The position numbers and the translations under genes were made by a program. Below, one piece after another: positions 1 through 64,000 of a stretch of DNA of 64,000 nt (its first letter is position 1; the number at the start of each line of letters is the position of its first letter). Source of the stretch: Candidatus Rokuibacteriota bacterium (GTDB lineage: Bacteria > Methylomirabilota > Methylomirabilia > Rokubacteriales > CSP1-6). Under the pieces are notes generated by a model. That model was not told where the DNA came from. It saw only the letters and a program-made list of their open reading frames with translations, and searched no databases. The stretch covers positions 3,006-67,005 of the forward strand of contig VBPC01000173.1 of NCBI GenBank assembly GCA_005887895.1. Reading direction: 5' to 3'.

Positions 1-593
1 TCGACGAGCTCGATCAGCTCGGCCTTGGCCTCGTCGACGCCGGCCACGTCGTTGAACGTGGTCTTGAGCTCCTTGCGGTCGTAGATCTTGTGCTTGCTGC
101 GCCCGAAGGAGAGCGCCTGGGTGGGCCCACCGCCGACCCGCCGCATCAGGAACATCCAGATGCCGACCATGATCCCGAGCGGGATGACCCACCCGAACAG
201 GAGGTCCTTCCAGAACGTCGTCTCGATGCGGCCGGCGAACTCGACGTGGTGCTGCTCGAGCTCGGCGACGATCCGCTGCTCGTCCACGCCGGGAATGCGC
301 GTCACCGAGAAGACGCGGACCTCCTCCTCGGAGCCCAGAAGCTGCCGGAGGCGGTCGCCCGGCATGGCCGGGGGCGGCGGCAATGCGCCGGGCTTGGCCA
401 CGCCACGGATCTCCTTCTCGGTGAGGGCGACGCGCTCGATCTTGTCGGCGCGCAGCAGGTCGAGGAACTTCGACATCGGCAGCTCGATGGTCCGCGGGGC
501 CAGCAGCCAGCTCTGGAGGAGCGACAGCAGGACGACCACGACCAGGGCATAGGCGAGCGAGAACTGGATGCGCTGGCTGAGGCGAGGCTTCAT
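1..593 (-). CDS. ftsH: ATP-dependent zinc metalloprotease FtsH, N-terminal fragment (gene runs off the window edge)
   Basis: Minus-strand translation from the ATG (plus-strand 'cat' at 591-593) reads MKPRLSQRIQFSLAYALVVVVLLSLLQSW (TM helix)...FWKDLLFGWVIPLGIMVGIWMFLMRR (TM2)...KELKTTFNDVAGVDEAKAELIELV. This is the canonical FtsH N-terminus and the start of its AAA module. It is absent from the ORF track because it is open at the window edge. Confidence 0.75.
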   Translation of the reverse strand, partial: MKPRLSQRIQFSLAYALVVVVLLSLLQSWLLAPRTIELPMSKFLDLLRADKIERVALTEKEIRGVAKPGALPPPPAMPGDRLRQLLGSEEEVRVFSVTRIPGVDEQRIVAELEQHHVEFAGRIETTFWKDLLFGWVIPLGIMVGIWMFLMRRVGGGPTQALSFGRSKHKIYDRKELKTTFNDVAGVDEAKAELIELV

Positions 594-634
594 CGAGGGC
601 CCCTCTGCTCGATGCTAGCGTCAGGGTCCGAGTG

Positions 635-689
635 TGTCAAACGTACGGGCCTCTTTCCGCTTGACACATCGAGGCGTTGGCCCTAAAAC
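635..689. promoter_or_regulatory. Candidate divergent sigma70-like promoters between ftsH and the cydA-like gene
   Basis: The plus strand carries TTGACA (661-666), a 17-nt spacer and TAAAAC (684-689), about 95 nt upstream of the ATG at 784. The minus strand carries TTGACA (635-640 on the plus-strand scale), a 17-nt spacer and TAGCAT, facing ftsH. This is a pattern match only. Confidence 0.2.
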
Positions 690-783
690 TTGCCCGGAAC
701 GCTCATGTGATTTCGCGAACAAGCTCGTCTGCGGTGAGGGAAGTCGCACGCTCGCGGGAAGTTCGCAGTCAGAGGCCGAATCG

Positions 784-2574
784 ATGAGCATCGTGACCGC
801 CGCGCGCCGGAGCGCGTACGCGGGTGTCCTGCTGGCCGCCGTCCTGACGCTCGTTTTCCTCGCCCTCCCGGCCGAGGCCCAGCAGGCCGCCGCCAGGGAG
901 CCCGCCTACCGGGCGTTCCCCCTGCTCGGCTCACGGCTGGCCGTGTGGGCCGTCGCGCAGCTGCACCTCAACTTCGCCGCGTTCATCCTCGGCGTGCCGA
1001 TCTTCGCGGTGATCATCGAGATCATCGGCTGGCGCACGCGTGACGCCCGCTACGACTGGCTGTCGCATGAGTTCGTGAAGCTGACGTTCGCGGCGTTCTC
1101 CACGACGGCGCTGCTCGGCGCGTTCCTGCTCTTCCTCTTCGTCGGCTACTACCCGAAGTTCTGGACCTACATGTCCTCTATCTTCTTCCCGACGTACTGG
1201 GTCTACGCCCTGCTGTTCTTCGCCGAGACGTTCACCGTCTACCTCTGGTACTACGGCTGGGACTGGCTGTCGGGCTCCCGCAAGTGGATCCACGTCAGCC
1301 TGGGCGTGCTGTCGAACCTCTTCGGCACCGCCATCCTCGTGGTCGCCAACTCGTGGGTCACCTTCATGATGTCGCCCTCGGGCATCGACGACTCGGGCGC
1401 GCTCAAGGGCGGCGTGTGGGCGGCCATCCACAACCCCACCTGGATCCCGATCAACATCCACCGGCTGATCGCCAACATCGTGTTCGGGGGCACCATCGCG
1501 GGGGCGTACGCGGCATTCCGCTTCCTTTCCGCCAAGACGGACGAAGAGCGGGCGCGGTACGACTGGATGGGCTACATCGGCAATTTCGTCGCGCTGTCGG
1601 CCTTCATCGTGCTGCCGTTCGCCGGCTACTACCTGGGCCGGGAGATCTACGCGTTCAACCAGACGATGGGCATCACGATGATGGGCGGCTTCATGTCGTG
1701 GCTGTGGATCATCCAGGCCATTCTCATCGGCATCCTCTTCCTCGGCTCGAACTACTACCTCTGGCTCGGCATGGAGCGCATCCCGGGCGCCGAGCGCTAT
1801 CGCAAGTACGTCCCGCCGATGCTCATCATCCTCACCGTCGGGTTCATGGTGTGGGCGACGCCGCGCTCGATGGTCGTCACCCTGGACGAGGCGCGGGCCA
1901 TGGGCGGCACCCACCATCCACTCCTCGGCTTCTTCGGCGTGATGTCGGCCAAGAACACGGTCGTGAACCTCATGATCCTCACGACGTTCCTCTCCTACAT
2001 CCTCTACCGCCGCGCGAACCGGATCTCGACGCGGTCGTGGGTGCGCACCGGGATGGCGATCCAGTGGGCGGCCTTCGCTGTGGCCGCCGTCGTCGTGGTC
2101 TTCTACGGCGTCTACGGCTACTTCGTGGAGTCGATCGTGCGCATCGGCTTCTCGGTCTACCAGGTGGTGGCGGTGCTGGCCGCCATCGTGGTGGTCATGG
2201 CCATCGACGTGCCGCTGTTCAAGGGCGCGCGCTCGACCGGCACCATCCGCTGGGGCACCATCGCGCCCCACTCGCAGTACGTGCTCATTCTCCTGGCCGT
2301 CACCTTCACGTGGCTGATGGGCCTCATGGGCTTCGCGCGCTCCGGCATCCGGCAGCACTGGCACGTGTACGGCGTCCTGCGGGACACCTCGGTGGACGCG
2401 GCGACGCCCGCCCTCGGGTACGCGGCCAACGTGATCACGTCGGTGACGCTCGTGTTCTTCGCGCTCGTCATGTTCATCTTCTGGATCGGCGGCCTGGGCG
2501 AGAAGGGCAAGGAGACGGCGCACGGGCACGCGCCGGCCCCGGTGCTGGCCGGCGGCAGCGACCAGGACGTCTAG
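784..2574 (+). CDS. Cytochrome bd-type quinol oxidase subunit I (CydA) family homologue with an extra N-terminal signal/TM segment; no cydB follows
   Basis: The start at the ATG at 784 (MSIVTAARRSAYAGVLLAAVLTLVFLALPAEA) is inferred. The segment AQLHLNFAAFILGVPIF...GYYPKFWTYM...FFAETFTVYLWYYGWDWLSGSRKWIHVSLGVLSNLFGTAILVVANSWVTFMMSP aligns by eye with CydA TM1-TM4. The putative haem-ligand His in TM1, a Glu in the FFAETF motif and the His in INIHRLIANIVFGG are conserved. Confidence 0.7.
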   Translation: MSIVTAARRSAYAGVLLAAVLTLVFLALPAEAQQAAAREPAYRAFPLLGSRLAVWAVAQLHLNFAAFILGVPIFAVIIEIIGWRTRDARYDWLSHEFVKLTFAAFSTTALLGAFLLFLFVGYYPKFWTYMSSIFFPTYWVYALLFFAETFTVYLWYYGWDWLSGSRKWIHVSLGVLSNLFGTAILVVANSWVTFMMSPSGIDDSGALKGGVWAAIHNPTWIPINIHRLIANIVFGGTIAGAYAAFRFLSAKTDEERARYDWMGYIGNFVALSAFIVLPFAGYYLGREIYAFNQTMGITMMGGFMSWLWIIQAILIGILFLGSNYYLWLGMERIPGAERYRKYVPPMLIILTVGFMVWATPRSMVVTLDEARAMGGTHHPLLGFFGVMSAKNTVVNLMILTTFLSYILYRRANRISTRSWVRTGMAIQWAAFAVAAVVVVFYGVYGYFVESIVRIGFSVYQVVAVLAAIVVVMAIDVPLFKGARSTGTIRWGTIAPHSQYVLILLAVTFTWLMGLMGFARSGIRQHWHVYGVLRDTSVDAATPALGYAANVITSVTLVFFALVMFIFWIGGLGEKGKETAHGHAPAPVLAGGSDQDV

Positions 2575-2575
2575 G

Positions 2576-3373
2576 ATGCACGTGCCCGTCGGCGTGAAGG
2601 TCGGCCTCTTCGCCGTCGCCGTGATGGGCAGCTACTCCTACTTCGCCAACTCGATCCCGCAGATCGAGTCCAAGCCGCCGCAAGAGCTGTCGCTGGAAGG
2701 CGGCAACGTCACGCCGGCCCAGCTCGTGAAAGCCGGCGAGGAGATCTTCCACACCAAGGGCACCTGCGAGATCTGCCACCGCATCGGCCAGCCGGGCACG
2801 CGGGCGCCCGACCTGGCCGGCGCCGGCGGGCGCGCCGCCAAGCGGAAGCCCGGCATGAGCGCCAAGGCCTACCTCATCGAGTCGCTGCTGCAGCCGCAGG
2901 CCTACGTCGTCGAGGGCTACCCGCCGATCATGCCGGCCGTGGACAAGCCGCCGATCGCGCTCAATCGCTCCGAAGTGTGGGCGCTGACCGCGTTCCTCGA
3001 GTCGCTCGGCGGCACCGTCGACGTGACGCTGAACGACATCCCGGCCAGCGTCGGCGCGGCGGCGGCCGGCGGCGGGGCGGCGGAGTTCAAGATTCCGGGC
3101 GATCCTCAGGCCGGCGCCCAGGTGTTCCAGGGCAAGGGCACCTGCATCGCGTGCCACAAGGCGGGCAAGATCGGCGCCTCGCCGGTCGGTCCCGACCTCT
3201 CGCAGATCGCCAAGATCCAGACGCCCGACTACATCATGGGGAAGATCCTGAATCCGGCCGGCATGGGCACAGTGGCCGGCTTTCCCAAGGGTGTCATGCC
3301 CCAGGACTTCGGCACGCGGCTGACCTCGAAGGAGTACGTCGATCTCGTCTCCTTCCTGCTCACCCTGAAATGA
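2576..3373 (+). CDS. Dihaem c-type cytochrome
   Basis: There are two CxxCH motifs (CEICH, CIACH), each followed by a distal Met-containing segment, and an N-terminal hydrophobic anchor. The gene begins 1 nt after the upstream stop. Confidence 0.8.
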   Translation: MHVPVGVKVGLFAVAVMGSYSYFANSIPQIESKPPQELSLEGGNVTPAQLVKAGEEIFHTKGTCEICHRIGQPGTRAPDLAGAGGRAAKRKPGMSAKAYLIESLLQPQAYVVEGYPPIMPAVDKPPIALNRSEVWALTAFLESLGGTVDVTLNDIPASVGAAAAGGGAAEFKIPGDPQAGAQVFQGKGTCIACHKAGKIGASPVGPDLSQIAKIQTPDYIMGKILNPAGMGTVAGFPKGVMPQDFGTRLTSKEYVDLVSFLLTLK

Positions 3374-3377
3374 GCCG

Positions 3378-4142
3378 ATGAGATTCCTCCGCTCGCGCTT
3401 CCTGCAGGCCGTCGCGATCTTCGTGCTGGCGTTCGTCGTCCTGCGCTTCGGGATCCGGCCGCCGGCGCCGTGGAGCGTCCTGTCGCTCTACATGTTCATC
3501 ATCACGCTGGCGCTCCTCATCTTCGTCTCATCCGATCGCGACTCGTGGCGCGACTTCGTGCGGCCGATCTGGCTGACGCTGACCGACCCGCGCTACCGCG
3601 GGCTGCGTTCGGTCATCGTCGTGCTGGTGCCGCTGCTGTTCGGCTACTACGCCTACACCCAGGCGGCGGCCAAGCCCCAGGGGCCGCCCGAGCTGCGCGC
3701 GGTGCACCCGGCGCCGCCCGCCTCGATCCAGTTCCGCGGCAAGGAGATCAACATCTCCGGTGTGGAGAACCCGCTGCGCAAGGACGCGGCGGCGTTCGGC
3801 AAGCACGTGGCGGCCGGCCACGACACCTACATCCGCAATTGCGTCTACTGCCACGGCGACAACCTCGACGGCAAGGGCCACTTCGCCTACGGCTTCAACC
3901 CGCCGCCGGCGAACTTCCAGGATCCCGGCACCATCGCGATGCTGCAGGAGGCCTACCTCTTCTGGCGAATCGCCAAGGGCGGCCCGGGGCTGCCGAAGGA
4001 ATCGACGCCGTGGAACTCGGTGATGCCGGCCTGGGAGGAGCGTCTCACGGAGGAGCAGATCTGGCAGGTGATCATGTTCCTGTACGATTTCACCGGCCAG
4101 CAGCCGCGCCGTTGGGAAGCGGGAGAGCATGCCTCCCACTAG
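3378..4142 (+). CDS. Membrane-anchored mono-haem class I cytochrome c
   Basis: Two N-terminal TM helices are followed by a single CVYCH haem-binding motif and a downstream Met region (NSVMPAW). Confidence 0.75.
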   Translation: MRFLRSRFLQAVAIFVLAFVVLRFGIRPPAPWSVLSLYMFIITLALLIFVSSDRDSWRDFVRPIWLTLTDPRYRGLRSVIVVLVPLLFGYYAYTQAAAKPQGPPELRAVHPAPPASIQFRGKEINISGVENPLRKDAAAFGKHVAAGHDTYIRNCVYCHGDNLDGKGHFAYGFNPPPANFQDPGTIAMLQEAYLFWRIAKGGPGLPKESTPWNSVMPAWEERLTEEQIWQVIMFLYDFTGQQPRRWEAGEHASH

Positions 4143-4158
4143 GTGGCGGGCGCCGATA

Positions 4159-5733
4159 ATGGCCCATCTGCGTCGTTGCCTTCTCGCTCCTCCCTGCGGC
4201 GTGGCCGGGCCACGCCGCAGTCGTCGCTCGTCGGCGCCTAGCATCTGGACCATTCTCGGCGCCCTACCTCGACCCGGGCTGGCACAGCTGATTTTCTGCG
4301 CGAGTGTTGCGGCCTCGCTGGCGCTCGCCGCGGACGTCGGTAATGCGTTCGCGCAAGCTGGGGATGCGAATGCGGGGAAGGCGGTTTACGAGAAGAAGTG
4401 TGCGGGGTGTCATGGTCAGAACGGCGACGGGAAGGGGCCGGCGGCGGAGCTGCTGGTGCCGGCGCCGCGGGATTTCACGCGGGGGTTGTACAAGATCCGG
4501 ACGACGGCGAGCAAGGCGCCGTCGGACCGGGACCTGTTCAAGATCATCACGGACGGCATGCCCGGGACCTCGATGCCGTCGTGGGCGGTTCTCCCGGACA
4601 AGGACCGCTGGAATCTCGTGGCATACCTGAAGACCCTGGCGCCGGAGGCGTTCAAGGAGGCGCCCAAGAAGCTCGAGCTGCCGAAGGAGGTCGCCTCCTC
4701 GGAGGCGTCGATCAAGCGCGGCAAGGAGATGTTCGAGGCGATCGAGTGCCACAAGTGCCACGGCACCGACGGGCGCGCCGATGGGCCGTCGCGGCCTGAG
4801 CTCAAGGACGAGTGGGGCCATCCGATCGCGCCGGCCAACCTCACCAAGCGCTGGACCTTCCGGGGCGGGCCGGGACGGACCGAGATCGCCACCCGGCTGG
4901 CCGCCGGCGTCCTCGGCACGCCGATGCCGACCTTCATCGACAGCGTCGAGAAGCCGGAGGACATCTGGCACCTCGCGAACTATCTCGCCTCGCTGGGCCC
5001 CGAGCGCCCGAGCTACGCCACCCTGATCACGGTCACCGCCGTCCGCGGCGACATCCCCGACGATCCCAACGCCGAGTTCTGGAAGAAGCTGACGCCGAGC
5101 GCCATCCCGCTGATGGGCCAAATCATCCAGGATCCGCGTAACTTCAATCCGTCGGTGGATCTCGTCGCCGTCCGAGCTGCCTACAACGAGCGGGACGTCG
5201 TGTTCCACCTGACGTGGGACGACCCCAGCGAGTCGAAGGGCGACGGCAAGCAGACGTTCGCCGACGCGATCTCGCTCCAGTTCCCGCCGCAGATCACCGC
5301 GTCGATCGAGCGGCCCTATTTCCTGATGGGCGACGCCAACGAAGGCGTGTACCTGTTGCGCTGGGAGCAAGGCAAGGGCGTCGGCGAGGCGACCGCCAAC
5401 GGGCCGACGAAGATCGCACCGATCGCGGGCGGCGAGGCGGGCGGCAAGGCGGTGTACGACCACGGCCAGTACCGGCTGGTGATGCGGCGCCCGCTGGCCG
5501 CCACCGGCGAGGCGCGGCCGACGTTCCGGCCGGTCGTGTTCACGCCGGTGGCGATCCAGGCCTGGGACGGCGGCGCCGGGGAGACCGGCACCAGGATGTC
5601 GCTGACGTCATGGTACTATCTGCGGCTGGAGGAACCGCAGTCGAACCGACGCTTCGTCATTCCTCCCGTCGTGGCAATCCTCACACTGGCAGCCATGGTC
5701 CTCGTCGTGCGCGCGGCGAATCGCGTCCGATGA
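4159..5733 (+). CDS. Dihaem cytochrome c fused to an EB_dh-like (DMSO-reductase gamma / ethylbenzene dehydrogenase gamma type) haem-b domain, with a C-terminal TM anchor
   Basis: The N-terminal half carries CAGCH and CHKCH. The C-terminal half (HLTWDDPSESKGDGKQTFADAISLQFPP...YFLMGDANEGVYLLRW...) resembles the Met/Lys-ligated haem-b EB_dh fold. A C-terminal hydrophobic helix (VIPPVVAILTLAAMVLVV) follows. The start is uncertain: ATG 4129, ATG 4159 or GTG 4201 are all possible. Confidence 0.6.
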   Translation: MAHLRRCLLAPPCGVAGPRRSRRSSAPSIWTILGALPRPGLAQLIFCASVAASLALAADVGNAFAQAGDANAGKAVYEKKCAGCHGQNGDGKGPAAELLVPAPRDFTRGLYKIRTTASKAPSDRDLFKIITDGMPGTSMPSWAVLPDKDRWNLVAYLKTLAPEAFKEAPKKLELPKEVASSEASIKRGKEMFEAIECHKCHGTDGRADGPSRPELKDEWGHPIAPANLTKRWTFRGGPGRTEIATRLAAGVLGTPMPTFIDSVEKPEDIWHLANYLASLGPERPSYATLITVTAVRGDIPDDPNAEFWKKLTPSAIPLMGQIIQDPRNFNPSVDLVAVRAAYNERDVVFHLTWDDPSESKGDGKQTFADAISLQFPPQITASIERPYFLMGDANEGVYLLRWEQGKGVGEATANGPTKIAPIAGGEAGGKAVYDHGQYRLVMRRPLAATGEARPTFRPVVFTPVAIQAWDGGAGETGTRMSLTSWYYLRLEEPQSNRRFVIPPVVAILTLAAMVLVVRAANRVR

Positions 5734-5789
5734 GGTCACCGATGGTCGATCACATGCTCAACTCACGCACAGCAGGAGGGGTACCGGTC

Positions 5790-6479
5790 ATGCGGAAGGT
5801 AGCGACGGCAGGCAGCGTGGCCGCGCTCGTCATCGGCGCGGCGATGTGGTGGGCAGCCTCGGTGGACGCGCAGGGCGGCGGCACCATCGAGGCTGACGTG
5901 AAGTACAACGGCGCGCCCAAGGTCGAGAAGCTCAAGGTCAACAAGGACACCGAGAAGTGCGGCACCGAGACGACGATCGAGCACGTGGTGGTGGGCTCCA
6001 ACAAGGGCCTCGCCAACGCGGTGGTCTCGGTTCCCGACGCCAAGGGGGCCACCAAGGCCAAGGGCGCGATCGACCAGCACGGCTGCCGGTTCGTGCCCCA
6101 CGTGGTCGTGATGCAGCCCGGCGAGATCGAGATCAAGAACTCCGACGACATCCTGCACAACATCCACACGTACTCGACGGCCAACCCGTCCATCAACAAG
6201 GCCCAGCCGAAGTTCAAGAAGGTGATGACGGAGAAGCTCGAGAAGCCGGAGTTCGTGAAAGTCACCTGCGACGTGCACAGCTGGATGCTCGGCTGGGTGG
6301 CGGTGGTGCCGGGCCTGGCCGCCGCGACCGACAACAACGGCGTCGCCAAGATCGAGAACGTGCCGGCCGGCAAGCACAAGGTCGAGGTGTGGCACGAGAC
6401 GCTGGGCAAGCAGGAGAAGGACGTCGACGTCAAGGCCGGGCAGGTGACCAAGGTCAGCTTCGAGCTGAAGGGCAAGTGA
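5790..6479 (+). CDS. Periplasmic cupredoxin-like (type-1 copper) protein with a C-terminal beta-sandwich domain
   Basis: An AGGAGG ribosome-binding site lies 7 nt upstream of the ATG, and a signal peptide follows. The putative Cu ligands are His in KNSDDILHNIH and Cys/His/Met in CDVHSWM (C-x2-H-x2-M). The C-terminus is CarboxypepD_reg-like (GVAKIENVPAGKHKVEVWHE). It is a paralogue of the gene at 13177-13926. Confidence 0.6.
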   Translation: MRKVATAGSVAALVIGAAMWWAASVDAQGGGTIEADVKYNGAPKVEKLKVNKDTEKCGTETTIEHVVVGSNKGLANAVVSVPDAKGATKAKGAIDQHGCRFVPHVVVMQPGEIEIKNSDDILHNIHTYSTANPSINKAQPKFKKVMTEKLEKPEFVKVTCDVHSWMLGWVAVVPGLAAATDNNGVAKIENVPAGKHKVEVWHETLGKQEKDVDVKAGQVTKVSFELKGK

Positions 6480-6512
6480 GCCGGGCCGGCGGCCGGAGAC
6501 GGGGGAACGCGC

Positions 6513-7176
6513 ATGCTTGACTGGTGGCTGCCTGAAAACGTCTCGACCTACGGGCGGGACATCGACTGGTTGTTCCACCTCATCTACTACATCACCGGGA
6601 TCACCGCGATCCTCGTGTTCGGGGCCATGATCATCTTCCTGGTGATGTACCGCGACCGTCCCGGTCGCCGGGCCCGCTACACCCACGGCAACACCACGCT
6701 GGAGATCGTCTGGACGATCGTGCCGGCGCTGATCCTCGTGATCCTGACGCTGCTGAGCGTCCCGGCGTGGTCGAAGATCAAGATGACCATGCCGGAGACG
6801 GACTTCATCGTGCAAGTGACCGCGAAGCAGTTCAACTGGCAAATCACCTATCCCGGCCCCGACGGCAAGTTCGGCACCGACGACGACAAGACGCTGCTCG
6901 ACGAGATGCACGTGGCAGGACGCGGTGCCGGGCCGCCAGATCGTGCAGTGGTTCGAGGCGACCAAGCCCGGCAAGTACGAGCTGCCGTGCGCCGAGCTGT
7001 GCGGCTTCGGCCACTCCGGCATGCGCGGCTGGATCTACGTGCACACGCCCGACGAGTACGCGAAGTGGGCGGCGGAGAACCTGACGGCCCAGGCGGCCGG
7101 CGGCGAGCAGAAGCAGGCGGACGAGGCCAAGCCGGCGGCGCCCGCCGCCAAGACGGGAGGAAAGGCCAAGCGATGA
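6513..7176 (+). pseudogene. coxB: Cytochrome c oxidase subunit II (CoxB) disrupted by an internal deletion of about 27 codons plus a frameshift
   Basis: Frame 0 (6513 to about 6911) encodes the two TM helices and ...VQVTAKQFNWQITYPGP...DDDKTLLDEMHV. The conserved continuation (PVG..V....TS.DViHsF.vP...vK) is absent. Frame +2 resumes at about 6917 with QDAVPGRQIVQWFEATKPGKYELPCAELCGFGHSGMRGWIYVHTPDEY, which contains the CuA ligands, and runs to the stop at 7176. Confidence 0.7.
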
Positions 7177-8927
7177 GCGCCACCACCGCGACGGCTCACG
7201 CGCACGTTGCACACGAGCATCACGAGCTGGGCTTCGTCCGGACGTACATCTTCTCGACCGATCACAAGATGATCGCCCGCCAGTTCCTGTTCCTGGGGCT
7301 GACGATGATGATCCTCGGCGGCCTGCTGGCGCTGATCGTGCGCTGGCAGCTGGCGTGGCCGGAGACGCCGATCCCCGGCATGGCGCACATCTTCACCGAG
7401 ACCTCGCCGCCCGGGATCATCCAGCCGCCGCAGTACAACATGGCGTTCACCATGCACGCCACGATCATGATCTTCTTCGTGATCATGCCCATCCTGGCCG
7501 GCGCCTTCGGCAACTTCTGCATCCCGCTCATGATCGGCGCCCGCGACATGGCCTTCCCGTTCCTGAACATGCTGTCGTTCTGGGTGACGGGCACGGCCGG
7601 GGTCATCATGCTGTCAGGCTTCTTCGTCGAGGGCGGCCACGCCGCCGCCGGCTGGACGTCCTACGCGCCGTTGTCGGCGGTGCCGGAGTACACCGGCGTC
7701 AACTGGGGCCAGAACATCTGGTGCATCAGCCTGTTCGTCATGGGCGTCGGCTCCATGATGGGCTCCATCAACTACATCACCACGATCATCAACATGCGGG
7801 CGCCCGGCATGCGCCTGTTCCGCATGCCGCTCGTCGTGTGGTCGCTGTTCATCACGGCCATCCTCCTGCTGCTGGCGCTGCCGGTGCTGACCTCCGGTGT
7901 GGCCATGCTGCTGTTCGACCGCACGCTCGGCACCTCGTGGTTCAAGCCGTCGGGCGGCGGCGAGCCGCTGCTGTGGCAGCACCTGTTCTGGTACTTCGGC
8001 CATCCCGAGGTCTACATCCTCATCCTGCCGGCCATGGGCATCGCCTCGGAGATCCTGCCGGTGTTCTCCCGCAAGCCGATCTTCGGCTACCACGCCATGG
8101 CGTTCTCGATGATCGGCATCGCGTTCCTGTCGTGGATCGTCTACGGCCACCACATGTTCGTGAGCGGGATGAACCCCCGGCTCGGCATGGCGTTCACGGT
8201 GAGCACGATGATCATCGCGGTGCCCTCGGCCATCAAGACCTTCAACTGGCTGGGCACCCTGTGGGGCGGCCGCATCCAGTTCAAGGTGCCGATGCTGTTC
8301 GCGCTCGGCTTCGTGTCGATGTTCGTGATCGGCGGGCTCAGCGGCATCTTCATGGCCAGCACCCCGGTCGACATCTACATCCAGGACACCTACTTCATCG
8401 TGGCCCACATCCACTACGTCGTGTTCGGCGGCTCGATCTTCGGCGCCTTCGCGGCGATCTACTTCTGGTTCCCGAAGATGTTCGGGCGGATGCTGAACCC
8501 GGTCCTCGGCCATCTCCACTTCTGGGGCACCCTGATCTTCTTCAACTGGGTGTTCTTCCCGATGCACATCATCGGCGTCGGTGGCCAGATGCGGCGGATC
8601 TACAACCCGATGCAGTACGAGTTCCTCCAGCACCAGCAGCACTGGAACGTGTTCATGACCTACGGCGCGCTGTGCCTGGGCGCCGTCCAGCTGCTGTTCG
8701 TGGTCAACTTCTTCTGGTCGCTGTTCGCCGGCCGCAAGGCGCCGATGAACCCGTGGAACTCCACGACCCTCGAATGGACGGCGCCCTCGCCGCCGCCGCA
8801 TCTCAACTGGGGCGCGACCGTGCCCACCGTCTACCGGGGGCCGTACGAGTACAGCGATCCCGAGGCGGCCGAGGACTTCCTGCCGCAGAACCAGCCGCCG
8901 GCCCGGGTCGGCGCGCGGGCTCACTGA
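7173..8927 (+). CDS. coxA: Cytochrome c oxidase subunit I (A-family haem-copper oxidase)
   Basis: The ATG overlaps the coxB stop (ATGA). The protein is 584 aa with 12 TM helices and the hallmark motifs [22 protein letters not shown] and HHMF...GGLSGI...HYV. The tail extends out to ...PARVGARAH. Confidence 0.92.
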   Translation: [584 protein letters not shown]

Positions 8928-8941
8928 CGGAGACGCCCGGG

Positions 8942-9820
8942 GTGAGGCTGGCGCATCGCCTGGCCGTGCTGACGGCCGCCGCGACCGGCGTGCTCATCGT
9001 CTTCGGCGGGCTCGTGACGAACACGGGCGCCGCCCTGGCGGTGCCCGACTGGCCGACGACGTTCGGCCACAACATGTTCCTGTTCCCACCCTCGCAGATG
9101 GTGGGCGGCGTGTTCTACGAGCACAGCCACCGCCTGCTCGGCGCCCTCGTGGGCGGACTGACGGTGGGGCTGGCGGCGATCCTCTGGCGGCGCGGCGGCC
9201 GCTGGCGCGCGCTCGCCGTCGCCGCCGCGCTCCTCGTCGTCCTCCAGGGCGTCGTCGGAGGGCTGCGGGTGGTGCTGCAGACGGAGGCGCTCGCCATGAT
9301 CCATGGTCCGCTGGCGCAGGCGTTCTTCGCGCTGACCGTCACCATCGCGCTGCTCACGTCGCCCCGGATGGCCGCGCCGGCGCTCACGGTGGATGCGACC
9401 ACGCGCCGGCTGACGCTGACCGCCGCGGCGACGGTGTATCTACAGATCGTGTTCGGCGCGCTCCTCACTCACGCCGGTTATCTCGGCCTCCACCTGGCCG
9501 GCGCGCTGGCCGTCTTCGTCCTGGTGCCGATCGTCACCGCGCGCCTGCGGCATGGCGGCGACCCGGTGGCCGCGCCGGCGGCCCGCGCCCTCCTGGCTCT
9601 GCTGGGGCTGCAGCTGCTGCTCGGCGTCGGCAGCTATCTGGTGCGCTTCTCGGCGATCTGGATCCCGGGCGGACAGCTCACGATGCTGGCGGCGCCCGTC
9701 GCGCATCGGCTGGCCGCCGGCCTCGTCCTCGCGGCCGTCGTGGTGCTGGCCGTCCGCGTGCTGGCCTCCGCGCGGCCGGCGGTGCTCGACGTTCCCGGCG
9801 TGCTCGGAGTCGTGTCATGA
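8942..9820 (+). CDS. ctaA: Haem A synthase (CtaA/COX15 family, short type-2 form)
   Basis: The GTG start is in frame with the stop at 9820. The protein has eight TM helices, the motifs DWPTTFGHNMF and YEHSHRLLG, and His in downstream helices. Confidence 0.7.
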   Translation: MRLAHRLAVLTAAATGVLIVFGGLVTNTGAALAVPDWPTTFGHNMFLFPPSQMVGGVFYEHSHRLLGALVGGLTVGLAAILWRRGGRWRALAVAAALLVVLQGVVGGLRVVLQTEALAMIHGPLAQAFFALTVTIALLTSPRMAAPALTVDATTRRLTLTAAATVYLQIVFGALLTHAGYLGLHLAGALAVFVLVPIVTARLRHGGDPVAAPAARALLALLGLQLLLGVGSYLVRFSAIWIPGGQLTMLAAPVAHRLAAGLVLAAVVVLAVRVLASARPAVLDVPGVLGVVS

Positions 9821-9938
9821 AGCCCCGCGCGTCTGGAACAGGCCACCTGCGGTTCACGCCGGCCGCGCGGACCCCGCTACGATTGAAGCCCCGCGCGCCT
9901 GGAACAGGCCACCTGCGGTTCACGCCGGCCGCGCGGAC
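9818..9938 (+). repeat. Tandem direct duplication (2 x 55 nt with one mismatch, 11-nt spacer) that exactly fills the ctaA-ctaB intergenic region
   Basis: Copy 1 at 9818-9872 is tgaagccccgcgcgTctggaacaggccacctgcggttcacgccggccgcgcggac. The spacer is cccgctacgat. Copy 2 at 9884-9938 is identical except for a single T-to-C change. Copy 1 starts at the ctaA stop codon and copy 2 ends at the ctaB ATG. Each unit contains the inverted pair ccgcgcg / cgcgcgg. Confidence 0.85.
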
Positions 9939-10841
9939 ATGACGCCGCGGGGCGAGGTCGTCGTGGCGGCGCTTGCGCGCGAGCGCGGACGCGTGGCCGG
10001 CGACCTCCTGTCGCTGACGAAGCCGCGCGTCGTCCTGATGGTGCTCGTGACGACGGTGGTCGGCTACTACGTCGGTCTGGCCGGCGCGCCCGACTACGCG
10101 CGCCTGGCGGCGCTCCTGCTCGGCACGATGCTGGCGGCCGGCGGCACGCTGGCGCTGAACCAGTACTGGGAGCGTGACGTCGACGCCCTCATGGAGCGCA
10201 CGCGCACGCGCCCGCTGCCCGAGGGACGGCTGGCCCCGCTGGAGGCGCTGCTGTTCGGCGGGGGGCTCACGGCGGCGGGGCTCGGCGTGCTGGCCCTCGG
10301 CGTCGGCTGGCTGGCCGCGCTGGTGGTGGCGGCCACGTTCGTGCTCTACATCTTCGCGTACACGCCGCTCAAGGTGCGGACGCCGTTCTGCACGCTGGTC
10401 GGCGCCGTGCCGGGTGCGCTGCCGCCGGTGGCCGGCTGGGCCGCCGCGCGCGACGACGTCGGGGTGGGCGCCTGGGTGCTGTTCGGCATCCTGTTCCTCT
10501 GGCAACTGCCCCACACGCTGGCCATCGGGCGTCTCTACCGTGACGACTATGCCCGGGCCGGCGTGCGGCTGCTGCCGGTGATCGACGCCCAGGGGCGGGC
10601 CACCGAGCGACAGATCCTCAGCGGCTGCCTGGGGCTGCTGGCGGTGAGCCTGCTGCCCACGCTGATCGGCCTGGCCGGCGGCGTCTACTTCGCGGGCGCC
10701 CTCGTCCTCGGCGCCGGGTTCGTCACGCTCGGCGCCCAGCAGGCGCTGGCGCCGTCGGCGTCGCGCGTGCGACGCGTGCTGCTGGCCTCGCTGCTCTACC
10801 TGCCGGCGCTGCTGGCGCTGCTGGCCTTCGACAAAGCATGA
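9939..10841 (+). CDS. ctaB: Protohaem IX farnesyltransferase (haem O synthase)
   Basis: The protein is 301 aa and belongs to the UbiA family, with motifs LTKPRVV, NQYWERDVDALMERTRTRPLP and LFLWQLPHTLAIG. Confidence 0.85.
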   Translation: MTPRGEVVVAALARERGRVAGDLLSLTKPRVVLMVLVTTVVGYYVGLAGAPDYARLAALLLGTMLAAGGTLALNQYWERDVDALMERTRTRPLPEGRLAPLEALLFGGGLTAAGLGVLALGVGWLAALVVAATFVLYIFAYTPLKVRTPFCTLVGAVPGALPPVAGWAAARDDVGVGAWVLFGILFLWQLPHTLAIGRLYRDDYARAGVRLLPVIDAQGRATERQILSGCLGLLAVSLLPTLIGLAGGVYFAGALVLGAGFVTLGAQQALAPSASRVRRVLLASLLYLPALLALLAFDKA

Positions 10842-10966
10842 GCATGAGCGCCGTCATGACCGACCCCGGCGACCTCGGCCAGCGCAACCGGCTCGTCCGC
10901 CGCATCCTGCTCGGCATCGTCGCCGTGCTGATCGTCGCCTCGTTCATGGTGGGGATTCGCTGGTGA
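10838..10966 (+). CDS. Small single-TM protein (42 aa) wedged between ctaB and cox3
   Basis: Its ATG overlaps the ctaB stop (ATGA). The sequence is MSMSAVMTDPGDLGQRNRLVRRILLGIVAVLIVASFMVGIRW. It is in the same frame as, and directly upstream of, the next gene, and is below the ORF-track size cut-off. Its coding status is unproven. Confidence 0.3.
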   Translation: MSMSAVMTDPGDLGQRNRLVRRILLGIVAVLIVASFMVGIRW

Positions 10967-11038
10967 CCGCCGCCGACGCCGCCCACCGGCGGCGGCGACG
11001 ACGACCGCAACGGCTCGTGGGGCCGGCCGCTCGACAAC

Positions 11039-11575
11039 GTGCGGCTGGCGATGATGTTCCTGATCGCGGGCGAGGTGATGTTCTTCGCCGCCCTCGTCTC
11101 CGGCTTCTTCGTCCTGCGGCTGGCGGCGCCGCTGTGGCCGCCGCCGCTGCAGCCGCGGCTGCCCGTGTTCGTGACCGGGCTCAACACGCTCGTCTTGCTC
11201 GGCTCGAGCATCGCCATGCTCGGCGCGACGCGCGCCGTGGGGCGCGGGGAGCGGTCGCGGGCGCTGCGCCGCCTGGCCCTCACGGCCGCGCTCGGCATCC
11301 TGTTCCTCGCCGTGCAGGGCTACGAATGGACGCGGCTGATCGAGTACGGCCTCACCACCTCGTCCGGCGCCTACGGCGGCACGTTCTACACACTGATCGG
11401 CGCGCACGCCGCCCACGTGCTGGGCGCGCTGATCTGGCTGGCCGTCACCCTGACGCTGGCCGCCCGCGGGCGTTTCCTCGACGGCCGCACCGCCGTGCTG
11501 CGAGCGTGCGCGATCTACTGGCACTTCGTCGTGGCCCTGTGGCCGGTTCTCTACGTGACGGTCTACCTGATATGA
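11039..11575 (+). CDS. Cytochrome c oxidase subunit III family protein (short, copy 1)
   Basis: A GTG start gives a 178-aa protein with motifs YEWTRLIEYGL, GTFYTLIGAHAAHVLGALIWL and YWHFVVALWPVLY. Confidence 0.7.
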   Translation: MRLAMMFLIAGEVMFFAALVSGFFVLRLAAPLWPPPLQPRLPVFVTGLNTLVLLGSSIAMLGATRAVGRGERSRALRRLALTAALGILFLAVQGYEWTRLIEYGLTTSSGAYGGTFYTLIGAHAAHVLGALIWLAVTLTLAARGRFLDGRTAVLRACAIYWHFVVALWPVLYVTVYLI

Positions 11576-11787
11576 CGCACGCGTTCGGACGAGTCCTGGC
11601 CTGTGCTTCCTGCATGTCGACCGCGTACGGCGACCAGTCGTTCACCTGGGCGTACGGCGCGCTCATCGTGGCTCCCTTCCTGGTCGCCATCGCGCTCGGC
11701 GCCGTGCTCGCCTGGAGCGCGGGGTATCGGCTGCGGTGGTGCCGCGTGACGCCGATGGCGACGCCGATCAACGAGGAGGTTTCATGA
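11572..11787 (+). CDS. Small membrane protein with an N-terminal CxxC motif (71 aa)
   Basis: The ATG overlaps the cox3 stop and the stop overlaps the next ATG (ATGA at both ends). The sequence MTHAFGRVLACASCMSTAYGDQSF... contains a hydrophobic helix (ALIVAPFLVAIALGAVLAW). Confidence 0.4.
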   Translation: MTHAFGRVLACASCMSTAYGDQSFTWAYGALIVAPFLVAIALGAVLAWSAGYRLRWCRVTPMATPINEEVS

Positions 11788-12398
11788 GTGCTGCAACCCC
11801 GCACGCAGCGGTGGAGCGCGCCGAGACCCCGCTCACGCCGGAGAGCTGGGGCAAGCTCGGGATGTGGATCTTCCTGGCCGGCGACGCCGTCGGCTTCGGC
11901 ACGCTGCTGGCGTCCTACGGCGGCATGCGCGCGACCAGCGCCGACTGGCCGAATCCCTACGCGGTGCTCGGCATCAACCTGACCGCCGCCATGACGTTCC
12001 TGCTGATCTGCTCGAGCGTCACGATGGTGAAGGCGCTCGAGTGGCTGGGCCGCGGCGACCGAGCCAAGGCCAAGATGTTCCTGTTCTTCACCGCGCTGGG
12101 CGGGGCCATCTTCGTCGGCTGCCAGGCCTATGAATGGACGCACCTGATCGAGCGTGGCCTGCACATCAACGGCAATCCCTGGGGGGCCGCGCTGTTCGGC
12201 ACCTCGTTCTTCATCGTCACCGGCTTCCACGGCCTCCACGTGACGGGCGGCGTCATCTACCTGCTGGCGATGATCGGCGTCGTGTCCCGCCGGCCCGATC
12301 CGGCGGCCAGCTACAACGCGGTCGAGATCGCCGGCCTCTACTGGCACTTCGTCGACCTCGTGTGGATCATGGTGTTCACCTTCATGTACCTCCTCTAA
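11784..12398 (+). CDS. Cytochrome c oxidase subunit III (copy 2)
   Basis: The protein is 205 aa with motifs AYEWTHLIERGL, FFIVTGFHGLHVTGGVIYL and YWHFVDLVWIMVF. Confidence 0.85.
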   Translation: MSAATPHAAVERAETPLTPESWGKLGMWIFLAGDAVGFGTLLASYGGMRATSADWPNPYAVLGINLTAAMTFLLICSSVTMVKALEWLGRGDRAKAKMFLFFTALGGAIFVGCQAYEWTHLIERGLHINGNPWGAALFGTSFFIVTGFHGLHVTGGVIYLLAMIGVVSRRPDPAASYNAVEIAGLYWHFVDLVWIMVFTFMYLL

Positions 12399-12411
12399 GG
12401 AGGCGAGATCG

Positions 12412-12750
12412 ATGGCAGCCGAGCACAAGCATCCCAACTACATGGCGATCTTCTACCTGCTGGCGGTGCTGACGGTCGGCGAGATCGCCGTCGTGTTCCT
12501 GCCGCACTACATCGGGATCAGCAAGTTCGCCGTCGGCGTGTTCCTGTGCGCCTTCGCGATCGTCAAGGCGGCGCTGGTCGCCATGTACTTCATGCACCTG
12601 AAGTTCGAGGCGCGCACGCTGGGCCTCATCGCCCTCACGCCGCTGACGATCGCCACGCTGCTGGTGTTCGTCATCCTTCCCGACGCTTCGTTCGTGGATC
12701 ACAAGACGGCGAACGTCAAGCCGGCGGCCGAAGAGCCGGCCAAGCACTGA
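12412..12750 (+). CDS. Prokaryotic cytochrome c oxidase subunit IV (caa3-type CoxD/CtaF family)
   Basis: The sequence HKHPNYMAIFYLLAVLTVGEIAVVFLP...AIVKAALVAMYFMHLKFE is the signature of the small three-helix subunit IV family. Confidence 0.75.
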   Translation: MAAEHKHPNYMAIFYLLAVLTVGEIAVVFLPHYIGISKFAVGVFLCAFAIVKAALVAMYFMHLKFEARTLGLIALTPLTIATLLVFVILPDASFVDHKTANVKPAAEEPAKH

Positions 12751-12783
12751 CAGCGGCCCCGCGGGTGGGGGAGCGCGTGGGGC

Positions 12784-13149
12784 ATGGCGGAGGACGGGCC
12801 GCTGGCGCGGGTGGTGCGCGCCGAGGGGCGGACGCTGCGGCTGCGCTGTCCGCGCTGCGGCCGCGCCCCGCTCTTCCGCGGCTGGTTCACCATGAACGTC
12901 GTCTGCGCGGTCTGCTCTCTCCGCTTCGAGCGGGCCCCCGGCTACTGGATCGGTGCCATCTACGTGAACTACGGCGTCACGGTGACGATCGCGGTGGCGG
13001 GCTACTTCCTGCTGTGGGCGCTGGCCGGCGTCGAGACCGGACAGCTCGCGCTGTGGGTGCCGTTCGTGATCGCGTTTCCGCTGTGGTTCTTCCGCTACAG
13101 CCGGGCGCTCTGGCTCGGCCTCGAGTATGCGCTGAACCCGGACCCGTAG
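12784..13149 (+). CDS. DUF983-family membrane protein (zinc-ribbon plus TM), a family typically found in oxidase operons
   Basis: The signature is CPRCGRAPLFRGWFTMNVVCAVCSLRF followed by two TM helices. Confidence 0.7.
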   Translation: MAEDGPLARVVRAEGRTLRLRCPRCGRAPLFRGWFTMNVVCAVCSLRFERAPGYWIGAIYVNYGVTVTIAVAGYFLLWALAGVETGQLALWVPFVIAFPLWFFRYSRALWLGLEYALNPDP

Positions 13150-13176
13150 GGTCCGCGACCTGAGCAAGGAGTCGGT

Positions 13177-13926
13177 GTGCTGAGAATCGTGGCGATGGTC
13201 GTGCTCGCGATGGCGCTGGCGACGCCGGCGCCGGCCTACGAGGTCGTCACCGTGCCCGACGGCGGCACCCTGGCCGGCGTGGTGAGGTTCGCCGGCCCAC
13301 CGCCGAAGCTCGACCCGCTGCCGGTGAACAAGAACCGCGACGTGTGCGGCGACGAGAAGGCCACGGAGGCGCTCATCGTCGGGCCCGACCACGGCGTGCG
13401 TGGCAGCGTCATCCTCGTGGAGGGCGTCACCCGCGGCAAGGCGCCGGCCGGGGAGGTCCTGCTCGACAACCACAAGTGCCTGTTCGTCTCCCACGTCAGC
13501 GCGACGACGACGGGCGAGCGCGCGCGGGTGAAGAACTCCGACGGCATCCTGCACAACACGCACGGCTTCCTGGCCCGGACGACGGTCTTCAACCTCGCGC
13601 TGCCGAACCGCGACCAGATGATCGACATCACCCGGCGGCTCGGCAAGCCGGGGGTGGTGCGCGTCGTGTGCGACGCGCACACCCACATGTTCGGCTGGAT
13701 CGTCGTGCACGACAGCCCCTACTTCGCCGTGAGCGACGACCACGGCGCGTTCCGCATCGAGGGCATCCCGCCCGGCAGCTACAAGGTCACGCTCTGGCAC
13801 GAGGGCTACCGGCCCCGCGGCCTCGACAAGGACGGGCGCGCGCTGTACGACGAGCCCCGCACCATCACCCGCGACGTCACGATCGCGCCGACGGCGACGG
13901 CGACGGTCGACTTCGAGCTCAAATAG
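13177..13926 (+). CDS. Periplasmic cupredoxin-like (type-1 copper) protein, paralogue of 5790-6479
   Basis: A signal peptide is followed by VKNSDGILHNTHGF and VVCDAHTHMFGW (C-x2-H-x2-M). The C-terminal beta-sandwich (FRIEGIPPGSYKVTLWHE...VDFELK) has the same architecture and conserved blocks as the upstream paralogue. Confidence 0.6.
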   Translation: MLRIVAMVVLAMALATPAPAYEVVTVPDGGTLAGVVRFAGPPPKLDPLPVNKNRDVCGDEKATEALIVGPDHGVRGSVILVEGVTRGKAPAGEVLLDNHKCLFVSHVSATTTGERARVKNSDGILHNTHGFLARTTVFNLALPNRDQMIDITRRLGKPGVVRVVCDAHTHMFGWIVVHDSPYFAVSDDHGAFRIEGIPPGSYKVTLWHEGYRPRGLDKDGRALYDEPRTITRDVTIAPTATATVDFELK

Positions 13927-13935
13927 GAGAGGCGC

Positions 13936-15846
13936 ATGTACAAGCACATCTACGTTCCGGTCGACAACTCGGACTACTCGAACCGGGCCATCGACCTGGC
14001 CGTCGAGCTGGGCCGTGCATTCGGCGCACGGCTCACGGGTTGTCACGTGTACGCCGCCCGGCTGCACGACTACCGGTTCAAGCAGATGGAGTACACGCTG
14101 CCGGAGGAGTACAAGGACGAGACGGAGCTCGAGCGCCAGCGCAAGATCCACGACTCGCTGATCGCCATGGGCCTGCAGCTGATCTCGGAGTCCTACCTCG
14201 ATGTCCTGAAGGCCCGGGCGGAGGCGGCCGGCCTCGCCTTCACGCCGAAGATGATGGACGGCAAGCACTACAAGGCGCTCATCGAGGACTGCGCGAGCGC
14301 CGACTACGACCTGGTCATCATGGGCGCCCTCGGCATGGGCGCCGTCAAGGACAGCCAGCTCGGCTCCGTGACCGAGCGCTTCGTCCGTCGAGTCACGCGC
14401 GACACGCTGGTCGTGCGCAATGCCGACGCCCTCCGCGACGCCCAGGGCGCGATCGTCGTCGGCCTCGACGGCTCCCCGCAGTCGTTCCACGGGCTCAAGC
14501 TCGGCCTGGCGCTGTCGCGGGCGCTCGGCCGGCCGGTGCGGGCCATCGCCGTGTACGATCCGTACCTCCATTACGCCATGTTCAACGGCATCGTGGGCGT
14601 CCTGAACGAGAAGGCGTCGAAGATCTTCCGGTTCAAGGAGCAGGAGCAGCTGCACGAGGAGATCATCGATACCGGATTGGCCAAGATCTACCAGTCGCAC
14701 CTCGAGATCGCTCGCAAGCTGGCCGCCGAGGACGGCGTCGACCTCGACATCACGCTGCTCGACGGCAAGTGCTTCGAGAAGATTCTGACCTTCGCCCGCA
14801 AGGAGCAGCCGTGGTTGCTCGTGCTGGGCCGGGTCGGCGTGCACTCCGAGGAGAACGAGACCGATCTCGGCTCCAACACCGACAATCTCCTGCGGCTGGC
14901 GCCCTGCAACGTCCTGCTCACCGGCGGGCGGTTCTATCCGCCGCTGGACGTCAAGGCCGAGGAGATCATCTCGTGGACCGAGGAGGCCGAGGCGCGCATG
15001 GAGCGGGTGCCGCCCCAGGTCAAGGGCGTGGCCCGCACCGCCCTGCTGCGCTACGCGATCGAGCAGGGCCATACGGTCATCACCAACAAGGTCATCGACG
15101 AGGCGATGGCCATCTTCATGCCGACCCGCATGGCGGAGACGATGCAGATCATGGCGGAGGACCTCGCGGTGGCCCAGCTGCGCAAGGACGGCCAGGCGGC
15201 GACGGCGATCTGCTCGGTGTGCGGCTACACCGTCAAGGGACCGAGCGCGGTGGTGACGTGCCCGGTGTGCTCGGCGGCCCCCGACAAGTTCCAGACGATC
15301 ACCCGGGAGGTCGTGGAGACGATCGCGGCCCAGGAAGGCGGCGTCGCCGAGGAAGAGTCGATGCCCGGCGTCGTCACCAAGTGGTCGGCCGACGCCCGCG
15401 ACGCCCTGCGCGAGGTGACCGACGGCTACCTGCGCCGGCGCGCCAAGGCCCGCATCGAGAAGTACGCGCGCTCGAAGAAGATCCCGGTCATCACCTGCCA
15501 GCTCGCGCTGCCGATGATCGAGGAGACGGTCGGCCGCGACAAGCTCGGGGCCGGCTGGGACACGCTCCTCGCCAAGACCCGGTTCGAGCCGGCCGCGGCG
15601 CCGGCGGCGGCGGCCGTGGCGCCGGCGACGAGCGCGTTCACGTGGACCGAGGACGCCGTCGCCCGGCTCAACCGGGTGCCGGCGGGGTTCATGCGGGACA
15701 TGACGCGCGAGGAAATCGAGCGCGTCGCTGCGACGAAGAACGCCACGCTCATCGATCTCGCCCTGTGCGAAGAGGGTATCGGGCACGCCCGCGAGACGAT
15801 GAACGAGGTCATCGCGGGATACGTCTCGAACAAGAAGCCGCGCTGA
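13936..15846 (+). CDS. Multi-domain protein: tandem universal-stress-protein (UspA) domains, a PCP_red domain, a CxxC...CxxC zinc ribbon, and a second PCP_red domain
   Basis: The two USP modules begin YKHIYVPVDNSDYSNRAIDLAVEL and AIVVGLDGSPQSFHGLKLGLALS. The zinc ribbon is CSVCGYTVKGPSAVVTCPVC. The two PCP_red domains (WTEEAEARMERVPPQVKGVARTALLRYAIEQGHTVIT and WTEDAVARLNRVPAGFMRDMTREEIERVAATKNATLI) match the BchB C-terminal domain motif W.peAe..L..iP.FvR......E.fA...G...it. Confidence 0.65.
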   Translation: MYKHIYVPVDNSDYSNRAIDLAVELGRAFGARLTGCHVYAARLHDYRFKQMEYTLPEEYKDETELERQRKIHDSLIAMGLQLISESYLDVLKARAEAAGLAFTPKMMDGKHYKALIEDCASADYDLVIMGALGMGAVKDSQLGSVTERFVRRVTRDTLVVRNADALRDAQGAIVVGLDGSPQSFHGLKLGLALSRALGRPVRAIAVYDPYLHYAMFNGIVGVLNEKASKIFRFKEQEQLHEEIIDTGLAKIYQSHLEIARKLAAEDGVDLDITLLDGKCFEKILTFARKEQPWLLVLGRVGVHSEENETDLGSNTDNLLRLAPCNVLLTGGRFYPPLDVKAEEIISWTEEAEARMERVPPQVKGVARTALLRYAIEQGHTVITNKVIDEAMAIFMPTRMAETMQIMAEDLAVAQLRKDGQAATAICSVCGYTVKGPSAVVTCPVCSAAPDKFQTITREVVETIAAQEGGVAEEESMPGVVTKWSADARDALREVTDGYLRRRAKARIEKYARSKKIPVITCQLALPMIEETVGRDKLGAGWDTLLAKTRFEPAAAPAAAAVAPATSAFTWTEDAVARLNRVPAGFMRDMTREEIERVAATKNATLIDLALCEEGIGHARETMNEVIAGYVSNKKPR

Positions 15847-15854
15847 GCGATGAC

Positions 15855-16002
15855 GGTTCGTGGGCGGCGGCGGGGGCGGGGTCCGGCGACCACGAGGTAG
15901 GCGGCGATGGTTGGGATGCGTGATTCCCTCGTGCCGGGTGGCTCCGTAAGCGGTTGCGGGAAACGGGTCGGCGGACCCCGCCCCCGCCGCCGCCCACGAA
16001 CC
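15855..16002. repeat. 36-nt inverted repeat (35/36 match) with a 76-nt spacer, forming a large potential stem-loop between the USP/PCP_red gene and the radical-SAM gene
   Basis: Arm 1 at 15855-15890 is ggttcgtgggcggcggcgggggcggggtccggcgac. Arm 2 at 15967-16002 is gtcggcggaccccgcccccgccgccgcccacgaacc, the reverse complement with one G/C mismatch. The loop contains a nested cacgagg / cctcgtg inverted pair. Confidence 0.85.
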
Positions 16003-16037
16003 TCCGCGCTCGCACATCTCTCCTTCGGAAGGATCCC

Positions 16038-17465
16038 GTGAGCTCGCCGGCCTCGCCTCAGGCGTCGCCGCCGGCGGCGATGTACACGGCGTATTCGGTG
16101 TCGTGGAACCTCACGCAGCGGTGCAATTTGGAGTGTGCGCATTGTTATATGTCGGCGCACGCGGGGGCCGACTCGCGGGGTGAGCTTTCGACCGACGAGT
16201 GCCGGCGCGTGATCGATGAGATTGCGCGGGTCAATCCGAACGTGTTCTTGATCCTGACCGGCGGGGAGCCGTTGCTGCGCCGGGACATCTTCGACGTCGC
16301 GGGGTACGCGTCGGGCAAGGGGTTCACGACCGTGCTCGGGACCAACGGCGTGCTGCTGCGCGAGCCGCAGGCACGGCTGATGCGCGAGCGCGGGGTGCTC
16401 GGGGCGTCCATCAGCCTCGATTCCACCGAGCGCGTGAAGCACGATGCCTTCCGGCGGCTGCCGGGGGCGTGGGACGGCGCGGTGCGGGCGACGCGCGTGC
16501 TGACCGACGCCGGCCTCGACTTCTCGCTGCACATGTCGGTGACGGACTGGAACGTGGGCGAGGTGCCGGCGATGATCGACCTCGCGAGGGAGCTGGGCGC
16601 CAAGGTGCTCAACTTCTTCTTCCTGGTGCGGACGGGCCGCGGCCGTCGGCTGACCGACATCGATCCCGACGCCTACGAACGGATCCTCACCTATCTGGCG
16701 AAGGTCCAGGGCGCCGGCGAGGGTCCGCCGGGCTTCGTGCGCCGGATGCTCGGCCTCGACCGCCGTGCCGGGGGGCCACGACACGGCCCTCCCGACGCCG
16801 CTGCAACTCCGTTCGAGGATCCGTGGTCGACGCCGGTGGGGCGCGCCGACGGGCTGCTGATCCGCGCGAAGTGCGCGCCGCACTTCCGGCGGATCCTGTG
16901 GGAGCTCAATCCGGCCTCGCCGCTGCTGCGCAACTACGCGCACGGCTCGTGCCCGGCCGGCAAGTACTACTGCCGCATCACGCCGGAGGGCGATGTGACG
17001 CCGTGCCCCTACATGCCCGTCGCCGCCGGGAACGTGAGATCGACGGCGTTCGACGAATTGTGGCGGACGGCGTCGGTCTTCGGGGACCTGCGCGAGTCGA
17101 AGCTGGGCGGCCGCTGCGGCGCCTGCGAGTTCTCCCGCGTGTGCGGCGGCTGCCGCTGCCGGGCCTACGCGGCCTCCGGCGACTACCTCGCCGAGGATCC
17201 GGCGTGCGGCTATCAGCCGGGGGCTCACGGCGGCGTCGTGATCGAGCTGCCGGCCACGCTCACCTTCGGGCTGCCCGTCGATTACGAGCTCGCCTGGGAG
17301 TCGGAGGCGCGCGAGCGCCTCGCCGCGATCCCCTCCTTCGCGCGCGGCATGGTCGTGAAAGCCGTCGAGGCGTACGCCCGCGGCCGCGGCGACCGCGTCG
17401 TCACGCGCGAGCTGCTCGCGCAGGTGCGCGGCTCGTGGGGCGGCCGATTCCGTCCGCAGGCGTGA
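16038..17465 (+). CDS. Radical SAM enzyme with SPASM auxiliary-cluster domain (NirJ/AhbD/PqqE-like) plus a C-terminal PCP_red-like domain
   Basis: A GGAAGGA ribosome-binding site lies 5 nt before the GTG at 16038; an alternative ATG is at 16080. The radical-SAM motif is CNLECAHC (CxxxCxxC), followed by the GGEPLL and GTNGVLL blocks. The SPASM cysteines are CPAGKYYCRITPEGDVTPCPYM...CGACEFSRVCGGCRCRAYAASGDYLAEDPACGY. The tail (LAWESEARERLAAIPSFARGMVVKAVEAYARGRGDRVVTREL) is a PCP_red motif. Confidence 0.75.
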   Translation: MSSPASPQASPPAAMYTAYSVSWNLTQRCNLECAHCYMSAHAGADSRGELSTDECRRVIDEIARVNPNVFLILTGGEPLLRRDIFDVAGYASGKGFTTVLGTNGVLLREPQARLMRERGVLGASISLDSTERVKHDAFRRLPGAWDGAVRATRVLTDAGLDFSLHMSVTDWNVGEVPAMIDLARELGAKVLNFFFLVRTGRGRRLTDIDPDAYERILTYLAKVQGAGEGPPGFVRRMLGLDRRAGGPRHGPPDAAATPFEDPWSTPVGRADGLLIRAKCAPHFRRILWELNPASPLLRNYAHGSCPAGKYYCRITPEGDVTPCPYMPVAAGNVRSTAFDELWRTASVFGDLRESKLGGRCGACEFSRVCGGCRCRAYAASGDYLAEDPACGYQPGAHGGVVIELPATLTFGLPVDYELAWESEARERLAAIPSFARGMVVKAVEAYARGRGDRVVTRELLAQVRGSWGGRFRPQA

Positions 17466-17884
17466 GCGCCGACGATGGCAGGTTTCGCGCGGCCGCCCGC
17501 GGCTACCTCGTGTACGGCGTCGTCTACTGGATCGGCGGCGCCTGGCTCTGGCTGCACGACGTCGGCCGGGGCTCGGCGGCCAGCGTCGGCTGGATCCTCC
17601 TCGGCGCCGTGCTCGTCGTCCTGGTGCCGTACCTGTTGCGCCGCCGCCGGCGCGCGTTCGAGCGCTACGTGCTCAGCCGGCGCGACTTCGCCCGCATCGT
17701 CGCGCTGTTGCTGGCCGTGCGCGTCCTGGCGGTCGCCCGCGTCGTGTTCCGCGCGGGTAGCGCGACGGTGGCGGCGCCGTGGGGCGGCGTCGTGAGCTAC
17801 CGTGTCGGCGGGGCCGTGTTCATCGTCGTCACGCTGACGGCGCTGGCCCTCGTGGCGCGGGCCGCCTGGGCCCGGGAGCCATGA
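17462..17884 (+). CDS. Hypothetical membrane protein (about 140 aa, 3-4 TM helices)
   Basis: The GTG overlaps the upstream stop (GTGA). Hydrophobic helices include YLVYGVVYWIGGAWLWL and WILLGAVLVVLVPYLL. It lies in the operon between the radical-SAM and Mrp genes. Confidence 0.45.
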   Translation: MSADDGRFRAAARGYLVYGVVYWIGGAWLWLHDVGRGSAASVGWILLGAVLVVLVPYLLRRRRRAFERYVLSRRDFARIVALLLAVRVLAVARVVFRAGSATVAAPWGGVVSYRVGGAVFIVVTLTALALVARAAWAREP

Positions 17885-17885
17885 G

Positions 17886-18746
17886 GTGAAGCGCTATCGG
17901 GACATCGCGGGCGACGGCGGCTCGGACATCGTCGGCCAGGTCGAGGCGCAACAGCAGCGTCTGGCCGCGCGCCTGCGCGACGTGCACGCCATCGTCGCGG
18001 TCGTGTCCGGCAAGGGCGGGGTCGGGAAGTCGTCGGTGACGGCGAACCTCGCCGGCGCCTTCGCCCGGACCGGCGCGCGCGTGGGCGTCCTCGACGCCGA
18101 CCTCAACGGTCCCAGCATGGCGACGATGCTCGGCGTCCGCGGGCGCACGCTGGTGGTGGGCGCGGCCGGCGTCGAGCCGCCGCTCGGCGCGCTCGGCATC
18201 CGCGTGATGTCGATGGACCTGCTGCTGGCCGACGATGCCACCCCGCTGACGTGGCAGGCGCCCACCCAGGCCGAGGCGTACACGTGGCGCGGCGCCATGG
18301 AGGCCAACGCGCTCCGGGAGTTCCTGGCCGACACGGCGTGGGGGGCGCTCGACGTGCTCTTCATCGACCTGCCGCCCGGGAGCGATCGTCTCGCCACGGT
18401 CGTCGGCCTGTTGCCCGCCCTGGCCGGTACCGTCGTCGTGACGATTCCCTCCGACGTCTCCCGCCTCGTCGTCCGCAAGTCGATCACCGTGGCCCAGGGC
18501 CTGAAGGCGCCCGTGCTGGGCGTGATCGACAACATGGCGGGAATGTTCCCCGGTCCCGGCGGCGAGGCACTGGCGCGCGAGGCGGGCGTGCCGTTCCTCG
18601 GATCGGTGCCGTTCGACCCCGCGCTGGCCGAGGCGGCCGACCGCGGGGAGCCGTACGTGGCGGTCGCGCCCGCCGCGCCCGCCGCGCGTGCCTTCACGGC
18701 CATCGCCGCCCGCCTCGGCCAGGCGCTCCTCGGCCCGCGCTCGTGA
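17886..18746 (+). CDS. Mrp/NBP35/ApbC-family P-loop ATPase (Fe-S cluster carrier)
   Basis: The deviant Walker A motif is VVSGKGGVGKSSVTANLA, with LDADLNGPS, DLPPGSD and IDNMAG blocks. The GTG start overlaps the upstream stop. Confidence 0.8.
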   Translation: MKRYRDIAGDGGSDIVGQVEAQQQRLAARLRDVHAIVAVVSGKGGVGKSSVTANLAGAFARTGARVGVLDADLNGPSMATMLGVRGRTLVVGAAGVEPPLGALGIRVMSMDLLLADDATPLTWQAPTQAEAYTWRGAMEANALREFLADTAWGALDVLFIDLPPGSDRLATVVGLLPALAGTVVVTIPSDVSRLVVRKSITVAQGLKAPVLGVIDNMAGMFPGPGGEALAREAGVPFLGSVPFDPALAEAADRGEPYVAVAPAAPAARAFTAIAARLGQALLGPRS

Positions 18747-19249
18747 CCGCGCGCTACTGTCTCGCTTGCGGCGCCCCGCTGGCGACGGTGAGCGAGGGCG
18801 GCCGCCGGCGCCGCCGCTGTCGGCGTTGCGGCTGGACGTTCTACGCGAACCCGGTTCCCGCCGCGGTCGCGGTGATCGTCGTCGGCGGCCGGGTCCTTCT
18901 CGGGCGTCGCGCGCGGCCGCCCTACGCGGGCACCTGGGACCTGCCGGGCGGTTTCCTCGAAGCTGGCGAGGCGCCCGAGAGAGGGCTGCGGCGCGAGCTT
19001 CGTGAGGAGATCGGCGTCGGCGTGCGCCGCGCCTCGTTGATCGGCTTCGCCACCGACCGCTACGGTCCGCGCGGCTTCGCCGTCCTCGCCATCGTCTACC
19101 GCGTGGTCCCGACCTCGAAACGCATTCGGGCCGCCGACGACGTCTCGGAGGCCCGCTGGTTCAACATCGCCGCGCCGCCCTTCAGCGAGATCGCCTTCCC
19201 GGGCCTGCGCCGCCTCCTCCGCCGCTATCTGGAGTCCCCCCACCGCTGA
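18743..19249 (+). CDS. NUDIX hydrolase with an N-terminal zinc ribbon
   Basis: The zinc ribbon is CLACGAP...CRRCGW. The Nudix box is GGFLEAGEAPERGLRRELREEIGV. The GTG start overlaps the Mrp stop. Confidence 0.75.
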   Translation: MTARYCLACGAPLATVSEGGRRRRRCRRCGWTFYANPVPAAVAVIVVGGRVLLGRRARPPYAGTWDLPGGFLEAGEAPERGLRRELREEIGVGVRRASLIGFATDRYGPRGFAVLAIVYRVVPTSKRIRAADDVSEARWFNIAAPPFSEIAFPGLRRLLRRYLESPHR

Positions 19250-19266
19250 GACACGTCGACATCCGA

Positions 19267-19285
19267 GCGGCGGCTTTGCCGCCGC
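19267..19285 (+). terminator. GC hairpin downstream of the NUDIX gene (gcggcggc-ttt-gccgccgc), candidate intrinsic terminator
   Basis: It is a perfect 8-bp stem with a 3-nt loop followed by aatcgatgttctgg. There is no clean U-tract, which is normal at this GC content. Confidence 0.3.
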
Positions 19286-19345
19286 AATCGATGTTCTGGG
19301 GGGAGGCAGCGCGAGCGCGAGCCGTCAGGCTCGCGCCGCGCGTCG

Positions 19346-19368
19346 GAAGGGGGGCGAAGCCCCCCTCC
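19346..19368. terminator. GC hairpin (ggggggc-gaa-gcccccc) between convergent genes, candidate bidirectional terminator
   Basis: It is a 7-bp perfect stem with a GAA loop and extending gga/tcc pairs. It lies 8 nt beyond the stop of the minus-strand gene at 19377. Confidence 0.3.
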
Positions 19369-19376
19369 GAGGCGAG

Positions 19377-20111
19377 CTAGGGACAGGAGACGCCGGGCGC
19401 GAGCTGGTAGTTGCTCACCTTGTAGGTCGCGACGAAATCGTCGTCCCACGACGTCAGGCGCAGCGGGCCGACCGCCGTCTCGCCGTCCCAGCCGAGCACG
19501 CGCGCGCGGGCCGCGAGCTCGCGGGCGGGGAGCCGGCCGGCGAGGTAGTCGCCGGCGGTGGCCCGGTCCATGAACACCGCGATGGTCTCGTGCACCGGGC
19601 GGCCCGACGGCGTCGCCGCGGCCTGCTTGAGCCACTCCAGGATGACGGTGAAGCCGTCGAGCGACGGGTCGGCCATCAGCCCGGGGGCCTCGCTCATGCG
19701 GCGAACCATCGGCCCGACGTAGCGGGAGAACATCCGCGACGCACGTTCCTCGATCGTGTAGGCGGCGAATTCCGGCGAGGGCTGCTGGTCGATGTAGAGG
19801 TTGATCGACAGGTAGCGGAGGTCGCCGTCGAGATGCTTCGGCTTGTAGAAGCCGATGCCGTTGCGCTTCACCTCGACCCACGGCATGCAGTGGTACACCT
19901 TGGCACTCAGATCGTGGAGGGCCGGCGCGTACCGGGCGGCGAGGCGCTTGCCCTTCTCGGAGGTGTGCTGCTCGGGCGGCAGGACGCTGTCGTCGGCGGG
20001 GGCGGCCAGGGTCGGGCCCGGCGCCGCCATGGCGAGCGTGACGAGGACGACCGCGGCCAATCCGCGGCGGAACGTCTGGGCAATCCGGTGGGCAGGTCGT
20101 GAAATGTCCAT
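19377..20111 (-). CDS. Hypothetical secreted protein (signal peptide; no recognised domain)
   Basis: The start MDISRPAHRIAQTFRRGLAAVVLVTLAMAAPGPTLAAPA is chosen for its signal-like N-terminus. The codon usage is good. Confidence 0.5.
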   Translation of the reverse strand: MDISRPAHRIAQTFRRGLAAVVLVTLAMAAPGPTLAAPADDSVLPPEQHTSEKGKRLAARYAPALHDLSAKVYHCMPWVEVKRNGIGFYKPKHLDGDLRYLSINLYIDQQPSPEFAAYTIEERASRMFSRYVGPMVRRMSEAPGLMADPSLDGFTVILEWLKQAAATPSGRPVHETIAVFMDRATAGDYLAGRLPARELAARARVLGWDGETAVGPLRLTSWDDDFVATYKVSNYQLAPGVSCP

Positions 20112-20194
20112 ATTCGCCCCTCTAAGCACAGCCAGTGCCATGCTGCGCTCTGTCTGTGATATTCGCCGCTTGGACAGCAGAGGGGGGCAGGGTC

Positions 20195-20226
20195 GGCGCC
20201 CGGATGACACGCCGGGCGCCGACTCT
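20195..20226 (-). terminator. 12-bp perfect-stem hairpin (gtcggcgcccgg-atgacacg-ccgggcgccgac) just 3' of the minus-strand lipoprotein gene
   Basis: The palindrome is read directly from the sequence. It lies about 10 nt beyond the stop codon at 20239 and has no U-tract. Confidence 0.3.
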
Positions 20227-20238
20227 GTCACACCGATG

Positions 20239-20496
20239 TCAGCGCTCCAGGATGGCCTCCTGGCCGACGGTGATGGGCTTGCCCCACCAGCCCTGATCAC
20301 GGGCCAGGGCGATGTCCTGACGCGTCACGCGGGGGGTGCCGCCTTCCTTGTTCCGGGTCGAGAAAAAGAAATGGTCCCCGGAGGCGAAGTGGGTGGGGTG
20401 CTCCTTCCACGTCGCCCATTCGTCACTCGTCGCGCAGCCCGCGAGCACGAGCAGCACGCTTGCCCCAAGCAGGAATTTCCAGTGGTCGATGCGCAT
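20239..20496 (-). CDS. Small lipoprotein (about 85 aa)
   Basis: The sequence MRIDHWKFLLGASVLLVLAGCATSDEW... contains an LAGC lipobox. Confidence 0.5.
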   Translation of the reverse strand: MRIDHWKFLLGASVLLVLAGCATSDEWATWKEHPTHFASGDHFFFSTRNKEGGTPRVTRQDIALARDQGWWGKPITVGQEAILER

Positions 20497-20641
20497 AGCG
20501 GTCATCCTCCAGAAGAGGGTCGTCTTTGCCCCCGATCCATCGCTGCCGAACCGGTGCAGCCACATGCTACCTGCGGCTCCGCGGTCTTTCAACCGTGGTA
20601 GACTCCGATGAAATCGGGCACGCGGAGATCGCACCACGCCA

Positions 20642-21523
20642 ATGAACCCGCTCACGATCCATGCGCAGCCGCAAGGCCTGCGCCGCCCGGTGCTGATCAC
20701 GGCCTTCAGCGGCTGGAACGACGCGGCCGAGGCGGCCACCACCGCCGCGCGCTACCTGGCCACCACGTTCCACGCGGAGAAATTCGCCGAGATCGACCCC
20801 GAGGAGTTCTATCACTTCGGGCTCACCCGGCCGTACGTGCGGTTCAAGGCGGGGTCCGAGACCGAGCGTGAGATCGTGTGGCCGGCCACCGAGTTCTCGG
20901 TGGCACGCGCGCCCGAGCTGTCGCGCGACCTCGTCATCGCCGTGGCCGGCGAGCCGCATCTCAAGTGGCGGACCTACTGCGCGAGCGTGCTCGAGCTGGC
21001 CCAGCGCTGCGAGGTGACGCTCGTGCTCACGCTCGGCGCGCTGCTGGCGGAGGTGCCGCACACGCGCCCGGTGCGCGTGGCGGGCGGCGCCTCTGATCCC
21101 GAGCTGGCCGCGCAGCTCGGCGTGCGGCCGACGCGCTACGAGGGCCCGACCGGCATCGTCGGCGTGCTCAACACCGTCTGCCGCGAGCAGGGCCTGGCGA
21201 CGGCCAGCGTGTGGGCGAACGTCCCGCACTACATCTCCGGCATCGAGAATCCGAAGGCCGCGCTCGCCCTCGTGCAGCGCGTGCTCACGCTGCTCAACGT
21301 CGAGGCTGACCTCACCGATCTCGAGGACGCCACCCGGCAATTCGAGCAGAACCTCGCCGAGATCGTCGCGCAGAACGCCAAGATCAAGGCCTACGTCGCC
21401 AAGCTCGAATCACGCGATGCCGCCGAGGCGGCCGAGGCCGAGCCGGCCGGTAGCGACCTGCCGCCGGCCTCCGAGCTCGTCGAGGAGATCGAGCAGTTCC
21501 TGCGGCAGCAACGTCCGGAGTGA
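20642..21523 (+). CDS. PAC2-family protein (proteasome-assembly-chaperone-like / ATP-grasp-like)
   Basis: The sequence LRRPVLITAFSGWNDAAEAATTAARYL...YEGPTGIVGVLNTVC is the PAC2-family pattern. Confidence 0.6.
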   Translation: MNPLTIHAQPQGLRRPVLITAFSGWNDAAEAATTAARYLATTFHAEKFAEIDPEEFYHFGLTRPYVRFKAGSETEREIVWPATEFSVARAPELSRDLVIAVAGEPHLKWRTYCASVLELAQRCEVTLVLTLGALLAEVPHTRPVRVAGGASDPELAAQLGVRPTRYEGPTGIVGVLNTVCREQGLATASVWANVPHYISGIENPKAALALVQRVLTLLNVEADLTDLEDATRQFEQNLAEIVAQNAKIKAYVAKLESRDAAEAAEAEPAGSDLPPASELVEEIEQFLRQQRPE

Positions 21524-22401
21524 CGCGCGGAGCACGTTTCACCGCGGCGGCCGTCGCCGCCCTGCTCCTCGCCGCTCCGGTCGCCGCGCCCGCCACCGAA
21601 CGCCTTCGCGTCAGCTGGCACCCCAAGCGTCCGCACCCGGGCGACGTCGCCTGGGTGCACGTCGCCGGCGCCGGCGAGGCCGCCGCGATCGAGGGGTCTC
21701 TCGGGCCGCGCTCGCTCACGTTCTTTCCCTACGCGGGGGGCCAGGCCGCCGTGGTCGGGATCGATCTCGAGACGAAGCCGGGCGCCCTGCCCTGGCGGCT
21801 GGCCGTGCTCGAGTCGGGCCTCGAGCCGCATAGCCTCGGTGGCCGCCTCACCGTCCACGAGCGTGCCTTCGCCGTCCAGCGCCTCACGCTGCCCCCTGGA
21901 ATGGTCGACCCGGATCCGGAGACGGAGCGGCGGGCGATGGCCGAAGGCGAGCGGCTGGCGACCCTGTACCGGACGATCACGCCGGCGCGGTTGTGGCGCG
22001 GTGGGTTCGTCCGCCCCGTGGCCGGCCGCGAGCCCGCCACGGGCTTCGGCGCGCGGCGGGTCATCAACGGCCAGCCACGCTCACCGCACAGCGGTGCCGA
22101 CTACGCCGCGCCGCGTGGCACGCCGGTGGTGGCCGTCAACAGCGGCCGCGTGGCCCTCGTGGGCGACTTCTTCTTCCCGGGCCGGCTGGTCGCACTGGAC
22201 CACGGCCTCGGCGTCTACACCCTCTACTTCCACCTCGATTCCGTCGCGGTCGTCGACGGCGAGATGGTCGAGCGCGGTCAGGTCCTGGGCACGGTCGGCT
22301 CCACCGGACGGGCGACCGGACCACACCTGCACTTCGGCGCAGTCGTCGGCACCGCTCGCGTGGACCCCGCGGCCCTGCTGAAGCTCGATCTGCGCGAGTA
22401 G
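21520..22401 (+). CDS. M23-family metallopeptidase (secreted)
   Basis: A signal peptide is followed by HSGADYAAPRGTPVVAVNSGRV and GSTGRATGPHLHFGAVV (the HxxxD and HxH motifs). Confidence 0.8.
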   Translation: MTRGARFTAAAVAALLLAAPVAAPATERLRVSWHPKRPHPGDVAWVHVAGAGEAAAIEGSLGPRSLTFFPYAGGQAAVVGIDLETKPGALPWRLAVLESGLEPHSLGGRLTVHERAFAVQRLTLPPGMVDPDPETERRAMAEGERLATLYRTITPARLWRGGFVRPVAGREPATGFGARRVINGQPRSPHSGADYAAPRGTPVVAVNSGRVALVGDFFFPGRLVALDHGLGVYTLYFHLDSVAVVDGEMVERGQVLGTVGSTGRATGPHLHFGAVVGTARVDPAALLKLDLRE

Positions 22402-22491
22402 GGGACTCGACCGCCGGTTGGAGATGGGGGCTCCGGGATGGCCCCCAACCCCCGAGGACGGCTCGGAGCGCCGCGGGGCGCTCCTCGAGCG

Positions 22492-22725
22492 TCAGCGCCG
22501 GCGGGCCCCCTTCCGCTTGCCGCCCGCGCGCGCCTTCGCCCGCTTCTTGCCACCCCGGCTCTTCGTCCGGCTCTTGCCGCGGGCCTTGGCCGAGCCAGTG
22601 CGCTTGGCCTTCGCCTTCCGCTTCGGCTTGGCCGTGGCGCGACGCTTCGCCGGCGACGGCGTGGAGTCCATACCCATCGGGTCGGACGGCATCTGCGAGC
22701 TCATCCCTTCCATCGGTCGTTCCAT
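22492..22725 (-). CDS. Lys/Arg/Ala-rich basic protein (histone H1-like / Hc1-like low-complexity tail)
   Basis: The C-terminal two-thirds reads PAKRRATAKPKRKAKAKRTGSAKARGKSRTKSRGGKKRAKARAGGKRKGARRR. The start is uncertain (MERPMEG at 22725, or later Met codons). Confidence 0.4.
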   Translation of the reverse strand: MERPMEGMSSQMPSDPMGMDSTPSPAKRRATAKPKRKAKAKRTGSAKARGKSRTKSRGGKKRAKARAGGKRKGARRR

Positions 22726-22762
22726 CGTCTCCTCCGCGGGGGCGCTCGACGTGTCTGCTGCC

Positions 22763-23833
22763 TTACGGTGCACGCGGCGCGCGAGCGGCGCAAGAGGGAT
22801 TTTCGATGCGCGCCACGATCCGCGCGCGGCGGCGCGCCGCGGTGCCCGCCAGCGCCTGATTCGACCACGCGGCGAGCGTCGTGCGCGCGAGGATGGCGCG
22901 GACCGCCGCGCGCGACACCTTCACCGGCGGCGCCGCTGCCAGCGGATTGGGGTGGGCGGCCAGCATCTCCAGCGTCGCCTGGCCGATCACCAGCGGCCAC
23001 GCGCAGGCCAGGCGCATGCGCCATTCGCGCCGCGGGACGGCCAGCGTATAGCGCCAGGCGGCGTCGTAATGGCCGAGCGCCACGTCGAGCAAGCGGTCGA
23101 GCAGGGGGCGGGCCCGCGCGGCGCCGGCCGGCTCGAGCAGGTCGGCGGGGCCCAGGCCCAGCACCGCCAGCTCGCGGGCCGGCAGGTAGCAGCGTCCATG
23201 GGCGAGGTCGGCGGGCACGTCGCGCAGCACGTTGGTGTACTGCAGCGCCTTGCCGAAGCGCACGCCCATCGCCCGCATCGTCGTCGGCTCCCAGCACGCC
23301 AGGCGCGGACGGTGAGCCATGTGGACGTCGGTCCAGAACTCGCCGACGCAGCCGGCCACCAGGTACGTGTAGCGGTCGAGCTCCTCCAGCGTGGCGAGTG
23401 CCGCCAGACCGCCGGCGTCGTCGCCGGGAAAGCGGCCGAGGTCGAATAGCATCCCATCGGTCAGCGTCGTCAACACGGAGCGCACGCGCTCGCGGTCCGC
23501 GTCCGGCAGCCGGGCGAGACGCGCGAGGACCGCGTCGAGGCGCTCGAGCAGGCGCCGCTCGGCGACCTGCGTCTGGTGTGGCCCGCAGGCGCGGGCCACG
23601 GCGGCGACGTCGCCCGGCTCGCCGGCATAGCGCCGCCGCAGCGTCTCCAGATGGCGGATGCGCTCCGGCCGGGCGATCAGTCGCGTGTCGGCGACGGTGT
23701 CGGCGGCCCGGGCCAGCAGGTAGCCGAGCCCGAGCGGCTCACGGAGCGGAGCGGGCAGGATGGCGAGCGAGAGATAGAAGCTTCGGCTGACCTGCCGGAG
23801 CAGGTCCCCGAGGAGCTCGTCACTCGTAGTCAA
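22763..23833 (-). CDS. Squalene/phytoene synthase family protein (HpnC/HpnD-like)
   Basis: The family blocks are VSRSFYLSLAILP, YLVAGCVGEFWTDV and ALQYTNVLRDVPADLAHGRCYLP, the last being the second Asp-rich and flap region. Confidence 0.7.
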   Translation of the reverse strand: MTTSDELLGDLLRQVSRSFYLSLAILPAPLREPLGLGYLLARAADTVADTRLIARPERIRHLETLRRRYAGEPGDVAAVARACGPHQTQVAERRLLERLDAVLARLARLPDADRERVRSVLTTLTDGMLFDLGRFPGDDAGGLAALATLEELDRYTYLVAGCVGEFWTDVHMAHRPRLACWEPTTMRAMGVRFGKALQYTNVLRDVPADLAHGRCYLPARELAVLGLGPADLLEPAGAARARPLLDRLLDVALGHYDAAWRYTLAVPRREWRMRLACAWPLVIGQATLEMLAAHPNPLAAAPPVKVSRAAVRAILARTTLAAWSNQALAGTAARRRARIVARIENPSCAARAPRAP

Positions 23834-24122
23834 ACGGACGCTTGGGCGGGTCCGGCGAGTCCTTGGCCTTCTTGAGGCCTTCCTGGAACTTGCGGTCGAG
23901 CACCTTGCCCTTCTGCGACTCGGCCTGCATCTGGTCGCGGAAGCGCTGCTCCCGCTCGGCCGACTTGCTGCGCAGCACGTCGAATGCGGCGCCGAGGTCG
24001 TCGACCGTGCGCTTCGGGGGCGGAGGTTCGTGCGCCACCACGGCGGCCAGATCCGGGTCGATGGTCAGCTTGGCCTGGCAGCACGGACACGCGACGACGA
24101 TCGACTTGGGCGGGGCCGACAT
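23820..24122 (-). CDS. Small CPCC zinc-ribbon protein with a charged C-terminal tail
   Basis: The N-terminus is MSAPPKSIVVACPCCQAKLTIDPD, followed by a K/E/R-rich tail. It overlaps the downstream gene by 14 nt. Confidence 0.4.
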   Translation of the reverse strand: MSAPPKSIVVACPCCQAKLTIDPDLAAVVAHEPPPPKRTVDDLGAAFDVLRSKSAEREQRFRDQMQAESQKGKVLDRKFQEGLKKAKDSPDPPKRPFDYE

Positions 24123-24179
24123 GGCGCCACGCTAGCAAGCGCATCGGAAAGGGTCAAGAGCAGGCTAGAATCGGCGTCG

Positions 24180-25094
24180 ATGGCCGACCTCAGCAACGAG
24201 TTCTCCTGGTCGCGCAGCCGTGACGCGACGTTTCAGGACTGCCGGCGCAAGTACTACCTGCACTACTACGGCGCCTGGGGCGGCTGGGCGGCCGACGCCG
24301 CCGCCGACGTCCGGCTCCTCTATATCCTCAAGCAGCTCGCCTCGCGCCAGATGTGGGCCGGCCGCGTGGTCCACGACGCGATCGAGATGGCCCTGCACGT
24401 CTACCAGCAGGGCCGCGACGTTCCCGTCGAGCCCTTCGTGGCCGACGTCATCGAACGCATGCGCGGGGAGTGGCGCAGCTCGCGGGCCGGCCGCTACCGC
24501 GACAGCCCCAAGACGCTGGCGCTCTTCGAGCACGAGTACGCGGTCGATCTGAAGCCCGAGGTCTGGCAGGCGCTCAGCCGCAACGTGAGCACGTGCCTGC
24601 GCAACTTCTTCCGCCTGCCGCTGCTGGCCGAGGTCCGCAAGACCGCGCCCGAGCACTGGTCGATCGAGCACTGGTCGAAGGTCTTCGACTTCGAGGGGAC
24701 GCCGGTGTGGAGCGCGCCGGACTTCGGCTTCTGGAACGACGCCGGCCGGCTCACGCTGGTGGACTGGAAGACCGGCGCCAGCGACGCCGACGCCACCGCG
24801 TTCCAGCTCGGCTGTTACGCGCTCTACGCGCGCGAGGTCCTCGGGGTGCCGGCCGCCCAGGTGGTGCTGCTGGAGGTCAACCTGCGCGAGCCGACCGTGA
24901 CGCCGCTGGCCTGGGACGACGCGCGGCTGGAGGCCATTCGCGAGCAGCTGCGCCTGTCCATCCGCTCGATGCGCGCCTACCTCGCCGAGCCCGCCGCGAA
25001 CGTCGCGCGCCGGGAGGACTTCGAGCGGACCGAAGAGCTGCGGATCTGCCGCTGGTGCAACTTCCGCCGCGTGTGCCGGCCGGAGCTGGTGTGA
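24180..25094 (+). CDS. PD-(D/E)xK nuclease with Cas4/AddB-type four-Cys cluster (stand-alone Cas4-like protein)
   Basis: The N-terminal Cys is in FQDCRRKYYLHYY. The nuclease core is LTLVDWKTG and VLLEVN. The C-terminal cysteines are CRWCNFRRVC. This N-Cys plus three-C-terminal-Cys spacing is typical of Cas4/RecB-family Fe-S nuclease domains. Confidence 0.6.
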   Translation: MADLSNEFSWSRSRDATFQDCRRKYYLHYYGAWGGWAADAAADVRLLYILKQLASRQMWAGRVVHDAIEMALHVYQQGRDVPVEPFVADVIERMRGEWRSSRAGRYRDSPKTLALFEHEYAVDLKPEVWQALSRNVSTCLRNFFRLPLLAEVRKTAPEHWSIEHWSKVFDFEGTPVWSAPDFGFWNDAGRLTLVDWKTGASDADATAFQLGCYALYAREVLGVPAAQVVLLEVNLREPTVTPLAWDDARLEAIREQLRLSIRSMRAYLAEPAANVARREDFERTEELRICRWCNFRRVCRPELV

Positions 25095-25116
25095 CGCGGG
25101 ACGGGCGGCTCCGGCG

Positions 25117-25416
25117 ATGAGCCTCGACTTTCTGGTGACGTCGCTGATCGTCTTCGGATCGCTCTTGCACACGAGCGCGTTCGCCTTCCTGCCCCAGTTC
25201 GTGAGCGCCGACGAGCCACATCCGCTGGCCCGCATGTTCGAGCTGAGCACCGTGTTCATGCTGCTGACGTTCGACGTCTTCGTCGGCTACTGGGCTCTTC
25301 GCCGCTCGATTCGCACGCGCGTGATCTCGCGTCCGCGGGTGTTGACGTGGATGCGCCGGGCGTTCGCCGGCGCGTTCGTCGCGCTCGGCGCCAGGCTCGC
25401 GCTCGCCGACCGCTGA
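25117..25416 (+). CDS. Small hypothetical membrane protein (2-3 TM helices)
   Basis: The sequence is hydrophobic throughout (MSLDFLVTSLIVFGSLLHTSAFAFLPQF...). Confidence 0.35.
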   Translation: MSLDFLVTSLIVFGSLLHTSAFAFLPQFVSADEPHPLARMFELSTVFMLLTFDVFVGYWALRRSIRTRVISRPRVLTWMRRAFAGAFVALGARLALADR

Positions 25417-25426
25417 CGATCCCCGC

Positions 25427-26683
25427 TCAGACCATCACGCCGACCGGCGGACCGCCCGGCGTCCAGCCGGGAAAGAGCGGCGCGGTCGCCGGCAGGCCGA
25501 GGTGTCGCGTCGTGACCTCGTGGAACAGCGCGCGAAAGTCGGTGGTGACCGCCAGGTCGCGGCCCTCGAAGCGCTGCTCGGGGGCGAGGCCGGGCCACCG
25601 CCCATGGACGCGGCCGCCGCGCACAGCCCCGCCGAGCACCAGCATCGCGGTCGCGTGACCGTGATCGGTTCCGCGGTTGCCGTTCTCGGCCACCGTCCGG
25701 CCGAACTCCGACATCGTGAGCACCACCACGTCGCTCAGTCGATCGCCCAGGTCGCGCGCGAAGGCGGCGAGGCCGCCGCCCAGCTCGCGCAGGCGATTGG
25801 CGAGCTGTCCCTGCTCGCCGCCCTGGCCGACGTGCGTGTCCCAGCCGTCGACGTCGACGAAGCCGATCCGAAGTCCGACGTCGGCGCGGATGAGCTGCGC
25901 CACCTGGCGCAGGGCCTCGCCGAAGCGGCCGCGCGGATAGTCGGCGCCGTTGGCTGGCGCCAGCTGCGCCGCGCCGGCGCTCTTCAGCAGCTTCACGGCC
26001 TCGAAGGTCGCGCGGCCGGCGCCGTGCAGCAGGTCGTGCACACCGTCGTCGTAGAGCGACTCGAAGCCCCGGCGCGCCCGCGAGGTCTCGGCGCCCGCCC
26101 GCACGTCGAAGCGCTCGAGCGAGCTCAGGGCGAGGGCGCCGGCGTCGCCGCGCAGGCTGCGCGGCAACCGCGGCCCCACCGCGACGGCCCGAAACGGCGT
26201 CGCCCGCTCGGTCGGGAGCGCGCCGGCAGCGCGGCCGAGCCAGCCGTCGGGGATGCTTTTCACGCCGGGCGTCCCGCTCTCCATGTAGTCCTGGGCGTCG
26301 AAGTGCGAGCGCGTCGTGCTGGGCGAGCCGCAGGCGTGCACGAGGGCCAGCGCCCGCGCCGTCCACAACGGCTCCAGCGCGGCCAGCGCCGGATGGAGCG
26401 CGAAGAAGCCGTCGAGATCGACGGCGCCGCGCGCCTCGCCCGCGCGCGGGCGGGCGATCGCGATGCTGGAGCGCGCGCCGTAGTATGCCGGGTCGCCGTG
26501 CGGCACCACCATGCTGAGCCCGTCGACGGCGCCGCGCTGGAAGATGGCCACCAGCACCTTGCCGCGCGCGTCGGCCGCGGCGGCGGCGCGGGCCAGGAAC
26601 CGTGGCGGGGCCGCCACGGCGGCCAGCGCGCAGGCGCCGCTCTTCAGGAGCGCGCGTCGGGTCAGCAGCGCGGTCGCTCGCAT
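25427..26683 (-). CDS. DUF1501-family protein (Tat-exported, sulfatase/alkaline-phosphatase-like fold)
   Basis: The N-terminus MRATALLTRRALLKSGACALAAV is a twin-arginine signal. The blocks VHACGSPSTTRSHFDAQDYME and GTDHGHATAMLVLGGAVRGG are DUF1501 hallmarks. Confidence 0.75.
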   Translation of the reverse strand: MRATALLTRRALLKSGACALAAVAAPPRFLARAAAAADARGKVLVAIFQRGAVDGLSMVVPHGDPAYYGARSSIAIARPRAGEARGAVDLDGFFALHPALAALEPLWTARALALVHACGSPSTTRSHFDAQDYMESGTPGVKSIPDGWLGRAAGALPTERATPFRAVAVGPRLPRSLRGDAGALALSSLERFDVRAGAETSRARRGFESLYDDGVHDLLHGAGRATFEAVKLLKSAGAAQLAPANGADYPRGRFGEALRQVAQLIRADVGLRIGFVDVDGWDTHVGQGGEQGQLANRLRELGGGLAAFARDLGDRLSDVVVLTMSEFGRTVAENGNRGTDHGHATAMLVLGGAVRGGRVHGRWPGLAPEQRFEGRDLAVTTDFRALFHEVTTRHLGLPATAPLFPGWTPGGPPVGVMV

Positions 26684-26694
26684 CGGCCGTCCTC

Positions 26695-28341
26695 CTAGCG
26701 TCGCTGGAATTCCGGGGAGCCGAGGACGAGCGCCGCCATTTTGGCGACGTCGGTGTCGGCGGGCCCGCGGTGGTCGGGTGCCAGGCGCGTGACCGGGGGC
26801 GCCGCGCGCTGCGCGCTCAACACGTCCCGCGTGGCGGAGGTGGCGCGCCCGTGGAGGAGCGAGGCCAGCAGCCGCTCGAGCGCGACGTCGGGCGACCGGC
26901 GATCGGCGTCGCTCACGAGGCCGGCCACGTCGACCCGCACGCCGGCCACCCGGCCTTCGGCGAGCGCGAGCGCGAAGTTCATCCGGGCCAGCAGCGCGCC
27001 GGGATTGACCCACGCCTCCGCGCGGTCTGGATGTCCGGTCGGCGGCTGCGCCTCGTAGAGCCCCTCGCCGATCTCCGCCGAGGCGCGCGCGAGGGCTGCC
27101 GCGCCTCGCGCGTCGAGGCTGGCGCCGAGCGCGCGGGCGGCGCTCGCCACGAACTCCGACGGCTTCTTGATCTTGGCGTCGGCGGTCGCGGGAGCGAGGA
27201 ACTCCGGGGCCGCGAAGACCACCCGCAGCATCGCCCGGATGTCGCCGCCGGAGGCGCGATAGGCCGCCGCCACGCGCTCGACGAGCGCCGGCGGGGGATC
27301 GTCGGCCACGAAGCGGCGCACCAGCTTGCCGGCCACGAAGCGGGCGGTCGCCGGGTGCCGGGCCAGCAGCTCGAGCACCTCGTCGCCGTCGCGCTGGCCG
27401 CCTGCGCGCACCGGCCGATCCAGCACGAGCTTGTCACCGCCGTCGTGCATCGCCGGGCGAAAGGCGAAGCGCGCCTCCTGACGCGGCCGGTCGATGGTCC
27501 ACCCGCTGAAGGCGCGCGCCACCTCGGTGACGTCGGCCTGCGTGTAGCCGCCGTCGACGCCCAGCGTGTGAAGCTCCATCAGCTCGCGGGCGTAGTTCTC
27601 GTTGAGCCCGGCCCGCCGACCGGCGTTGGGGCCGGCGCGCACGGTGAAGCCCGGACGCGTGCTCAGCCAGTTGTCGAGGTAGAAGAGCATGGCCGGGTGC
27701 TGGGCGGTCGCCCGTAGCAGGTCGGGGAAGCGGCCGAGCGCGTGGGGACGGATGACGTCGCGCTCGTAGGCCGTCAGATACCAGCGCAGCTCGCCCTTGC
27801 CCGCGAAGACGTTGAAGTGGTTGAACCAGAAGTCGACCATCACCTCCTGCAGCTGCCGCTCGCTCGTCACCGCCCGCAGCATCTTCGCGGCCTGCAGCTC
27901 GCCCACGATCCGGAACGGTCGCTTGTCCGTCCGGAGCTCGCGCATCTCGTTGCGGGTCATCTCGCCGCTGGCGAGCTTGCGCCGGGTTTCTGCGTCAGGG
28001 CGCGGGTACTCGCGCTGCAGGTCGCCGATCGACATCGTCAGCGTGGGGAGCGTGGCGAGGGCGCGCTCGGTCACCGCATCGTCGATTCGTTCGGGGTCCA
28101 GCTGACGCTCGAGCCAGGCGGCGAGGCCGATGGCCTTCACCTGCTCGACGTCGCCCGGCCGCGGCCCGTACGTCACCCGCTGCAGGACGTGCAGCACGCG
28201 TTCATCGATCGACGACGACGGCGTGGAGGCGGCCTGCACCGTTGCCACCCGGGTCGTGGCAACCGGCTCGTCTCGCAGTGCGCAGCTGCACGAGGCGACC
28301 GCGGCGAGCCCGACGACGACGGCCAGCCGGGCGCGCCTCAT
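26695..28341 (-). CDS. DUF1800-family protein (usual partner of DUF1501)
   Basis: The blocks VMVDFWFNHFNVF, MLFYLDNWLS and NENYARELMELHTLG match DUF1800. Confidence 0.75.
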   Translation of the reverse strand: MRRARLAVVVGLAAVASCSCALRDEPVATTRVATVQAASTPSSSIDERVLHVLQRVTYGPRPGDVEQVKAIGLAAWLERQLDPERIDDAVTERALATLPTLTMSIGDLQREYPRPDAETRRKLASGEMTRNEMRELRTDKRPFRIVGELQAAKMLRAVTSERQLQEVMVDFWFNHFNVFAGKGELRWYLTAYERDVIRPHALGRFPDLLRATAQHPAMLFYLDNWLSTRPGFTVRAGPNAGRRAGLNENYARELMELHTLGVDGGYTQADVTEVARAFSGWTIDRPRQEARFAFRPAMHDGGDKLVLDRPVRAGGQRDGDEVLELLARHPATARFVAGKLVRRFVADDPPPALVERVAAAYRASGGDIRAMLRVVFAAPEFLAPATADAKIKKPSEFVASAARALGASLDARGAAALARASAEIGEGLYEAQPPTGHPDRAEAWVNPGALLARMNFALALAEGRVAGVRVDVAGLVSDADRRSPDVALERLLASLLHGRATSATRDVLSAQRAAPPVTRLAPDHRGPADTDVAKMAALVLGSPEFQRR

Positions 28342-28997
28342 CGCGGCGCCTCCTCGCCGCGACGCTCGCGGCGCAGCTGCTGGCGCTGCTCGGGCGTCAG
28401 CTGGCGCGGGCGCTGGCGCTCCGCCGGCGTCATGTGCTGGCGGAACCGCTGGCGCTCCTCGGGGGTCATCTGCTGGCGCACCTGCTCACGGGCGTGTGCG
28501 CGCTCCTCCGGCGTCATGCGCTGCCAGCGCTGATAGTTCTCCATCACCCGCTGGCGCTCTTGCGGCGGGAGGCTCTGGAACTGGCGATAGCGCTCGAGGA
28601 TCCGCTCACGCCGCTCGGGCGGCAGCCGCTGGAAGCGGTCGTAGGCGCGCTGCAGCTCCTGGCGTCGGGCCTCCGGCAGCTCGTTCCAGCGCTGGAAGTC
28701 CTCGAGAATCCGCTGGCGCTCGGTCGGCGGCAGCCCGCGGAAGCGCTGGAAGTTGTGCCGCGCGGTCTGCCGCTCCTGCGGGGAGAGCGCGCGCCACTGG
28801 CGATAGTTCTCGAGGATGCGCTGGCGCTCCTCGGGCGGCAGCCGGCGCCAGCGCTCGAGATTGCGCTCGACGACGGCCCGCTCGTCGGGCGACAGGTTGT
28901 CGAGCCCCGGCGGCGTCTGGCCCCATGCCACCTCGAGGAGGCCGCCGGCCAGCAGCGCCGCCGCCGTGAGCGCGATGGGAAGCCAGCGGCGCATCAT
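28338..28997 (-). CDS. Secreted repeat protein of the DUF3106-like type (about 22-aa repeats with conserved W/R and the PP-ERQR core)
   Basis: After a signal peptide come more than seven repeats of LPPEERQRILENYRQWRALSPQERQ and related units such as RFRGLPPTERQRILEDFQRW. Confidence 0.55.
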   Translation of the reverse strand: MMRRWLPIALTAAALLAGGLLEVAWGQTPPGLDNLSPDERAVVERNLERWRRLPPEERQRILENYRQWRALSPQERQTARHNFQRFRGLPPTERQRILEDFQRWNELPEARRQELQRAYDRFQRLPPERRERILERYRQFQSLPPQERQRVMENYQRWQRMTPEERAHAREQVRQQMTPEERQRFRQHMTPAERQRPRQLTPEQRQQLRRERRGEEAPR

Positions 28998-29287
28998 CGC
29001 GCGGGCCCCTGGCCGGTGACTGCCGGTGCCGGCGGTGGTGGCGGTGGCGGCATCGACTCCGCCGCTGGTCGGGCTTCGAGCATTCGCATCATCTCGAGCA
29101 GTCGCCAGCGCTCGACGACGCTCATGCGTCGCATGAGATCGCGCTCCTGTGGCTTCGTCTCGGCCAGCAGATCGAGATCGAGCAGGAGCTGCGCGTCCGG
29201 CGGGGCCTCCGGCTCGGCCGCGGCGGCCGCGCGCGCTCCGGCGAGGGCGACGAGAACGACGGCTGCCAGCGCCAGGCCACGACGCAC
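28994..29287 (-). CDS. Small secreted Pro-rich protein
   Basis: A signal peptide (MRRGLALAAVVLVALAGARAAAA) is followed by ...RWRLLEMMRMLEARPAAESMPPPPPPPAP. Confidence 0.4.
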   Translation of the reverse strand: MRRGLALAAVVLVALAGARAAAAAEPEAPPDAQLLLDLDLLAETKPQERDLMRRMSVVERWRLLEMMRMLEARPAAESMPPPPPPPAPAVTGQGPAR

Positions 29288-29288
29288 G

Positions 29289-29747
29289 TCAGCGCGCTCC
29301 GCCGAGCCGATCGAGCTGGCGGATCGCGTCCAGGTCCTCGAGCATGTCGAGCCGCTCGACGATCTGATATTGCTGCAGCAGCGGCAGCCGAGCGCCGAGG
29401 ACCGTCTCCTCCATCGTCACGACGTCGCTGGGCGTCCGCGGCAAGCCGTGCACGGCGAACACGATCAGGGCCGTCGCGAAGCCCGCCGCCAGCACGGTCG
29501 GCACCGGCCGCCGCCACCACGCCCGGCGCGACGCGGCCACTCGCGCCCGCAGCTCGGCCTGGTAGCGCCCCCAGTCGAGCGGCGGCGGCGCGGGCGCGCC
29601 GGCCACCAGCGCCTCCAGCACGACGCGGCTCTCGTCGGCCGCGCGCCGGCACGCCGAACAGCCGTCGACATGGGCGGCCACCCGCGCGCGCTCGGCCGGC
29701 GGCAGGTCGCCGCGGACGAACGCGATCAGCTCGCTCTCAGGATGCAT
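29289..29747 (-). CDS. Zinc-dependent anti-sigma factor (ZAS-type)
   Basis: It carries the HxxxCxxC motif HVDGCSAC, a single TM helix (TVLAAGFATALIVFAV) and a periplasmic tail. It overlaps the upstream sigma-factor gene by 11 nt. Confidence 0.7.
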   Translation of the reverse strand: MHPESELIAFVRGDLPPAERARVAAHVDGCSACRRAADESRVVLEALVAGAPAPPPLDWGRYQAELRARVAASRRAWWRRPVPTVLAAGFATALIVFAVHGLPRTPSDVVTMEETVLGARLPLLQQYQIVERLDMLEDLDAIRQLDRLGGAR

Positions 29748-30378
29748 CGCTCTGGCCTCGCCCCATCGTCTTGCGCAGCGCGCTCACCGCGCGATGCAGG
29801 TGCACGCGCACCGTCGCCTCCGAGCATGCCAGCACCTGCGCGATCTCGCTCGTCGCCAGGTCTTCCTGCACGTGCAGCAGCAGCGCCGCCCGCTGCTGCG
29901 GCGAGAGCCGCTCCACCTCGCGCCAGACCTGCGCCATCAGCCGCTCACGCCCGAGCAGGTCGGCCGGATCGGCCGTGGCCCCTGGCTGCCGCTCGAGGAG
30001 GCCGCCGCGCTCGGGATCCTCGCCCTCGTCCCTGACCGTGAACCGCTGCCACCAGCGGCCGCGTCGCCGGTGATCCAGGCAGAGGTTGACCAGGATCCGA
30101 TAGAACCAGGTGGAGAACTTCGCCTCGCCGCGGAAGCTCGCGGCCGTCCGATACACGCGGAGAAACGCTTCCTGCGAGAGGTCGCGGGCGTCCTCGGCGT
30201 CGCGCAGCAGCGACCAGGCCAGCCGGTACGCGCGCCCCTGGTGCCGGGCGACCAGCACGTCGAAGGCCGCCTCGTCTCGGGCCGCGACCCGCGCCAGCAG
30301 CGTTTCATCCGATGTCTCCTGGGTCAACGCGACCTCTGTCGTCAACCATCCCATTCCTCGCTCGCCGGCAGCAAGCAT
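29737..30378 (-). CDS. ECF (sigma-70 family group 4) RNA polymerase sigma factor
   Basis: Region 2 is DLSQEAFLRVYRT...FSTWFYRILVNLCLDHRR. Region 4 is LSPQQRAALLLHVQEDLATSEIAQVLACSEATVRVHLHRA. Confidence 0.85.
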   Translation of the reverse strand: MLAAGERGMGWLTTEVALTQETSDETLLARVAARDEAAFDVLVARHQGRAYRLAWSLLRDAEDARDLSQEAFLRVYRTAASFRGEAKFSTWFYRILVNLCLDHRRRGRWWQRFTVRDEGEDPERGGLLERQPGATADPADLLGRERLMAQVWREVERLSPQQRAALLLHVQEDLATSEIAQVLACSEATVRVHLHRAVSALRKTMGRGQSDAS

Positions 30379-30425
30379 CCCGACCCAGGACCGGCCGGGC
30401 CGGCCTGGGTCGGGCGAGCTGCCGC

Positions 30426-30824
30426 TTACGAGCCGTCGCGCCGGTCCTCGCGCACGTCGCGCCGGTCGTGCCGGAGATCGCGCCGATCCTGGCGCACGTC
30501 GCGCACGTCACCGCGCCGGTCGGCGCGGTCCGCGCGGAGATCCTGGCGATCGCGGCGGATCTCCTGCCGCTCCGCCTGGGCGCCGGCGGTGTCGCCCTGG
30601 CGAACATCCCCCCGCAGCTCGCGGCGGTCCTGGCGCAGATCGCGCCGGTCCTGACGGATGTCACGCGTGTCCCGGCGGACGTCGCGCCGGTCCTGACGGA
30701 CGTCCCGCCGATCGTGGCGGATGTCCTGGCGGTCGCGGTGCACGTCCTCCGCGAGCGCCGGGGTCGCGGCCAGCGCCGCGAGCAGGCTCGTCGTGATCAC
30801 CATCCCTGTCAGCTTCATGTCCAT
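30426..30824 (-). CDS. Secreted highly charged heptad-repeat protein ((D/E)RRD(V/L/I)RQ repeats)
   Basis: A GAGGAG ribosome-binding site precedes the ATG. A signal peptide (MDMKLTGMVITTSLLAALAATPALA) is followed by more than 12 near-perfect 7-aa repeats, RQDRRDVRQDRRDVRRDTRDIRQDRRDLRQDRRELR.... The underlying DNA has 21-nt periodicity. Confidence 0.55.
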   Translation of the reverse strand: MDMKLTGMVITTSLLAALAATPALAEDVHRDRQDIRHDRRDVRQDRRDVRRDTRDIRQDRRDLRQDRRELRGDVRQGDTAGAQAERQEIRRDRQDLRADRADRRGDVRDVRQDRRDLRHDRRDVREDRRDGS

Positions 30825-30939
30825 TCTCCTCAACGAGAGCGATATGGACTGCTTGCTCGATAGGACGCGCGCCCCGACAGCCCCGTTTACCCCAAATGCC
30901 GCACCGCGCCGTGACACACACCGATACCGACATAGAGAC

Positions 30940-31092
30940 GCGCCACGGCTTCGCCGGGGGCGCGCCGAACGTGGGGGATTTGGGGGCCATGTCGGGGCCC
31001 CGCACGACGTCAACCATTCCAGAGAAGCGCCACGGCTCCGCCGGGGCGCTGCGAAGGTTTGGGGGCTTGGGGGCCATGTCGGGGCCCCCATC
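30940..31092. repeat. Two tandem REP-like direct repeats (about 68 nt, roughly 88% identical, 87-nt period) in the intergenic region
   Basis: Copy A is agacgcgccacggcttcgccgggggcgcgccgaacgtgggggatttgggggccatgtcggggcccc. Copy B is agaagcgccacggctccgccggggcgctgcgaaggtttgggggcttgggggccatgtcggggcccc. Each contains the hairpin ggggcc-atgtcg-ggcccc. Confidence 0.75.
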
Positions 31093-31095
31093 TAA

Positions 31096-32268
31096 TCAAT
31101 CGAGAACCACCAGCCCGCGATGCGAGCGATTGAGGCCGTGAGCGCCGGTGCGCGTGACGAGCACCGTATCCTTCACGTTGAGACCGACCTCGCCGGCCAC
31201 GTAGTATGGCGTCTCCACGCGCAGCACCATCCCCATCTCGAGCGCGCCGCCGTCGGGCGCCAGGCGCGGCGGCTCGGCGGGCTCGAGCCCGATGCCGTAG
31301 CCGACGTGGTGACGGGCGAAGCGGGGGAGCCCGGCCTTGCGGGTGGCCGTGATGGCGGCCTCGAACACGGCGGCGCCGGTGACGCCGGGTCGCACGGTGT
31401 CCAGCGCGGCCTCGAGCCCCGCGTGGATCGCGTCGAACGTCGCCTGCTGCGACGCGGACGGCTCGCCCATCACGGCCATGCGGGCCACGTCCGAGTGATA
31501 GCCCTTCACGACGCAGCCGAGGTCGAAGCGCACGAGCTCGCCGGCGCGCAGCGGGCGGTCGGTGGGCCACGGCGCCGGCACCGCCGAGCCGGCGCCGAAC
31601 GCGACGATCGTGCAGTACGGCGTCGCGCCCTGGGCGATGACCTCGCGCTCGAACGCCTCGGCGGCCTCGCGCTCGGTGACCCCCGGGCTCAGCAGCGCGA
31701 GCACCACGTTGATCGCCTCCTCGGCGACGTGGAGCGCGCGCTGCAGGCAGTCGATCTCGTACGGTCCCTTGACGAGCCGCGCCGCGGCCAGCGTCGCCGA
31801 CCCGGGCACGACGCTCACGCCTTTCAGTCGCTCGCGCACGGCCGCCGCCGTCGCGGCCGGCAGCCCGGCGTCGTCGAGACCGACACGGCCGCCGGCGACG
31901 CCCAGCAAGCCCAGGGCGGCGGCCAGCGCGTCGGCGCCGCTCGCAATCGGCTCGGCGACGAGCCGGCTCAGCCGCCGCGCCGCCTCGCTCCGCGCGCCGG
32001 CCGCGTCGAGATGGAATCGTCCGTGGCAGAGGACGTGGCCGACCTCGACGTTGCCCTCGACGACGGCGGCGGCGTCGAGCGTCGGCACGACCAGCGCGGT
32101 GCTGGCGCGGGTCACGACCGCGTAATACTCCTGCGCCGGATAGACGCTCCGCGCGAGGCTGCGAAAGCCGGTGAGGTAGGCGACGTTGGCCGGCGACGCC
32201 GCCACCAGCGCGTCGAGCCCCTCGCGCTCCAGGGCTTCGGCGAGCCGCTCGGCTTGGTGCGGGTACAT
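31096..32268 (-). CDS. M24-family metallopeptidase (Xaa-Pro aminopeptidase / creatinase-like)
   Basis: The N-terminal creatinase-like domain is followed by the pita-bread catalytic domain, with blocks VRFDLGCVVKGYHSDVARM and HHVGYGIGLEPAEPP. Its start overlaps the SDR stop (TGATG). Confidence 0.75.
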   Translation of the reverse strand: MYPHQAERLAEALEREGLDALVAASPANVAYLTGFRSLARSVYPAQEYYAVVTRASTALVVPTLDAAAVVEGNVEVGHVLCHGRFHLDAAGARSEAARRLSRLVAEPIASGADALAAALGLLGVAGGRVGLDDAGLPAATAAAVRERLKGVSVVPGSATLAAARLVKGPYEIDCLQRALHVAEEAINVVLALLSPGVTEREAAEAFEREVIAQGATPYCTIVAFGAGSAVPAPWPTDRPLRAGELVRFDLGCVVKGYHSDVARMAVMGEPSASQQATFDAIHAGLEAALDTVRPGVTGAAVFEAAITATRKAGLPRFARHHVGYGIGLEPAEPPRLAPDGGALEMGMVLRVETPYYVAGEVGLNVKDTVLVTRTGAHGLNRSHRGLVVLD

Positions 32269-32960
32269 CAGATCATCAGCAGCGTGCCGGTCACGTAGCC
32301 CGCGCTCTCGGCGGCGAGCGAGGCGACGGCGTCGGCGACGGCGGTGACGGGCACCCACGTCTTGGGGTCGGCGTTCGACATGGCGGCGCGATTGGCGGGC
32401 GTGTCCATCGTGCTGGGCAGCACGGCATTGACCGTGATGCCGTGCGGCTTCACCTCCTGGGAGAGCGCCTGGGCCAGGGCGATCACGCCGGCCTTGGCGA
32501 CCGTGTAGGCGATGAAGCCGCCCGCCGGCGGAACCACCGCGCGCGAGGCGATCATCACGACGCGGCCGGCGCCGGCGGCGATCATGTGCGGCAGCGTCGC
32601 GCGCGCGGCCGTGAACGCCGTCGTCAGGTTGAGCGCGAGCATGGTATCCCAGGTGGCGCGATCGGTCTCGACGAGACGGCCGCCGGCGAAGCCGCCCACC
32701 CCGGTGACCAGGACGTCGAGGCGCCGGTGGCGCTCGACCAGCGCCGCGGTCAGTCGCGCCATGGCGGCCTCATCGCTCACGTCGCAGCGCTCCAGGGTCA
32801 GGCGCGCGCGCGCGGCGGCGTCCACCGAGGCCTGCAGCCGCTCGCGCTCGCTCTCCACGATCCACGGCACACAGACGGCGGCGCCGTCGGCGAGGAAGCG
32901 GTGGACGACCGCCTGGCCGAGCGCGCCGCTGCCGCCAGTGACGAGGGCCACGCGGGCCAC
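32268..32960 (-). CDS. SDR-family short-chain dehydrogenase/reductase
   Basis: The NAD(P)-binding motif is ALVTGGSGALGQAV. The catalytic YxxxK is YTVAKAGV, with a conserved NAVLP block. Confidence 0.8.
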   Translation of the reverse strand: MARVALVTGGSGALGQAVVHRFLADGAAVCVPWIVESERERLQASVDAAARARLTLERCDVSDEAAMARLTAALVERHRRLDVLVTGVGGFAGGRLVETDRATWDTMLALNLTTAFTAARATLPHMIAAGAGRVVMIASRAVVPPAGGFIAYTVAKAGVIALAQALSQEVKPHGITVNAVLPSTMDTPANRAAMSNADPKTWVPVTAVADAVASLAAESAGYVTGTLLMI

Positions 32961-32962
32961 GG

Positions 32963-33874
32963 CTACTCGGGCCCCGCCGGCGCCATCATGATCGCCGACC
33001 GCTGGATCTCGTCGTAGCGGACCTTCGACACGTCGAAGTCTTCGAGGTTCTCGCGCAGCTTCTTGAAGGTCTGCTCGAACGACGGCAGCGTCTTGCGCGC
33101 GCGCGTCAGGGGCGTGGTGCGCGCCAGCAGGTAGTTCTTCACGTAGGGATGGTTGATGCCGCGCTTCTTGACCCTGGCGACGACCTGGGCCAGCACCTCG
33201 TCGGCCGCCCGCACCATCTCCGCACGCTCGGTGCGGTCCACGAGGCCGCGGCGCAGCCCGCCCTTGAGGAATTTGTCCACCCGGCGGAGGATCGGCGCGA
33301 AGGCGCCTCCGGCGAAGCGCTTGTTCTGCTCGTAGAGCAGGCCCAGCGTGACGAAGTGGGCCGACTCGAACTGCAGCGCCCAGTCGTCCTCGGTGGAACT
33401 GGGCTGCTGCTCGGCCAGCGCCCGGTACATCCGGATGACCTCCAGCGACTTCTCCTTGAGGTTGTGCGCCTTCTCGGTGTTCAGCGGCAGCACCTGGAAC
33501 GCGACCTCCGGCTCCGGCACCAGGATCGCCGGAACGTAGTCGGCCTTCAGCTTGTCGAGCGCGGTCCGGCGATGGTTTCCGTTCGGCGTCCAGTAGACCC
33601 CCGCCTCCGGCGAAACGACGAGGATGGGGTCTACGAAGCGGTCGATCCGCTTGACCGCCTCGGTGAGCCGCTTGACGTGCGTCGGCGAGACGTCGCGCTG
33701 GTAGGGGCTGGCGACGACCTTCGCGCGGGGGAGCAGGACGAAGAGCTGCCAGTGCTCGCCGATCGGCTCCTGGTAGACCGCCAGCACGTGGCCGCCGTCG
33801 CGCTCGACCTGCTCGACCAGCGCGCGCGCGGCCTTGGAAGGCTCCCGGGCCGGGTACACCGCAAAGTCCGCCAT
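32963..33874 (-). CDS. ParB-like nuclease-domain protein (ParB/Srx superfamily, about 300 aa)
   Basis: The sequence VKRLTEAVKRIDRFVDPILVVSPEAGVYWTPNGNHRRTALDKL is the ParB N-terminal-like core, with a GNHRR variant of the DGQHR/GxxR motif. Confidence 0.5.
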   Translation of the reverse strand: MADFAVYPAREPSKAARALVEQVERDGGHVLAVYQEPIGEHWQLFVLLPRAKVVASPYQRDVSPTHVKRLTEAVKRIDRFVDPILVVSPEAGVYWTPNGNHRRTALDKLKADYVPAILVPEPEVAFQVLPLNTEKAHNLKEKSLEVIRMYRALAEQQPSSTEDDWALQFESAHFVTLGLLYEQNKRFAGGAFAPILRRVDKFLKGGLRRGLVDRTERAEMVRAADEVLAQVVARVKKRGINHPYVKNYLLARTTPLTRARKTLPSFEQTFKKLRENLEDFDVSKVRYDEIQRSAIMMAPAGPE

Positions 33875-33884
33875 GGCCCTGATC

Positions 33885-34877
33885 CTACGCCGGACTCGCC
33901 GTCACCGGCGCCACCCGTCGCCCGACGAGGCGGCGGGCGCCGCCGGCGATCCCGGCCGGCAGGAAGATGATGAAGACGATCAGCAGGACGCCGTAGATCG
34001 TCTCGGCCATGCCGAGGAACTTCAGGCCGAAGGCGATGCGCAAGCCCTCGGACAGGGCCGTGGTCAGCGCGGTGCCGATCAGCGGACCGAGCAGCGAGTA
34101 CATTCCGCCCAGCACGACGGCGAAGACGATCTTCAGCGAGACGCCGATGCCCGACAGCGTGTCGGGGTTCACGTAGGTGATGTACTGCGCGTAGAGCGCG
34201 CCGCCGAAGGCGGTGAGCGCGGCCGACGCGACGGTGATGCCGAGCTTGAAGCGGGTGACGTGGATGCCGACGGAGGCGGCGGCCGTCTCGTCCTCGCCGA
34301 TCGCCTCCAGCGCCGCGCGCGCCATCGAGCGGTCCACGCGGTGCCAGATCCAGAGGCCGGCCAGCCAGACGAGCAGCGCCGCGTAGTAGAAGACGCGCTT
34401 GTCGGCGAACTGGACCGCCAGCAGGGAGTCGCCGCCGGCGGTCTTCAGGGTGAGGCCGAGCGAGCCATCGGTGCAGTCGCGCTCGGCGATGATGAGCAGC
34501 CGCACGACCTCGCCGACGGCGAGGGTCACGAGGCCGAAGTAGTGACCGACCACGCGAAACCGGAAGCAGGGATAGCCGAGCACCAGCGCCACCAGCACGG
34601 CCAGCCCCACGCCGGCCGGCCCGCCCAGCCACGGCGTGAGCCGGAAGTGGTTCCAGAGCAGCACGGTGGTGTAGGCGCCGACGCCGAGAAACGCGCCGTG
34701 GCCGAGGGAGACGAGGCCGAAGCGGCCCATCAGCGACCACGCGCTGCCGATGAAGGCCCAGATGAAGATCTGGATCGCGACGTGCAGGACGTACTGGCGC
34801 ATGCCGCCCATGGGCACGAACGGCGCGCCGACGAGCGCGGCGATCGCCAGCGCGGCGGCCAGGCGGGGGCCGCTCAT
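33885..34877 (-). CDS. livM: Branched-chain amino acid ABC transporter permease (LivM-type)
   Basis: The protein has 8-9 TM helices and the block GHGAFLGVGAYTTVLL. Its start overlaps the livH stop (ATGA). Confidence 0.8.
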   Translation of the reverse strand: MSGPRLAAALAIAALVGAPFVPMGGMRQYVLHVAIQIFIWAFIGSAWSLMGRFGLVSLGHGAFLGVGAYTTVLLWNHFRLTPWLGGPAGVGLAVLVALVLGYPCFRFRVVGHYFGLVTLAVGEVVRLLIIAERDCTDGSLGLTLKTAGGDSLLAVQFADKRVFYYAALLVWLAGLWIWHRVDRSMARAALEAIGEDETAAASVGIHVTRFKLGITVASAALTAFGGALYAQYITYVNPDTLSGIGVSLKIVFAVVLGGMYSLLGPLIGTALTTALSEGLRIAFGLKFLGMAETIYGVLLIVFIIFLPAGIAGGARRLVGRRVAPVTASPA

Positions 34878-35737
34878 TCGCGCCTGGCCAGGATGCCGCC
34901 CGGCCGCGCGAACATCACGACGATGAACACCACGAAGGCGATGACGTAGCCCATCTCGGTGGAGAACATCACGCCCCCGATGGCGATGATCTCGCTCATC
35001 ACGAACGAGGCCACGAAGGCGCCGACCATGTTGCCGAGCCCGCCCAGCACGCAGATCATGAACGTGAGCGGTCCGAACTGGCCGCCGAAGAACGGGTGGA
35101 CCGAGTACTGGAACGACAGCAGCGTGGCGGCGAGGCCGGCCATCGCGCCGCCGACGGCCGAGGTGACGACGTAGACGCGCTGGGGGTTGGCGCCCATGAG
35201 CGCCATCGCGTCCCGGTCCTGGGAGACCGCGCGGATCGCGGTGCCGATGTACGTGTGGCGCAGGAAGAGGTAGAGGGCCAGCATGGCCAGGATCGAGATC
35301 GCGAAGGGGATGACCCGCGTGAACGGCAGGAAGATGCCGCCGATCTCCACGCTGGGCAGGCTCAGCCGCACCGACCGGTGGTCGGTCGTCCACAGGAACG
35401 TCGCGAACGACTGCAGGAAGAAGAGCAGCCCGCCGGTGGCCAGCAGCTGGTTGATCGGCGCGCTGGTCAGGATCGGCGAGATGATCAGCAGGTGCACCGC
35501 GATGCCGAGCAGGGCGCCGACCACGAGCGTGGCCGGCCCGGCCACCCACACCGACCAGCCGTGCCCCTGCACCATGAAGTAGAAGGCGTACATCGCCAGC
35601 ATGACGAGGTCGACGTAGGCGATCCACACGATGTCGAGCACGCCGAAGATCAGGTTGAGGCCGAGCGCGAGGACGGCGAGGACGCCGCCCAGCAGGATGC
35701 CGTTGATGGCGGCCTCGACGAGGAAGATCGGATCCAT
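34874..35737 (-). CDS. livH: Branched-chain amino acid ABC transporter permease (LivH-type)
   Basis: The blocks are MDPIFLVEAAINGILLGGVLAVLALGLNLIFGVL and YIGTAIRAVSQDRDAMALMG. Confidence 0.8.
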   Translation of the reverse strand: MDPIFLVEAAINGILLGGVLAVLALGLNLIFGVLDIVWIAYVDLVMLAMYAFYFMVQGHGWSVWVAGPATLVVGALLGIAVHLLIISPILTSAPINQLLATGGLLFFLQSFATFLWTTDHRSVRLSLPSVEIGGIFLPFTRVIPFAISILAMLALYLFLRHTYIGTAIRAVSQDRDAMALMGANPQRVYVVTSAVGGAMAGLAATLLSFQYSVHPFFGGQFGPLTFMICVLGGLGNMVGAFVASFVMSEIIAIGGVMFSTEMGYVIAFVVFIVVMFARPGGILARRE

Positions 35738-36441
35738 CAGAGGCCCATGTACGCCTTGCGCACGAAATCCTGCTCGCTCAGCAACTCGGCGCGTCCCTCC
35801 ATGCGGATGCGCCCGACCTCCAGCAGGTAGGCGCGGTCGACGAGCTTCAGCACCTGACGGACGTTCTGCTCGACGACGAGGATCGTGTAGCCCTCCGCAC
35901 GGACGCGCCGGATGAGGTCGAACAGGCGGAACACCATGACCGGGGCCAGGCCCATGGACGGCTCGTCCAGCAGGATCAGCTTGGGCCGCGACATGAGCGC
36001 GCGGCCGATCGCGAGCATCTGCTGCTCGCCGCCCGAGAGGCTGCCGGCCCGCTGCGCGCGGCGCTCGGCGAGGACCGGAAAGAGCCCGTAGACTCGCTCG
36101 AGGCTCTGGCGATACGCGCGGCGGGCCGGCGGCAGGAAGGCGCCCATCTTGAGGTTCTCGGCGACGGTGAGGCCGGGGAAGATCCGGCGGCCCTCGGGAA
36201 CGTGGGCGATGCCGTGGGCCACGATCTGATGGGCCCGCCGGCCCGTGAGCGGCGTTCCCTCGAAGACGAGCTCACCGCCGCGCGACGGCACGAGTCCCGA
36301 GATGACCCGCATCAGCGTCGTCTTGCCGGCGCCGTTCGGCCCGACCACGGCGACCGCCTCGCCGGCGGCGACTGTCAGGCTGACGTCCCACAACGCGGTG
36401 AACGCGCCGTACCCCGCCGTGACCCGACGGACCTCGAGCAT
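35737..36441 (-). CDS. livF: ABC transporter ATP-binding protein (LivF-type)
   Basis: Walker A is GPNGAGKTT, the ABC signature is LSGGEQQMLAIGRAL, and Walker B is LILLDEPS. Confidence 0.85.
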   Translation of the reverse strand: MLEVRRVTAGYGAFTALWDVSLTVAAGEAVAVVGPNGAGKTTLMRVISGLVPSRGGELVFEGTPLTGRRAHQIVAHGIAHVPEGRRIFPGLTVAENLKMGAFLPPARRAYRQSLERVYGLFPVLAERRAQRAGSLSGGEQQMLAIGRALMSRPKLILLDEPSMGLAPVMVFRLFDLIRRVRAEGYTILVVEQNVRQVLKLVDRAYLLEVGRIRMEGRAELLSEQDFVRKAYMGL

Positions 36442-37172
36442 CAGGCCAGGACGAGCTTCTCGCCGAGGTACGCCTCGATCACGCGCGGATCCTCCGCGAC
36501 CTGGCGCGGCACGCCCTCGGCGATCTTCTCGCCGTGATCGAGGACGACGATGCGATCGACCACGCGCATGAGCATGGCCATGATGTGCTCGACCCAGACG
36601 ATCGTGATCCGGTACTGGTCGCGCACGCGCTTGAGCATCTCGGCGGCGTCGTGCATCTCGGCGGGATCGAGGCCGCCGAGGCTCTCGTCGGCCAGCAGCA
36701 GCCGGGGGCCGGTGGCGAGCGCGCGGGCCAGCTCCAGCTTCTTGAGGCCCCCGGCGCCGAGCAGTGTCGTGGACGCGGCGCCGTCGGTCGGCAGCCCCAC
36801 CAGCTCGAGGATCTCGCGCGCCCGCGCGCGGGCGGCCGCCTCGCTGGAGCGCTTCGCCGCCCCGTAGTGCGCCGCGACCGCGACGTTGTCCAGGATCGAG
36901 AGCTTGCGGAACGGCCGCGGGATCTGGAACGTCCGCGCCACGCCGTGGTGGCAGATCGCGTCGGGCGTCAGCCCGGCCAGCTCCTCGTCGCGGAAGCGGA
37001 TCGAGCCCGAGGTCGGCACCAGCGCTCCCGACACGCAATTGAACAGCGTCGTCTTGCCCGAGCCGTTCGGCCCGATCAGCCCGAGAATCTCCCTCTCGCG
37101 CACCTCGAACGACACGCCGTTGAGCGCCATGAAGCCGCCGAACTGCTTCGTCAGGCCGGTGACAGTGAGCAC
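36441..37172 (-). CDS. livG: ABC transporter ATP-binding protein (LivG-type)
   Basis: Walker A is GPNGSGKTT, the signature variant is LGGLKKLELARAL, and Walker B is LLLADESL. Confidence 0.85.
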   Translation of the reverse strand: MLTVTGLTKQFGGFMALNGVSFEVREREILGLIGPNGSGKTTLFNCVSGALVPTSGSIRFRDEELAGLTPDAICHHGVARTFQIPRPFRKLSILDNVAVAAHYGAAKRSSEAAARARAREILELVGLPTDGAASTTLLGAGGLKKLELARALATGPRLLLADESLGGLDPAEMHDAAEMLKRVRDQYRITIVWVEHIMAMLMRVVDRIVVLDHGEKIAEGVPRQVAEDPRVIEAYLGEKLVLA

Positions 37173-37222
37173 GGGACCGATCGGCGCCCGAGCGTGGCGC
37201 TCCGGCGGCGACGTCTCCTAAC

Positions 37223-38548
37223 TCAGCGCGCGGCCCAGGGCGAGGAAGGTGGCAGCAGCACCGGCGGATTGCCCAGGCTGGCGACCACCGGTGGATAGAC
37301 GTGCTTCAGGCCGCCCTCGACGACCTGGAAGACGGCGGCGATCGCGCGCAGGTTCTGCCCCGCCATCGGATGCCCGGGCGGCTGGAACTTCACGCCGTAG
37401 CCCTGCAGCGTCCCGCCTTCCGGAATGTCCGTCTCGCGCGCGGCGGCCGCGAGGGCGTCGGCCGAGAAGCCGCCGTGCTTCTGGATGGCCCGCGGCAGCA
37501 CGTCGTTCAGGAGGATCCACATGTTGTTGAAGCCCATCGAGACGTGCGGCGCGATCTGGGCGGCCGGGATGTTCGGCTCGAAGGCCTTGTAGCGCTTGAG
37601 CATCTCCTGCGTGAGGTCCGCCACGCCCGGCCGCAGCTTCTTGGGATCGATCAGCTGAGCCGCGGGCGGATCGACCGTGTGGAAGCCCTCCACGTCGGGG
37701 CCGAAGGCTTCCTTGAGCTTGTCGAGCTGACTGTGACCGGCGCCATGGCCGATGTAGATCTTCACGCGGAGCCCCTGCTCGCGGGCCTGGCGGAGGAAGA
37801 GCGAGATGTCCGGGGCGTAGCCGGTGTGGAGCAGCACGTCGGGCCGGGCGGCCCGCAGCTTCGTCACGAGGGAGGAGAGATCGGGCGACTGGATCGAGAA
37901 GCCCTCCTTCAGCACGATCTGCATGCCCTGCTTCTTCGCCTCCGCCTCGTTGGCGGCGGCGACGCCGGTCCCATAGGGACCGTCCTCGTGGATGATGGCG
38001 ACGCGGACGTCCCGGGGCGCCTTCTTCAGCTTCTCCTGGGAGTAATGCGCCACGTACTGGACAGAATTCTCGCCGAAGAGGCTGCCGTTCGGCTGCGGGC
38101 GGAACGTGTACTGGAGGTTGCGGTCCTTGAGCACGGCGTCGGCGATGGCGGTGGTGATCCACAGGAACTTCTTCTGCTTGTCCACCTTCTCGGCCAGCGG
38201 CACCGCGTGGGCCGAGGAATAGATGCCGGCCAGGATGTCGACCTTCTCGGCGTTCAGCAACCGCTCGGCCTCGTTGATGGCCACCTCGGCCTTCGACTGG
38301 CCGTCGGCGTCGACCTGGACGATCTTGTACTTGCCGAGCACCCCGCCCTTCTCGTTGACGTAATCGATCAGCATCTTGGCGCCGCGCCAGCAGTTGAGCG
38401 AGCCGCCGGCCGCGAACGCGCCGGTGTGATCGAAGAGCACCCCGATCTTGATCGTCTGTCCCTGCGCCGCCGCCGGTCGCGTGCCGGACGCGCCGACGGC
38501 CACGGCGAGCAGCAGCACGAGCAGCAGGGCGACGCGGGTGGACTTCAC
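37223..38548 (-). CDS. ABC transporter substrate-binding protein (LivK/Leu-Ile-Val-binding family, periplasmic)
   Basis: A GAGGAGG ribosome-binding site precedes the GTG start. A signal peptide is followed by the type-I periplasmic binding fold (IKIGVLFDHTGAFAAGGS...). Confidence 0.75.
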   Translation of the reverse strand: MKSTRVALLLVLLLAVAVGASGTRPAAAQGQTIKIGVLFDHTGAFAAGGSLNCWRGAKMLIDYVNEKGGVLGKYKIVQVDADGQSKAEVAINEAERLLNAEKVDILAGIYSSAHAVPLAEKVDKQKKFLWITTAIADAVLKDRNLQYTFRPQPNGSLFGENSVQYVAHYSQEKLKKAPRDVRVAIIHEDGPYGTGVAAANEAEAKKQGMQIVLKEGFSIQSPDLSSLVTKLRAARPDVLLHTGYAPDISLFLRQAREQGLRVKIYIGHGAGHSQLDKLKEAFGPDVEGFHTVDPPAAQLIDPKKLRPGVADLTQEMLKRYKAFEPNIPAAQIAPHVSMGFNNMWILLNDVLPRAIQKHGGFSADALAAAARETDIPEGGTLQGYGVKFQPPGHPMAGQNLRAIAAVFQVVEGGLKHVYPPVVASLGNPPVLLPPSSPWAAR

Positions 38549-38589
38549 GACGACCTCCTCGGCGGGACGTGGACTGCAGGGTATCACAG

Positions 38590-39192
38590 TCACCGGTGGC
38601 GGCGCGCCAGCACCATCCACTCGCGACCCTGGCGGGCGCGCGCCGAGCGCAGCGGCGGGAACGCACGCTCCAGGCGAAAGGCCGGCGCGAACAACCGGCG
38701 GATCTCGGACGCCGACACCGTGAACGGCGGCCCCGCGGTCTGCGCCCGCAGCGGGAAGAAGCAGGCGAGCAGCCAGCCGCCCGGCCGCAGGATGGCGGCC
38801 ATCGTCCGCACGTAGTCGGCGCGGCGCGCGGGATCGATCGCGCAGAAGCACGTGTACTCCCACACGCCGTCGAAGGCGTGGGCGTGGTCGAGCGCCAGCG
38901 TGAAGACGTCGCGCTGCTCGAACGCGACGTCGACGCCCTCGCGCCGGGCCAGCGCGCGCGCGGCCGTCACCGCGGCCGTCGAGAAGTCGAAGCCGGTGAC
39001 GTCGTAACCGTGCGCGGCCAGGAACCGCGCGTCGTGGCCGCGGCCGCAGCCCGGCACCGCGACGCGGCCGCGGGCCGGCGGCGTGGTCTCGACGAAATCC
39101 ACGAGCGGAGGCGCCGCGCGGCCGAGCTCCCAGCCGTCGCCGCCGGTGGCGTAGAGCCGCTCCCAGAACTCCGGCGTGCTCACACGGGCCAT
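38590..39192 (-). CDS. SAM-dependent methyltransferase (TPMT / tellurite-methyltransferase-like)
   Basis: The N-terminus PEFWERLYATGGDGWELG and the SAM motif I block VAVPGCGRGHDARFLA match this family. Confidence 0.55.
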   Translation of the reverse strand: MARVSTPEFWERLYATGGDGWELGRAAPPLVDFVETTPPARGRVAVPGCGRGHDARFLAAHGYDVTGFDFSTAAVTAARALARREGVDVAFEQRDVFTLALDHAHAFDGVWEYTCFCAIDPARRADYVRTMAAILRPGGWLLACFFPLRAQTAGPPFTVSASEIRRLFAPAFRLERAFPPLRSARARQGREWMVLARRHR

Positions 39193-39836
39193 GCGAAGCC
39201 CTGGAAATCCGTGATGGCGCGCTCGGCGCCGGCGCCGACCAGCTCGCGGCCGGTGTGGGCGGTGGTCACGCCGATGACGCGCATGCCGGCGTTGCGAGCG
39301 GCGTGGACGCCCACCAGCGAGTCCTCGAACACGAGACACGTGCGCGGCGGCAGCGCGATCCCGGCCGCCGCCTTCAGATAGACCTCCGGGTTCGGCTTGC
39401 CCCACTGCACGTCCTCGGCGGTGACGATCGTCCCGAAGTGTTGCCGCAGGCCGACCTCGCCCAGGAGCACCTCGGCGTCGCGCCGTGACGCCGAGGTCGC
39501 CACTGCCCGCGGCACGTCCAGCCGCACGAGGACCTCGACGAAGGCCGGCGCGCCGGGGATCGCCACCATGCCGCGGGCGGTCAGCTGCGTGTAGAGCTCG
39601 CGCTTGCGCGCGGCGAGCGCCACCGCCTCCTCGCGGGCGACCGCGCGGCCGAGCAGGAGCGGCACCGCCTCCTCGGCCGGGCGGCCGATGGTGAGGCGCC
39701 AGTAGTCCGGCGGCGGCTCGACGCCCATGTCGCCGAGCAGGAGGCGCCAGGCGTCGCGATGGTGGGCGCCGGAATCGATCAGGACGCCATCCATGTCGAA
39801 GATGACGCCCCGCGCGTCGGCGGCGCGAACGCTCAC
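39180..39836 (-). CDS. HAD-superfamily hydrolase (subfamily IA, beta-phosphoglucomutase-like)
   Basis: Motif I is IFDMDGVLIDS, motif II is ATSASRRD, and motif III/IV is GKPNPEVY...FEDSLVGVHAARNAGM. Confidence 0.75.
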   Translation of the reverse strand: MSVRAADARGVIFDMDGVLIDSGAHHRDAWRLLLGDMGVEPPPDYWRLTIGRPAEEAVPLLLGRAVAREEAVALAARKRELYTQLTARGMVAIPGAPAFVEVLVRLDVPRAVATSASRRDAEVLLGEVGLRQHFGTIVTAEDVQWGKPNPEVYLKAAAGIALPPRTCLVFEDSLVGVHAARNAGMRVIGVTTAHTGRELVGAGAERAITDFQGFAWPV

Positions 39837-40465
39837 GACCGGAGGCGATAGAGCGGCGCGAGCATCCGGAAGGTTTCCAGCGCGGCGCTGCGATACTGCG
39901 CCTCGGTCCAGCGGGCCGCCTCGTCGGCCGGGACGGCGCGGCCCAGGACGAGCTGGCCGTCGCGCGTGCGCATCAGCTCGTCGGCCAGCCCGGCCAGCTG
40001 GTCGGGCGTGAGATCGGCCAGCGGTGTCGCCGGCGCCTCGTCGTGCTCGTTCTTGAACCAGGCCAGCCCGCGCACCCGTCGGAGCACCGGCCCGAGCTTG
40101 CCGGCGCTGCGCTTCCAGGCGCTCGCCCAGCGCTTCTTGTCGGCGTGCTCGGGCCCGACCTCGAAGAGGAAGCGCACGCAGTGACGCGATACCGCCACCT
40201 TGAAGTGGCCGTGCTTCTTGTAGCCGCGCGTGTCGGGGCCAAAGGCCACCCACGTGTCGTCGGGCGCGTTCACCGTGCGGCGGGCGTGCCTGGCGACGTG
40301 GGCGAAGCTGGGCCCGCCGGTGGCGCGGCTCACGCCGGGCGCCAGGCTGTGGCCCAGCGCCTCCAGCTTGGGCCGGATGCGGCCGCGGATCTCCGTCATG
40401 CGCGGCTGGAAGCCCTTCACGTCGAACACCCTGAAGTCTCCGGCGTTGAACGCGGCAGCGGGCAT
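39833..40465 (-). CDS. Hypothetical protein (DUF1054/YktB-like, low confidence)
   Basis: The protein is 211 aa and has the His/Arg-rich blocks FAHVARHARRTV and GYKKHGHFKV. The family assignment rests on memory of the pattern only. Confidence 0.35.
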   Translation of the reverse strand: MPAAAFNAGDFRVFDVKGFQPRMTEIRGRIRPKLEALGHSLAPGVSRATGGPSFAHVARHARRTVNAPDDTWVAFGPDTRGYKKHGHFKVAVSRHCVRFLFEVGPEHADKKRWASAWKRSAGKLGPVLRRVRGLAWFKNEHDEAPATPLADLTPDQLAGLADELMRTRDGQLVLGRAVPADEAARWTEAQYRSAALETFRMLAPLYRLRS

Positions 40466-40490
40466 CGGCGTCTCCCTGGTGGCGTCGCTG

Positions 40491-41954
40491 TTACAGGTCG
40501 TCGAGGGGGAAGATCGGCCGCCGCACGTGCGCGAACGGGAACCGTCCCAGATTGGAAGAAGACAGCCCGGGCGCGTCGACCTCGAGGATCGCGCGGGCGA
40601 TCGGCTCGAACGCGGCACGGTAGTGCACGGAGGATTTCACCACCAGGAGCTTCTCGGCGGCGGGATCGATGCCGACGAAGCGGATCATCTCGGGGTCGAG
40701 CGTCTGCCACCGGTGGGAGATGAGGATGATCTTGACGTCGTTGACGTCGAGCACGGCGGTCGTCCCCAGCCGGCCCTCCAGCCCGCGGCACATCGGTCCC
40801 TTGTGGACGAAGCGACCGTCGGAGAGCGTGCGGACACGGCCGGTCACGGCCAGCGGCGCACCGTGACGCGGATCGATCCGGCCGCCGACCGCGAGGCTCA
40901 CGGTGGCGCCGACGCCGGCGTCGGCGCACGCGCGCGCGGCCGGCGGATCCCACAGGCACGCCACCGTCGCGCTGCGGGCGCCCACCCGCAGCAGCTCTCT
41001 CAGGATGCCGGTGGTGTCACCGGCGGCGCCGCCGCCGGTGTTGTCGGCGATATCGGCCAGCACGACCGGCCGGCCGTCGAGGGCCAGCGCCCGCGCGACC
41101 GCGTCCTTCACCGACAGCGCGGTGTGCAGGAACTCGCGGCGCAGCGCCCACGCCGCTTCGGCCAGCTCGTCGGCCAGTGCGTCGGCCAGCGCCTGGTCGC
41201 GATCGGTCGCCACGTAGATCGACAGTCCGGCGTCGTGGATGTCGGCCAGCGGGAACCCGGCGAACACCGAGATCGAGATCACGCCCGGCCGCCGCTCCAT
41301 CGTGTCGGCCAGATCGTAGAGCCGGCGCATCGGGCCCCGCGCGGTGGCCTGGCCCGCGATGGGCGGCAGCATCGGCGGCTGGCGGAAGGCGACGGTGGGC
41401 CGCAGGCGCCCGCCGGCCACGTCGGCCAGCCGCAGGGCCGCCTCGCGCCCGCGCGCGTCCATGTCGACGTGCGGATAGGTCTTGTAGCCGTGCAGCAGCG
41501 TGGCCGTCTCGACCATCGTGCGCGTGACGTTGGCGTGGAAATCGAGCGTGACCGCGATCGGCACCGATCCCACTGCGCCGCGCACGGCCTGCAGCAGGTC
41601 GCCCTCGCCGTCGTCGATGCCCTCGACCACCATCGCGCCGTGCAGGTCGAGCAGGACGCCGTCGAGCGGTCCCGCCGCGCGCAGGTCGGCCAGCAGCCGC
41701 TCGCGCGTCTCGGCGTAGAAGCTCTTGAGCACGCGGCCGGCCGGCGAGGCGGCCGCGGCCAGCGAGGGCACCAGGGTGACGCCGCGGGCGGCGGCGCCGT
41801 CGATCATCCCGCCCAGACAGGTGCCGGTGTCGCGGTAGGCTTCGAGGATCTCGCCGCCGTAGCGCAGGTCGCGCGCCTCGAACTGGCCACGATCGGTGGA
41901 GATGGGGCTGAACGTGTTGGTCTCATGCGAGACCATCGCGACGAAGAACCGCAC
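40491..41954 (-). CDS. M81-family metallopeptidase (MlrC microcystinase-like; DUF1485/DUF1446)
   Basis: The blocks are MRFFVAMVSHETNTFSP, LDLHGAMVVEG and IVLADIADNTGGGAAGDTTGIL. Confidence 0.7.
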   Translation of the reverse strand: MRFFVAMVSHETNTFSPISTDRGQFEARDLRYGGEILEAYRDTGTCLGGMIDGAAARGVTLVPSLAAAASPAGRVLKSFYAETRERLLADLRAAGPLDGVLLDLHGAMVVEGIDDGEGDLLQAVRGAVGSVPIAVTLDFHANVTRTMVETATLLHGYKTYPHVDMDARGREAALRLADVAGGRLRPTVAFRQPPMLPPIAGQATARGPMRRLYDLADTMERRPGVISISVFAGFPLADIHDAGLSIYVATDRDQALADALADELAEAAWALRREFLHTALSVKDAVARALALDGRPVVLADIADNTGGGAAGDTTGILRELLRVGARSATVACLWDPPAARACADAGVGATVSLAVGGRIDPRHGAPLAVTGRVRTLSDGRFVHKGPMCRGLEGRLGTTAVLDVNDVKIILISHRWQTLDPEMIRFVGIDPAAEKLLVVKSSVHYRAAFEPIARAILEVDAPGLSSSNLGRFPFAHVRRPIFPLDDL

Positions 41955-42046
41955 CCTGCCTCCTGACGCGCTCGACGCAGCTTCCCGGCGCCGCCGGCGG
42001 AGATAGTGTAAATGGTCGAGTCAGCCTGTTCAACGAGGAGGAGGTC

Positions 42047-42424
42047 ATGAGCGAGGGATCGTGCTTCCACAACCTGCGCGAGGGCGGCATCGTGCGCCAG
42101 CTGGCGGCCGGGGTGACCGCCCGCGTGTTCCCCGGCGTCAACGCCATGCTCTCGGTCGTCACCCTCGAGCCGCACTCGGTGTCGCCGCTGCACGCGCATC
42201 CCAACGAGCAGTGGGGCGTGTGTCTCGAGGGTGAGTGGGTACGGATCCAGGACGGCGTCGAGCATCACGTCAAGGCCGGCGACTTCTGGCAGACGCCGCC
42301 GAACGTCCCCCACGGCGGGCGCACGCTCGACTCTCGCTGCGTCGTGCTCGATATCTTCGCGCCGCCGCGCGAGGAATATCGCCAGGCCGGCAGCGGCCTC
42401 GGCTCCGCGACGCTCGCGCGCTGA
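42047..42424 (+). CDS. Cupin-domain protein
   Basis: A GAGGAGGAGG ribosome-binding site lies upstream. The cupin motifs are PHSVSPLHAHPNEQWGVCLEG and VPHGG. Confidence 0.7.
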   Translation: MSEGSCFHNLREGGIVRQLAAGVTARVFPGVNAMLSVVTLEPHSVSPLHAHPNEQWGVCLEGEWVRIQDGVEHHVKAGDFWQTPPNVPHGGRTLDSRCVVLDIFAPPREEYRQAGSGLGSATLAR

Positions 42425-42617
42425 TGCCGCGTCCTCGTCGCGCCGGCGCCTCGCGCGCCGGCCGCCGTCACCAGGCGGCGCCCCGCTGGCCCGGGCGGCG
42501 AGCCGGCCCGTCCTGGTCCGCAGTCCGCACCGTCCTCGCGTCGGGTCGTGTTGACCGGCGCTCGGCCGCGTGGTCCTGCCCGACGGGTATTTCGTGGCGG
42601 GGTGTTACAATCGCGGC

Positions 42618-43583
42618 GTGAATTCCGGGACGCGATCGGTCTTTGTCGTGACGGGTGGGGCGGGGTTCATCGGGTCGCATGTCGTCGAGCGGCTGTTGCG
42701 TGATCAGCCGGGGGCGACGGTACGGGTGCTCGACGATTTCTCGACCGGTAGCGAGGCGAACCTGCCGTTTGCGGCCGCCGCCGGGAACCGGCTGGAGATC
42801 GTGCGCGGCGACATCCGGGATCTCGACACGGTGGAGCGGGTGGCGACGGGGGCGTCGGTGATCTTTCATCAGGCGGCGCTGCGGTCGGTGCCGCGGTCGG
42901 TGGACGATCCGCTCGGCACGAACGCGCGGAACGTGACGGGCACGCTGCACGTGCTCGAGGCGGCGCGGCGCCAGCGCGTGCGGCGCGTGGTGTACGCGTC
43001 GTCGTCGTCGGTGTACGGCGACCGGCCGGAGCTGCCCAAGCGCGAGGACCAGCCGCCGGCGCCGATCTCGCCCTACGCGGTCTCCAAGGCGGCCGGCGAG
43101 CAATACGCCCGGGTGTGGACGCAGCTCTACGGCGTCGAGACGGTGGGCCTCCGCTACTTCAACGTCTTCGGACCGCGGCAGGACCCCGCCTCCGAGTACG
43201 CCGCCGTCATCCCGCGCTTCATCCTGTGGGCGCTGCACGGCACGCCGCTCGAGGTGCACGGCGACGGCGAGCAGTCGCGCGACTTCACCTACATCGACAA
43301 CGTGGTCGACGCCAACCTGGCCGCGGCGAGCGCGCCGGCCGCCGCCGGCGAGGCCTTCAACGTCGGCTGCGGCAATCGCGTGAGCCTGCTGGAGATCATC
43401 GGGCGGCTGGAGAAGATTCTCGGCCATCCCGTGGCACGGCGGCACACGCCGGCCCGGGCGGGCGACGTGCCGCACACCCAGGCCGACGTGAGCAAGGCCG
43501 AGAAGCTGATGGGCTACGTGCCGCAGGTCGACTTCGACGAAGGCTTCCGGCGGACGGTCGACTACTTCAGGAGGAGCGCATGA
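42618..43583 (+). CDS. NAD-dependent epimerase/dehydratase (UDP-GlcNAc/Glc 4-epimerase-like)
   Basis: The cofactor motif is VFVVTGGAGFIGSHVV, and the catalytic pair is SSSSVYG...YAVSKAAGE (YxxxK). A GTG at 42618 is the inferred start; the ORF-track GTG at 42570 would add an atypical 16-aa extension. Confidence 0.8.
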   Translation: MNSGTRSVFVVTGGAGFIGSHVVERLLRDQPGATVRVLDDFSTGSEANLPFAAAAGNRLEIVRGDIRDLDTVERVATGASVIFHQAALRSVPRSVDDPLGTNARNVTGTLHVLEAARRQRVRRVVYASSSSVYGDRPELPKREDQPPAPISPYAVSKAAGEQYARVWTQLYGVETVGLRYFNVFGPRQDPASEYAAVIPRFILWALHGTPLEVHGDGEQSRDFTYIDNVVDANLAAASAPAAAGEAFNVGCGNRVSLLEIIGRLEKILGHPVARRHTPARAGDVPHTQADVSKAEKLMGYVPQVDFDEGFRRTVDYFRRSA

Positions 43584-44986
43584 CGCGCCGAGCGCTGCTC
43601 GCGATGCTGGGCGCGGCGCTGGTGGCGGTGGCCGGCGGCGCCGGGGCCGACGCCCAGGGTCCGCCGAACCTCGTCGTCCAGGTGTCGACCGAGCCGCCCG
43701 GCCTCGACCTCACCGCGACGCCGGCCTCGGCCACCGCCGGGGTCGTTCTCTACAACATCCAGGAGTGCCTGCTGAAGGTCGATCGACACGGCAAGCTCGT
43801 GCCGTGGCTGGCCGAGCGGTGGCACACCGCGGACAACCGCAACTACACGTTCTTCCTCCGGCGCGGTGTGCGCTTCCACAACGGCCGCGAGCTCAAGGCC
43901 GCCGACGTGAAGTACGTGTTCGAGCGGGCGCTGAACCCGGAGACCAAGCATCCCTACGCGAAGGACTACGAGGCGATCGGCGACATCATCGTCAAGGACG
44001 ACTACACCGTCACCTTCACGCTCAAGAGCGTCAACGCCAACTTCCTGCAGAACATCGCGCGTCAGGGCTCGGTGATCTATCCGCGCGACAAGGACTACTA
44101 CGTCAAGGGGCTGCCGAAGCTCGATCGCGTCACCTTCCGCTTCATCACCGATCCCAACGCGATCCAGGCCGCCCTGAAGGCCGGCGACATCGACGCCTCG
44201 CTGTTCGGGCTCGGGGCCGAGCACGTGCAGGACTTGCAGAAGGACCCGCGGTTCACGGTCATCGTGGGCGACACCACCAACGACGTCATCCTCGCCATGA
44301 ACAACTCGCGCAAGCCCTACCGCGACGTGCGCGTGCGGCGGGCGATGACGTACGCGATCAACAAGCCGGACGTCCTCAAGGGCGCCATGTTCGGCATGGG
44401 CAAGATCCTCGGCACCAACGTCGATCCGCTCAATCCCTACTACGTCGACCTCTCGAACGCGATGCCCTACGATCCCGCCCGGGCCAGGAAGCTGCTGGCC
44501 GAGGCCGGCTACCCGAACGGGTTCGAATCCGTCCTCCGGGTCTCGCCCCAGTACCAGTACACGGTGCGTTCGGGTGAGGTGATCGTCGACAACCTGCGCA
44601 AGGTCGGCGTCAATGTGAAGATCGAGCAGATCGAGTGGGCGCAGTGGCTCGCCCGCGTCTTCCGCGAGGCCGACTACGACCTCACGATCATCGGACACGC
44701 CGAGGCGTGGGACATCAAGAACTACGCGAACCCGAAGTACTACTTCCGCTACGACAGCCCGAAGTTCCAGGAGCTCTTCACGAAGTCCGAGGAGACCGTG
44801 GACGACGCCAGGCGCCGCGACCTCTACGTGCAGATGCAGAAGCTGCTGGTGGAGGAGGCGCCGGCGGTGTGGCTCTACATGCACCCCCGCCTGGCGGTGG
44901 CCAAGAAGGGCGTGCAGGGCCTCTGGAAGGACCTGCCCGTTCCGGCCGCCGACCTCTCCGAGGTCTCGTGGACGCCGGCCAAGTAA
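43580..44986 (+). CDS. ABC transporter substrate-binding protein, family 5 (peptide/nickel)
   Basis: A signal peptide (MTRRALLAMLGAALVAVAGG) is followed by the SBP_bac_5 fold. Its ATG overlaps the upstream stop. Confidence 0.8.
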   Translation: MTRRALLAMLGAALVAVAGGAGADAQGPPNLVVQVSTEPPGLDLTATPASATAGVVLYNIQECLLKVDRHGKLVPWLAERWHTADNRNYTFFLRRGVRFHNGRELKAADVKYVFERALNPETKHPYAKDYEAIGDIIVKDDYTVTFTLKSVNANFLQNIARQGSVIYPRDKDYYVKGLPKLDRVTFRFITDPNAIQAALKAGDIDASLFGLGAEHVQDLQKDPRFTVIVGDTTNDVILAMNNSRKPYRDVRVRRAMTYAINKPDVLKGAMFGMGKILGTNVDPLNPYYVDLSNAMPYDPARARKLLAEAGYPNGFESVLRVSPQYQYTVRSGEVIVDNLRKVGVNVKIEQIEWAQWLARVFREADYDLTIIGHAEAWDIKNYANPKYYFRYDSPKFQELFTKSEETVDDARRRDLYVQMQKLLVEEAPAVWLYMHPRLAVAKKGVQGLWKDLPVPAADLSEVSWTPAK

Positions 44987-45000
44987 GCCTCGCCTAGCGC

Positions 45001-45945
45001 GTGCGCGGTTACGCCGCCCGGCGGGTCGCGGCGCTCGCCGTCACCCTCCTCTTCGTCTCGGCGCTGGTGTTCGTGGTCGTGCGCGTGCTGCCCGGCGATC
45101 CGGTGGCCGTCATCATGGGCACCGAGGGCGGCCGCGAGGCCGGCGACCGCCTGCGCCGGGCGATGGGCCTCGACCGGCCGCTGCCGCTGCAATACCTGAC
45201 CTGGGTCGCCGGCGCGCTGCGCGGCGATCTGGGGCGCTCGATCCAGTACGACGTGCCCGTCGGCGCGCTCATCCTCTCCCGCCTGCCGGTGACGCTGCCG
45301 CTGACCCTCCTGGCCGCCGCCTTCATGGTGCTGGCCGCGCTGCCGCTCGGCCTCTACGCCGCCACCCGCCATCGGCGCGCCGGGGACTACGCGGCCATGA
45401 TCGTGTCGCAGATCGGCATCTCGGTCCCGCAGTTCTGGTCGGGCCTGCTGCTCATCCTCTTCTTCTCGGTGCGGCTCGGCTGGGTGCGCTCGGGCGGCTT
45501 CGACGGCTGGTCGGCCGGCGTCGGACCGGCCCTCCGCTCGCTGCTGCTGCCGGCGGTCGCGCTCGGGTTCTTCCAGGCCGCGGTGCTGGTGCGGGCCACG
45601 CGCTCGGCCGTGCTCGACGTGCTGCGGGAGGACTATGTGCGCACCGCGCGCGCCAAGGGCGTGAGCGAGCCGCGCGTGCTGGCCCGGCACACGCTCCGCA
45701 ACGCGCTGATCCCGATCGTGACCGTGGCCGGCATCCAGCTCGGGCAGCTCGTGGCGGGCTCGATCGTGCTGGAGTCGGTGTTCGCGCTGCCGGGCCTCGG
45801 TCGCCTGGCCCTCGGCGCGATCACCGCGCGCGACCTGCCGGTGGTGCAGGGGGTCGCACTGTTCGTGGCCTCCGTCATCGTCGTCATCAACTTCGCGGTC
45901 GACCTGGCCTACGGCCTCCTCGACCCGCGAATCCGGTACGAGTAG
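45001..45945 (+). CDS. ABC transporter permease (DppB/OppB-type)
   Basis: The protein has six TM helices and the EAA-like block RTARAKGVSEPRVLARHTLRNALIP. Confidence 0.8.
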   Translation: MRGYAARRVAALAVTLLFVSALVFVVVRVLPGDPVAVIMGTEGGREAGDRLRRAMGLDRPLPLQYLTWVAGALRGDLGRSIQYDVPVGALILSRLPVTLPLTLLAAAFMVLAALPLGLYAATRHRRAGDYAAMIVSQIGISVPQFWSGLLLILFFSVRLGWVRSGGFDGWSAGVGPALRSLLLPAVALGFFQAAVLVRATRSAVLDVLREDYVRTARAKGVSEPRVLARHTLRNALIPIVTVAGIQLGQLVAGSIVLESVFALPGLGRLALGAITARDLPVVQGVALFVASVIVVINFAVDLAYGLLDPRIRYE

Positions 45946-45946
45946 G

Positions 45947-46768
45947 GTGGCCCGCCGGCGGCCGCTGCGCCACCTCACCTTCACGCTCGGCGCTCTCATC
46001 ACGATCGCGCTGCTCGCCACCGCCGGCCTCAGCCTGCTCTACACACCGGCCGATCCGCTGGCGATGTCGATCGGTGGCCGGCTGCAGGGGCCCTCCGGTG
46101 TCCATCCGTTCGGGACCGATCAGTTCGGCCGCGACATCCTGTCGCGCGTCATGACCGGCGCCGTCACCTCGATCGCCGTCGGCGTGATCGCCGTCGGCAT
46201 CGGCGCCGGCGTCGGGGTGGTGCTCGGCCTCCTGAGCGGCTACGTCGGCGGCTGGCTCGACGAGTGGCTGATGCGGCTGGTCGACGCCGTGCAGGGGTTT
46301 CCGGCCATTCTCTCCGCGCTGCTGTTCACCGCGGTGTTCTCGCCGGGCATGGTCGTCAGCATGGTCGCGATCGGCATCGCCTTCGTCCCCGCCTTCGCCC
46401 GACTCGCCCGCGGCTCGGTGCTCGAGCTGCGCGAGCGCGAGTTCGTGGTGGCCGCGCGCGCGCTCGGCGGCCGCGACGCGCGGCTGCTGCTGCGTCACAT
46501 CCTGCCGAACTCGCTGCCGCCGCTCATCGTGCAGGCCACCACCAGCTTTCCCGTGGCGATCCTGGCCGAGGCGGCGCTAGCGTATCTGGGTCTGGGAACG
46601 CAGCCGCCGTATCCGTCGTGGGGGCTCATGCTGAAGGAGGCGCAGAATTTCCTGTCGCTCAATCCGTGGTTCGCCGTCTTTCCGGGCGGGGCCATCGCCC
46701 TCACCGTGCTTGGTCTGAACCTTCTGGGCGACGGCCTGCGCGACCTGCTGGACCCGAAGACCGCTTGA
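45947..46768 (+). CDS. ABC transporter permease (DppC/OppC-type)
   Basis: The EAA block is FVVAARALGGRDARLLLRHILPN. Confidence 0.8.
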   Translation: MARRRPLRHLTFTLGALITIALLATAGLSLLYTPADPLAMSIGGRLQGPSGVHPFGTDQFGRDILSRVMTGAVTSIAVGVIAVGIGAGVGVVLGLLSGYVGGWLDEWLMRLVDAVQGFPAILSALLFTAVFSPGMVVSMVAIGIAFVPAFARLARGSVLELREREFVVAARALGGRDARLLLRHILPNSLPPLIVQATTSFPVAILAEAALAYLGLGTQPPYPSWGLMLKEAQNFLSLNPWFAVFPGGAIALTVLGLNLLGDGLRDLLDPKTA

Positions 46769-46780
46769 GCATCCTTATTT

Positions 46781-46816
46781 GACAATTGTGCAAAGGTACC
46801 TTTATCGTATCGGTTG
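46781..46816 (+). promoter_or_regulatory. AT-rich island with a TTGACA box about 100 nt upstream of yjbQ (candidate promoter)
   Basis: The stretch tttgacaattgtgcaaaggtacctttatcgtatcgg is the lowest-GC patch in this part of the window. TTGACA is followed 17-19 nt later by TTATCG/TATCGT. Confidence 0.25.
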
Positions 46817-46886
46817 GCCTCGGCGCTGGCACGCCGGCTTGAACATCGCTGGCGAATCTGACGGGCGCCTCGGAGAATGCACGGAC

Positions 46887-47315
46887 ATGAAGGTCTTCAG
46901 TACGTCGTTGACGCTGTCGACGGAGGAGCGTACCGAGGTCTCGGACATCACCAAGCTCATCCGTGAGGTGGTTCAGCAGTTCCCGGTGGCGAACGGCATC
47001 GCGCTCATCAATACGCTCCACACGACCTGCGCGCTCTTCATCAACGAGTTTCAGAGCGCGTTGATCGACGATCTCAAGGGGCTCATCGAGCGGCTGGTGC
47101 CGGAGCGGGGCGGCTACCGTCACGATGACCCGCGCTTCTCCGACTGTGAGCGGGGCAACGCCCACGCCCACCTGCGGGCCGCGCTGCTCGGTCGCAACCT
47201 CGCCGTCGGGCTCGTGAACGGCGAGCTGTCGCTGGGGCGGTTCCAGTCGGTGATCTTCGCGGAGCTCGACGGGCCGCGAAAACGAGAGATCACCGTCCAG
47301 ATCCTCGGAGAATAG
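46887..47315 (+). CDS. YjbQ/UPF0047-family protein (secondary thiamine-phosphate synthase-like)
   Basis: The sequence MKVFSTSLTLSTEERTEVSDITKLI...IALINTLHTTCALFINE...RGNAHAHLRAALLG matches this family. Confidence 0.7.
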   Translation: MKVFSTSLTLSTEERTEVSDITKLIREVVQQFPVANGIALINTLHTTCALFINEFQSALIDDLKGLIERLVPERGGYRHDDPRFSDCERGNAHAHLRAALLGRNLAVGLVNGELSLGRFQSVIFAELDGPRKREITVQILGE

Positions 47316-47460
47316 CGGCCCTCCGTCCGACCTGCGTCCCTCCCGCCGCCTCTCGGCGCGCCGGGCGCGGCGCATCAAGGATTTGACCGGCCCCCACCCG
47401 CTGTGCTGCTAGAATTCGTGTTCAGGTGTTGAACATGCCCGGCGCTCCCGCGCCCCGTCG

Positions 47461-49167
47461 ATGACCGCTCTCGTTGCTCCCCACGGCGGGCGCCTCGTCG
47501 ACCTGCAGGTGGCCGCCGCCGAGGCGACGGCGCTGCGGGCGGAGGCCGCCCGCTTGCCCTCGCTGCAGCTCTCCGATCGCGCGGTGTGCGACCTCGAGCT
47601 GCTCGCCTCGGGCGGCTTCTCGCCGCTCGAGCGCTTCATGTCGCGCGCCGATCACGACCGGGTGGTCGGCGAGATGCGGCTGGCCGGGGGCGCGCTGTTT
47701 CCGATCCCGGTGACGCTGCCGGTCGAGCCCGGCGCCGCCGGCCTGCGACTCGACGGGCGCGTCGCGCTGCGCGACAGCCGCAACGACCTGCTCGCCGTGA
47801 TGACGGTCGAGGAGATTTACGAGTGGGACTGGCGGCCGGTCGCTGGCGAGGTGTTCGGCACGCTCGACGCCCGGCATCCCCTGGTGGCCGAGATGCAGCG
47901 CTGGGGCCGCCTCAACGTTTCGGGGCGGCTGCAGCAGCTGCAGCCGCCGGCCCGCCACGACTTCCGCGACCTGCGCCTCACGCCCGCCGAGACCCGCGCC
48001 CGGCTGGCCGCCCTCGGCCGCGCCAACGTCGTCGCATTCCAGACGCGCAACCCGCTGCACCGCGTGCACGAGGAGCTGACCAAGCGTGCCGTCGCCGGCG
48101 CGGACGGCGTGCTGCTGCTGCACCCGTCGGTCGGTATGACGAAGCCCGGCGACGTCGATCACTACACGCGCGTGCGCGGCTACAAGGCGCTGGCCGAGAA
48201 GTACTACGAGAGCGACCGGATCGTGCTGGCGCTGCTGCCGCTGGCCATGCGCATGGCGGGCCCGCGCGAAGCCCTCTGGCACGCCCTCATCCGGCGCAAT
48301 CACGGCGCCAACCACTTCATCGTGGGCCGCGACCACGCGAGCCCCGGCGTCGACTCCGCCGGCCGGCCGTTCTACGGTCCCTACGACGCCCAGGAGCTCG
48401 TGGCCAAGCATCGCGACGAGCTCGGCGTCCGGATGGTGCCGTTCAGCGAGCTGGTGTACCTGCCCGACGAGGATCGCTACGAGGAGATCTCGCGCGTCAG
48501 CGCCGCCACGCGCACCGCCTCGATCTCCGGCACCCAGGTGCGCGAGCAGTACCTGAACCAGGGCCGCCCGCTGCCGGCGTGGTTCACGCGGCCGGAGGTC
48601 GCCGAGATCCTCGCCGAGACGTACCCGCCGCGCCACCGCCAGGGCGTCTGCGTCTGGTTCACCGGCCTCAGCGGCAGCGGCAAGTCCACGACTGCCGACG
48701 CCCTCACGGTGCTGCTGCTCGAGTGCGGCCGCCAGGTCACGTTGCTCGACGGCGACGTCGTCCGCACGCACCTGTCCAAGGGCCTGGGCTTCAGCCGCGA
48801 GGATCGCGACACGAACATCCGCCGCATCGGCTTCGTCGCCGCCGAGATCGTGCGCCACGGCGGCCTGGCCCTGTGCGCCGCCGTCAGCCCCTACCGGGCG
48901 ACCCGCGACGAGTGCCGCGCGATGGTCGGCGCCGACCGCTTCGTCGAGGTCTTCGTCGACACCCCGCTCGACGTGTGCGAGGCGCGTGACAGCAAGGGCC
49001 TCTACGCCAAGGCGCGGCGCGGCGAGCTGCGCGGCTTCACCGGCATCGACGATCCGTACGAGGCGCCGGCGGCGGCCGAGTTGACGCTGGACACTGTGAG
49101 CCACTCGGTGGCCGACAACGCCCGCCGCGTCCTCGACGAGCTCCGCCGGCGCGGCTTCGTGCGCTGA
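47461..49167 (+). CDS. Bifunctional sulfate adenylyltransferase (ATP sulfurylase) / adenylylsulfate kinase
   Basis: The N-terminal domain carries the ATP-sulfurylase blocks [17 protein letters not shown] and GRDHASPG. The C-terminal domain carries the APS-kinase P-loop [16 protein letters not shown]. Confidence 0.85.
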
Positions 49168-49171
49168 CCGG

Positions 49172-49798
49172 ATGGACCGTCACGACGCCCGCCAGCTGGA
49201 GATCCTGACCGCGATCGGTGAGGGCCGGCCGCTCAGCCAGCGCGCGCTGGCCGAGCGGGTGGGGATCGCGCTCGGTCTCGTGAACCTCTACCTGCGCCGG
49301 CTCAGCCGCAAGGGCTACGTGAAGATCACCGAGTTCCCCACCAAGCCCGCCGCGCGCAAGCGGCTGCGGTATCTGCTGACGGCCAAGGGCCTGACCGAGA
49401 AGAGCCGGCTCACCTACGAGCACATGCTCTACTCGCTGCACCTCTTCCGCCGCACGCGGGAGACGCTGCGGGCGTCGCTGGCGCTCATGGCCGGGCGGGG
49501 CATGAAGCGCGTGGCGCTCTACGGTCCCGGCGAGGCGGCCGAGCTGGCCTACCTCACGCTGAAGGAGTTCGGGCTGGAGCCGATCGGCGTCTTCGCGCCC
49601 ACCGCCGGCGGCGAGTTCCTCGGCTTTCCCGTGCAGGCTGCCGCCGCGCTGCGGCCCGAGGACCTGGACGCCGTGATCGTGGCGACATTCGACCGGCCGC
49701 AGGTGGAAGTCGCCGCGCTCGTGCGCCAGGGCATCCCGGCCGCCAAGTGCCTGACGCTGCGGCGGCTGACGCCGGCCGCGAACGGGAACGGCGCGTGA
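49172..49798 (+). CDS. Winged-helix transcriptional regulator (MarR-like N-terminus) with a C-terminal Rossmann-like domain
   Basis: The HTH is LSQRALAERVGIALGLVNLYLRRLSRKGYV. The C-terminal block is KRVALYGPGEAAELAYLTLKEFGLEPIGVF. Confidence 0.5.
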   Translation: MDRHDARQLEILTAIGEGRPLSQRALAERVGIALGLVNLYLRRLSRKGYVKITEFPTKPAARKRLRYLLTAKGLTEKSRLTYEHMLYSLHLFRRTRETLRASLALMAGRGMKRVALYGPGEAAELAYLTLKEFGLEPIGVFAPTAGGEFLGFPVQAAAALRPEDLDAVIVATFDRPQVEVAALVRQGIPAAKCLTLRRLTPAANGNGA

Positions 49799-51642
49799 GC
49801 CGCTTCGCCGACGCGCGCCGCCTCGCGCGGCTGCTGCGCCGCTACGTGGCGCCGTACTGGCCGGCGCTGGGAGTGCTGCTGCTGACCAGCGCGCTGGCCA
49901 CCGGGCTGGCCGCGCTGTTGCCCGTCGTCATGGCGCCGATCCTCGACCTGGCGCTGGGCGGCGCCCGGCCGACGCCGGCCGGCGGTGTGGGGCTGGGTGG
50001 CCTGAGCCTGACCAATCTCGGCGGCGCGGTGCTCGGGTGGCTCGGCGCCTCCGCGGTCGACGATCGCTTCCGCGCCATCGCGCTGCTCTGCCTGGCCTAC
50101 GTCGCCGTGGGCCTCGTCAAGGGCTGGCTCGACTTCGGCAACTACCTGCTGGCGTTGTGGCTGCGCGTGCGCGCGGCCAGCGCGCTGCAGGCCGATCTCT
50201 TCCGCCATCTGCTGACGATGTCGATGAGCTTCTTCACGCGTCACCGCTCGGCCGAGCTCGTCTCGCGGCTGTCCACCGACACGCGCTCCGCCACCGCGGG
50301 CCTGGAGACGATCGTCTGCACGGTCTTCAGCGCGCCACTGCTCATCGCGTTCTACGCCTACCTGCTGGCGCGGACGAATCCACGCCTGGTCGGAGCCGCC
50401 CTCGCCGCCGCGGTGCTGCACTATGCGGTCACGCGGGGCATCCGCGGGCCCGTGCGTCGGTTCGCGACCGACCAGTTCTCGGTGCTGGCCGAGGTGGCCT
50501 CGCGCTTCCAGGAGGCGCTCGTCAACGTCCGCACGGTGAAGTCGTTCGCGGCGGAGACGTTCGAGCTCCGGCGGCTGGGCGCCACGCTGCGCGAGGTGCT
50601 GCGGGTCAACGTGAAGTTCGGCGTGTACAAGCACATCGAGGAGCCGGCGCGCGCCGTCGTCAACTACGTCGTGGAGGCCGGGCTGATCCTCCTGGCGGCG
50701 TGGGAGCTCCTGGCCGGACGTCTCACCGCGCCGGCGTTCTTCCTCTTCCTTTATGTGGGCCGCGCCGTCATGGTCCAGATCGGCCTCCTGGCCGGCGCCT
50801 ACACGGCCATGCAGGGCATCCTGGCGGCCACCAGCCGGGTGGACGAGCTGTTCGCCGAGCGCCCGGCCGTGCCCGACGGCGCGGAGACGATCGACGCGTT
50901 CCGCGACCGCATCGCGCTGCGCGACGTCACCTTCCGCTACGGCGACGGCGAGCCGGTGCTCTGGCGGGTGACCCTCGACGTCCGCAAGGGCGAGGTGGTG
51001 GCGGTGGTGGGGCCGAGCGGCGTCGGCAAGTCGACGCTGGTCGACCTCGTGCTGCGCCTGTACGATCCCACCGCCGGCGTGATCACCATCGACGGGCGCG
51101 ACCTCCGGTCGCTGCGGCAGCACGCCTATCGCCGACTCTTCGGCGTCGTCGCCCAGGAGCCGCTGCTGTTCAACACGACGATCCGCGACAACATCGCCTA
51201 CGGTCGCGACGACGTGGCCGAGGCCGAGATCGTGCGCGCCGCCCGCGTGGCCAACGCGCACGACTTCGTCGTGGAGTTCCCGGACGGCTACGACACGGTG
51301 GTGGGCGATCGCGGCATCCGCCTGTCCGGCGGCCAGCGCCAGCGGATCGCCATCGCGCGGGCGGTGGTCGGCAGCCCGCCCATCCTCATCCTCGACGAGG
51401 CGACGAGCTCGCTCGACAGCGAGTCGGAGCGCCTGGTGCGCCAGGCGATCGAGCAGGTCGTGCAGGGGGCCACGTCGATCGTCATCGCGCACCGGCTGTC
51501 GACGGTGCTGCACGCCGACACGATCGTGGTCCTCAACCGGGGCGGGGTGGAGGCGGTCGGGCGCCACGCGCAACTGCTGGAGACGAGCGAGACCTACGGC
51601 AGCCTGTACCGGCTGCAGTTCAGCGAGGCCGGCGCGGTATGA
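49795..51642 (+). CDS. ABC exporter, fused permease-ATPase (MsbA/lipid-A-flippase-like)
   Basis: A six-TM domain is followed by Walker A GPSGVGKST, the signature LSGGQRQRIAIARA and Walker B ILILDEATS. The GTG start overlaps the upstream stop. Confidence 0.8.
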   Translation: MSRFADARRLARLLRRYVAPYWPALGVLLLTSALATGLAALLPVVMAPILDLALGGARPTPAGGVGLGGLSLTNLGGAVLGWLGASAVDDRFRAIALLCLAYVAVGLVKGWLDFGNYLLALWLRVRAASALQADLFRHLLTMSMSFFTRHRSAELVSRLSTDTRSATAGLETIVCTVFSAPLLIAFYAYLLARTNPRLVGAALAAAVLHYAVTRGIRGPVRRFATDQFSVLAEVASRFQEALVNVRTVKSFAAETFELRRLGATLREVLRVNVKFGVYKHIEEPARAVVNYVVEAGLILLAAWELLAGRLTAPAFFLFLYVGRAVMVQIGLLAGAYTAMQGILAATSRVDELFAERPAVPDGAETIDAFRDRIALRDVTFRYGDGEPVLWRVTLDVRKGEVVAVVGPSGVGKSTLVDLVLRLYDPTAGVITIDGRDLRSLRQHAYRRLFGVVAQEPLLFNTTIRDNIAYGRDDVAEAEIVRAARVANAHDFVVEFPDGYDTVVGDRGIRLSGGQRQRIAIARAVVGSPPILILDEATSSLDSESERLVRQAIEQVVQGATSIVIAHRLSTVLHADTIVVLNRGGVEAVGRHAQLLETSETYGSLYRLQFSEAGAV

Positions 51643-52661
51643 GCAGGCCGGCGCGACAGGGGAGGGCGACCGTGGGCGGTGTCCAGGGCGTCGTGAACTG
51701 GGCGGAGGCGTCGGTGCTGGTGACCGGCGGCACCGGCTCGTTCGGCAACAAGTTCGTGGAGATCATGCTCGAGAAATACCACCCGCGCCGCCTGGTGGTG
51801 TTCAGCCGCGACGAGCTCAAGCAGTCGGAGATGATGGGGCGCTTCAAGGATCCCAGCCTGCGCTTCTTCGTGGGCGACGTGCGCGACAAGGAGCGGCTGG
51901 AGCGCGCGATGCACGGCGTCGACGTCGTGATCCACGCCGCCGCCCTCAAGCAGATCCCCTCCTGCGAGTACAACCCCTTCGAGGCGATCCAGACCAACGT
52001 CATCGGGGTCAAGAACGTCATCGACGCGGCGATCGACCAGGGCGTGCCGCGGGTGATGGCCATCAGCACCGACAAGGCCGTCAACCCGATCAACCTCTAC
52101 GGGGCCACCAAGCTCTGCGCCGAGAAGCTGGTCGTGCAGGGCAACGCCTACGGCCACCCGCGTTCCACGATCTTCAGCGTGGTGCGCTACGGCAACGTCA
52201 TCGGCAGCCGGGGCAGCGTCATCCCGCTCTTCGCCGAGCAGAAGCGCACCGGCACGGTGACGGTGACCGACCCCGACATGACGCGCTTCTGGATCCGGCT
52301 CGAGGACGGCGTCGCCTTCGCGATCCGGTGCATCGAGCGGATGCGGGGCGGCGAGATCTTCGTGCCCAAGATCCCCAGCATGCGCATCCTCGACCTCGTG
52401 CAGGCGGTGGCGCCCGGCTGCCGGGTGGACGTCATCGGCATCCGGCCCGGCGAGAAGCTGCACGAGATCCTGATCTCCGAGGACGAGAGCCGCCAGGCCG
52501 TCGAGTTCGACGACATGTTCGTGGTGGAGCCCATCTATCCCTCGTGGCCGTTTCCCGCCTGGGAAGGCGGGAAGCGGCCCGGCGCCGGCTTCCGCTACTC
52601 GAGCGACACGAATCAGTGGTGGCTCAGCGGTGCCGAGATGCAGGACCTGGCCCGTGGCTGA
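51639..52661 (+). CDS. pseB: UDP-N-acetylglucosamine 4,6-dehydratase (inverting), PseB/FlaA1 family
   Basis: The blocks are VLVTGGTGSFGNKFV, YGATKLCAEK (YxxxK) and the PseB-typical HAAALKQIPSCEYNPFEAIQTNVIGVKNVIDAAI. Confidence 0.85.
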   Translation: MSRPARQGRATVGGVQGVVNWAEASVLVTGGTGSFGNKFVEIMLEKYHPRRLVVFSRDELKQSEMMGRFKDPSLRFFVGDVRDKERLERAMHGVDVVIHAAALKQIPSCEYNPFEAIQTNVIGVKNVIDAAIDQGVPRVMAISTDKAVNPINLYGATKLCAEKLVVQGNAYGHPRSTIFSVVRYGNVIGSRGSVIPLFAEQKRTGTVTVTDPDMTRFWIRLEDGVAFAIRCIERMRGGEIFVPKIPSMRILDLVQAVAPGCRVDVIGIRPGEKLHEILISEDESRQAVEFDDMFVVEPIYPSWPFPAWEGGKRPGAGFRYSSDTNQWWLSGAEMQDLARG

Positions 52662-53743
52662 TCCGCTGGCCCTGCACGGCGGCCGGCCCGTCCGGAGCGC
52701 GTTGCTGCCGTACGGCCGCCACCTCGTCGACGCCGCCGACGTGCAGGCCGTGGTGGCGACGCTGCGCGACGGGCTCATCACGACCGGCCCCGCGGTGGCG
52801 GACTTCGAGCGCGCGTTCGCCGCCGCGGTGGGGGCGCGCCACGCGGTGGCCGTCAGCTCGGGGACCGCGGCGCTGCACACGGCCGTGTTCGCCGCCGGCC
52901 TCGGGCCCGGCGACGAAGCCGTCACCACGCCGCTGACGTTCGTGGCGACGTCAAACGCCGTCCTCTACCAGGGCGCCCGGCCGGTCTTCGCCGACGTGCG
53001 CCCGGACACCCTCACGCTCGACCCGGCCGCCGCCGCCGCCGCGCTCACGCCGCGCACGCGCGCGCTGATGCCCGTGCACTTCGCCGGCCAGGCGTGCGAC
53101 CTGGACGCGTGGGAGCGCCTGGCCCGCGCCCGCGGTCTCGTGCTGATCCAGGACGCCGCCCACGCGCTCGGCGCCGAGGTGGGCGGCCGTCGCGTCGGCG
53201 GCGGGGAGGGCCTCACCGTCTTCAGTCTCCATCCGGTCAAGCACATCACGACCGGCGAGGGCGGCGTGGTGACGACCGACGACGCCGGCCTGGCCGAGCG
53301 GATGCAGCGCTTTCGCAACCACGGCCTGGCGACGGATGCCGGCACGCGCGACGCCCACGGGCGCCTCTGGTCGGAGATGGTGGACCTCGGCTACAACTAC
53401 CGGCAAGGACGTGCCCGGCTTCACGCTGCCCCAGGTCGTGCCCGACGCCCGGCACGCCTGGCATATCTTTCCGGTGCTGGTGGAGTCGCAGCGGCTGTCC
53501 GCCGATCGCGCCACGGTCTACGCCGCGCTGCGCGCCGAGAACATCGGCGTCACGCTGCACTACGTGCCGGCCTACTGGCATCCCTACTACGCCGCGCGCG
53601 GCTACACGCGAGGGCTCTGTCCCGTCGCCGAGGACGGCGCCGAGCGGCTGCTCACGCTGCCGATCTTTCCGGGCATGACCGACCAGGACGTGGCCGACGT
53701 CATCCACGCGGTGCGGAAGGTCGCGGAGCACTACCAGCGATGA
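52654..53743 (+). pseudogene. pseC: DegT/DnrJ/EryC1-family aminotransferase (PseC-like) disrupted by an internal deletion of about 30 codons plus a frameshift
   Basis: Frame 1 encodes the N-terminal two-thirds up to ...RLWSEMVDLGYNYR (cgg at about 53401) and then runs into out-of-frame Arg/Ala-rich sequence. The conserved continuation (MTDIQAALGLSQL...RRR.IA..Y...L) is missing. Frame +2 resumes immediately with KDVPGFTLPQVVPDARHAWHIFPVLVESQR...HYVPAYWHPYY...VIHAVRKVAEHYQR and ends at the stop at 53743. Confidence 0.7.
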
Positions 53744-54735
53744 CCGCGCTGCGCGTGGCGTTCCTCACCGATGCCGGCGGCGACGCCGGGCTGGGCCACT
53801 TCAAGCGCTGCGTTGCCCTCGCGCGGGCGCTGGGGGCGCGTGGCGCGCGCGTCGACGTCCTCGTGAGCGGGGCGCTGGAGGCCGGGCTGGCGGCCGTCGC
53901 GGCCGATGTCACCCCTCGGCCGCTGGCCTGGTGGGGCGCGCCGGGACGCGTGCTCGACGCGCTGGTCGGCCGCGGCGTCGACGTCGTCGTCGTCGACTCG
54001 TACCACGCCGATGCCGCGCTGCTGACCGCGCTGCGCCGCGCGGCGCTCGTCGTCGCCATCGACGATCTCGCCGATCGCGCGGTGCCCGCCGACGTCGTGA
54101 TCAACGGCGCCTGGCACGCCGAGCGGCTCGCCTATCGCGTGCCCGCCGAGGCGGTGACGCTGCTCGGGGCGCGCTACGCGCTGCTCGACCCCGCCTTCGC
54201 GGCGACGCCGTCACCGCGCGCGCGCGACGGCGTCGCGCGCGTGCTCGTGACGCTGGGTGGCGCCACGCCGGCCGCCCAGACGGCCGCGGCGACGGCGGCC
54301 GTACGCTCGGCGCTGCCCGACGCGACGGTCGACGTGGTCGGGGGTCTCGTGCCGGGGGCGTCGGCGCCGGTGCACGGCGTGACGCTCCACGGGGCGGTGC
54401 CGAGCCTGCGCCCCCTGCTCACCGGCGCCGATCTCGCCGTGACCGCAGCCGGCATGACGCTCTACGAGTGCCTGGCGGCGGCCACACCGACCGTCGCCGT
54501 CTGCCTGGCCGACAACCAGCGTCCGAACATCGAGCACCTCGGCGCCGCCGGCCTGGTCGTGCCGGCCGACTTCGCGACGCTGACCGCGACGGTCGCCCGC
54601 GTGGCCGCGGATCGCTCGCTGCGCGGCCGCCTGGCCGCCGACGGCCGGCACGCGATCGACGGTCGCGGGGCCGGGCGTGTCGCCGACGAGATCGTACGGC
54701 TCGCCGCCACGCGCACTACCGCCAGGAGCAGCTGA
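53740..54735 (+). CDS. pseG: PseG-like UDP-sugar hydrolase (GT28 C-terminal-domain fold)
   Basis: The blocks are RVAFLTDAGGDAGLGHFKRCVALARAL and the C-terminal AVTAAGMTLYECLAAATPTVAV. The ATG overlaps the pseC stop. Confidence 0.65.
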   Translation: MTALRVAFLTDAGGDAGLGHFKRCVALARALGARGARVDVLVSGALEAGLAAVAADVTPRPLAWWGAPGRVLDALVGRGVDVVVVDSYHADAALLTALRRAALVVAIDDLADRAVPADVVINGAWHAERLAYRVPAEAVTLLGARYALLDPAFAATPSPRARDGVARVLVTLGGATPAAQTAAATAAVRSALPDATVDVVGGLVPGASAPVHGVTLHGAVPSLRPLLTGADLAVTAAGMTLYECLAAATPTVAVCLADNQRPNIEHLGAAGLVVPADFATLTATVARVAADRSLRGRLAADGRHAIDGRGAGRVADEIVRLAATRTTARSS

Positions 54736-56069
54736 TGCGTGTGGCGTTTCTCATCAGGCGCGATAACCATTACCGCTTGCTGGGGCCGGTCATCGACCGG
54801 GCGCTCGCGCGCGGCTGGGACGTCGAATGCTGGAAGGCGGCCGACGAGGGTTTCAAGGGCGACCGGGCGCTCGAGCGGCGCGATGCGGGTCCGGCCTTCC
54901 GCTCGGGTCGACCATGCCTGCGCGAGTTCGGGGTCGACGGGCTCGCCCGGCTCGTCGCCGACACCAGCCCGGACGTCGCGATCACGCTCTACCGCGCGCC
55001 CGGGATCGCGCGCGAGGGCCGCGTCCGCTGGCTCGCCCTGCAATACACGCTCAACATCGGCGACCTCGTGGACGGCGATGGCACCACGCCGTTCGACGCG
55101 ATCGGCGTGCACAGCGAGCACTGGCGGACCCTGGCCGCCGACTCGCTGCGCATGCTCGACGAGACGCGCGGCCGGGCTCCCGGGCCGGTGGACGACCGGG
55201 CGGTGGCGGCGACGCTGCGCCACCGTGGCGTCGTCGTCGGCTTCCCCGAAATGGACGGGTTCCACCTGACCGACGCGGCCGCCGTGCGGGCGACGCTCGG
55301 ACTGGAGGCGACGCGGCCCGTCGTCCTGTATTGCCCGTTCCCCTTCCTCAGCAACCCGCGCACCTTCTGGACCAGGAATATCTACGGGCCGTTCCAGGCC
55401 AACCCGTACACGGCGAAGATCGCGCACCGGATGCATCGCGCCGACCGCTTGATCGATCGCGCCGGCCGGCTGCGCCAGCGACTGGCCGTCCGGCTGCCGG
55501 CCGGGCGTCGATATGCTCGGGACGTCGCCAACGGCTGGGACGACCGGGGCGTGGTGCAGGCCGTGCGCGCCTTCTGCGACGCCAACGGCGCCGCACTCAT
55601 CGTCAAGGCCCGCGCGAAGGATCCGGTGGCGTCCTATCTCAGAACGGTGGCGGATCACGTACGCTACGACAGCACCGATTATCCGGCGACGATCCTGGAG
55701 CTGATGAGCATCGCCTCGCTGTGCGTGCATTTCTTCAGCACGGTGGCCTACGAAGCGGCCTATGCCGGGGTGCCGTCCGTCTGCGTGACCGCCGACGCGG
55801 ACGACCTGGGCTTCTCGCCGACCCTCCGGGCGTCGTTCCTCTCGACGGCGTCCGGGAGCAGCTTCAATTTCCCAGGGGTGACGTACCCCGTCAGCGTCGC
55901 GGCGCTGGTCGCCGACCTCCCGCGGCGTCGGCTCGGGGATTTTCCGCTCGAGCCGGCCGCGCGCGCCCAGTACCTCGAGAAATTCGTCGGCCGCGACGAC
56001 GGCAAGGCCTCCGACCGCCTGCTCGACGTCGCGGCCTCCCTCGTCGAGGGCGAGGGAGCCGTGCGATGA
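54735..56069 (+). CDS. Hypothetical GT-B-fold-like protein (TagF/CDP-glycerol glycerophosphotransferase-like or candidate nonulosonic-acid transferase)
   Basis: The protein is 444 aa. The C-terminal blocks IVKARAKDP and ELMSIASLCVHFFSTVAYEAAYAGVPSV resemble the nucleotide-sugar-binding half of GT-B/TagF-like enzymes. There is no firm family match from sequence inspection alone. Confidence 0.35.
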   Translation: MRVAFLIRRDNHYRLLGPVIDRALARGWDVECWKAADEGFKGDRALERRDAGPAFRSGRPCLREFGVDGLARLVADTSPDVAITLYRAPGIAREGRVRWLALQYTLNIGDLVDGDGTTPFDAIGVHSEHWRTLAADSLRMLDETRGRAPGPVDDRAVAATLRHRGVVVGFPEMDGFHLTDAAAVRATLGLEATRPVVLYCPFPFLSNPRTFWTRNIYGPFQANPYTAKIAHRMHRADRLIDRAGRLRQRLAVRLPAGRRYARDVANGWDDRGVVQAVRAFCDANGAALIVKARAKDPVASYLRTVADHVRYDSTDYPATILELMSIASLCVHFFSTVAYEAAYAGVPSVCVTADADDLGFSPTLRASFLSTASGSSFNFPGVTYPVSVAALVADLPRRRLGDFPLEPAARAQYLEKFVGRDDGKASDRLLDVAASLVEGEGAVR

Positions 56070-57127
56070 GACTGCGCGTCGGCCAGCGATGGATCGGCGA
56101 CGGCGAACCGTGCTACGTCATTGCCGAGGCGGGCTCGAATCACAACGGCAGCCTGGAGACGGCGCTGGCGCTCATCGACGTGGCCGCCGAGGCCGGCGCC
56201 GACGCGGTGAAGTTCCAGGGCTTCCGCGCGCGCACGCTCTACCCGCGCAGCGCCGGCACGTCCGACTACCTCGGCGACCCGCGCTCGATCTACGAGATCA
56301 TCGAGGCGATGGAGCTGTCGCCGGCGTGGCTGCCCGTGCTGGCCGCCCACTGCGCCCGGCGCGCCATCCACTTCCTCTGCACACCGTTCGACGAGGAGTG
56401 GGTGGAGCTTCTCGATCCGCACGTGCCGGCCTTCAAGCTGGCCTCGTACGAGCTGAGCCACCTGCCGCTGGCGCGGGCGGTGCTGGCCAAGCGCAAGCCC
56501 GTCTTCGCGTCGACCGGCGCGCACACGATCGACGAGGTCCGCCCGCTGCTCGACGTCGCGCGCGAGGTCGGCAACGATCGGCTCGTCGTCCTGCAGTGCA
56601 CGGCCGCCTATCCGACCCCGCCCGACGCGGTGAACGCCCGCGCGATCGTGACGCTGCGCGGGGCCACCGGGCATCTCGTCGGCCTCTCGGACCATTCCCG
56701 GGATCCGATCATCGCGCCGGTCGTCGCCGTGGCGCTGGGCGCCTGCGTGATCGAGAAGCATTTCACGCTGAGCAACCGGATGCCCGGTCCCGATCAGAAG
56801 TTCGCCGTCGAGCCCGACGAGCTGAAGCGGCTGGTGCAGGCGGTCCGTCAGACCGAGGCGGTGCTCGGCACTGGCGACAAGAAGGTGCTCCCCGTGGAGG
56901 GCGAGCTCCGTCGGTTCGCGCTCCGCTCGGTCTTTGCCCTGCGTGCGATCAAGACCGGCGAGGCGTTCTCGGCCGACAACGTGCGGGTCTTGCGCAACGG
57001 CGTGAACGCGCCCGGGCTGCCGCCCGCCGCGTACGGACGCCTGCTCGGGCGGGTGGCGACGCGGGACATCGCGGCCGAGGCGCCCATCACGACGGCGATG
57101 GTGGAGGATGGCGCTGAGCTGGCGTAG
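56066..57127 (+). CDS. pseI: Pseudaminic acid synthase (NeuB family)
   Basis: The blocks are CYVIAEAGSNHNGSLETALALIDVAAEAGADAVKFQ, a TIM barrel, and a C-terminal SAF domain (FALRAIKTGEAFSADNVRVLR). Confidence 0.85.
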   Translation: MRLRVGQRWIGDGEPCYVIAEAGSNHNGSLETALALIDVAAEAGADAVKFQGFRARTLYPRSAGTSDYLGDPRSIYEIIEAMELSPAWLPVLAAHCARRAIHFLCTPFDEEWVELLDPHVPAFKLASYELSHLPLARAVLAKRKPVFASTGAHTIDEVRPLLDVAREVGNDRLVVLQCTAAYPTPPDAVNARAIVTLRGATGHLVGLSDHSRDPIIAPVVAVALGACVIEKHFTLSNRMPGPDQKFAVEPDELKRLVQAVRQTEAVLGTGDKKVLPVEGELRRFALRSVFALRAIKTGEAFSADNVRVLRNGVNAPGLPPAAYGRLLGRVATRDIAAEAPITTAMVEDGAELA

Positions 57128-57584
57128 CGCGCGGATGGACGACGCCGTGCTGCTGTGGCGATGGGCCAACGATGCCGAGACGCGGCGCCGTTCGTTCAAC
57201 CCGGCGCCGATCCCGTACGCCGACCATCTCGCCTGGCTCGACGCGCGCCTGGCCTCCGACGCGACGCGCCTGTGGATCGTCAGCGACGAGCTCGGCCCGG
57301 TAGGACAGGTACGCGCCGACCTGGCGGACGGCGTGGCGGAGATCAGTCTCGCCGTGGCCCCCGAGCGCCGCGGGCAGGGCCTGGGCAGCGCGATGCTGCG
57401 GCAGGCACCGGGCTCGGTCGGCGCGGCGTGGGGCGACGTTCGGCTGCGCGCCCGGGTTTTCGCCGACAACGCGCCATCGCTGCGGATGTTCAGGCGCTGC
57501 GGCTTCCGCGAGGTCGACACGCACGAGGCGGCCGGCGCCGAGGTGATCGTGTTCGAGCTGGCCGGCGACCGCCGGCAACGGTAG
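57108..57584 (+). CDS. pseH: GNAT N-acetyltransferase, PseH-like
   Basis: The acetyl-CoA motif is RRGQGLGSAMLRQA and the gene sits between pseI and the rest of the pse cluster. It overlaps the pseI end by 20 nt. Confidence 0.65.
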   Translation: MALSWRSARMDDAVLLWRWANDAETRRRSFNPAPIPYADHLAWLDARLASDATRLWIVSDELGPVGQVRADLADGVAEISLAVAPERRGQGLGSAMLRQAPGSVGAAWGDVRLRARVFADNAPSLRMFRRCGFREVDTHEAAGAEVIVFELAGDRRQR

Positions 57585-57594
57585 GAGACGCCCG

Positions 57595-58596
57595 ATGCGA
57601 TTCGTCGTCTTCGGCGCCGGCTCGATCGGACTGCGCCACCTCCGCAACGCCCGCGCGCTCGGCCACGCCATTGCCGGGGTGTTCGATCCCGATCCCGGCC
57701 GCCTGGCGGCCGCCGCGGCGCTGGCCGGCGCCGGCGCGCTCGTGACCGGTGACGAGACGGCGGCGCTGGCCCTCACCGCCGACGCCGCGCTCGTGTGCTC
57801 GCCGACGCACCGCCACGTCGAGCAGGCGCGGGCGGCGGTGGCGCGCGGCTGGCACGTGCTGGTCGAGAAGCCGCTCTCGCACGCGCTCGACGGCACCGCG
57901 GCGCTGGTGGCCGAGACCGCCGCCGCCCGCCGGACCGTGCTGGTCGGCTGCAATCTTCGATTCCTGCCGAGCCTGATGCTCGTCAAGCGCCTGGTCGACG
58001 AGGGCCGCGTCGGCACGCCGCTGTCAGCCCGCGCGGAGTGCGGCTACTATCTGCCGTACTGGCGCCCCCAGACCGACTATCGCCGTGGCTACGGCGCCCG
58101 GCGGGCGATGGGCGGCGGGATCATTCTCGACGCCATTCACGAGCTGGATTACCTGCGCTGGCTGCTGGGCGACCCGCGCGAGGTGTTTTGCTACGCGGGC
58201 AAGGTCTCCAGCCTCGAGATCGACACCGAGGACAACGCCGATCTCCTGCTGCGCTTCGATTACGGCGCGGTCGCCAACGTGCACCTCGACTACCTGCAGC
58301 GGACCTATCGCCGCTCGTGCGAGGTGATCGGCGAGGACGGCGTCATCGTGTGGGACTACATCGCGCAGACGGTGCGCGTGTACGGCAAGGAGGAGCGGCG
58401 GCTGGAGGTCTTCGAGGAGTCGATCAACACCGATCGCAACGCCATGTTCGTCGAGGAGCTGCGGCACTTCGTGGCGTGCGCCGAGACCGGCGCCCCGCCG
58501 ACGCTGGACGCCGCCGGCGGCCGTCGCGTGCTGGAGATCGCGCTGGCCGCCAAGGCGTCGGCCGCCGAGGGGCGGGCGGTGAGGCTCGATCGATGA
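57595..58596 (+). CDS. Gfo/Idh/MocA-family NAD(P)-dependent oxidoreductase
   Basis: The N-terminal Rossmann block is MRFVVFGAGSIGLRHLRN, with the blocks VLVEKPLS and GGGIILDAIHELDYLRWLLG. Confidence 0.8.
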   Translation: MRFVVFGAGSIGLRHLRNARALGHAIAGVFDPDPGRLAAAAALAGAGALVTGDETAALALTADAALVCSPTHRHVEQARAAVARGWHVLVEKPLSHALDGTAALVAETAAARRTVLVGCNLRFLPSLMLVKRLVDEGRVGTPLSARAECGYYLPYWRPQTDYRRGYGARRAMGGGIILDAIHELDYLRWLLGDPREVFCYAGKVSSLEIDTEDNADLLLRFDYGAVANVHLDYLQRTYRRSCEVIGEDGVIVWDYIAQTVRVYGKEERRLEVFEESINTDRNAMFVEELRHFVACAETGAPPTLDAAGGRRVLEIALAAKASAAEGRAVRLDR

Positions 58597-60668
58597 TCGC
58601 CGCCATCGTCCAGGCGCGCCTGGGCTCGACGCGACTGCCCGGCAAGACGCTGATGGACGTGGCCGGCCGCCCGCTGCTCGGCCATCTCGTGGAGCGCACG
58701 CGCCGCATCCCGGGCCTGGACGCCGTCGTCCTCGCGACGACCGGGCGTCCCGCCGACCGCGCGCTCGCCGACTTCGCCGGCGCCTACGGACTGCCGGTGT
58801 ACGCCGGCAGCGAAGAGGACGTGCTCGATCGCTTCTACCAGGCGGCGCGCCGGTTCGGCGTGTCGGTCGTCGTCCGCGTGACCCCTGACTGTCCGCTCCT
58901 CGACCCCGCCGTCGCCGGCCTCGTGCTGCGGCGCTTCCTCGACGCCGCCGGGGAGCTCGATTACGCCAGCAACACCCAGCCGCCGACGTTTCCCGACGGC
59001 CAGGACACCGAGGTCTTCTCGGCGGCGGCGCTGGCCCGGGCCTGGCGCGAGGCGCGCCTGCCCTCCGAGCGCGAGCACGTCACGCCGTACATCTGGAAGC
59101 ATCCCGACCGCTTCCGTCTCGCCAACGTCCGCCACGCCGAGGACCTGTCGCGGATGCGCTGGACGGTGGACGAGGCGGCCGATCTCGAGTTCGTCCGTCG
59201 CGTCTTCGCCCGCCTCGGCGCCGACCGGCCGTTCGGCATGGGCGAGGTGCTGGACCTGCTGCGCCGCGAGCCGGCGCTGCTCGACATCAATCGCTCGCTC
59301 ACGCGCAACGACGGCTACGCCAGGTCCGTGCGGGCCGACGGCGCGCTGAGCGGCCATCCGGGAGAGTCAGGCATGGAGACGCCGCGCCCGCTCGCGCGCT
59401 CCGAGGAGTACTTCGCGCGCGCCGAAAAAGTCATCCCGTCCTGCACGCAGACGTTCAGCAAGGGCCACACGCAGCTCGTCCGCGGGGTGGCGCCGCTGTT
59501 CCTCCAGCGTGCCGACGGCAGCCACGTGTGGGACGTCGACGGCAACGAGTACATCGACTATCCGCTGGCGCTCGGCCCGATCGTGCTCGGCCACAACGAT
59601 CCCGACGTGACCGCCGCCGTCCGCGCCCAGCTCGCCGACGGGGTGGCCTTCTCGCTGCCGCATCCGCTCGAGGTCGAGGTGTCGGAGCTGCTGACCGAGG
59701 TCATCCCGTGCGCGGCGATGGTGCGTTTCGGCAAGAACGGCCCCGACGCCACCGCCGGCGCCGTGCGGGTGGCCCGTGCCTACACCGGGCGCGAGCGCAT
59801 CGCCGCCTGCGGCTACCACGGCTGGCAGGACTGGTACATCGGCGCCACGACGCGCCACCGCGGCGTGCCGGCGGCCGTGCGCGAGCTGACGCAGCTCTTC
59901 GCCTACAACGACCTCGCGTCGCTCCGGAAGATCTTCGACGACCATCCCGGCCAGATCGCCGCCGTGATCATGGAGCCGGTGGGCGTCGTGGAGCCGGTCG
60001 GCAGCTTCCTGCAGGACGTGGCGGCGCTGGCCCGCGCCAACGGCGCCGTGCTGATCTACGACGAGGTGGTGACGAGCTTCCGCGTCGCCCTCGGCGGTGC
60101 TCAGGCGCACTACCGCGTCACGCCGGACCTGGCGTGCATCGGCAAGGCCATGGCCAACGGCTATCCGGTGTCGGCAGTGGTCGGCCGCCGCGACCTGATG
60201 CAGGTCTTCGACGAGATCTTCTTCTCGTTCACGTTCGGCGGCGAGGCCCTCTCGCTGGCTGCCGCCCGGGCCACCATCACCAAGATCCGCGACACCGACG
60301 TCATCCCGCACCTGTGGCGCCAGGGCCGGCGACTCCAGGACGGTTACAACGCGCTGGCCGCCGAGGCCGGCGTGGCCGAGATCACGCGCTGCATCGGGCT
60401 GCCACCGCGCACGGTGCTGACCTTCGCGGATCGCCGGGGCGTCGAGTCGCTCGCCCTCAAGAGTCTCTTCCAGCAGGAGGTGGTCCGCCGCGGCATCCTC
60501 AATACCGGCGGCTTCAATCTCTGCGCCCGTCACAGCGACGGCGACGTCGCCCGCACGCTGGAGGCGTGTCGCGCGGCGCTGGCGGTGCTGGCGGCGGCCG
60601 TGGCCGCCGACGACGTCGAGGCGCGGCTGCAGGGGCCGGCGATCCAGCCGGTGTTCCGTCGTGCCTGA
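58593..60668 (+). CDS. Bifunctional fusion: CMP-nonulosonate / acylneuraminate cytidylyltransferase (SpsF/PseF-like) N-domain plus class-III (GSA-aminomutase/HemL-like) PLP aminotransferase C-domain
   Basis: It is a single uninterrupted 692-aa frame. The N-terminal part (MIAAIVQARLGSTRLPGKTLMDVAGRPLLGHLVERT...VRVTPDCPLLDP) is the CTP_transf_3 family. The C-terminal part (FSLPHPLEVEVSELL..., GTFGGEALSLAAARAT, and the PLP lysine region CIGKAMANGYPVSAVVG) is class-III aminotransferase. Confidence 0.7.
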   Translation: MIAAIVQARLGSTRLPGKTLMDVAGRPLLGHLVERTRRIPGLDAVVLATTGRPADRALADFAGAYGLPVYAGSEEDVLDRFYQAARRFGVSVVVRVTPDCPLLDPAVAGLVLRRFLDAAGELDYASNTQPPTFPDGQDTEVFSAAALARAWREARLPSEREHVTPYIWKHPDRFRLANVRHAEDLSRMRWTVDEAADLEFVRRVFARLGADRPFGMGEVLDLLRREPALLDINRSLTRNDGYARSVRADGALSGHPGESGMETPRPLARSEEYFARAEKVIPSCTQTFSKGHTQLVRGVAPLFLQRADGSHVWDVDGNEYIDYPLALGPIVLGHNDPDVTAAVRAQLADGVAFSLPHPLEVEVSELLTEVIPCAAMVRFGKNGPDATAGAVRVARAYTGRERIAACGYHGWQDWYIGATTRHRGVPAAVRELTQLFAYNDLASLRKIFDDHPGQIAAVIMEPVGVVEPVGSFLQDVAALARANGAVLIYDEVVTSFRVALGGAQAHYRVTPDLACIGKAMANGYPVSAVVGRRDLMQVFDEIFFSFTFGGEALSLAAARATITKIRDTDVIPHLWRQGRRLQDGYNALAAEAGVAEITRCIGLPPRTVLTFADRRGVESLALKSLFQQEVVRRGILNTGGFNLCARHSDGDVARTLEACRAALAVLAAAVAADDVEARLQGPAIQPVFRRA

Positions 60669-61449
60669 GATCCGCACGCTCGACGTGAAGGCGGCGCTCA
60701 CCGAGTACTACACGACGTACTACCGCCACACGCTCGGCATCCCCGGCTGGCGCGATCTCGTCGCTGTCCGCCTGGATGACGCGGCCTACGAAGGCCAGCG
60801 CCTCGTGGCGCTGGAACGCGCCGTCGGCCCCATCCGCGGCCGGCGGCTCCTCAACGTGGGCTGCGGCACCGGCGGCTTCAACGTGCTGGCCGAGAACGCC
60901 GGTGCCGAGGTGTGGGGCATCGACGAGTCGCCGGCCGCCGTGGCGATCGCCCAGGCGCGCATGCGCCGCGGCGAGCGCGCGCTCCAAGCGATGGCCGAGA
61001 CGCTGCCGTTCCCCGACGCGAGCTTCGATCTCGTGTACTGCTACGCCGCCATCGAGCACGTCGAGGACGCGCGACGCTCGCTGCGTGAGATGGTCCGCGT
61101 GATGCGCCCCGACGCGCGGCTCTACCTGCACACCAACAACCGCTGGAGCTGCTTCGAGGGCCACTACAAGGTCTTCTGGCTGCCGTGGCTGCCGGCCGCG
61201 CTGGCCAGGCGCTATCTCGCCGCCCGCGGCCGGCCCACGGCATACCTCGCGACACTGCGACCGCTGTCGCGCCGGCAGTGCCTCGGCCTGCTCGACGCGG
61301 CGGGTGGCCGCGTGCTGCGCGACGTCGACCTCGGCTACGGCCGGCCGGTCGGCGGCCCGCTCTGGCCGTTCGTGCGTCTGTATTATCGGCTCTTCGGCGT
61401 GACGCCGTACATCGAGTTCCTCGCCGCCCGGCGGGAGGCACGCGCATGA
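60661..61449 (+). CDS. Class I SAM-dependent methyltransferase
   Basis: Motif I is LLNVGCGTGGFNVLAENAGAEVWGIDES and motif II is DLVYCYAAIEHVED. Confidence 0.75.
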   Translation: MPEIRTLDVKAALTEYYTTYYRHTLGIPGWRDLVAVRLDDAAYEGQRLVALERAVGPIRGRRLLNVGCGTGGFNVLAENAGAEVWGIDESPAAVAIAQARMRRGERALQAMAETLPFPDASFDLVYCYAAIEHVEDARRSLREMVRVMRPDARLYLHTNNRWSCFEGHYKVFWLPWLPAALARRYLAARGRPTAYLATLRPLSRRQCLGLLDAAGGRVLRDVDLGYGRPVGGPLWPFVRLYYRLFGVTPYIEFLAARREARA

Positions 61450-62222
61450 CGTGGCGCGATCTGATCTGCCGGCGACGCAAGCAGGCGCTCGAGCGGCTCG
61501 GCAGCAACCGGGGATGGTTCCGCGAGCTCTCCGCGTATTACCGCGGCCTCACCATGCAAGAGTTCTGGGTCCGCTACGCGATCCTCCGCATGGAGGCCGC
61601 CAAGCTGTGGGATCGCAAGCCGCGGGAAGGCGAGGCCGACTACCGTTCGTTCTTCGCCGAGACGGACTACTTCGTCCTGCGCCAGATGTACTACCACCGC
61701 AACAGCTGCTTTCACTGGGTCGGTGACGCCCTGCGCCGGGCGGGGGAGGAGGGCGACGTCTGCGAATATGGCTGCGGCGTGGCGCCGGTGACGGCGTGGC
61801 TGCGCCCGCGCTTCCCGCGCTGGCGCTTCACGATCGTGGATCTGCCGGCGCCGGCGCTGGAGTTCGCGCGGTGGCGGTTCCGCGAGGCCGGCAACGTCGA
61901 GGCGCGGGAGCCGGGCTTCGGCCGCGACCTGCCGCTCGTGCGTGCCTACGACGTCATCATGTGCCTGGAGGTGCTCGAGCACGTCGTCAATCCGCTCGAG
62001 GTCGTGCGTCACCTGGTCGAGCACCTGAAGCCGGGCGGCCGGCTGCTGTTGAACTTCTCCGACGACCCCGGCCGCGAGAACCTCGTGGAAAGCGCCGCCG
62101 AACGCGCGGCCACCGTCACCTACCTCGATACCCACCTCGTCGGGGAGGTCACGCTGGGGCCGCAGGAGCTGTACGCCCGTTACGTCAAGCCGTCTTCGAA
62201 GGAGGCCCGCCGAGCCCGATGA
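61446..62222 (+). CDS. Class I SAM-dependent methyltransferase (second, distinct)
   Basis: The blocks are VCEYGCGVAPVTAWL and YDVIMCLEVLEHVVNP. The ATG overlaps the upstream stop. Confidence 0.65.
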   Translation: MTWRDLICRRRKQALERLGSNRGWFRELSAYYRGLTMQEFWVRYAILRMEAAKLWDRKPREGEADYRSFFAETDYFVLRQMYYHRNSCFHWVGDALRRAGEEGDVCEYGCGVAPVTAWLRPRFPRWRFTIVDLPAPALEFARWRFREAGNVEAREPGFGRDLPLVRAYDVIMCLEVLEHVVNPLEVVRHLVEHLKPGGRLLLNFSDDPGRENLVESAAERAATVTYLDTHLVGEVTLGPQELYARYVKPSSKEARRAR

Positions 62223-63274
62223 ACATCCTGGTGACCGGAGGCGCCGGCTTCATCGGCTCGCACGTCGCCGAGGCGTACGCACGCCAGGGCGATCGCGTCG
62301 TCGTCGTCGACAATCTCTCGCGGGCGCAGCTGCTGCACGCCTCGCCGCGCACCGCCGAGTTCACGTGGAACCTCCTCGCCAAGACGCCGAATGTCAGCTG
62401 CGTCCGGGGAGACGTGCGCGACGCCGCGCTGATCGCCGACATCGTCCGCGACGTGGACGCCATCGTGCACACCGCGGGGCAGACGGCGGTGACGACGTCG
62501 CTCACCGATCCCGTGGCCGACTTCGAGACGAACGTCGTGGGGACCTTCCGCGTGCTGGAGGCGGCCCGGGCGGCCGGCCGGGCGATCCCCGTCGTCTTCA
62601 CGTCGACCAACAAGGTGTACGGCGAGAACGTCAACGCGCTCGGCGTGCGCGAGGCCGGCGCCCGCTACGTGTTCACGTCGGGCCACGAGGACGGCGTGCC
62701 CGAGACGCTGTCGGTCGATCACACCAAGCACACGCCCTACGGCGCCTCCAAGCTCGCCGCCGACCTCTACGTGCAGGAATACGGGCGGCTCTACGGTCTG
62801 CCGACGGCCGTCTTCCGCATGAGCTGCATCTGCGGCCGGCGCCAGTTCGGCGTGGAGGACCAGGGCTGGGTCGCCCACTTCGTGATCTCCGCGCTGCTCG
62901 GCCGCCCGCTGACGATCTACGGCGACGGCAAGCAGGTGCGCGACGTGCTCTTCGTCGACGATCTGGTCGAGGCCATGCAGGCCTTCATCGCGCGGCCGGC
63001 CGCCGGCGGCCTGGTCTGCAACGTGGGGGGCGGCCCGCGCTTGACGCTCTCGCTCCTCGAGCTGCTGGACTTCCTCGAGCGCGAGACGGGCCGGCGGCCG
63101 CCGGTTCGGTTCGCCGACTGGCGGGCGTCCGACCAGCGCGTCTACGTCTCCGACGTGCGCCGCGCCGCCGACGTCCTCGGCTGGCGGCCGCGCACGTCGC
63201 CCGCCGATGCCGTGCGCGCCATGCTCGCCTGGGTCGCCGACCACCGCGAGCTCTTCCAGGAGTCGGTGTCCTGA
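62219..63274 (+). CDS. NAD-dependent sugar-nucleotide epimerase/dehydratase (CDP-paratose/tyvelose 2-epimerase-like)
   Basis: The blocks are ILVTGGAGFIGSHVAEAY and YGASKLAADLYVQEY (YxxxK). Confidence 0.8.
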   Translation: MNILVTGGAGFIGSHVAEAYARQGDRVVVVDNLSRAQLLHASPRTAEFTWNLLAKTPNVSCVRGDVRDAALIADIVRDVDAIVHTAGQTAVTTSLTDPVADFETNVVGTFRVLEAARAAGRAIPVVFTSTNKVYGENVNALGVREAGARYVFTSGHEDGVPETLSVDHTKHTPYGASKLAADLYVQEYGRLYGLPTAVFRMSCICGRRQFGVEDQGWVAHFVISALLGRPLTIYGDGKQVRDVLFVDDLVEAMQAFIARPAAGGLVCNVGGGPRLTLSLLELLDFLERETGRRPPVRFADWRASDQRVYVSDVRRAADVLGWRPRTSPADAVRAMLAWVADHRELFQESVS

Positions 63275-64000
63275 AGGTCGGGCTGTTGATCCCGTCGTTC
63301 CTGCCGGTGCTCGGCGGCGCCGAGATCGGCGCGCTCGAGCTGGCGAAGCGCCTGACCGCCCGCGGCCACGCGGTGGCGGTGGCCACGCCGCAGCTGGATC
63401 CCGCGTGGCCGCGCCACCAGACGCTCGACGGCGTCGACGTCCATCGCTATCCGGTGGTCGCGGCCGGCGGCCGCGGGCGGACGGCGAACATCGTCGTCGC
63501 GTCGCTCCGGCACCTCGGATCTCTGTGGCGACGGCTCGCCCCCGACGTCATCAATCAGCACTATCTGCTGCCGACCGGGGTCGCCGGCCAGTGGTGGGCG
63601 GGGCGCCTCGGCATCCCGACGGTGACCACGCTGATCGGCATGGACGTCTGGGACCCGCACTACCGTCCGGCCGCGCCGTGGCGCGCGCTCATGCGACGCG
63701 CGATCCGTCGCACGCAGGCGGTGACGTGCATCTCGTCGTTCGTGGCCGACGTCGTGCGCCGCGAGTATCCGCCGGGCCCCGGCGTGCCGTGCCGGGTCGT
63801 GCCGTACGGGGTGGACGTGAAGACGTTCCGGCCGGGGCCGACGGCGATGCGACAACGCTACGGCCTGACGGCCGCCGACCGGATCGTCCTCACTGTGCAG
63901 CGGCTCTATCCGCGCAAGGGGGTGGCGACGTTTCTCGAGGCCGCCGCCCTCGTCGTTCGCGAGGCGCCCGACGCGCGCTTCGTGATCGTCGGCGACGGGC
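63271..64000 (+). CDS. GT4-family glycosyltransferase, N-terminal part (runs off the window end)
   Basis: The sequence KVGLLIPSFLPVLGGAEIGALELAKRLTARGHAVAVATPQ and the later ...LTVQRLYPRKGVATFLEAAALV are typical GT4 blocks. The start codon is ambiguous: there is no in-frame ATG or GTG near the upstream stop, and CTG 63271 or TTG 63283 are possible. Confidence 0.6.
   Translation, partial: MKVGLLIPSFLPVLGGAEIGALELAKRLTARGHAVAVATPQLDPAWPRHQTLDGVDVHRYPVVAAGGRGRTANIVVASLRHLGSLWRRLAPDVINQHYLLPTGVAGQWWAGRLGIPTVTTLIGMDVWDPHYRPAAPWRALMRRAIRRTQAVTCISSFVADVVRREYPPGPGVPCRVVPYGVDVKTFRPGPTAMRQRYGLTAADRIVLTVQRLYPRKGVATFLEAAALVVREAPDARFVIVGDG

Follow-up and report, generated by a model that had tools for sequence, protein, structure and literature searches.

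A cytidylyltransferase-aminotransferase fusion with an oxidoreductase partner in a pseudaminic-acid-type gene cluster from Candidatus Rokuibacteriota

In Pseudomonas aeruginosa, the Gfo/Idh/MocA dehydrogenase WbpB, the aminotransferase WbpE and the N-acetyltransferase WbpD convert a sugar 3-OH into 3-NHAc. NeuA, with its C-terminal esterase, is an earlier example of a CMP-synthetase to which a tailoring domain is fused. In the case of pseudaminic acid (Pse), Caulobacter FlmC together with FlmA, FlmB, FlmH, FlmD and NeuB has been found sufficient for Pse-dependent flagellin glycosylation in E. coli, FlmC having been tested as the last enzyme of the reconstituted pathway (PMC7591256). The group I polar-flagellin islands of Aeromonas carry pseB, pseC, an aldo/keto reductase gene, pseF, a class III aminotransferase gene, pseG, (pseH) and pseI (PMC7874193). 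Here we analyse a locus that combines a cytidylyltransferase (CTase), a class III aminotransferase (AT) and an oxidoreductase. Hundreds of bacterial and some archaeal species carry this trio, which has gone without characterisation in the literature, where we found neither a functional study of the aminotransferase/oxidoreductase pair nor a described triamino-nonulosonate.

The window comprises 64,000 nucleotides of contig VBPC01000173.1 (contig G+C ~72%), which shows 100% identity to a metagenome-assembled genome (MAG) of Candidatus Rokuibacteriota. Genes were assigned from Pfam and NCBIfam profile matches on extracted ORFs; by frame plot and ORF extraction, all genes from ~44 to 64 kb lie on the + strand:

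47461..49167, +, bifunctional ATP-sulfurylase/APS kinase, PAPS synthesis (Pfam PUA_2, ATP-sulfurylase, APS_kinase)
49172..49798, +, winged-helix (MarR/HTH_24-like) protein (Pfam HTH_24, MarR_2)
49795..51642, +, ABC exporter with fused transmembrane and ATPase domains (Pfam ABC_membrane, ABC_tran)
51639..52661, +, PseB, inverting UDP-GlcNAc 4,6-dehydratase (TIGR03589; Pfam Polysacc_synt_2)
52654..53743, +, pseC, DegT-family aminotransferase, disrupted (TIGR03588, partial)
53740..54735, +, PseG-like UDP-sugar hydrolase (TIGR03590)
54735..56069, +, u444, 444-aa protein of an uncharacterised GT-B family (predicted fold)
56066..57127, +, NeuB-family nonulosonate synthase, PseI role (Pfam NeuB, SAF)
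57108..57584, +, GNAT N-acetyltransferase, PseH role (Pfam Acetyltransf_3/1/7)
57595..58596, +, Gfo/Idh/MocA NAD-dependent sugar oxidoreductase, partner of the fusion (Pfam GFO_IDH_MocA with C-terminal domains)
58593..60668, +, whole fusion gene, 691 aa (CTP_transf_3, residues 3-182; Aminotran_3, ~267-690)
58593..59297, +, fusion N-terminal FlmC/SpsF-type cytidylyltransferase, residues 1 to ~235 (Pfam CTP_transf_3)
59298..59390, +, fusion variable linker, residues ~236-266 (gapped, poorly conserved alignment columns)
59391..60668, +, fusion C-terminal class-III PLP aminotransferase, residues ~267-691 (Pfam Aminotran_3)
60661..61449, +, MT1, class I SAM methyltransferase (Pfam Methyltransf_11/25)
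61446..62222, +, MT2, class I SAM methyltransferase of a lineage-restricted family (Pfam Methyltransf_12/23)
62219..63274, +, SDR-family NAD-dependent sugar epimerase/dehydratase (Pfam Epimerase, GDP_Man_Dehyd; under all NCBIfam cut-offs)
63271..64000, +, GT4 glycosyltransferase running past the window end (Pfam Glyco_transf_4, Glycos_transf_1)

These genes form one translationally coupled + strand operon, with ATGA/GTGA start-stop overlaps at most gene junctions and no terminator-like sites from 46.7 to 64 kb. The initial annotation had placed a cluster at 51639-64000, and its gene positions agree with ours. The order is pseB, pseC, pseG, the 444-aa protein, neuB/pseI, a PseH-like GNAT, Gfo/Idh/MocA, the fusion, two methyltransferases, SDR and GT4, but the operon begins earlier, with the PAPS synthase, winged-helix and ABC exporter genes at 47461-51642. 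The PAPS synthase gene, probably the first of the operon, is separated by 4 nt from the winged-helix gene, which overlaps the exporter gene by GTGA; the exporter gene in turn overlaps pseB by ATGA. The ABC protein, a candidate glycan or lipid-linked-sugar exporter, has a 72% identical orthologue immediately 5' of pseB in locus L001. The start of the GT4 gene is uncertain, the start-codon scan giving CTG 63271 (CTGA overlap) or TTG 63286. No sulfotransferase was seen in the window.

The pseB-pseC-pseG-pseI-pseH core is recognisable, as first proposed. PseB exceeds the curated cut-off of TIGR03589 (470 bits, cut-off 407.75), and PseC, PseG and the NeuB homologue give full or partial matches to equivalog models. 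The PseG-like hydrolase covers positions 2-278 of the 280 of TIGR03590 at 135 bits, below the cut-off of 153.55, and is 35% identical to Caulobacter FlmD. The synthase, 37% identical to Caulobacter NeuB, scored 309 bits on TIGR03569 (NeuB_NnaB) and 262 bits on TIGR03586 (PseI), both below cut-off; this higher score on the Neu5Ac-synthase model counts against a PseI role. The GNAT reached only 34 bits on TIGR03585 (PseH); it shares 39% identity with the GNAT part of a GNAT::CTase fusion from locus L087. The reported disruption of pseC was borne out by blastn and tblastn comparison with the L001 orthologue: a ~101-nt deletion shifts the frame at ~53403, with ~34 codons lost after GYNYR; frame 1 matches only positions 2-243 of TIGR03588, and the C-terminal third lies in frame 2. 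This leaves two possibilities: a dead pathway in this population, or a misassembly of the MAG at this site.

The CMP-activating enzyme is not PseF, the CTase domain scoring just 21 bits on TIGR03584 (cut-off 205.7). It is of the FlmC/SpsF type, aligning with C. crescentus FlmC over its full length (39% identity over 233 aa, E 4e-41); its best solved relative is an uncharacterised cytidylyltransferase (PDB 6oew, 135 bits). Compact clusters such as L019 and L004, arranged pseB-pseC-gfo-fusion-pseG-GNAT-neuB, contain no second cytidylyltransferase match and have no room for one. By homology, the domain would make a CMP-Pse-type sugar.

The fused frame, originally given as 692 aa, is a single real gene, but of 691 aa, and its homologues are fused likewise across species. 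Of 7,494 database matches, the best 120 are nearly all 680-690 aa long with both domains, and the fusion is in frame and uninterrupted in 61 of 80 sampled species loci. The module matched 560 or more GTDB species, as well as haloarchaeal plasmids, and an oxidoreductase partner is usually present; far from being a strain oddity, it is widespread and ancient. AF2 predicted residues 1-234 confidently, with pLDDT <50 from residue 235, where a short linker is flanked by conserved residues. The AT domain scored 425 bits on NF004856, below the cut-off of 486; its PLP lysine, K518, is invariant in the alignment, and its PDB relatives include the sugar C-6' aminotransferases GenB and NeoN. The description of this domain as class-III and HemL-like holds, but HemL itself was ruled out, as the HemL substrate motif S-P-V-R is replaced by an invariant T-F-S-K.

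An oxidoreductase accompanies the CTase/AT pair in 68 of the 80 loci (Gfo/Idh/MocA in 38, an aldo-keto reductase, AKR, in 30), never both. The Gfo/Idh/MocA gene lies immediately 5' of the fusion in 38 loci and is fused to it in P0064 (Gfo::CTase::AT); its best NCBIfam models, neither of which it matches above cut-off, are inositol 2-dehydrogenase and archaeal UDP-GlcNAc 3-dehydrogenase. Other natural fusions are GNAT::CTase and AKR::CTase, the latter with an SpsF-like CTase in Moritella/Vibrio (PMC7371886). The Colwelliaceae isolate locus L053 has an unfused layout in the same gene order, and in L087 and L088 a second GNAT comes immediately after Gfo-AT3, as in the dehydrogenase/transaminase/N-acetyltransferase set WbpB/WbpE/WbpD. 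From the fusions, the exclusive Gfo/AKR partner and the recurring gene order, we infer that CTase, AT and oxidoreductase work as one unit. The AT/oxidoreductase pair most likely tailors (CMP-)Pse by OH→NH2 conversion, and the product of the trio is probably an amino derivative of Pse that has yet to be described; a further aminated and methylated nonulosonate, as initially suggested, is plausible as the final sugar. Amination is favoured by the second GNAT of L087 and L088, the GenB and NeoN relatives and the replaced HemL motif. Against amination, Caulobacter FlmC functions without any aminotransferase, and most compact clusters have a single acetyltransferase. A 403-Da Pse-like glycan of odd nominal mass is known from A. 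hydrophila AH-1, a strain described as belonging to the group I type. Some of its fragment ions differ by 1 m/z unit from those seen with the A. caviae sugar, and the formula put forward by the authors contains no nitrogen (PMC4691044); we take the mass as a weak hint of amination.

The explanation that we favour, with modest confidence in the whole, combines a Pse-type core, amination tailoring and transfer by u444. The region would be the first half of an extensive surface-glycan operon, the core of which yields a CMP-activated pseudaminic-acid-type nonulosonate. By homology, PseB and PseC would convert UDP-GlcNAc to a 4-amino-6-deoxy-L-altrosamine sugar, the GNAT would acetylate the PseC product, PseG would strip UDP, the NeuB-family synthase would condense the free sugar with PEP, and the FlmC-type domain of the 691-aa protein would yield the CMP-sugar. 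The Gfo/Idh/MocA enzyme may oxidise one of the secondary hydroxyls of Pse or CMP-Pse, most plausibly that at C8, because the ketone formed would be a methyl ketone, and the fused class-III transaminase would turn the ketone into an amine, giving a triamino-nonulosonate. The TagF-like GT-B protein u444 may then transfer the sugar to an acceptor, while MT1 and MT2 may methylate this sugar or its surroundings; the GT4 enzymes encoded downstream and the further methyltransferases of relatives may extend the glycan, and the ABC protein may export it.

Although u444 has no Pfam or NCBIfam match, the GT-B/TagF-like features first ascribed to it were substantiated by a confident AF2 model (pLDDT 92) with a GT-B fold closest to TagF. 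Foldseek gave a TM of about 0.55 to TagF (about 0.53-0.58), and also matched 2-epimerases and BshA; the resemblance to UDP-GlcNAc 2-epimerases is about equal. TagF and many sialyltransferases have an invariant histidine; in contrast, the u444 family (793 representative clusters) has none, and 3 of 34 distant relatives gave sub-threshold PF04464 matches. In the contexts examined, u444 always adjoins a NulO synthase and a cytidylyltransferase, with methyltransferases following or fused. MT1 is 55% identical to the C-terminal domain of a natural u444::MT fusion, P0228, and 61% identical to MTb of L087. MT2, for which 230 close homologues were retrieved (the 120 listed share 67% identity or more), is 71% identical to MTa of L087, which adjoins a u444 homologue. 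This P0228 fusion and the joint occurrence of u444, MT2 and MT1 beside NulO genes in L064, L085 and L087 rule out the proviso that the methyltransferases come from an unrelated pathway. As u444 co-occurs with both methyltransferases and is fused to MT1 elsewhere, it is a credible candidate for a CMP-nonulosonate-dependent transferase. In relatives, the methyltransferases head long series of GT4/GT2 and methyltransferase genes, and so may methylate other glycan residues.

A competing explanation, improbable but deserving some weight, is that AT and oxidoreductase act on a substituent, building or altering it (for instance an amino- or hydroxy-acyl group replacing N-acetyl, or an amino-acid-derived decoration), the nonulosonate skeleton being untouched and the fusion to the CMP-synthetase reflecting mere complex formation or co-regulation. 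The best class-III models are GSA aminomutase and the GABA and ornithine transaminases, and class-III enzymes typically act on small omega-amino/aldehyde acids. Aldo-keto reductases, the alternative partner in 30 of 80 loci, mostly reduce small carbonyls, and the pair could instead take an amine through a carbonyl to an alcohol or serve to construct an N-acyl side chain; among known Pse and Leg derivatives, the differences lie mainly in the N-acyl groups. By arithmetic on the nominal mass, the AH-1 glycan equals Pse5Ac7Ac + 87 Da, which fits a C3H5NO2 unit (PMC4691044). However, the minimal seven-gene clusters contain no ligase or acyl-carrier gene to attach such a substituent, and three independent kinds of fusion tie oxidoreductase and AT physically to the CMP-synthetase. 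The known fused tailoring domain, that of NeuA, moreover acts on the sugar itself.

We find it still more doubtful that CTase::AT, oxidoreductase and u444 constitute a separate pathway, in which a CDP- or CMP-activated amino-alcohol or amino-sugar phosphate is transferred by u444 as a phosphodiester (teichoic-acid-like) glycan decoration and the Pse of the neighbouring genes is activated by another enzyme. The closest structural match of u444, TagF, is a CDP-glycerol phosphotransferase, a few family members have the sub-threshold PF04464 matches, and in L081 CTase-AT3-u444 are contiguous with NeuB absent within the 12 kb examined; the L081 locus, however, begins where its contig does, and the genes upstream are simply missing. 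Along its full length the CTase domain is homologous to FlmC, a Pse-activation enzyme, the minimal clusters have no other cytidylyltransferase, and u444 is found in few lineages whereas nearly all of these Pse clusters carry the trio. That the fused frame is an assembly artefact, a missed stop or frameshift joining two adjacent genes, is scarcely credible and is refuted at the family level: the MAG contig does carry at least one suspicious lesion (in pseC) and in the close relatives L064 and L085 the two parts are encoded separately, side by side, but the fusion recurs in many independent assemblies and phyla, among them cultured Pseudosulfitobacter pseudonitzschiae (677 aa, PGAP annotation), with the linker and conserved flanks noted above.

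Read as a Pse-type core with amination tailoring, the locus shares six functions and an FlmC-type CTase with the Caulobacter flagellin glycosylation set (PMC7591256), in which FlmC stands alone and six enzymes are enough without a class-III aminotransferase or dedicated oxidoreductase. The Caulobacter transferase is FlmG, acting on flagellin, whereas the candidate here is an unrelated GT-B protein, with no flagellin gene near the cluster. Canonical PseF (H. pylori, C. jejuni) and NeuA belong to the same superfamily as the CTase domain (Pfam CTP_transf_3) with the same presumed reaction, PseF being set apart by the TIGR03584 score. TagF/TagB (PF04464; PDB 3l7i) have in common with our reading of u444 the two-Rossmann GT-B fold and a cytidine-nucleotide donor, but differ in Pfam match, invariant histidine and a teichoic-acid rather than nonulosonate gene context. 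WbpB/WbpE/WbpD likewise pair a Gfo/Idh/MocA dehydrogenase with a PLP transaminase, and in L087 and L088 a GNAT comes next as well; WbpE, however, is a DegT-family (fold-type I sugar) enzyme acting on a UDP-sugar, whereas the AT here is class III (HemL-like), presumably acting on the nonulosonate or its CMP ester. Judged by the published description, Aeromonas group I matches this cluster in gene order and in the two extra genes flanking the cytidylyltransferase, which are likewise uncharacterised there (PMC7874193); its genes are separate, with an AKR partner and a flagellin target via Maf, whereas here they are fused and the partner is Gfo/Idh/MocA.

Pseudaminic acid (Pse) and legionaminic acid are the bacterial counterparts of the sialic acids and occur on flagella, capsules, LPS and S-layers; such sugars influence motility, the attachment of phages and recognition by the immune system. 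The textbook Pse pathway consists of six enzymes. Here we present a gene cluster that belongs to a widespread, uncharacterised and very common variant of this pathway, in which two extra enzymes are physically tied to the activating enzyme, and of which the copy in this window is possibly defective.

The window has a G+C content of ~72%, and the third-position GC frame plot places all genes from ~44 kb to the window end on the + strand. ORF extraction combined with Pfam and NCBIfam profiles gave the following gene list:

47461-49167, + strand, ATP-sulfurylase/APS-kinase (Pfam)
49172-49798, + strand, winged-helix protein (Pfam)
49795-51642, + strand, ABC exporter (Pfam)
51639-52661, + strand, pseB (TIGR03589, full length, 470.4 bits, above the cut-off of 407.75)
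52654-53743, + strand, pseC, disrupted
53740-54735, + strand, pseG (TIGR03590, 134.9 bits against a cut-off of 153.55)
54735-56069, + strand, u444, a 444-aa protein without a family match
56066-57127, + strand, NeuB-family synthase (NeuB and SAF domains)
57108-57584, + strand, GNAT protein (GNAT fold)
57595-58596, + strand, Gfo/Idh/MocA oxidoreductase (Pfam)
58593-60668, + strand, cytidylyltransferase::class-III aminotransferase fusion, 691 aa (Pfam and NCBIfam)
60661-61449, + strand, MT1, SAM methyltransferase (Pfam)
61446-62222, + strand, MT2, SAM methyltransferase (Pfam)
62219-63274, + strand, SDR epimerase/dehydratase (Pfam)
from about 63271, + strand, GT4 glycosyltransferase, continuing past the window end

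This confirmed the cluster of the initial annotation with small corrections. Because ATGA or GTGA overlaps occur at almost all gene junctions, and no terminator-like site was found between 46.7 and 64 kb, the genes are read as one operon that begins 5′ of the previously assigned start at 51639. At its upstream end, the bifunctional ATP-sulfurylase/APS-kinase (a PAPS synthase) is followed by a gap of 4 nt, with the glycan operon downstream, an arrangement suggestive of a sulfated glycan; the window showed no sulfotransferase gene. At the other end, neither ATG, GTG nor TTG stands at the expected start position of the GT4 gene: CTG 63271 lies in a CTGA overlap resembling the ATGA junctions of the other genes, and the first listed in-frame start is TTG 63286.

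The backbone genes match the Pse models to different degrees. PseG aligns to positions 2-278 of the 280 in TIGR03590 (E 4e-39) and is 35% identical to FlmD of Caulobacter crescentus, and the NeuB-family synthase, which is 37% identical to Caulobacter NeuB, and may serve as PseI, scores 262 bits with TIGR03586 (PseI; cut-off 340) and 309 bits with TIGR03569 (cut-off 400). The GNAT protein has a clear fold in Pfam and scores 34 bits with TIGR03585 (PseH; cut-off 93); its position, together with 39% identity to a GNAT domain fused to the cytidylyltransferase in another genome (locus L087), argues for a predicted PseH role. The disruption of pseC described earlier was borne out. TIGR03588 matches in frame only at profile positions 2-243 of 380 (273 bits against a cut-off of 423.5), and, relative to the intact orthologue at locus L001, pseC has lost ~101 nt at about 53403, with a shift of frame. 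The stretches 53212-53402 and 53404-53560 of the window correspond to positions 778-968 and 1071-1227 of the L001 segment (L001 2283-3800), and ~34 codons are absent after GYNYR. Since the C-terminal part retains a coding-type GC3 pattern and still overlaps pseG through ATGA, pseC is either a recent pseudogene or an artefact of MAG assembly or strain variation. No second DegT gene is present in the window.

The fusion, which the initial annotation had placed in a single frame, is genuine and recurs in other genomes. At E ≤ 1e-20 it is matched by 7,494 database proteins, and the best 120 of these are nearly all 680-690 aa in length with both PF02348 and PF00202. In a scan with each GTDB species represented by one genome, relatives were confirmed in at least 560 species from >10 phyla, including Acidobacteriota, Planctomycetota (with Brocadiaceae), Dehalococcoidia, Nitrospirota (with Manganitrophus), Verrucomicrobiota, Thermodesulfobacteriota and several Proteobacteria. 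Eighty loci were retained for context: the fusion is unbroken and in frame at 61, the two parts are adjacent genes at 10, and the cytidylyltransferase lies elsewhere at 5. An alignment of 14 fusion sequences revealed ~60% identity between phyla and a short, variable linker at about residues 236-266; an AlphaFold2 model of the whole protein (pLDDT 68 overall, poor in the aminotransferase half) was used for the domain boundary only. PGAP also annotates a 677-aa fused protein in cultured Pseudosulfitobacter pseudonitzschiae. Homologue architecture and the in-frame checks thus rule out an artefact. An unfused, archaeal trio of Gfo/Idh/MocA oxidoreductase, cytidylyltransferase and aminotransferase was found on a Halorussus aquaticus plasmid (NZ_CP100401.1, 173426-176676), adjoining NeuB-family, DegT, SDR, GNAT and methyltransferase genes; the cytidylyltransferase carries the PGAP name 'glycosyltransferase family protein' there.

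Most of the 80 loci are pse-type clusters. Searching them by tblastn with the window proteins recovered NeuB at 64, PseB at 60, PseC at 57, Gfo/Idh/MocA at 38, GNAT at 34 and PseG at 29. The typical compact arrangement is pseB-pseC-gfo-fusion-pseG-GNAT-neuB (e.g. L019 and L004), which holds the six canonical Pse functions and two extra enzymes, with no room for a further cytidylyltransferase. With the aldo-keto reductase (AKR) of a Colwelliaceae isolate (L053) as query, this enzyme was found to replace Gfo/Idh/MocA in 30 further loci, the two occurring together in 0 of the 80. Because one or the other is so often present, and never both, an NAD(P) oxidoreductase is a near-obligatory partner of the fusion, recruited from two unrelated folds. 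A natural triple fusion, Gfo/Idh/MocA::cytidylyltransferase::class-III aminotransferase, exists in a 1031-aa metagenomic protein (P0064), and in L087 and L088 the cytidylyltransferase is fused to a GNAT domain. In the same two loci (L087 2586-7984), the GNAT::cytidylyltransferase, Gfo/Idh/MocA and aminotransferase genes are accompanied by a second, unrelated GNAT and a second DegT, and then by u444-MT2-MT1, a gene set that suggests extra amination and acetylation steps. In the closest long Rokubacteria relative (L064 3434-8744), a carbamoyltransferase, a hexapeptide acyltransferase, a PIG-L deacetylase and a B12-binding radical-SAM enzyme are encoded in the interval from GNAT to gfo and would add to the tailoring genes.

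The initial annotation had described a fused CMP-activating enzyme. Membership of the PseF family is ruled out by the score of the cytidylyltransferase domain against TIGR03584 (21.1 bits, cut-off 205.7, over the first ~65 residues only); the domain is instead of the FlmC/SpsF type. It is 39% identical to C. crescentus FlmC over 233 of 238 aa (E 4e-41), with a common start motif, MI.AI.QAR..STRLPGK, and among solved structures it comes closest to PDB 6oew (135 bits), a cytidylyltransferase that is itself uncharacterised. The FlmC sequence was obtained by translating the codon-optimised operon given as supplementary material by Ardissone et al. 2020 (PMC7591256), who state that FlmC has no homology to PseF and included it in a reconstitution of the Pse pathway in E. 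coli. Because of this reconstitution, and since minimal clusters hold no other cytidylyltransferase, we infer CTP:pseudaminate cytidylyltransferase activity and assign the domain, from homology and context, as a putative FlmC-type CMP-Pse synthetase.

The aminotransferase half had been described as HemL-like. Its class-III assignment stands: PF00202 matches with 162 bits, and K518, the PLP Schiff-base lysine in a G-K-x-M-x-N-G motif, is invariant in 14 diverse fusion sequences and lines up with the GK motif of GSAM structures. A true HemL is ruled out by sub-cut-off scores (256.6 bits against 527.3 for TIGR00713) and by a replaced motif. In alignment to the GSAM structures, T-F-S-K occupies the position of the N-terminal S-P-V-R, which we take to be the HemL substrate-binding motif (Arg32 in the Synechococcus enzyme), and the residues Q286, T287, S289 and K290 do not vary within the fusion family. 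On sequence grounds the domain is a predicted class-III PLP enzyme and not HemL. Its closest model is 'PRK06209' (NF004856, 425 bits against a cut-off of 486), and its solved relatives include aminoglycoside C-6′ aminotransferases. A class-III homologue on pNGR234b of Sinorhizobium fredii NGR234 was considered as part of the rkp-3 Pse region and rejected, as it has no Pse genes within 15 kb and belongs to a different subfamily.

The standard route from a sugar hydroxyl to an amine pairs a dehydrogenase with a transaminase, as in WbpB/WbpE and GnnA/GnnB. Most likely, the Gfo/Idh/MocA or AKR enzyme and the fused transaminase would likewise convert a hydroxyl of Pse or CMP-Pse to an amine, and the second GNAT directly following Gfo-aminotransferase in L087 and L088 would complete a dehydrogenase/transaminase/acetyltransferase triad. 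The recurrence of physical fusion to the CMP-synthetase speaks for a nonulosonate, free or as the CMP ester, as the probable substrate; NeuA, with its esterase domain, is a parallel for a tailoring domain on a CMP-synthetase. The favoured site would be C8, because oxidation there would give a methyl ketone, presumably a typical substrate of class-III amine transaminases, and the product would be a triamino-nonulosonate. Alternatively, the pair may build an N-acyl substituent or run in the reverse direction; the main counter-argument to amination is that aldo-keto reductases normally reduce carbonyls. On the side of amination, Aeromonas hydrophila AH-1, cited as a group I type strain, has a 403-Da Pse-like glycan of odd nominal mass, some fragments of which lie 1 m/z unit from those of the A. 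caviae sugar (PMC4691044). This is a weak hint that counts for little, because the formula proposed by its authors is nitrogen-free and the group I status of the strain is only as cited. The group II strain A. piscicola AH-3 has a 376-Da glycan.

The 444-aa protein u444 had been noted for weak GT-B/TagF-like features, and its predicted structure supports such a fold. There is no Pfam or NCBIfam match; the family comprises 128 word-indexed relatives and, by exhaustive HMMER search, 793 representative clusters. AlphaFold with a 46-sequence alignment gave a pLDDT of 92, and Foldseek matched the model to TagF (3l7i, 3l7j and 3l7m; E about 1e-8, TM 0.53-0.58), with similar scores for UDP-GlcNAc 2-epimerases and BshA/MshA. 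Like TagF, u444 has a GT-B fold. Unlike TagF, it has no match to PF04464 (TagB/TagF), for which 3 of 34 distant relatives reach ≤19 bits (cut-off 22.1), and no conserved histidine: judged by alignment column, none of the invariant or near-invariant positions among the 46 sequences is a histidine. We take the catalytic histidines of TagF to be H444 and H584. A 444-aa 'hypothetical protein' beside the Pseudosulfitobacter fusion was rejected as a relative (no match by BLASTP or hhalign). The surroundings of u444 agree between related loci, which have the following gene orders:

L085, pseB-pseC-pseG-u444-NeuB-GNAT-rSAM-Gfo-CTase-AT-MT2-MT1-GT4...
L087, ...Gfo-AT-GNAT-DegT-u444-MT2-MT1-GT4...
L081, MT-CTase-AT-u444-DegT...
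L086, NeuB-unknown-CTP_transf_3-u444-MT...

MT1 and MT2 are restricted to Rokubacteria/Methylomirabilota-type clusters and always accompany u444; on the contig of P0228, u444 and MT1 form a single polypeptide, the methyltransferase domain of which is 55% identical to the window MT1. In relatives, the two head a long GT4/GT2 run interleaved with at least 3 further methyltransferases. They are part of this glycan system, and an origin in an unrelated pathway does not hold; they may methylate the nonulosonate itself or other residues of the glycan. The best reading of u444, from its gene neighbourhood and fold, is a candidate CMP-nonulosonate transferase acting with the methyltransferases. The distant relative in L086 (1-11272) lies with two CTP_transf_3 genes, NeuB, a PglD-like acetyltransferase, TPP-dependent E1 alpha and beta subunits, a lipoyl/biotinyl protein and a 640-aa methyltransferase-like protein; that cluster may make a nonulosonate with an unusual acyl group.

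No flagellin or S-layer gene was found near the cluster among 20 of the longest ORFs in 1-42 kb and six genes at 42.0-47.3 kb, which encode cytochrome oxidases, radical-SAM proteins, transporters, peptidases and respiratory or housekeeping functions. Elsewhere, positions 13927-17465 hold two adjacent PCP_red proteins (protochlorophyllide-reductase 57-kDa subunit) of unusual domain combination, one also with universal stress protein (Usp) and rubredoxin-like domains and the other with radical-SAM/SPASM, and at 25430-28485 (- strand) a DUF1501 gene adjoins a DUF1800 gene, with a DUF3106 protein next.

Thus, the initial interpretation is partly supported: the fusion, the pseC lesion and the GT-B fold stand, and the two domains of the fusion belong neither to PseF nor to HemL. 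As a tentative proposal, which we consider possible but on balance doubtful, the trio would be a widespread, undescribed branch of nonulosonate biosynthesis that converts Pse or CMP-Pse to a triamino sugar, for example 8-amino-8-deoxy-Pse (5,7,8-triamino-3,5,7,8,9-pentadeoxynonulosonate), with u444 as a new family of CMP-nonulosonate transferases served by dedicated methyltransferases. In that case, a chemically undescribed class of sialic-acid-like sugar would be displayed by many bacteria of soil and water and by some haloarchaea. The u444 family, with ~800 representative clusters, is a candidate new transferase family for sugars of this kind. The interest lies in the module as a class, less in this copy with its broken pseC. 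Resolving the role of the two enzymes would probably extend nonulosonate chemistry by a sugar or a step new to it; it would also mend the database names 'glutamate-1-semialdehyde aminomutase', 'glycosyltransferase family protein' and 'SpsF', and aid the reading of unexplained masses of flagellin glycans, among them the 403 Da of AH-1.

On the aminotransferase/oxidoreductase pair, the literature gave passing mentions only as to functional study, and the extra genes go unmentioned in papers on Shewanella, Clostridium and Geobacillus flagellin glycosylation. The same genes do appear in published annotations of Aeromonas and Legionella, with no function assigned to either enzyme. The layout of the Colwelliaceae locus L053, pseB-pseC-AKR-CTase-AT-pseG-MT-neuB, is that published for the group I flagellar glycosylation islands of Aeromonas, in which both extra genes appear without explanation (PMC7874193). 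In Legionella pneumophila serogroups 6 and 12, genes for PseG, a 'GSA aminomutase' and a cytidylyltransferase are neighbours (PMC3694923), and in Moritella/Vibrio a fusion of an aldo-keto reductase to an SpsF-like cytidylyltransferase lies 3′ of PseC (PMC7371886).

Follow-up and report, generated by a model that had tools for sequence, protein, structure and literature searches.

Local assembly and scaffolding errors have been described in short-read MAG scaffolds (Anantharaman et al., 2016, PMC5079060; Chen et al., 2020, PMC7111523). In errors of the IDBA-UD type, a short wrong region lies where two contigs meet, and truncated, fused or frameshifted gene calls enter public databases. The stretch of DNA considered here (64,000 nt, the window) resembles these cases in both respects, and its lesions likewise recur along the scaffold at the break points of other assemblies. 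The joins in the window differ from the described errors in their appearance: they carry no Ns, nothing is duplicated or garbled, and 65-101 nt are simply gone. Genuine deletion or frameshift pseudogenes of bacteria, for example those of genome reduction, offer a second comparison. Like them, the pseC gene of the window combines an internal deletion with a frame shift in a recognisable gene, and is recorded without a protein accession. In contrast to genuine pseudogenes, the window lesion is common to no relative, lacks a flanking direct repeat and shows no secondary decay. Three further lesions of its size class accompany it, all in conserved genes, and the surrounding DNA matches that of intact relatives at 99.7% identity. 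Judged from these sequence comparisons, the pseC lesion is very probably an assembly or scaffolding artefact of the source MAG, and not a biological loss of the gene.

The best family match of the affected gene is PseC (UDP-4-amino-4,6-dideoxy-N-acetyl-beta-L-altrosamine transaminase, TIGR03588), and the gene order is like that of pseB-pseC-pseG-...-neuB/pseI clusters, with PseB upstream and PseG-like, NeuB/PseI-like and acetyltransferase proteins downstream. The upstream gene, pseB (plus strand, 51639-52661), encodes an inverting UDP-GlcNAc 4,6-dehydratase of 340 aa (TMQ21275.1); it is intact, scores 470.6 bits against TIGR03589 (cut-off 407.75), and its stop overlaps the GTG start of pseC. 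The pseG-like gene (plus strand, 53740-54735) is also intact, its 331-aa product being TMQ21276.1. The match of this product to TIGR03590 (138 bits) lies under the cut-off of 153.55, as do those of the NeuB/PseI-like proteins (261.6-309.1 bits, under both cut-offs) and of the PseH-like protein (34.2 against 93.1) under theirs. The two parts of the window PseC, when joined, score 342 bits against TIGR03588, short of the curated equivalog cut-off of 423.5, and the intact orthologue reaches 416.6 bits, just under it. The window thus departs from the PseC cluster in that the matches of its PseC orthologue, PseG, PseI and PseH all fall below the cut-offs. The gene order fits a pseudaminic-acid-type pathway, and the intact gene is predicted to be a PseC-like DegT aminotransferase; because of the sub-threshold matches, the family scores do not settle or establish the exact sugar product.

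The whole pseC gene spans 52654-53743 on the plus strand and falls into two parts. The N-terminal part (52654-53403) consists of 250 codons, ends in ...MVDLGYNYR, and matches positions 4-221 of the PF01041 (DegT_DnrJ_EryC1) profile (278.3 bits, E=1.3e-82). The C-terminal part (53405-53743) consists of 112 codons and a stop in the next frame, with the translation KDVPGFTLPQVVPDARHAWHIFPV...HYQR*, and matches positions 256-360 (71.2 bits, E=1.3e-19). Both scores are above the family's gathering cut-off of 19.8 bits, which places the gene in the family. The profile has 360 positions, of which 222-255 (34 positions) are absent from the window pseC; its two parts lie in different frames and form no continuous full-length domain, whereas the near-identical relatives are complete. 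The join lies at 53404-53405, its placement being ambiguous by 1 nt, and shifts the frame by +1, with base 53404 (C) left spare between the two reading frames. What is missing, by comparison with all relatives, is exactly 101 nt, or 34 codons minus one base. The sequence-only reading had proposed a deletion of about 30 codons with a frameshift straight after the YNYR block, and a C-terminal end read in a shifted frame up to a stop overlapping the pseG ATG. Both statements hold, the stop being at 53741-53743 and the ATG at 53740 (ATGA).

Intact relatives of the gene are plentiful. Nearly all of the best 120 homologues are single proteins of 396 aa; the window parts, placed end to end, amount to 362 aa. 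The closest homologue (P0001) differs from these parts only at residue 27 (A or D), apart from M or V for the start codon, and carries between GYNYR and KDVPGF the segment absent from the window, LTDLQCALGRSQLGKLDRFLARREAIAERYLAAL. Compared with this intact orthologue, the surviving parts thus have a single difference in 362 residues and display no secondary decay. At the DNA level, all nine contigs that span pseC in BLAST comparisons (L001-L006, L041, L042; eight samples) carry 101 extra nt at 53404, and are 99.3-99.8% identical to the window on either side of it. They come from three kinds of assembly, namely ENA MEGAHIT k141 contigs, SPIRE scaffolds (CRIT18-1_SAMN089028xx) and JGI assemblies. 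The segment is also present, and the gene intact, in a contig of another Rokuibacteriota species that is 80-90% identical (L008). Among relatives the missing segment has two SNP sites and three haplotypes.

The pseC lesion is not the only one of its kind. Reference contigs from independent assemblies, 99.3-100% identical to the window, cover positions 1-7088 and 7531-62539, and in the stretch between these two ranges CoxA aligns without gaps to a 584-aa relative. Over the roughly 62 kb compared with these references, the window shows clean deletions at exactly four places (80, 65, 93 and 101 nt); no further indel of at least 20 nt was found against the near-identical contigs or in the CoxA alignment. 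Two lesions in 64 kb, in coxB and pseC, had been noticed from the letters of the window. Both are real features of the sequence, and the count rises to four once the genes for a COX3-like protein and a substrate-binding protein are added.

The coxB lesion (plus strand, 6513-7176) is of the type seen in pseC, as had been claimed: 80 nt are gone at the join 6914|6915 and the frame is shifted, with the N-terminal part at 6513-6914 and the C-terminal part at 6916-7176. Two contigs (L010 and L013) contain the 80 nt, which encode PVNKVVHVNLRSQDVIHSFFVPQFRMK. The frame of the N-terminal part continues without a stop into coxA, and the resulting fusion ORF has 804 aa (TMQ21230.1); the relatives have 584 aa. 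The COX3-like lesion (plus strand, 10838-11575) comprises a 42-aa ORF at 10838-10966 and a frameshifting join at 10966|10967. The 65 nt missing there, 83% G+C, hold codons 2-23 of a gene for 225 aa, the GTG start of which is kept and is now out of frame. The truncated product is 174 aa long (TMQ21233.1), as against 225 aa in relatives, and the missing piece is present in eight contigs (L032-L034, L036-L040), a ninth having an N gap. The fourth lesion, in the gene for an ABC substrate-binding protein (SBP_bac_5; plus strand, 43580-44986), is in frame: 93 nt (31 codons) are missing at the join 44088|44089. The segment is present in two near-identical contigs (L001 and L058, 99.6%) and in 22 more distant metagenome contigs. 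The window protein of 468 aa (TMQ21268.1) forms a singleton cluster, and its orthologue in L001 has 499 aa.

At all four sites, then, independent assemblies of this population lack the lesion. The two lesions seen at the outset, in coxB and pseC, disappear there, every spanning contig being intact. A search for the deletion allele itself gave the same picture. Of 241 million JGI metagenome records, which do include intact near-identical copies (L003-L005), none matches the 30 nt of the pseC junction exactly. When the JGI metagenomes were scanned with the 23 nt to the left of the substrate-binding-protein join, 24 contigs were recovered, their identity ranging from 99.6% to about 76%, and none of the 24 has the deletion. 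No second copy of the deletion allele was thus found among the contigs spanning the four sites or in the two JGI metagenome scans.

The main alternative is a set of real deletions of very recent date, in which 65-101 nt were lost from pseC, coxB, the COX3-like gene and the substrate-binding protein gene to give fresh pseudogenes. Nonulosonic-acid (pseudaminic-acid-like) synthesis and the haem-copper oxidase would then be inactivated. The lesions do stand in the deposited record, clean and without Ns (the N count of the entire window is 0), and for none of the reference contigs is an origin in the MAG's own sample established, which leaves room for a deletion private to one strain. The joins themselves argue otherwise. 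Microhomology at the four joins is 0, 0, 1 and 1 nt, with 1 nt at pseC, and neither direct repeats nor hairpins occur in register with them; the longest word common to the zones of 30 nt on either side is 6-8 nt, and it is out of register. The flanking direct repeat or microhomology that would mark a biological deletion is thus lacking. One lesion, of 93 nt, is in frame, a point in favour of real deletions; the other three shift the frame of conserved genes (lengths of 3n+2), in keeping with the two thirds expected without selection. All four genes are conserved, and the recurrence carries no sign of selection on frame or gene, as expected of an artefact. Four deletions in about 62 kb, at no more than 0.3% SNP divergence from intact relatives, would moreover imply hundreds genome-wide, with core respiratory genes included, and the genes so broken show no further decay. 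The allele also occurs in no other assembly spanning the sites, nor in either JGI scan.

A further line of evidence comes from the places where other assemblies fail. We mapped 87 break events, defined as contig ends, edges of N runs and chimeric switches in other assemblies. Four of them lie within 5 nt of a join, compared with 0.06 expected under random placement (P about 5e-5), and they match two of the four joins, at 10966 and 53404 (P about 1e-3), which is the behaviour expected of an artefact and speaks against real deletions. A MEGAHIT contig (L035) ends exactly at 10966, the left edge of the COX3-like hole; another contig (L030) begins 5 nt inside the missing piece; and a SPIRE scaffold (L031) has an 11-N gap exactly at 10966, beyond which the next 5,929 nt are 100% identical to the window. 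At pseC, a second SPIRE scaffold (L041) contains the 101 nt and then switches, 2-3 nt past the right edge, to unrelated low-GC DNA. No coincidence with 6914 or 44088 was seen among the 87 mapped events. At coxB, the window haplotype has 38 private differences at 6588-6894, is divergent yet coding, and reaches the join; local strain heterogeneity of this kind, seen also in the haplotypes of the missing pseC segment, could explain the assembly breaks, and the G+C content of the 65-nt COX3-like piece is another visible reason for one. Sibling scaffolds of the same population have N runs of 10-310 nt every few kb, and the holes match these scaffold gaps in size class and frequency.

An assembly artefact accounts for these observations in the following way. 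A short-read assembler would have broken at four points, for which strain variation, low coverage or a very high G+C content are the probable reasons. Next, either the scaffolder or automated error correction or gap handling after it would have joined the contig ends directly, with neither Ns nor gap filling. The earlier suggestion of a systematic assembly artefact, made in preference to two fresh pseudogenes, is borne out by the four holes, the intact independent assemblies, the want of microhomology in register, the failure to find the allele in JGI records, and the breaks at two of the four joins; it is strengthened by there being four lesions and not two. Its mechanism needs refinement, in that contigs abutted across a short unassembled gap are the likely source, and not mis-joined reads. 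In the living organism all four products are most probably intact: a PseC-like aminotransferase of 396 aa, CoxB, a COX3-like subunit of 225 aa and a substrate-binding protein of 499 aa.

The history of the source assembly bears on both readings. The samples of the matching re-assemblies (SAMN089028xx) appear to belong to the Angelo meadow soil project, and from the organism name, the accession series and the near-identity to these re-assemblies we infer that the MAG derives from the Angelo meadow study (PMC6784897). According to the genome paper of that project, assembly and scaffolding were done with IDBA-UD, and scaffolding errors were then corrected automatically (PMC6784897). If the MAG does come from that study, the pipeline included a step designed to detect joins that no read covers under stringent mapping. 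False joins ought to have been flagged at that stage; the step either missed them, created them, or met reads that support the joins. Because a correction step directed against unsupported joins may have been run (PMC6784897), the view that the deletions are real retains a small share of the probability, and we regard it as very improbable. Similarly improbable is the reading in which the pseC deletion, perhaps together with the other three, is real, and a soil Rokuibacteriota lineage very recently lost a nonulosonic-acid glycan pathway and a haem-copper oxidase by deletions of about 100 nt that did not depend on microhomology.

Two other explanations have next to no standing. That pseC works as it is, with a programmed +1 frameshift or as an enzyme in two pieces, draws on the open frames and strong family matches of both halves and on the normal overlapping stop and start at the end of the C-terminal part, and is scarcely credible for a gene that lacks 34 family-conserved residues (profile positions 222-255), whose best 120 homologues are nearly all single 396-aa proteins, and alongside which three unrelated genes have holes of the same kind. 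That the holes were made by masking or excision during preparation of the window, and are absent from the public record, was rejected as practically impossible, since the aberrant products have NCBI accessions of their own (TMQ21230.1, TMQ21233.1 and TMQ21268.1) and no accession falls between those of PseB (TMQ21275.1) and the PseG-like protein (TMQ21276.1).

If the holes are indeed artefacts of assembly, their biological significance is nil, a normal PseC-like enzyme and cytochrome oxidase being most likely, and their effects are on databases. Exact protein matches place the window on a 67,377-nt NCBI contig of a Candidatus Rokuibacteriota (Rokubacteria) MAG, the proteins of which are TMQ21226-TMQ21280 (locus tags E6K82_...). 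As a consequence of the holes, the nr database has a wrong 804-aa entry in which a CoxB::CoxA fusion is called cytochrome c oxidase subunit I (TMQ21230.1), an oxidase subunit III without its N-terminus (TMQ21233.1) and a substrate-binding protein with a 31-residue hole (TMQ21268.1); an entry for pseC is missing, the accessions of its two neighbours being consecutive. A 693-aa read-through of pseC and a 135-aa C-terminal ORF were not present in the protein collection searched, which agrees with the lack of a pseC protein among the deposited entries. With a density of about one per 15 kb, such holes could number in the hundreds over the genome as a whole, and other genomes of the same pipeline might be affected in the same way. 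If so widespread, such holes would bias pseudogene counts, calls of pathway completeness and protein-family alignments that draw on these genomes.

A few minor observations concern the window as a whole. A scan against Rfam gave no match in it. A GC3 frame plot, which uses no reference, recovers the frame shifts of pseC and coxB and hints at the one at 10966; it is blind to in-frame holes. Two further candidates from this plot, at 22455-22695 and 30990-32220, are not lesions, both being colinear with reference contigs. A spurious ORF of 701 aa occupies 52630-54735, because the N-terminal part of pseC and the pseG-like gene share one frame, which is free of stops until 54735.

Two frameshifting lesions, those in pseC and coxB, have given rise to long read-through ORFs of 701 aa (window 52630-54735) and 804 aa (window 6513-8927), respectively, because in both cases the gene downstream happens to share its frame with the N-terminal part. 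The 804-aa ORF has been taken up in the NCBI annotation as protein TMQ21230.1. In the N-terminal part of coxB (positions 6588-6894), 38 differences (about 12%) are found in the window alone, one of them an indel of 3 nt (MTMPETDF vs. MQAPPPSDF). This variation is conservative and leaves the sequence coding; the segment is therefore a divergent haplotype, which arose by recombination or else belongs to a related strain and was assembled into this contig.

Two SPIRE scaffolds have irregularities of their own that involve pseC. In L042 (SAMN08902870), a GAG codon of the window is replaced by an in-frame TAG near the position matching window ~53630, with a second change close by in a copy that is intact otherwise. 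The TAG could reflect either a nonsense variant or an assembly error at low coverage. The other scaffold, L041 (scaffold_107618), is chimeric from locus ~1581 onward, where Rokuibacteriota pseC switches abruptly to unrelated low-GC DNA bearing a DAP-epimerase fragment.

On the minus strand, an ATG-started ORF of 1,211 aa (window 12382-16017) runs antisense to five plus-strand genes, called from related contigs as COX3, COX4_pro, DUF983, CarboxypepD_reg and Usp. Its product is absent from the protein collection, and the ORF is a high-GC shadow ORF.

The window also contains two repeats. The first is a 55-nt direct repeat (window 9818-9872 and 9884-9938, with a period of 66 nt) between the COX15/CtaA and UbiA/CtaB genes, and BLAST patterns suggest that its copy number differs in related contigs, such as L032 and L033. 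The second is a G+C-rich inverted repeat with 37-nt arms (window 15855-15891 and 15966-16002) that are 97% complementary and enclose a 74-nt loop. It lies directly past the stop (15846) of a 636-aa Usp-domain gene and ahead of a radical-SAM gene; no match to it was found in Rfam.

A 160-nt stretch of a branched-chain amino-acid permease gene (window 34373-34530) is an assembly break hot-spot: six independent contigs (L020, L021, L022, L026, L028 and L029) all terminate inside it. The window is unbroken across this stretch and is colinear there with four other contigs.
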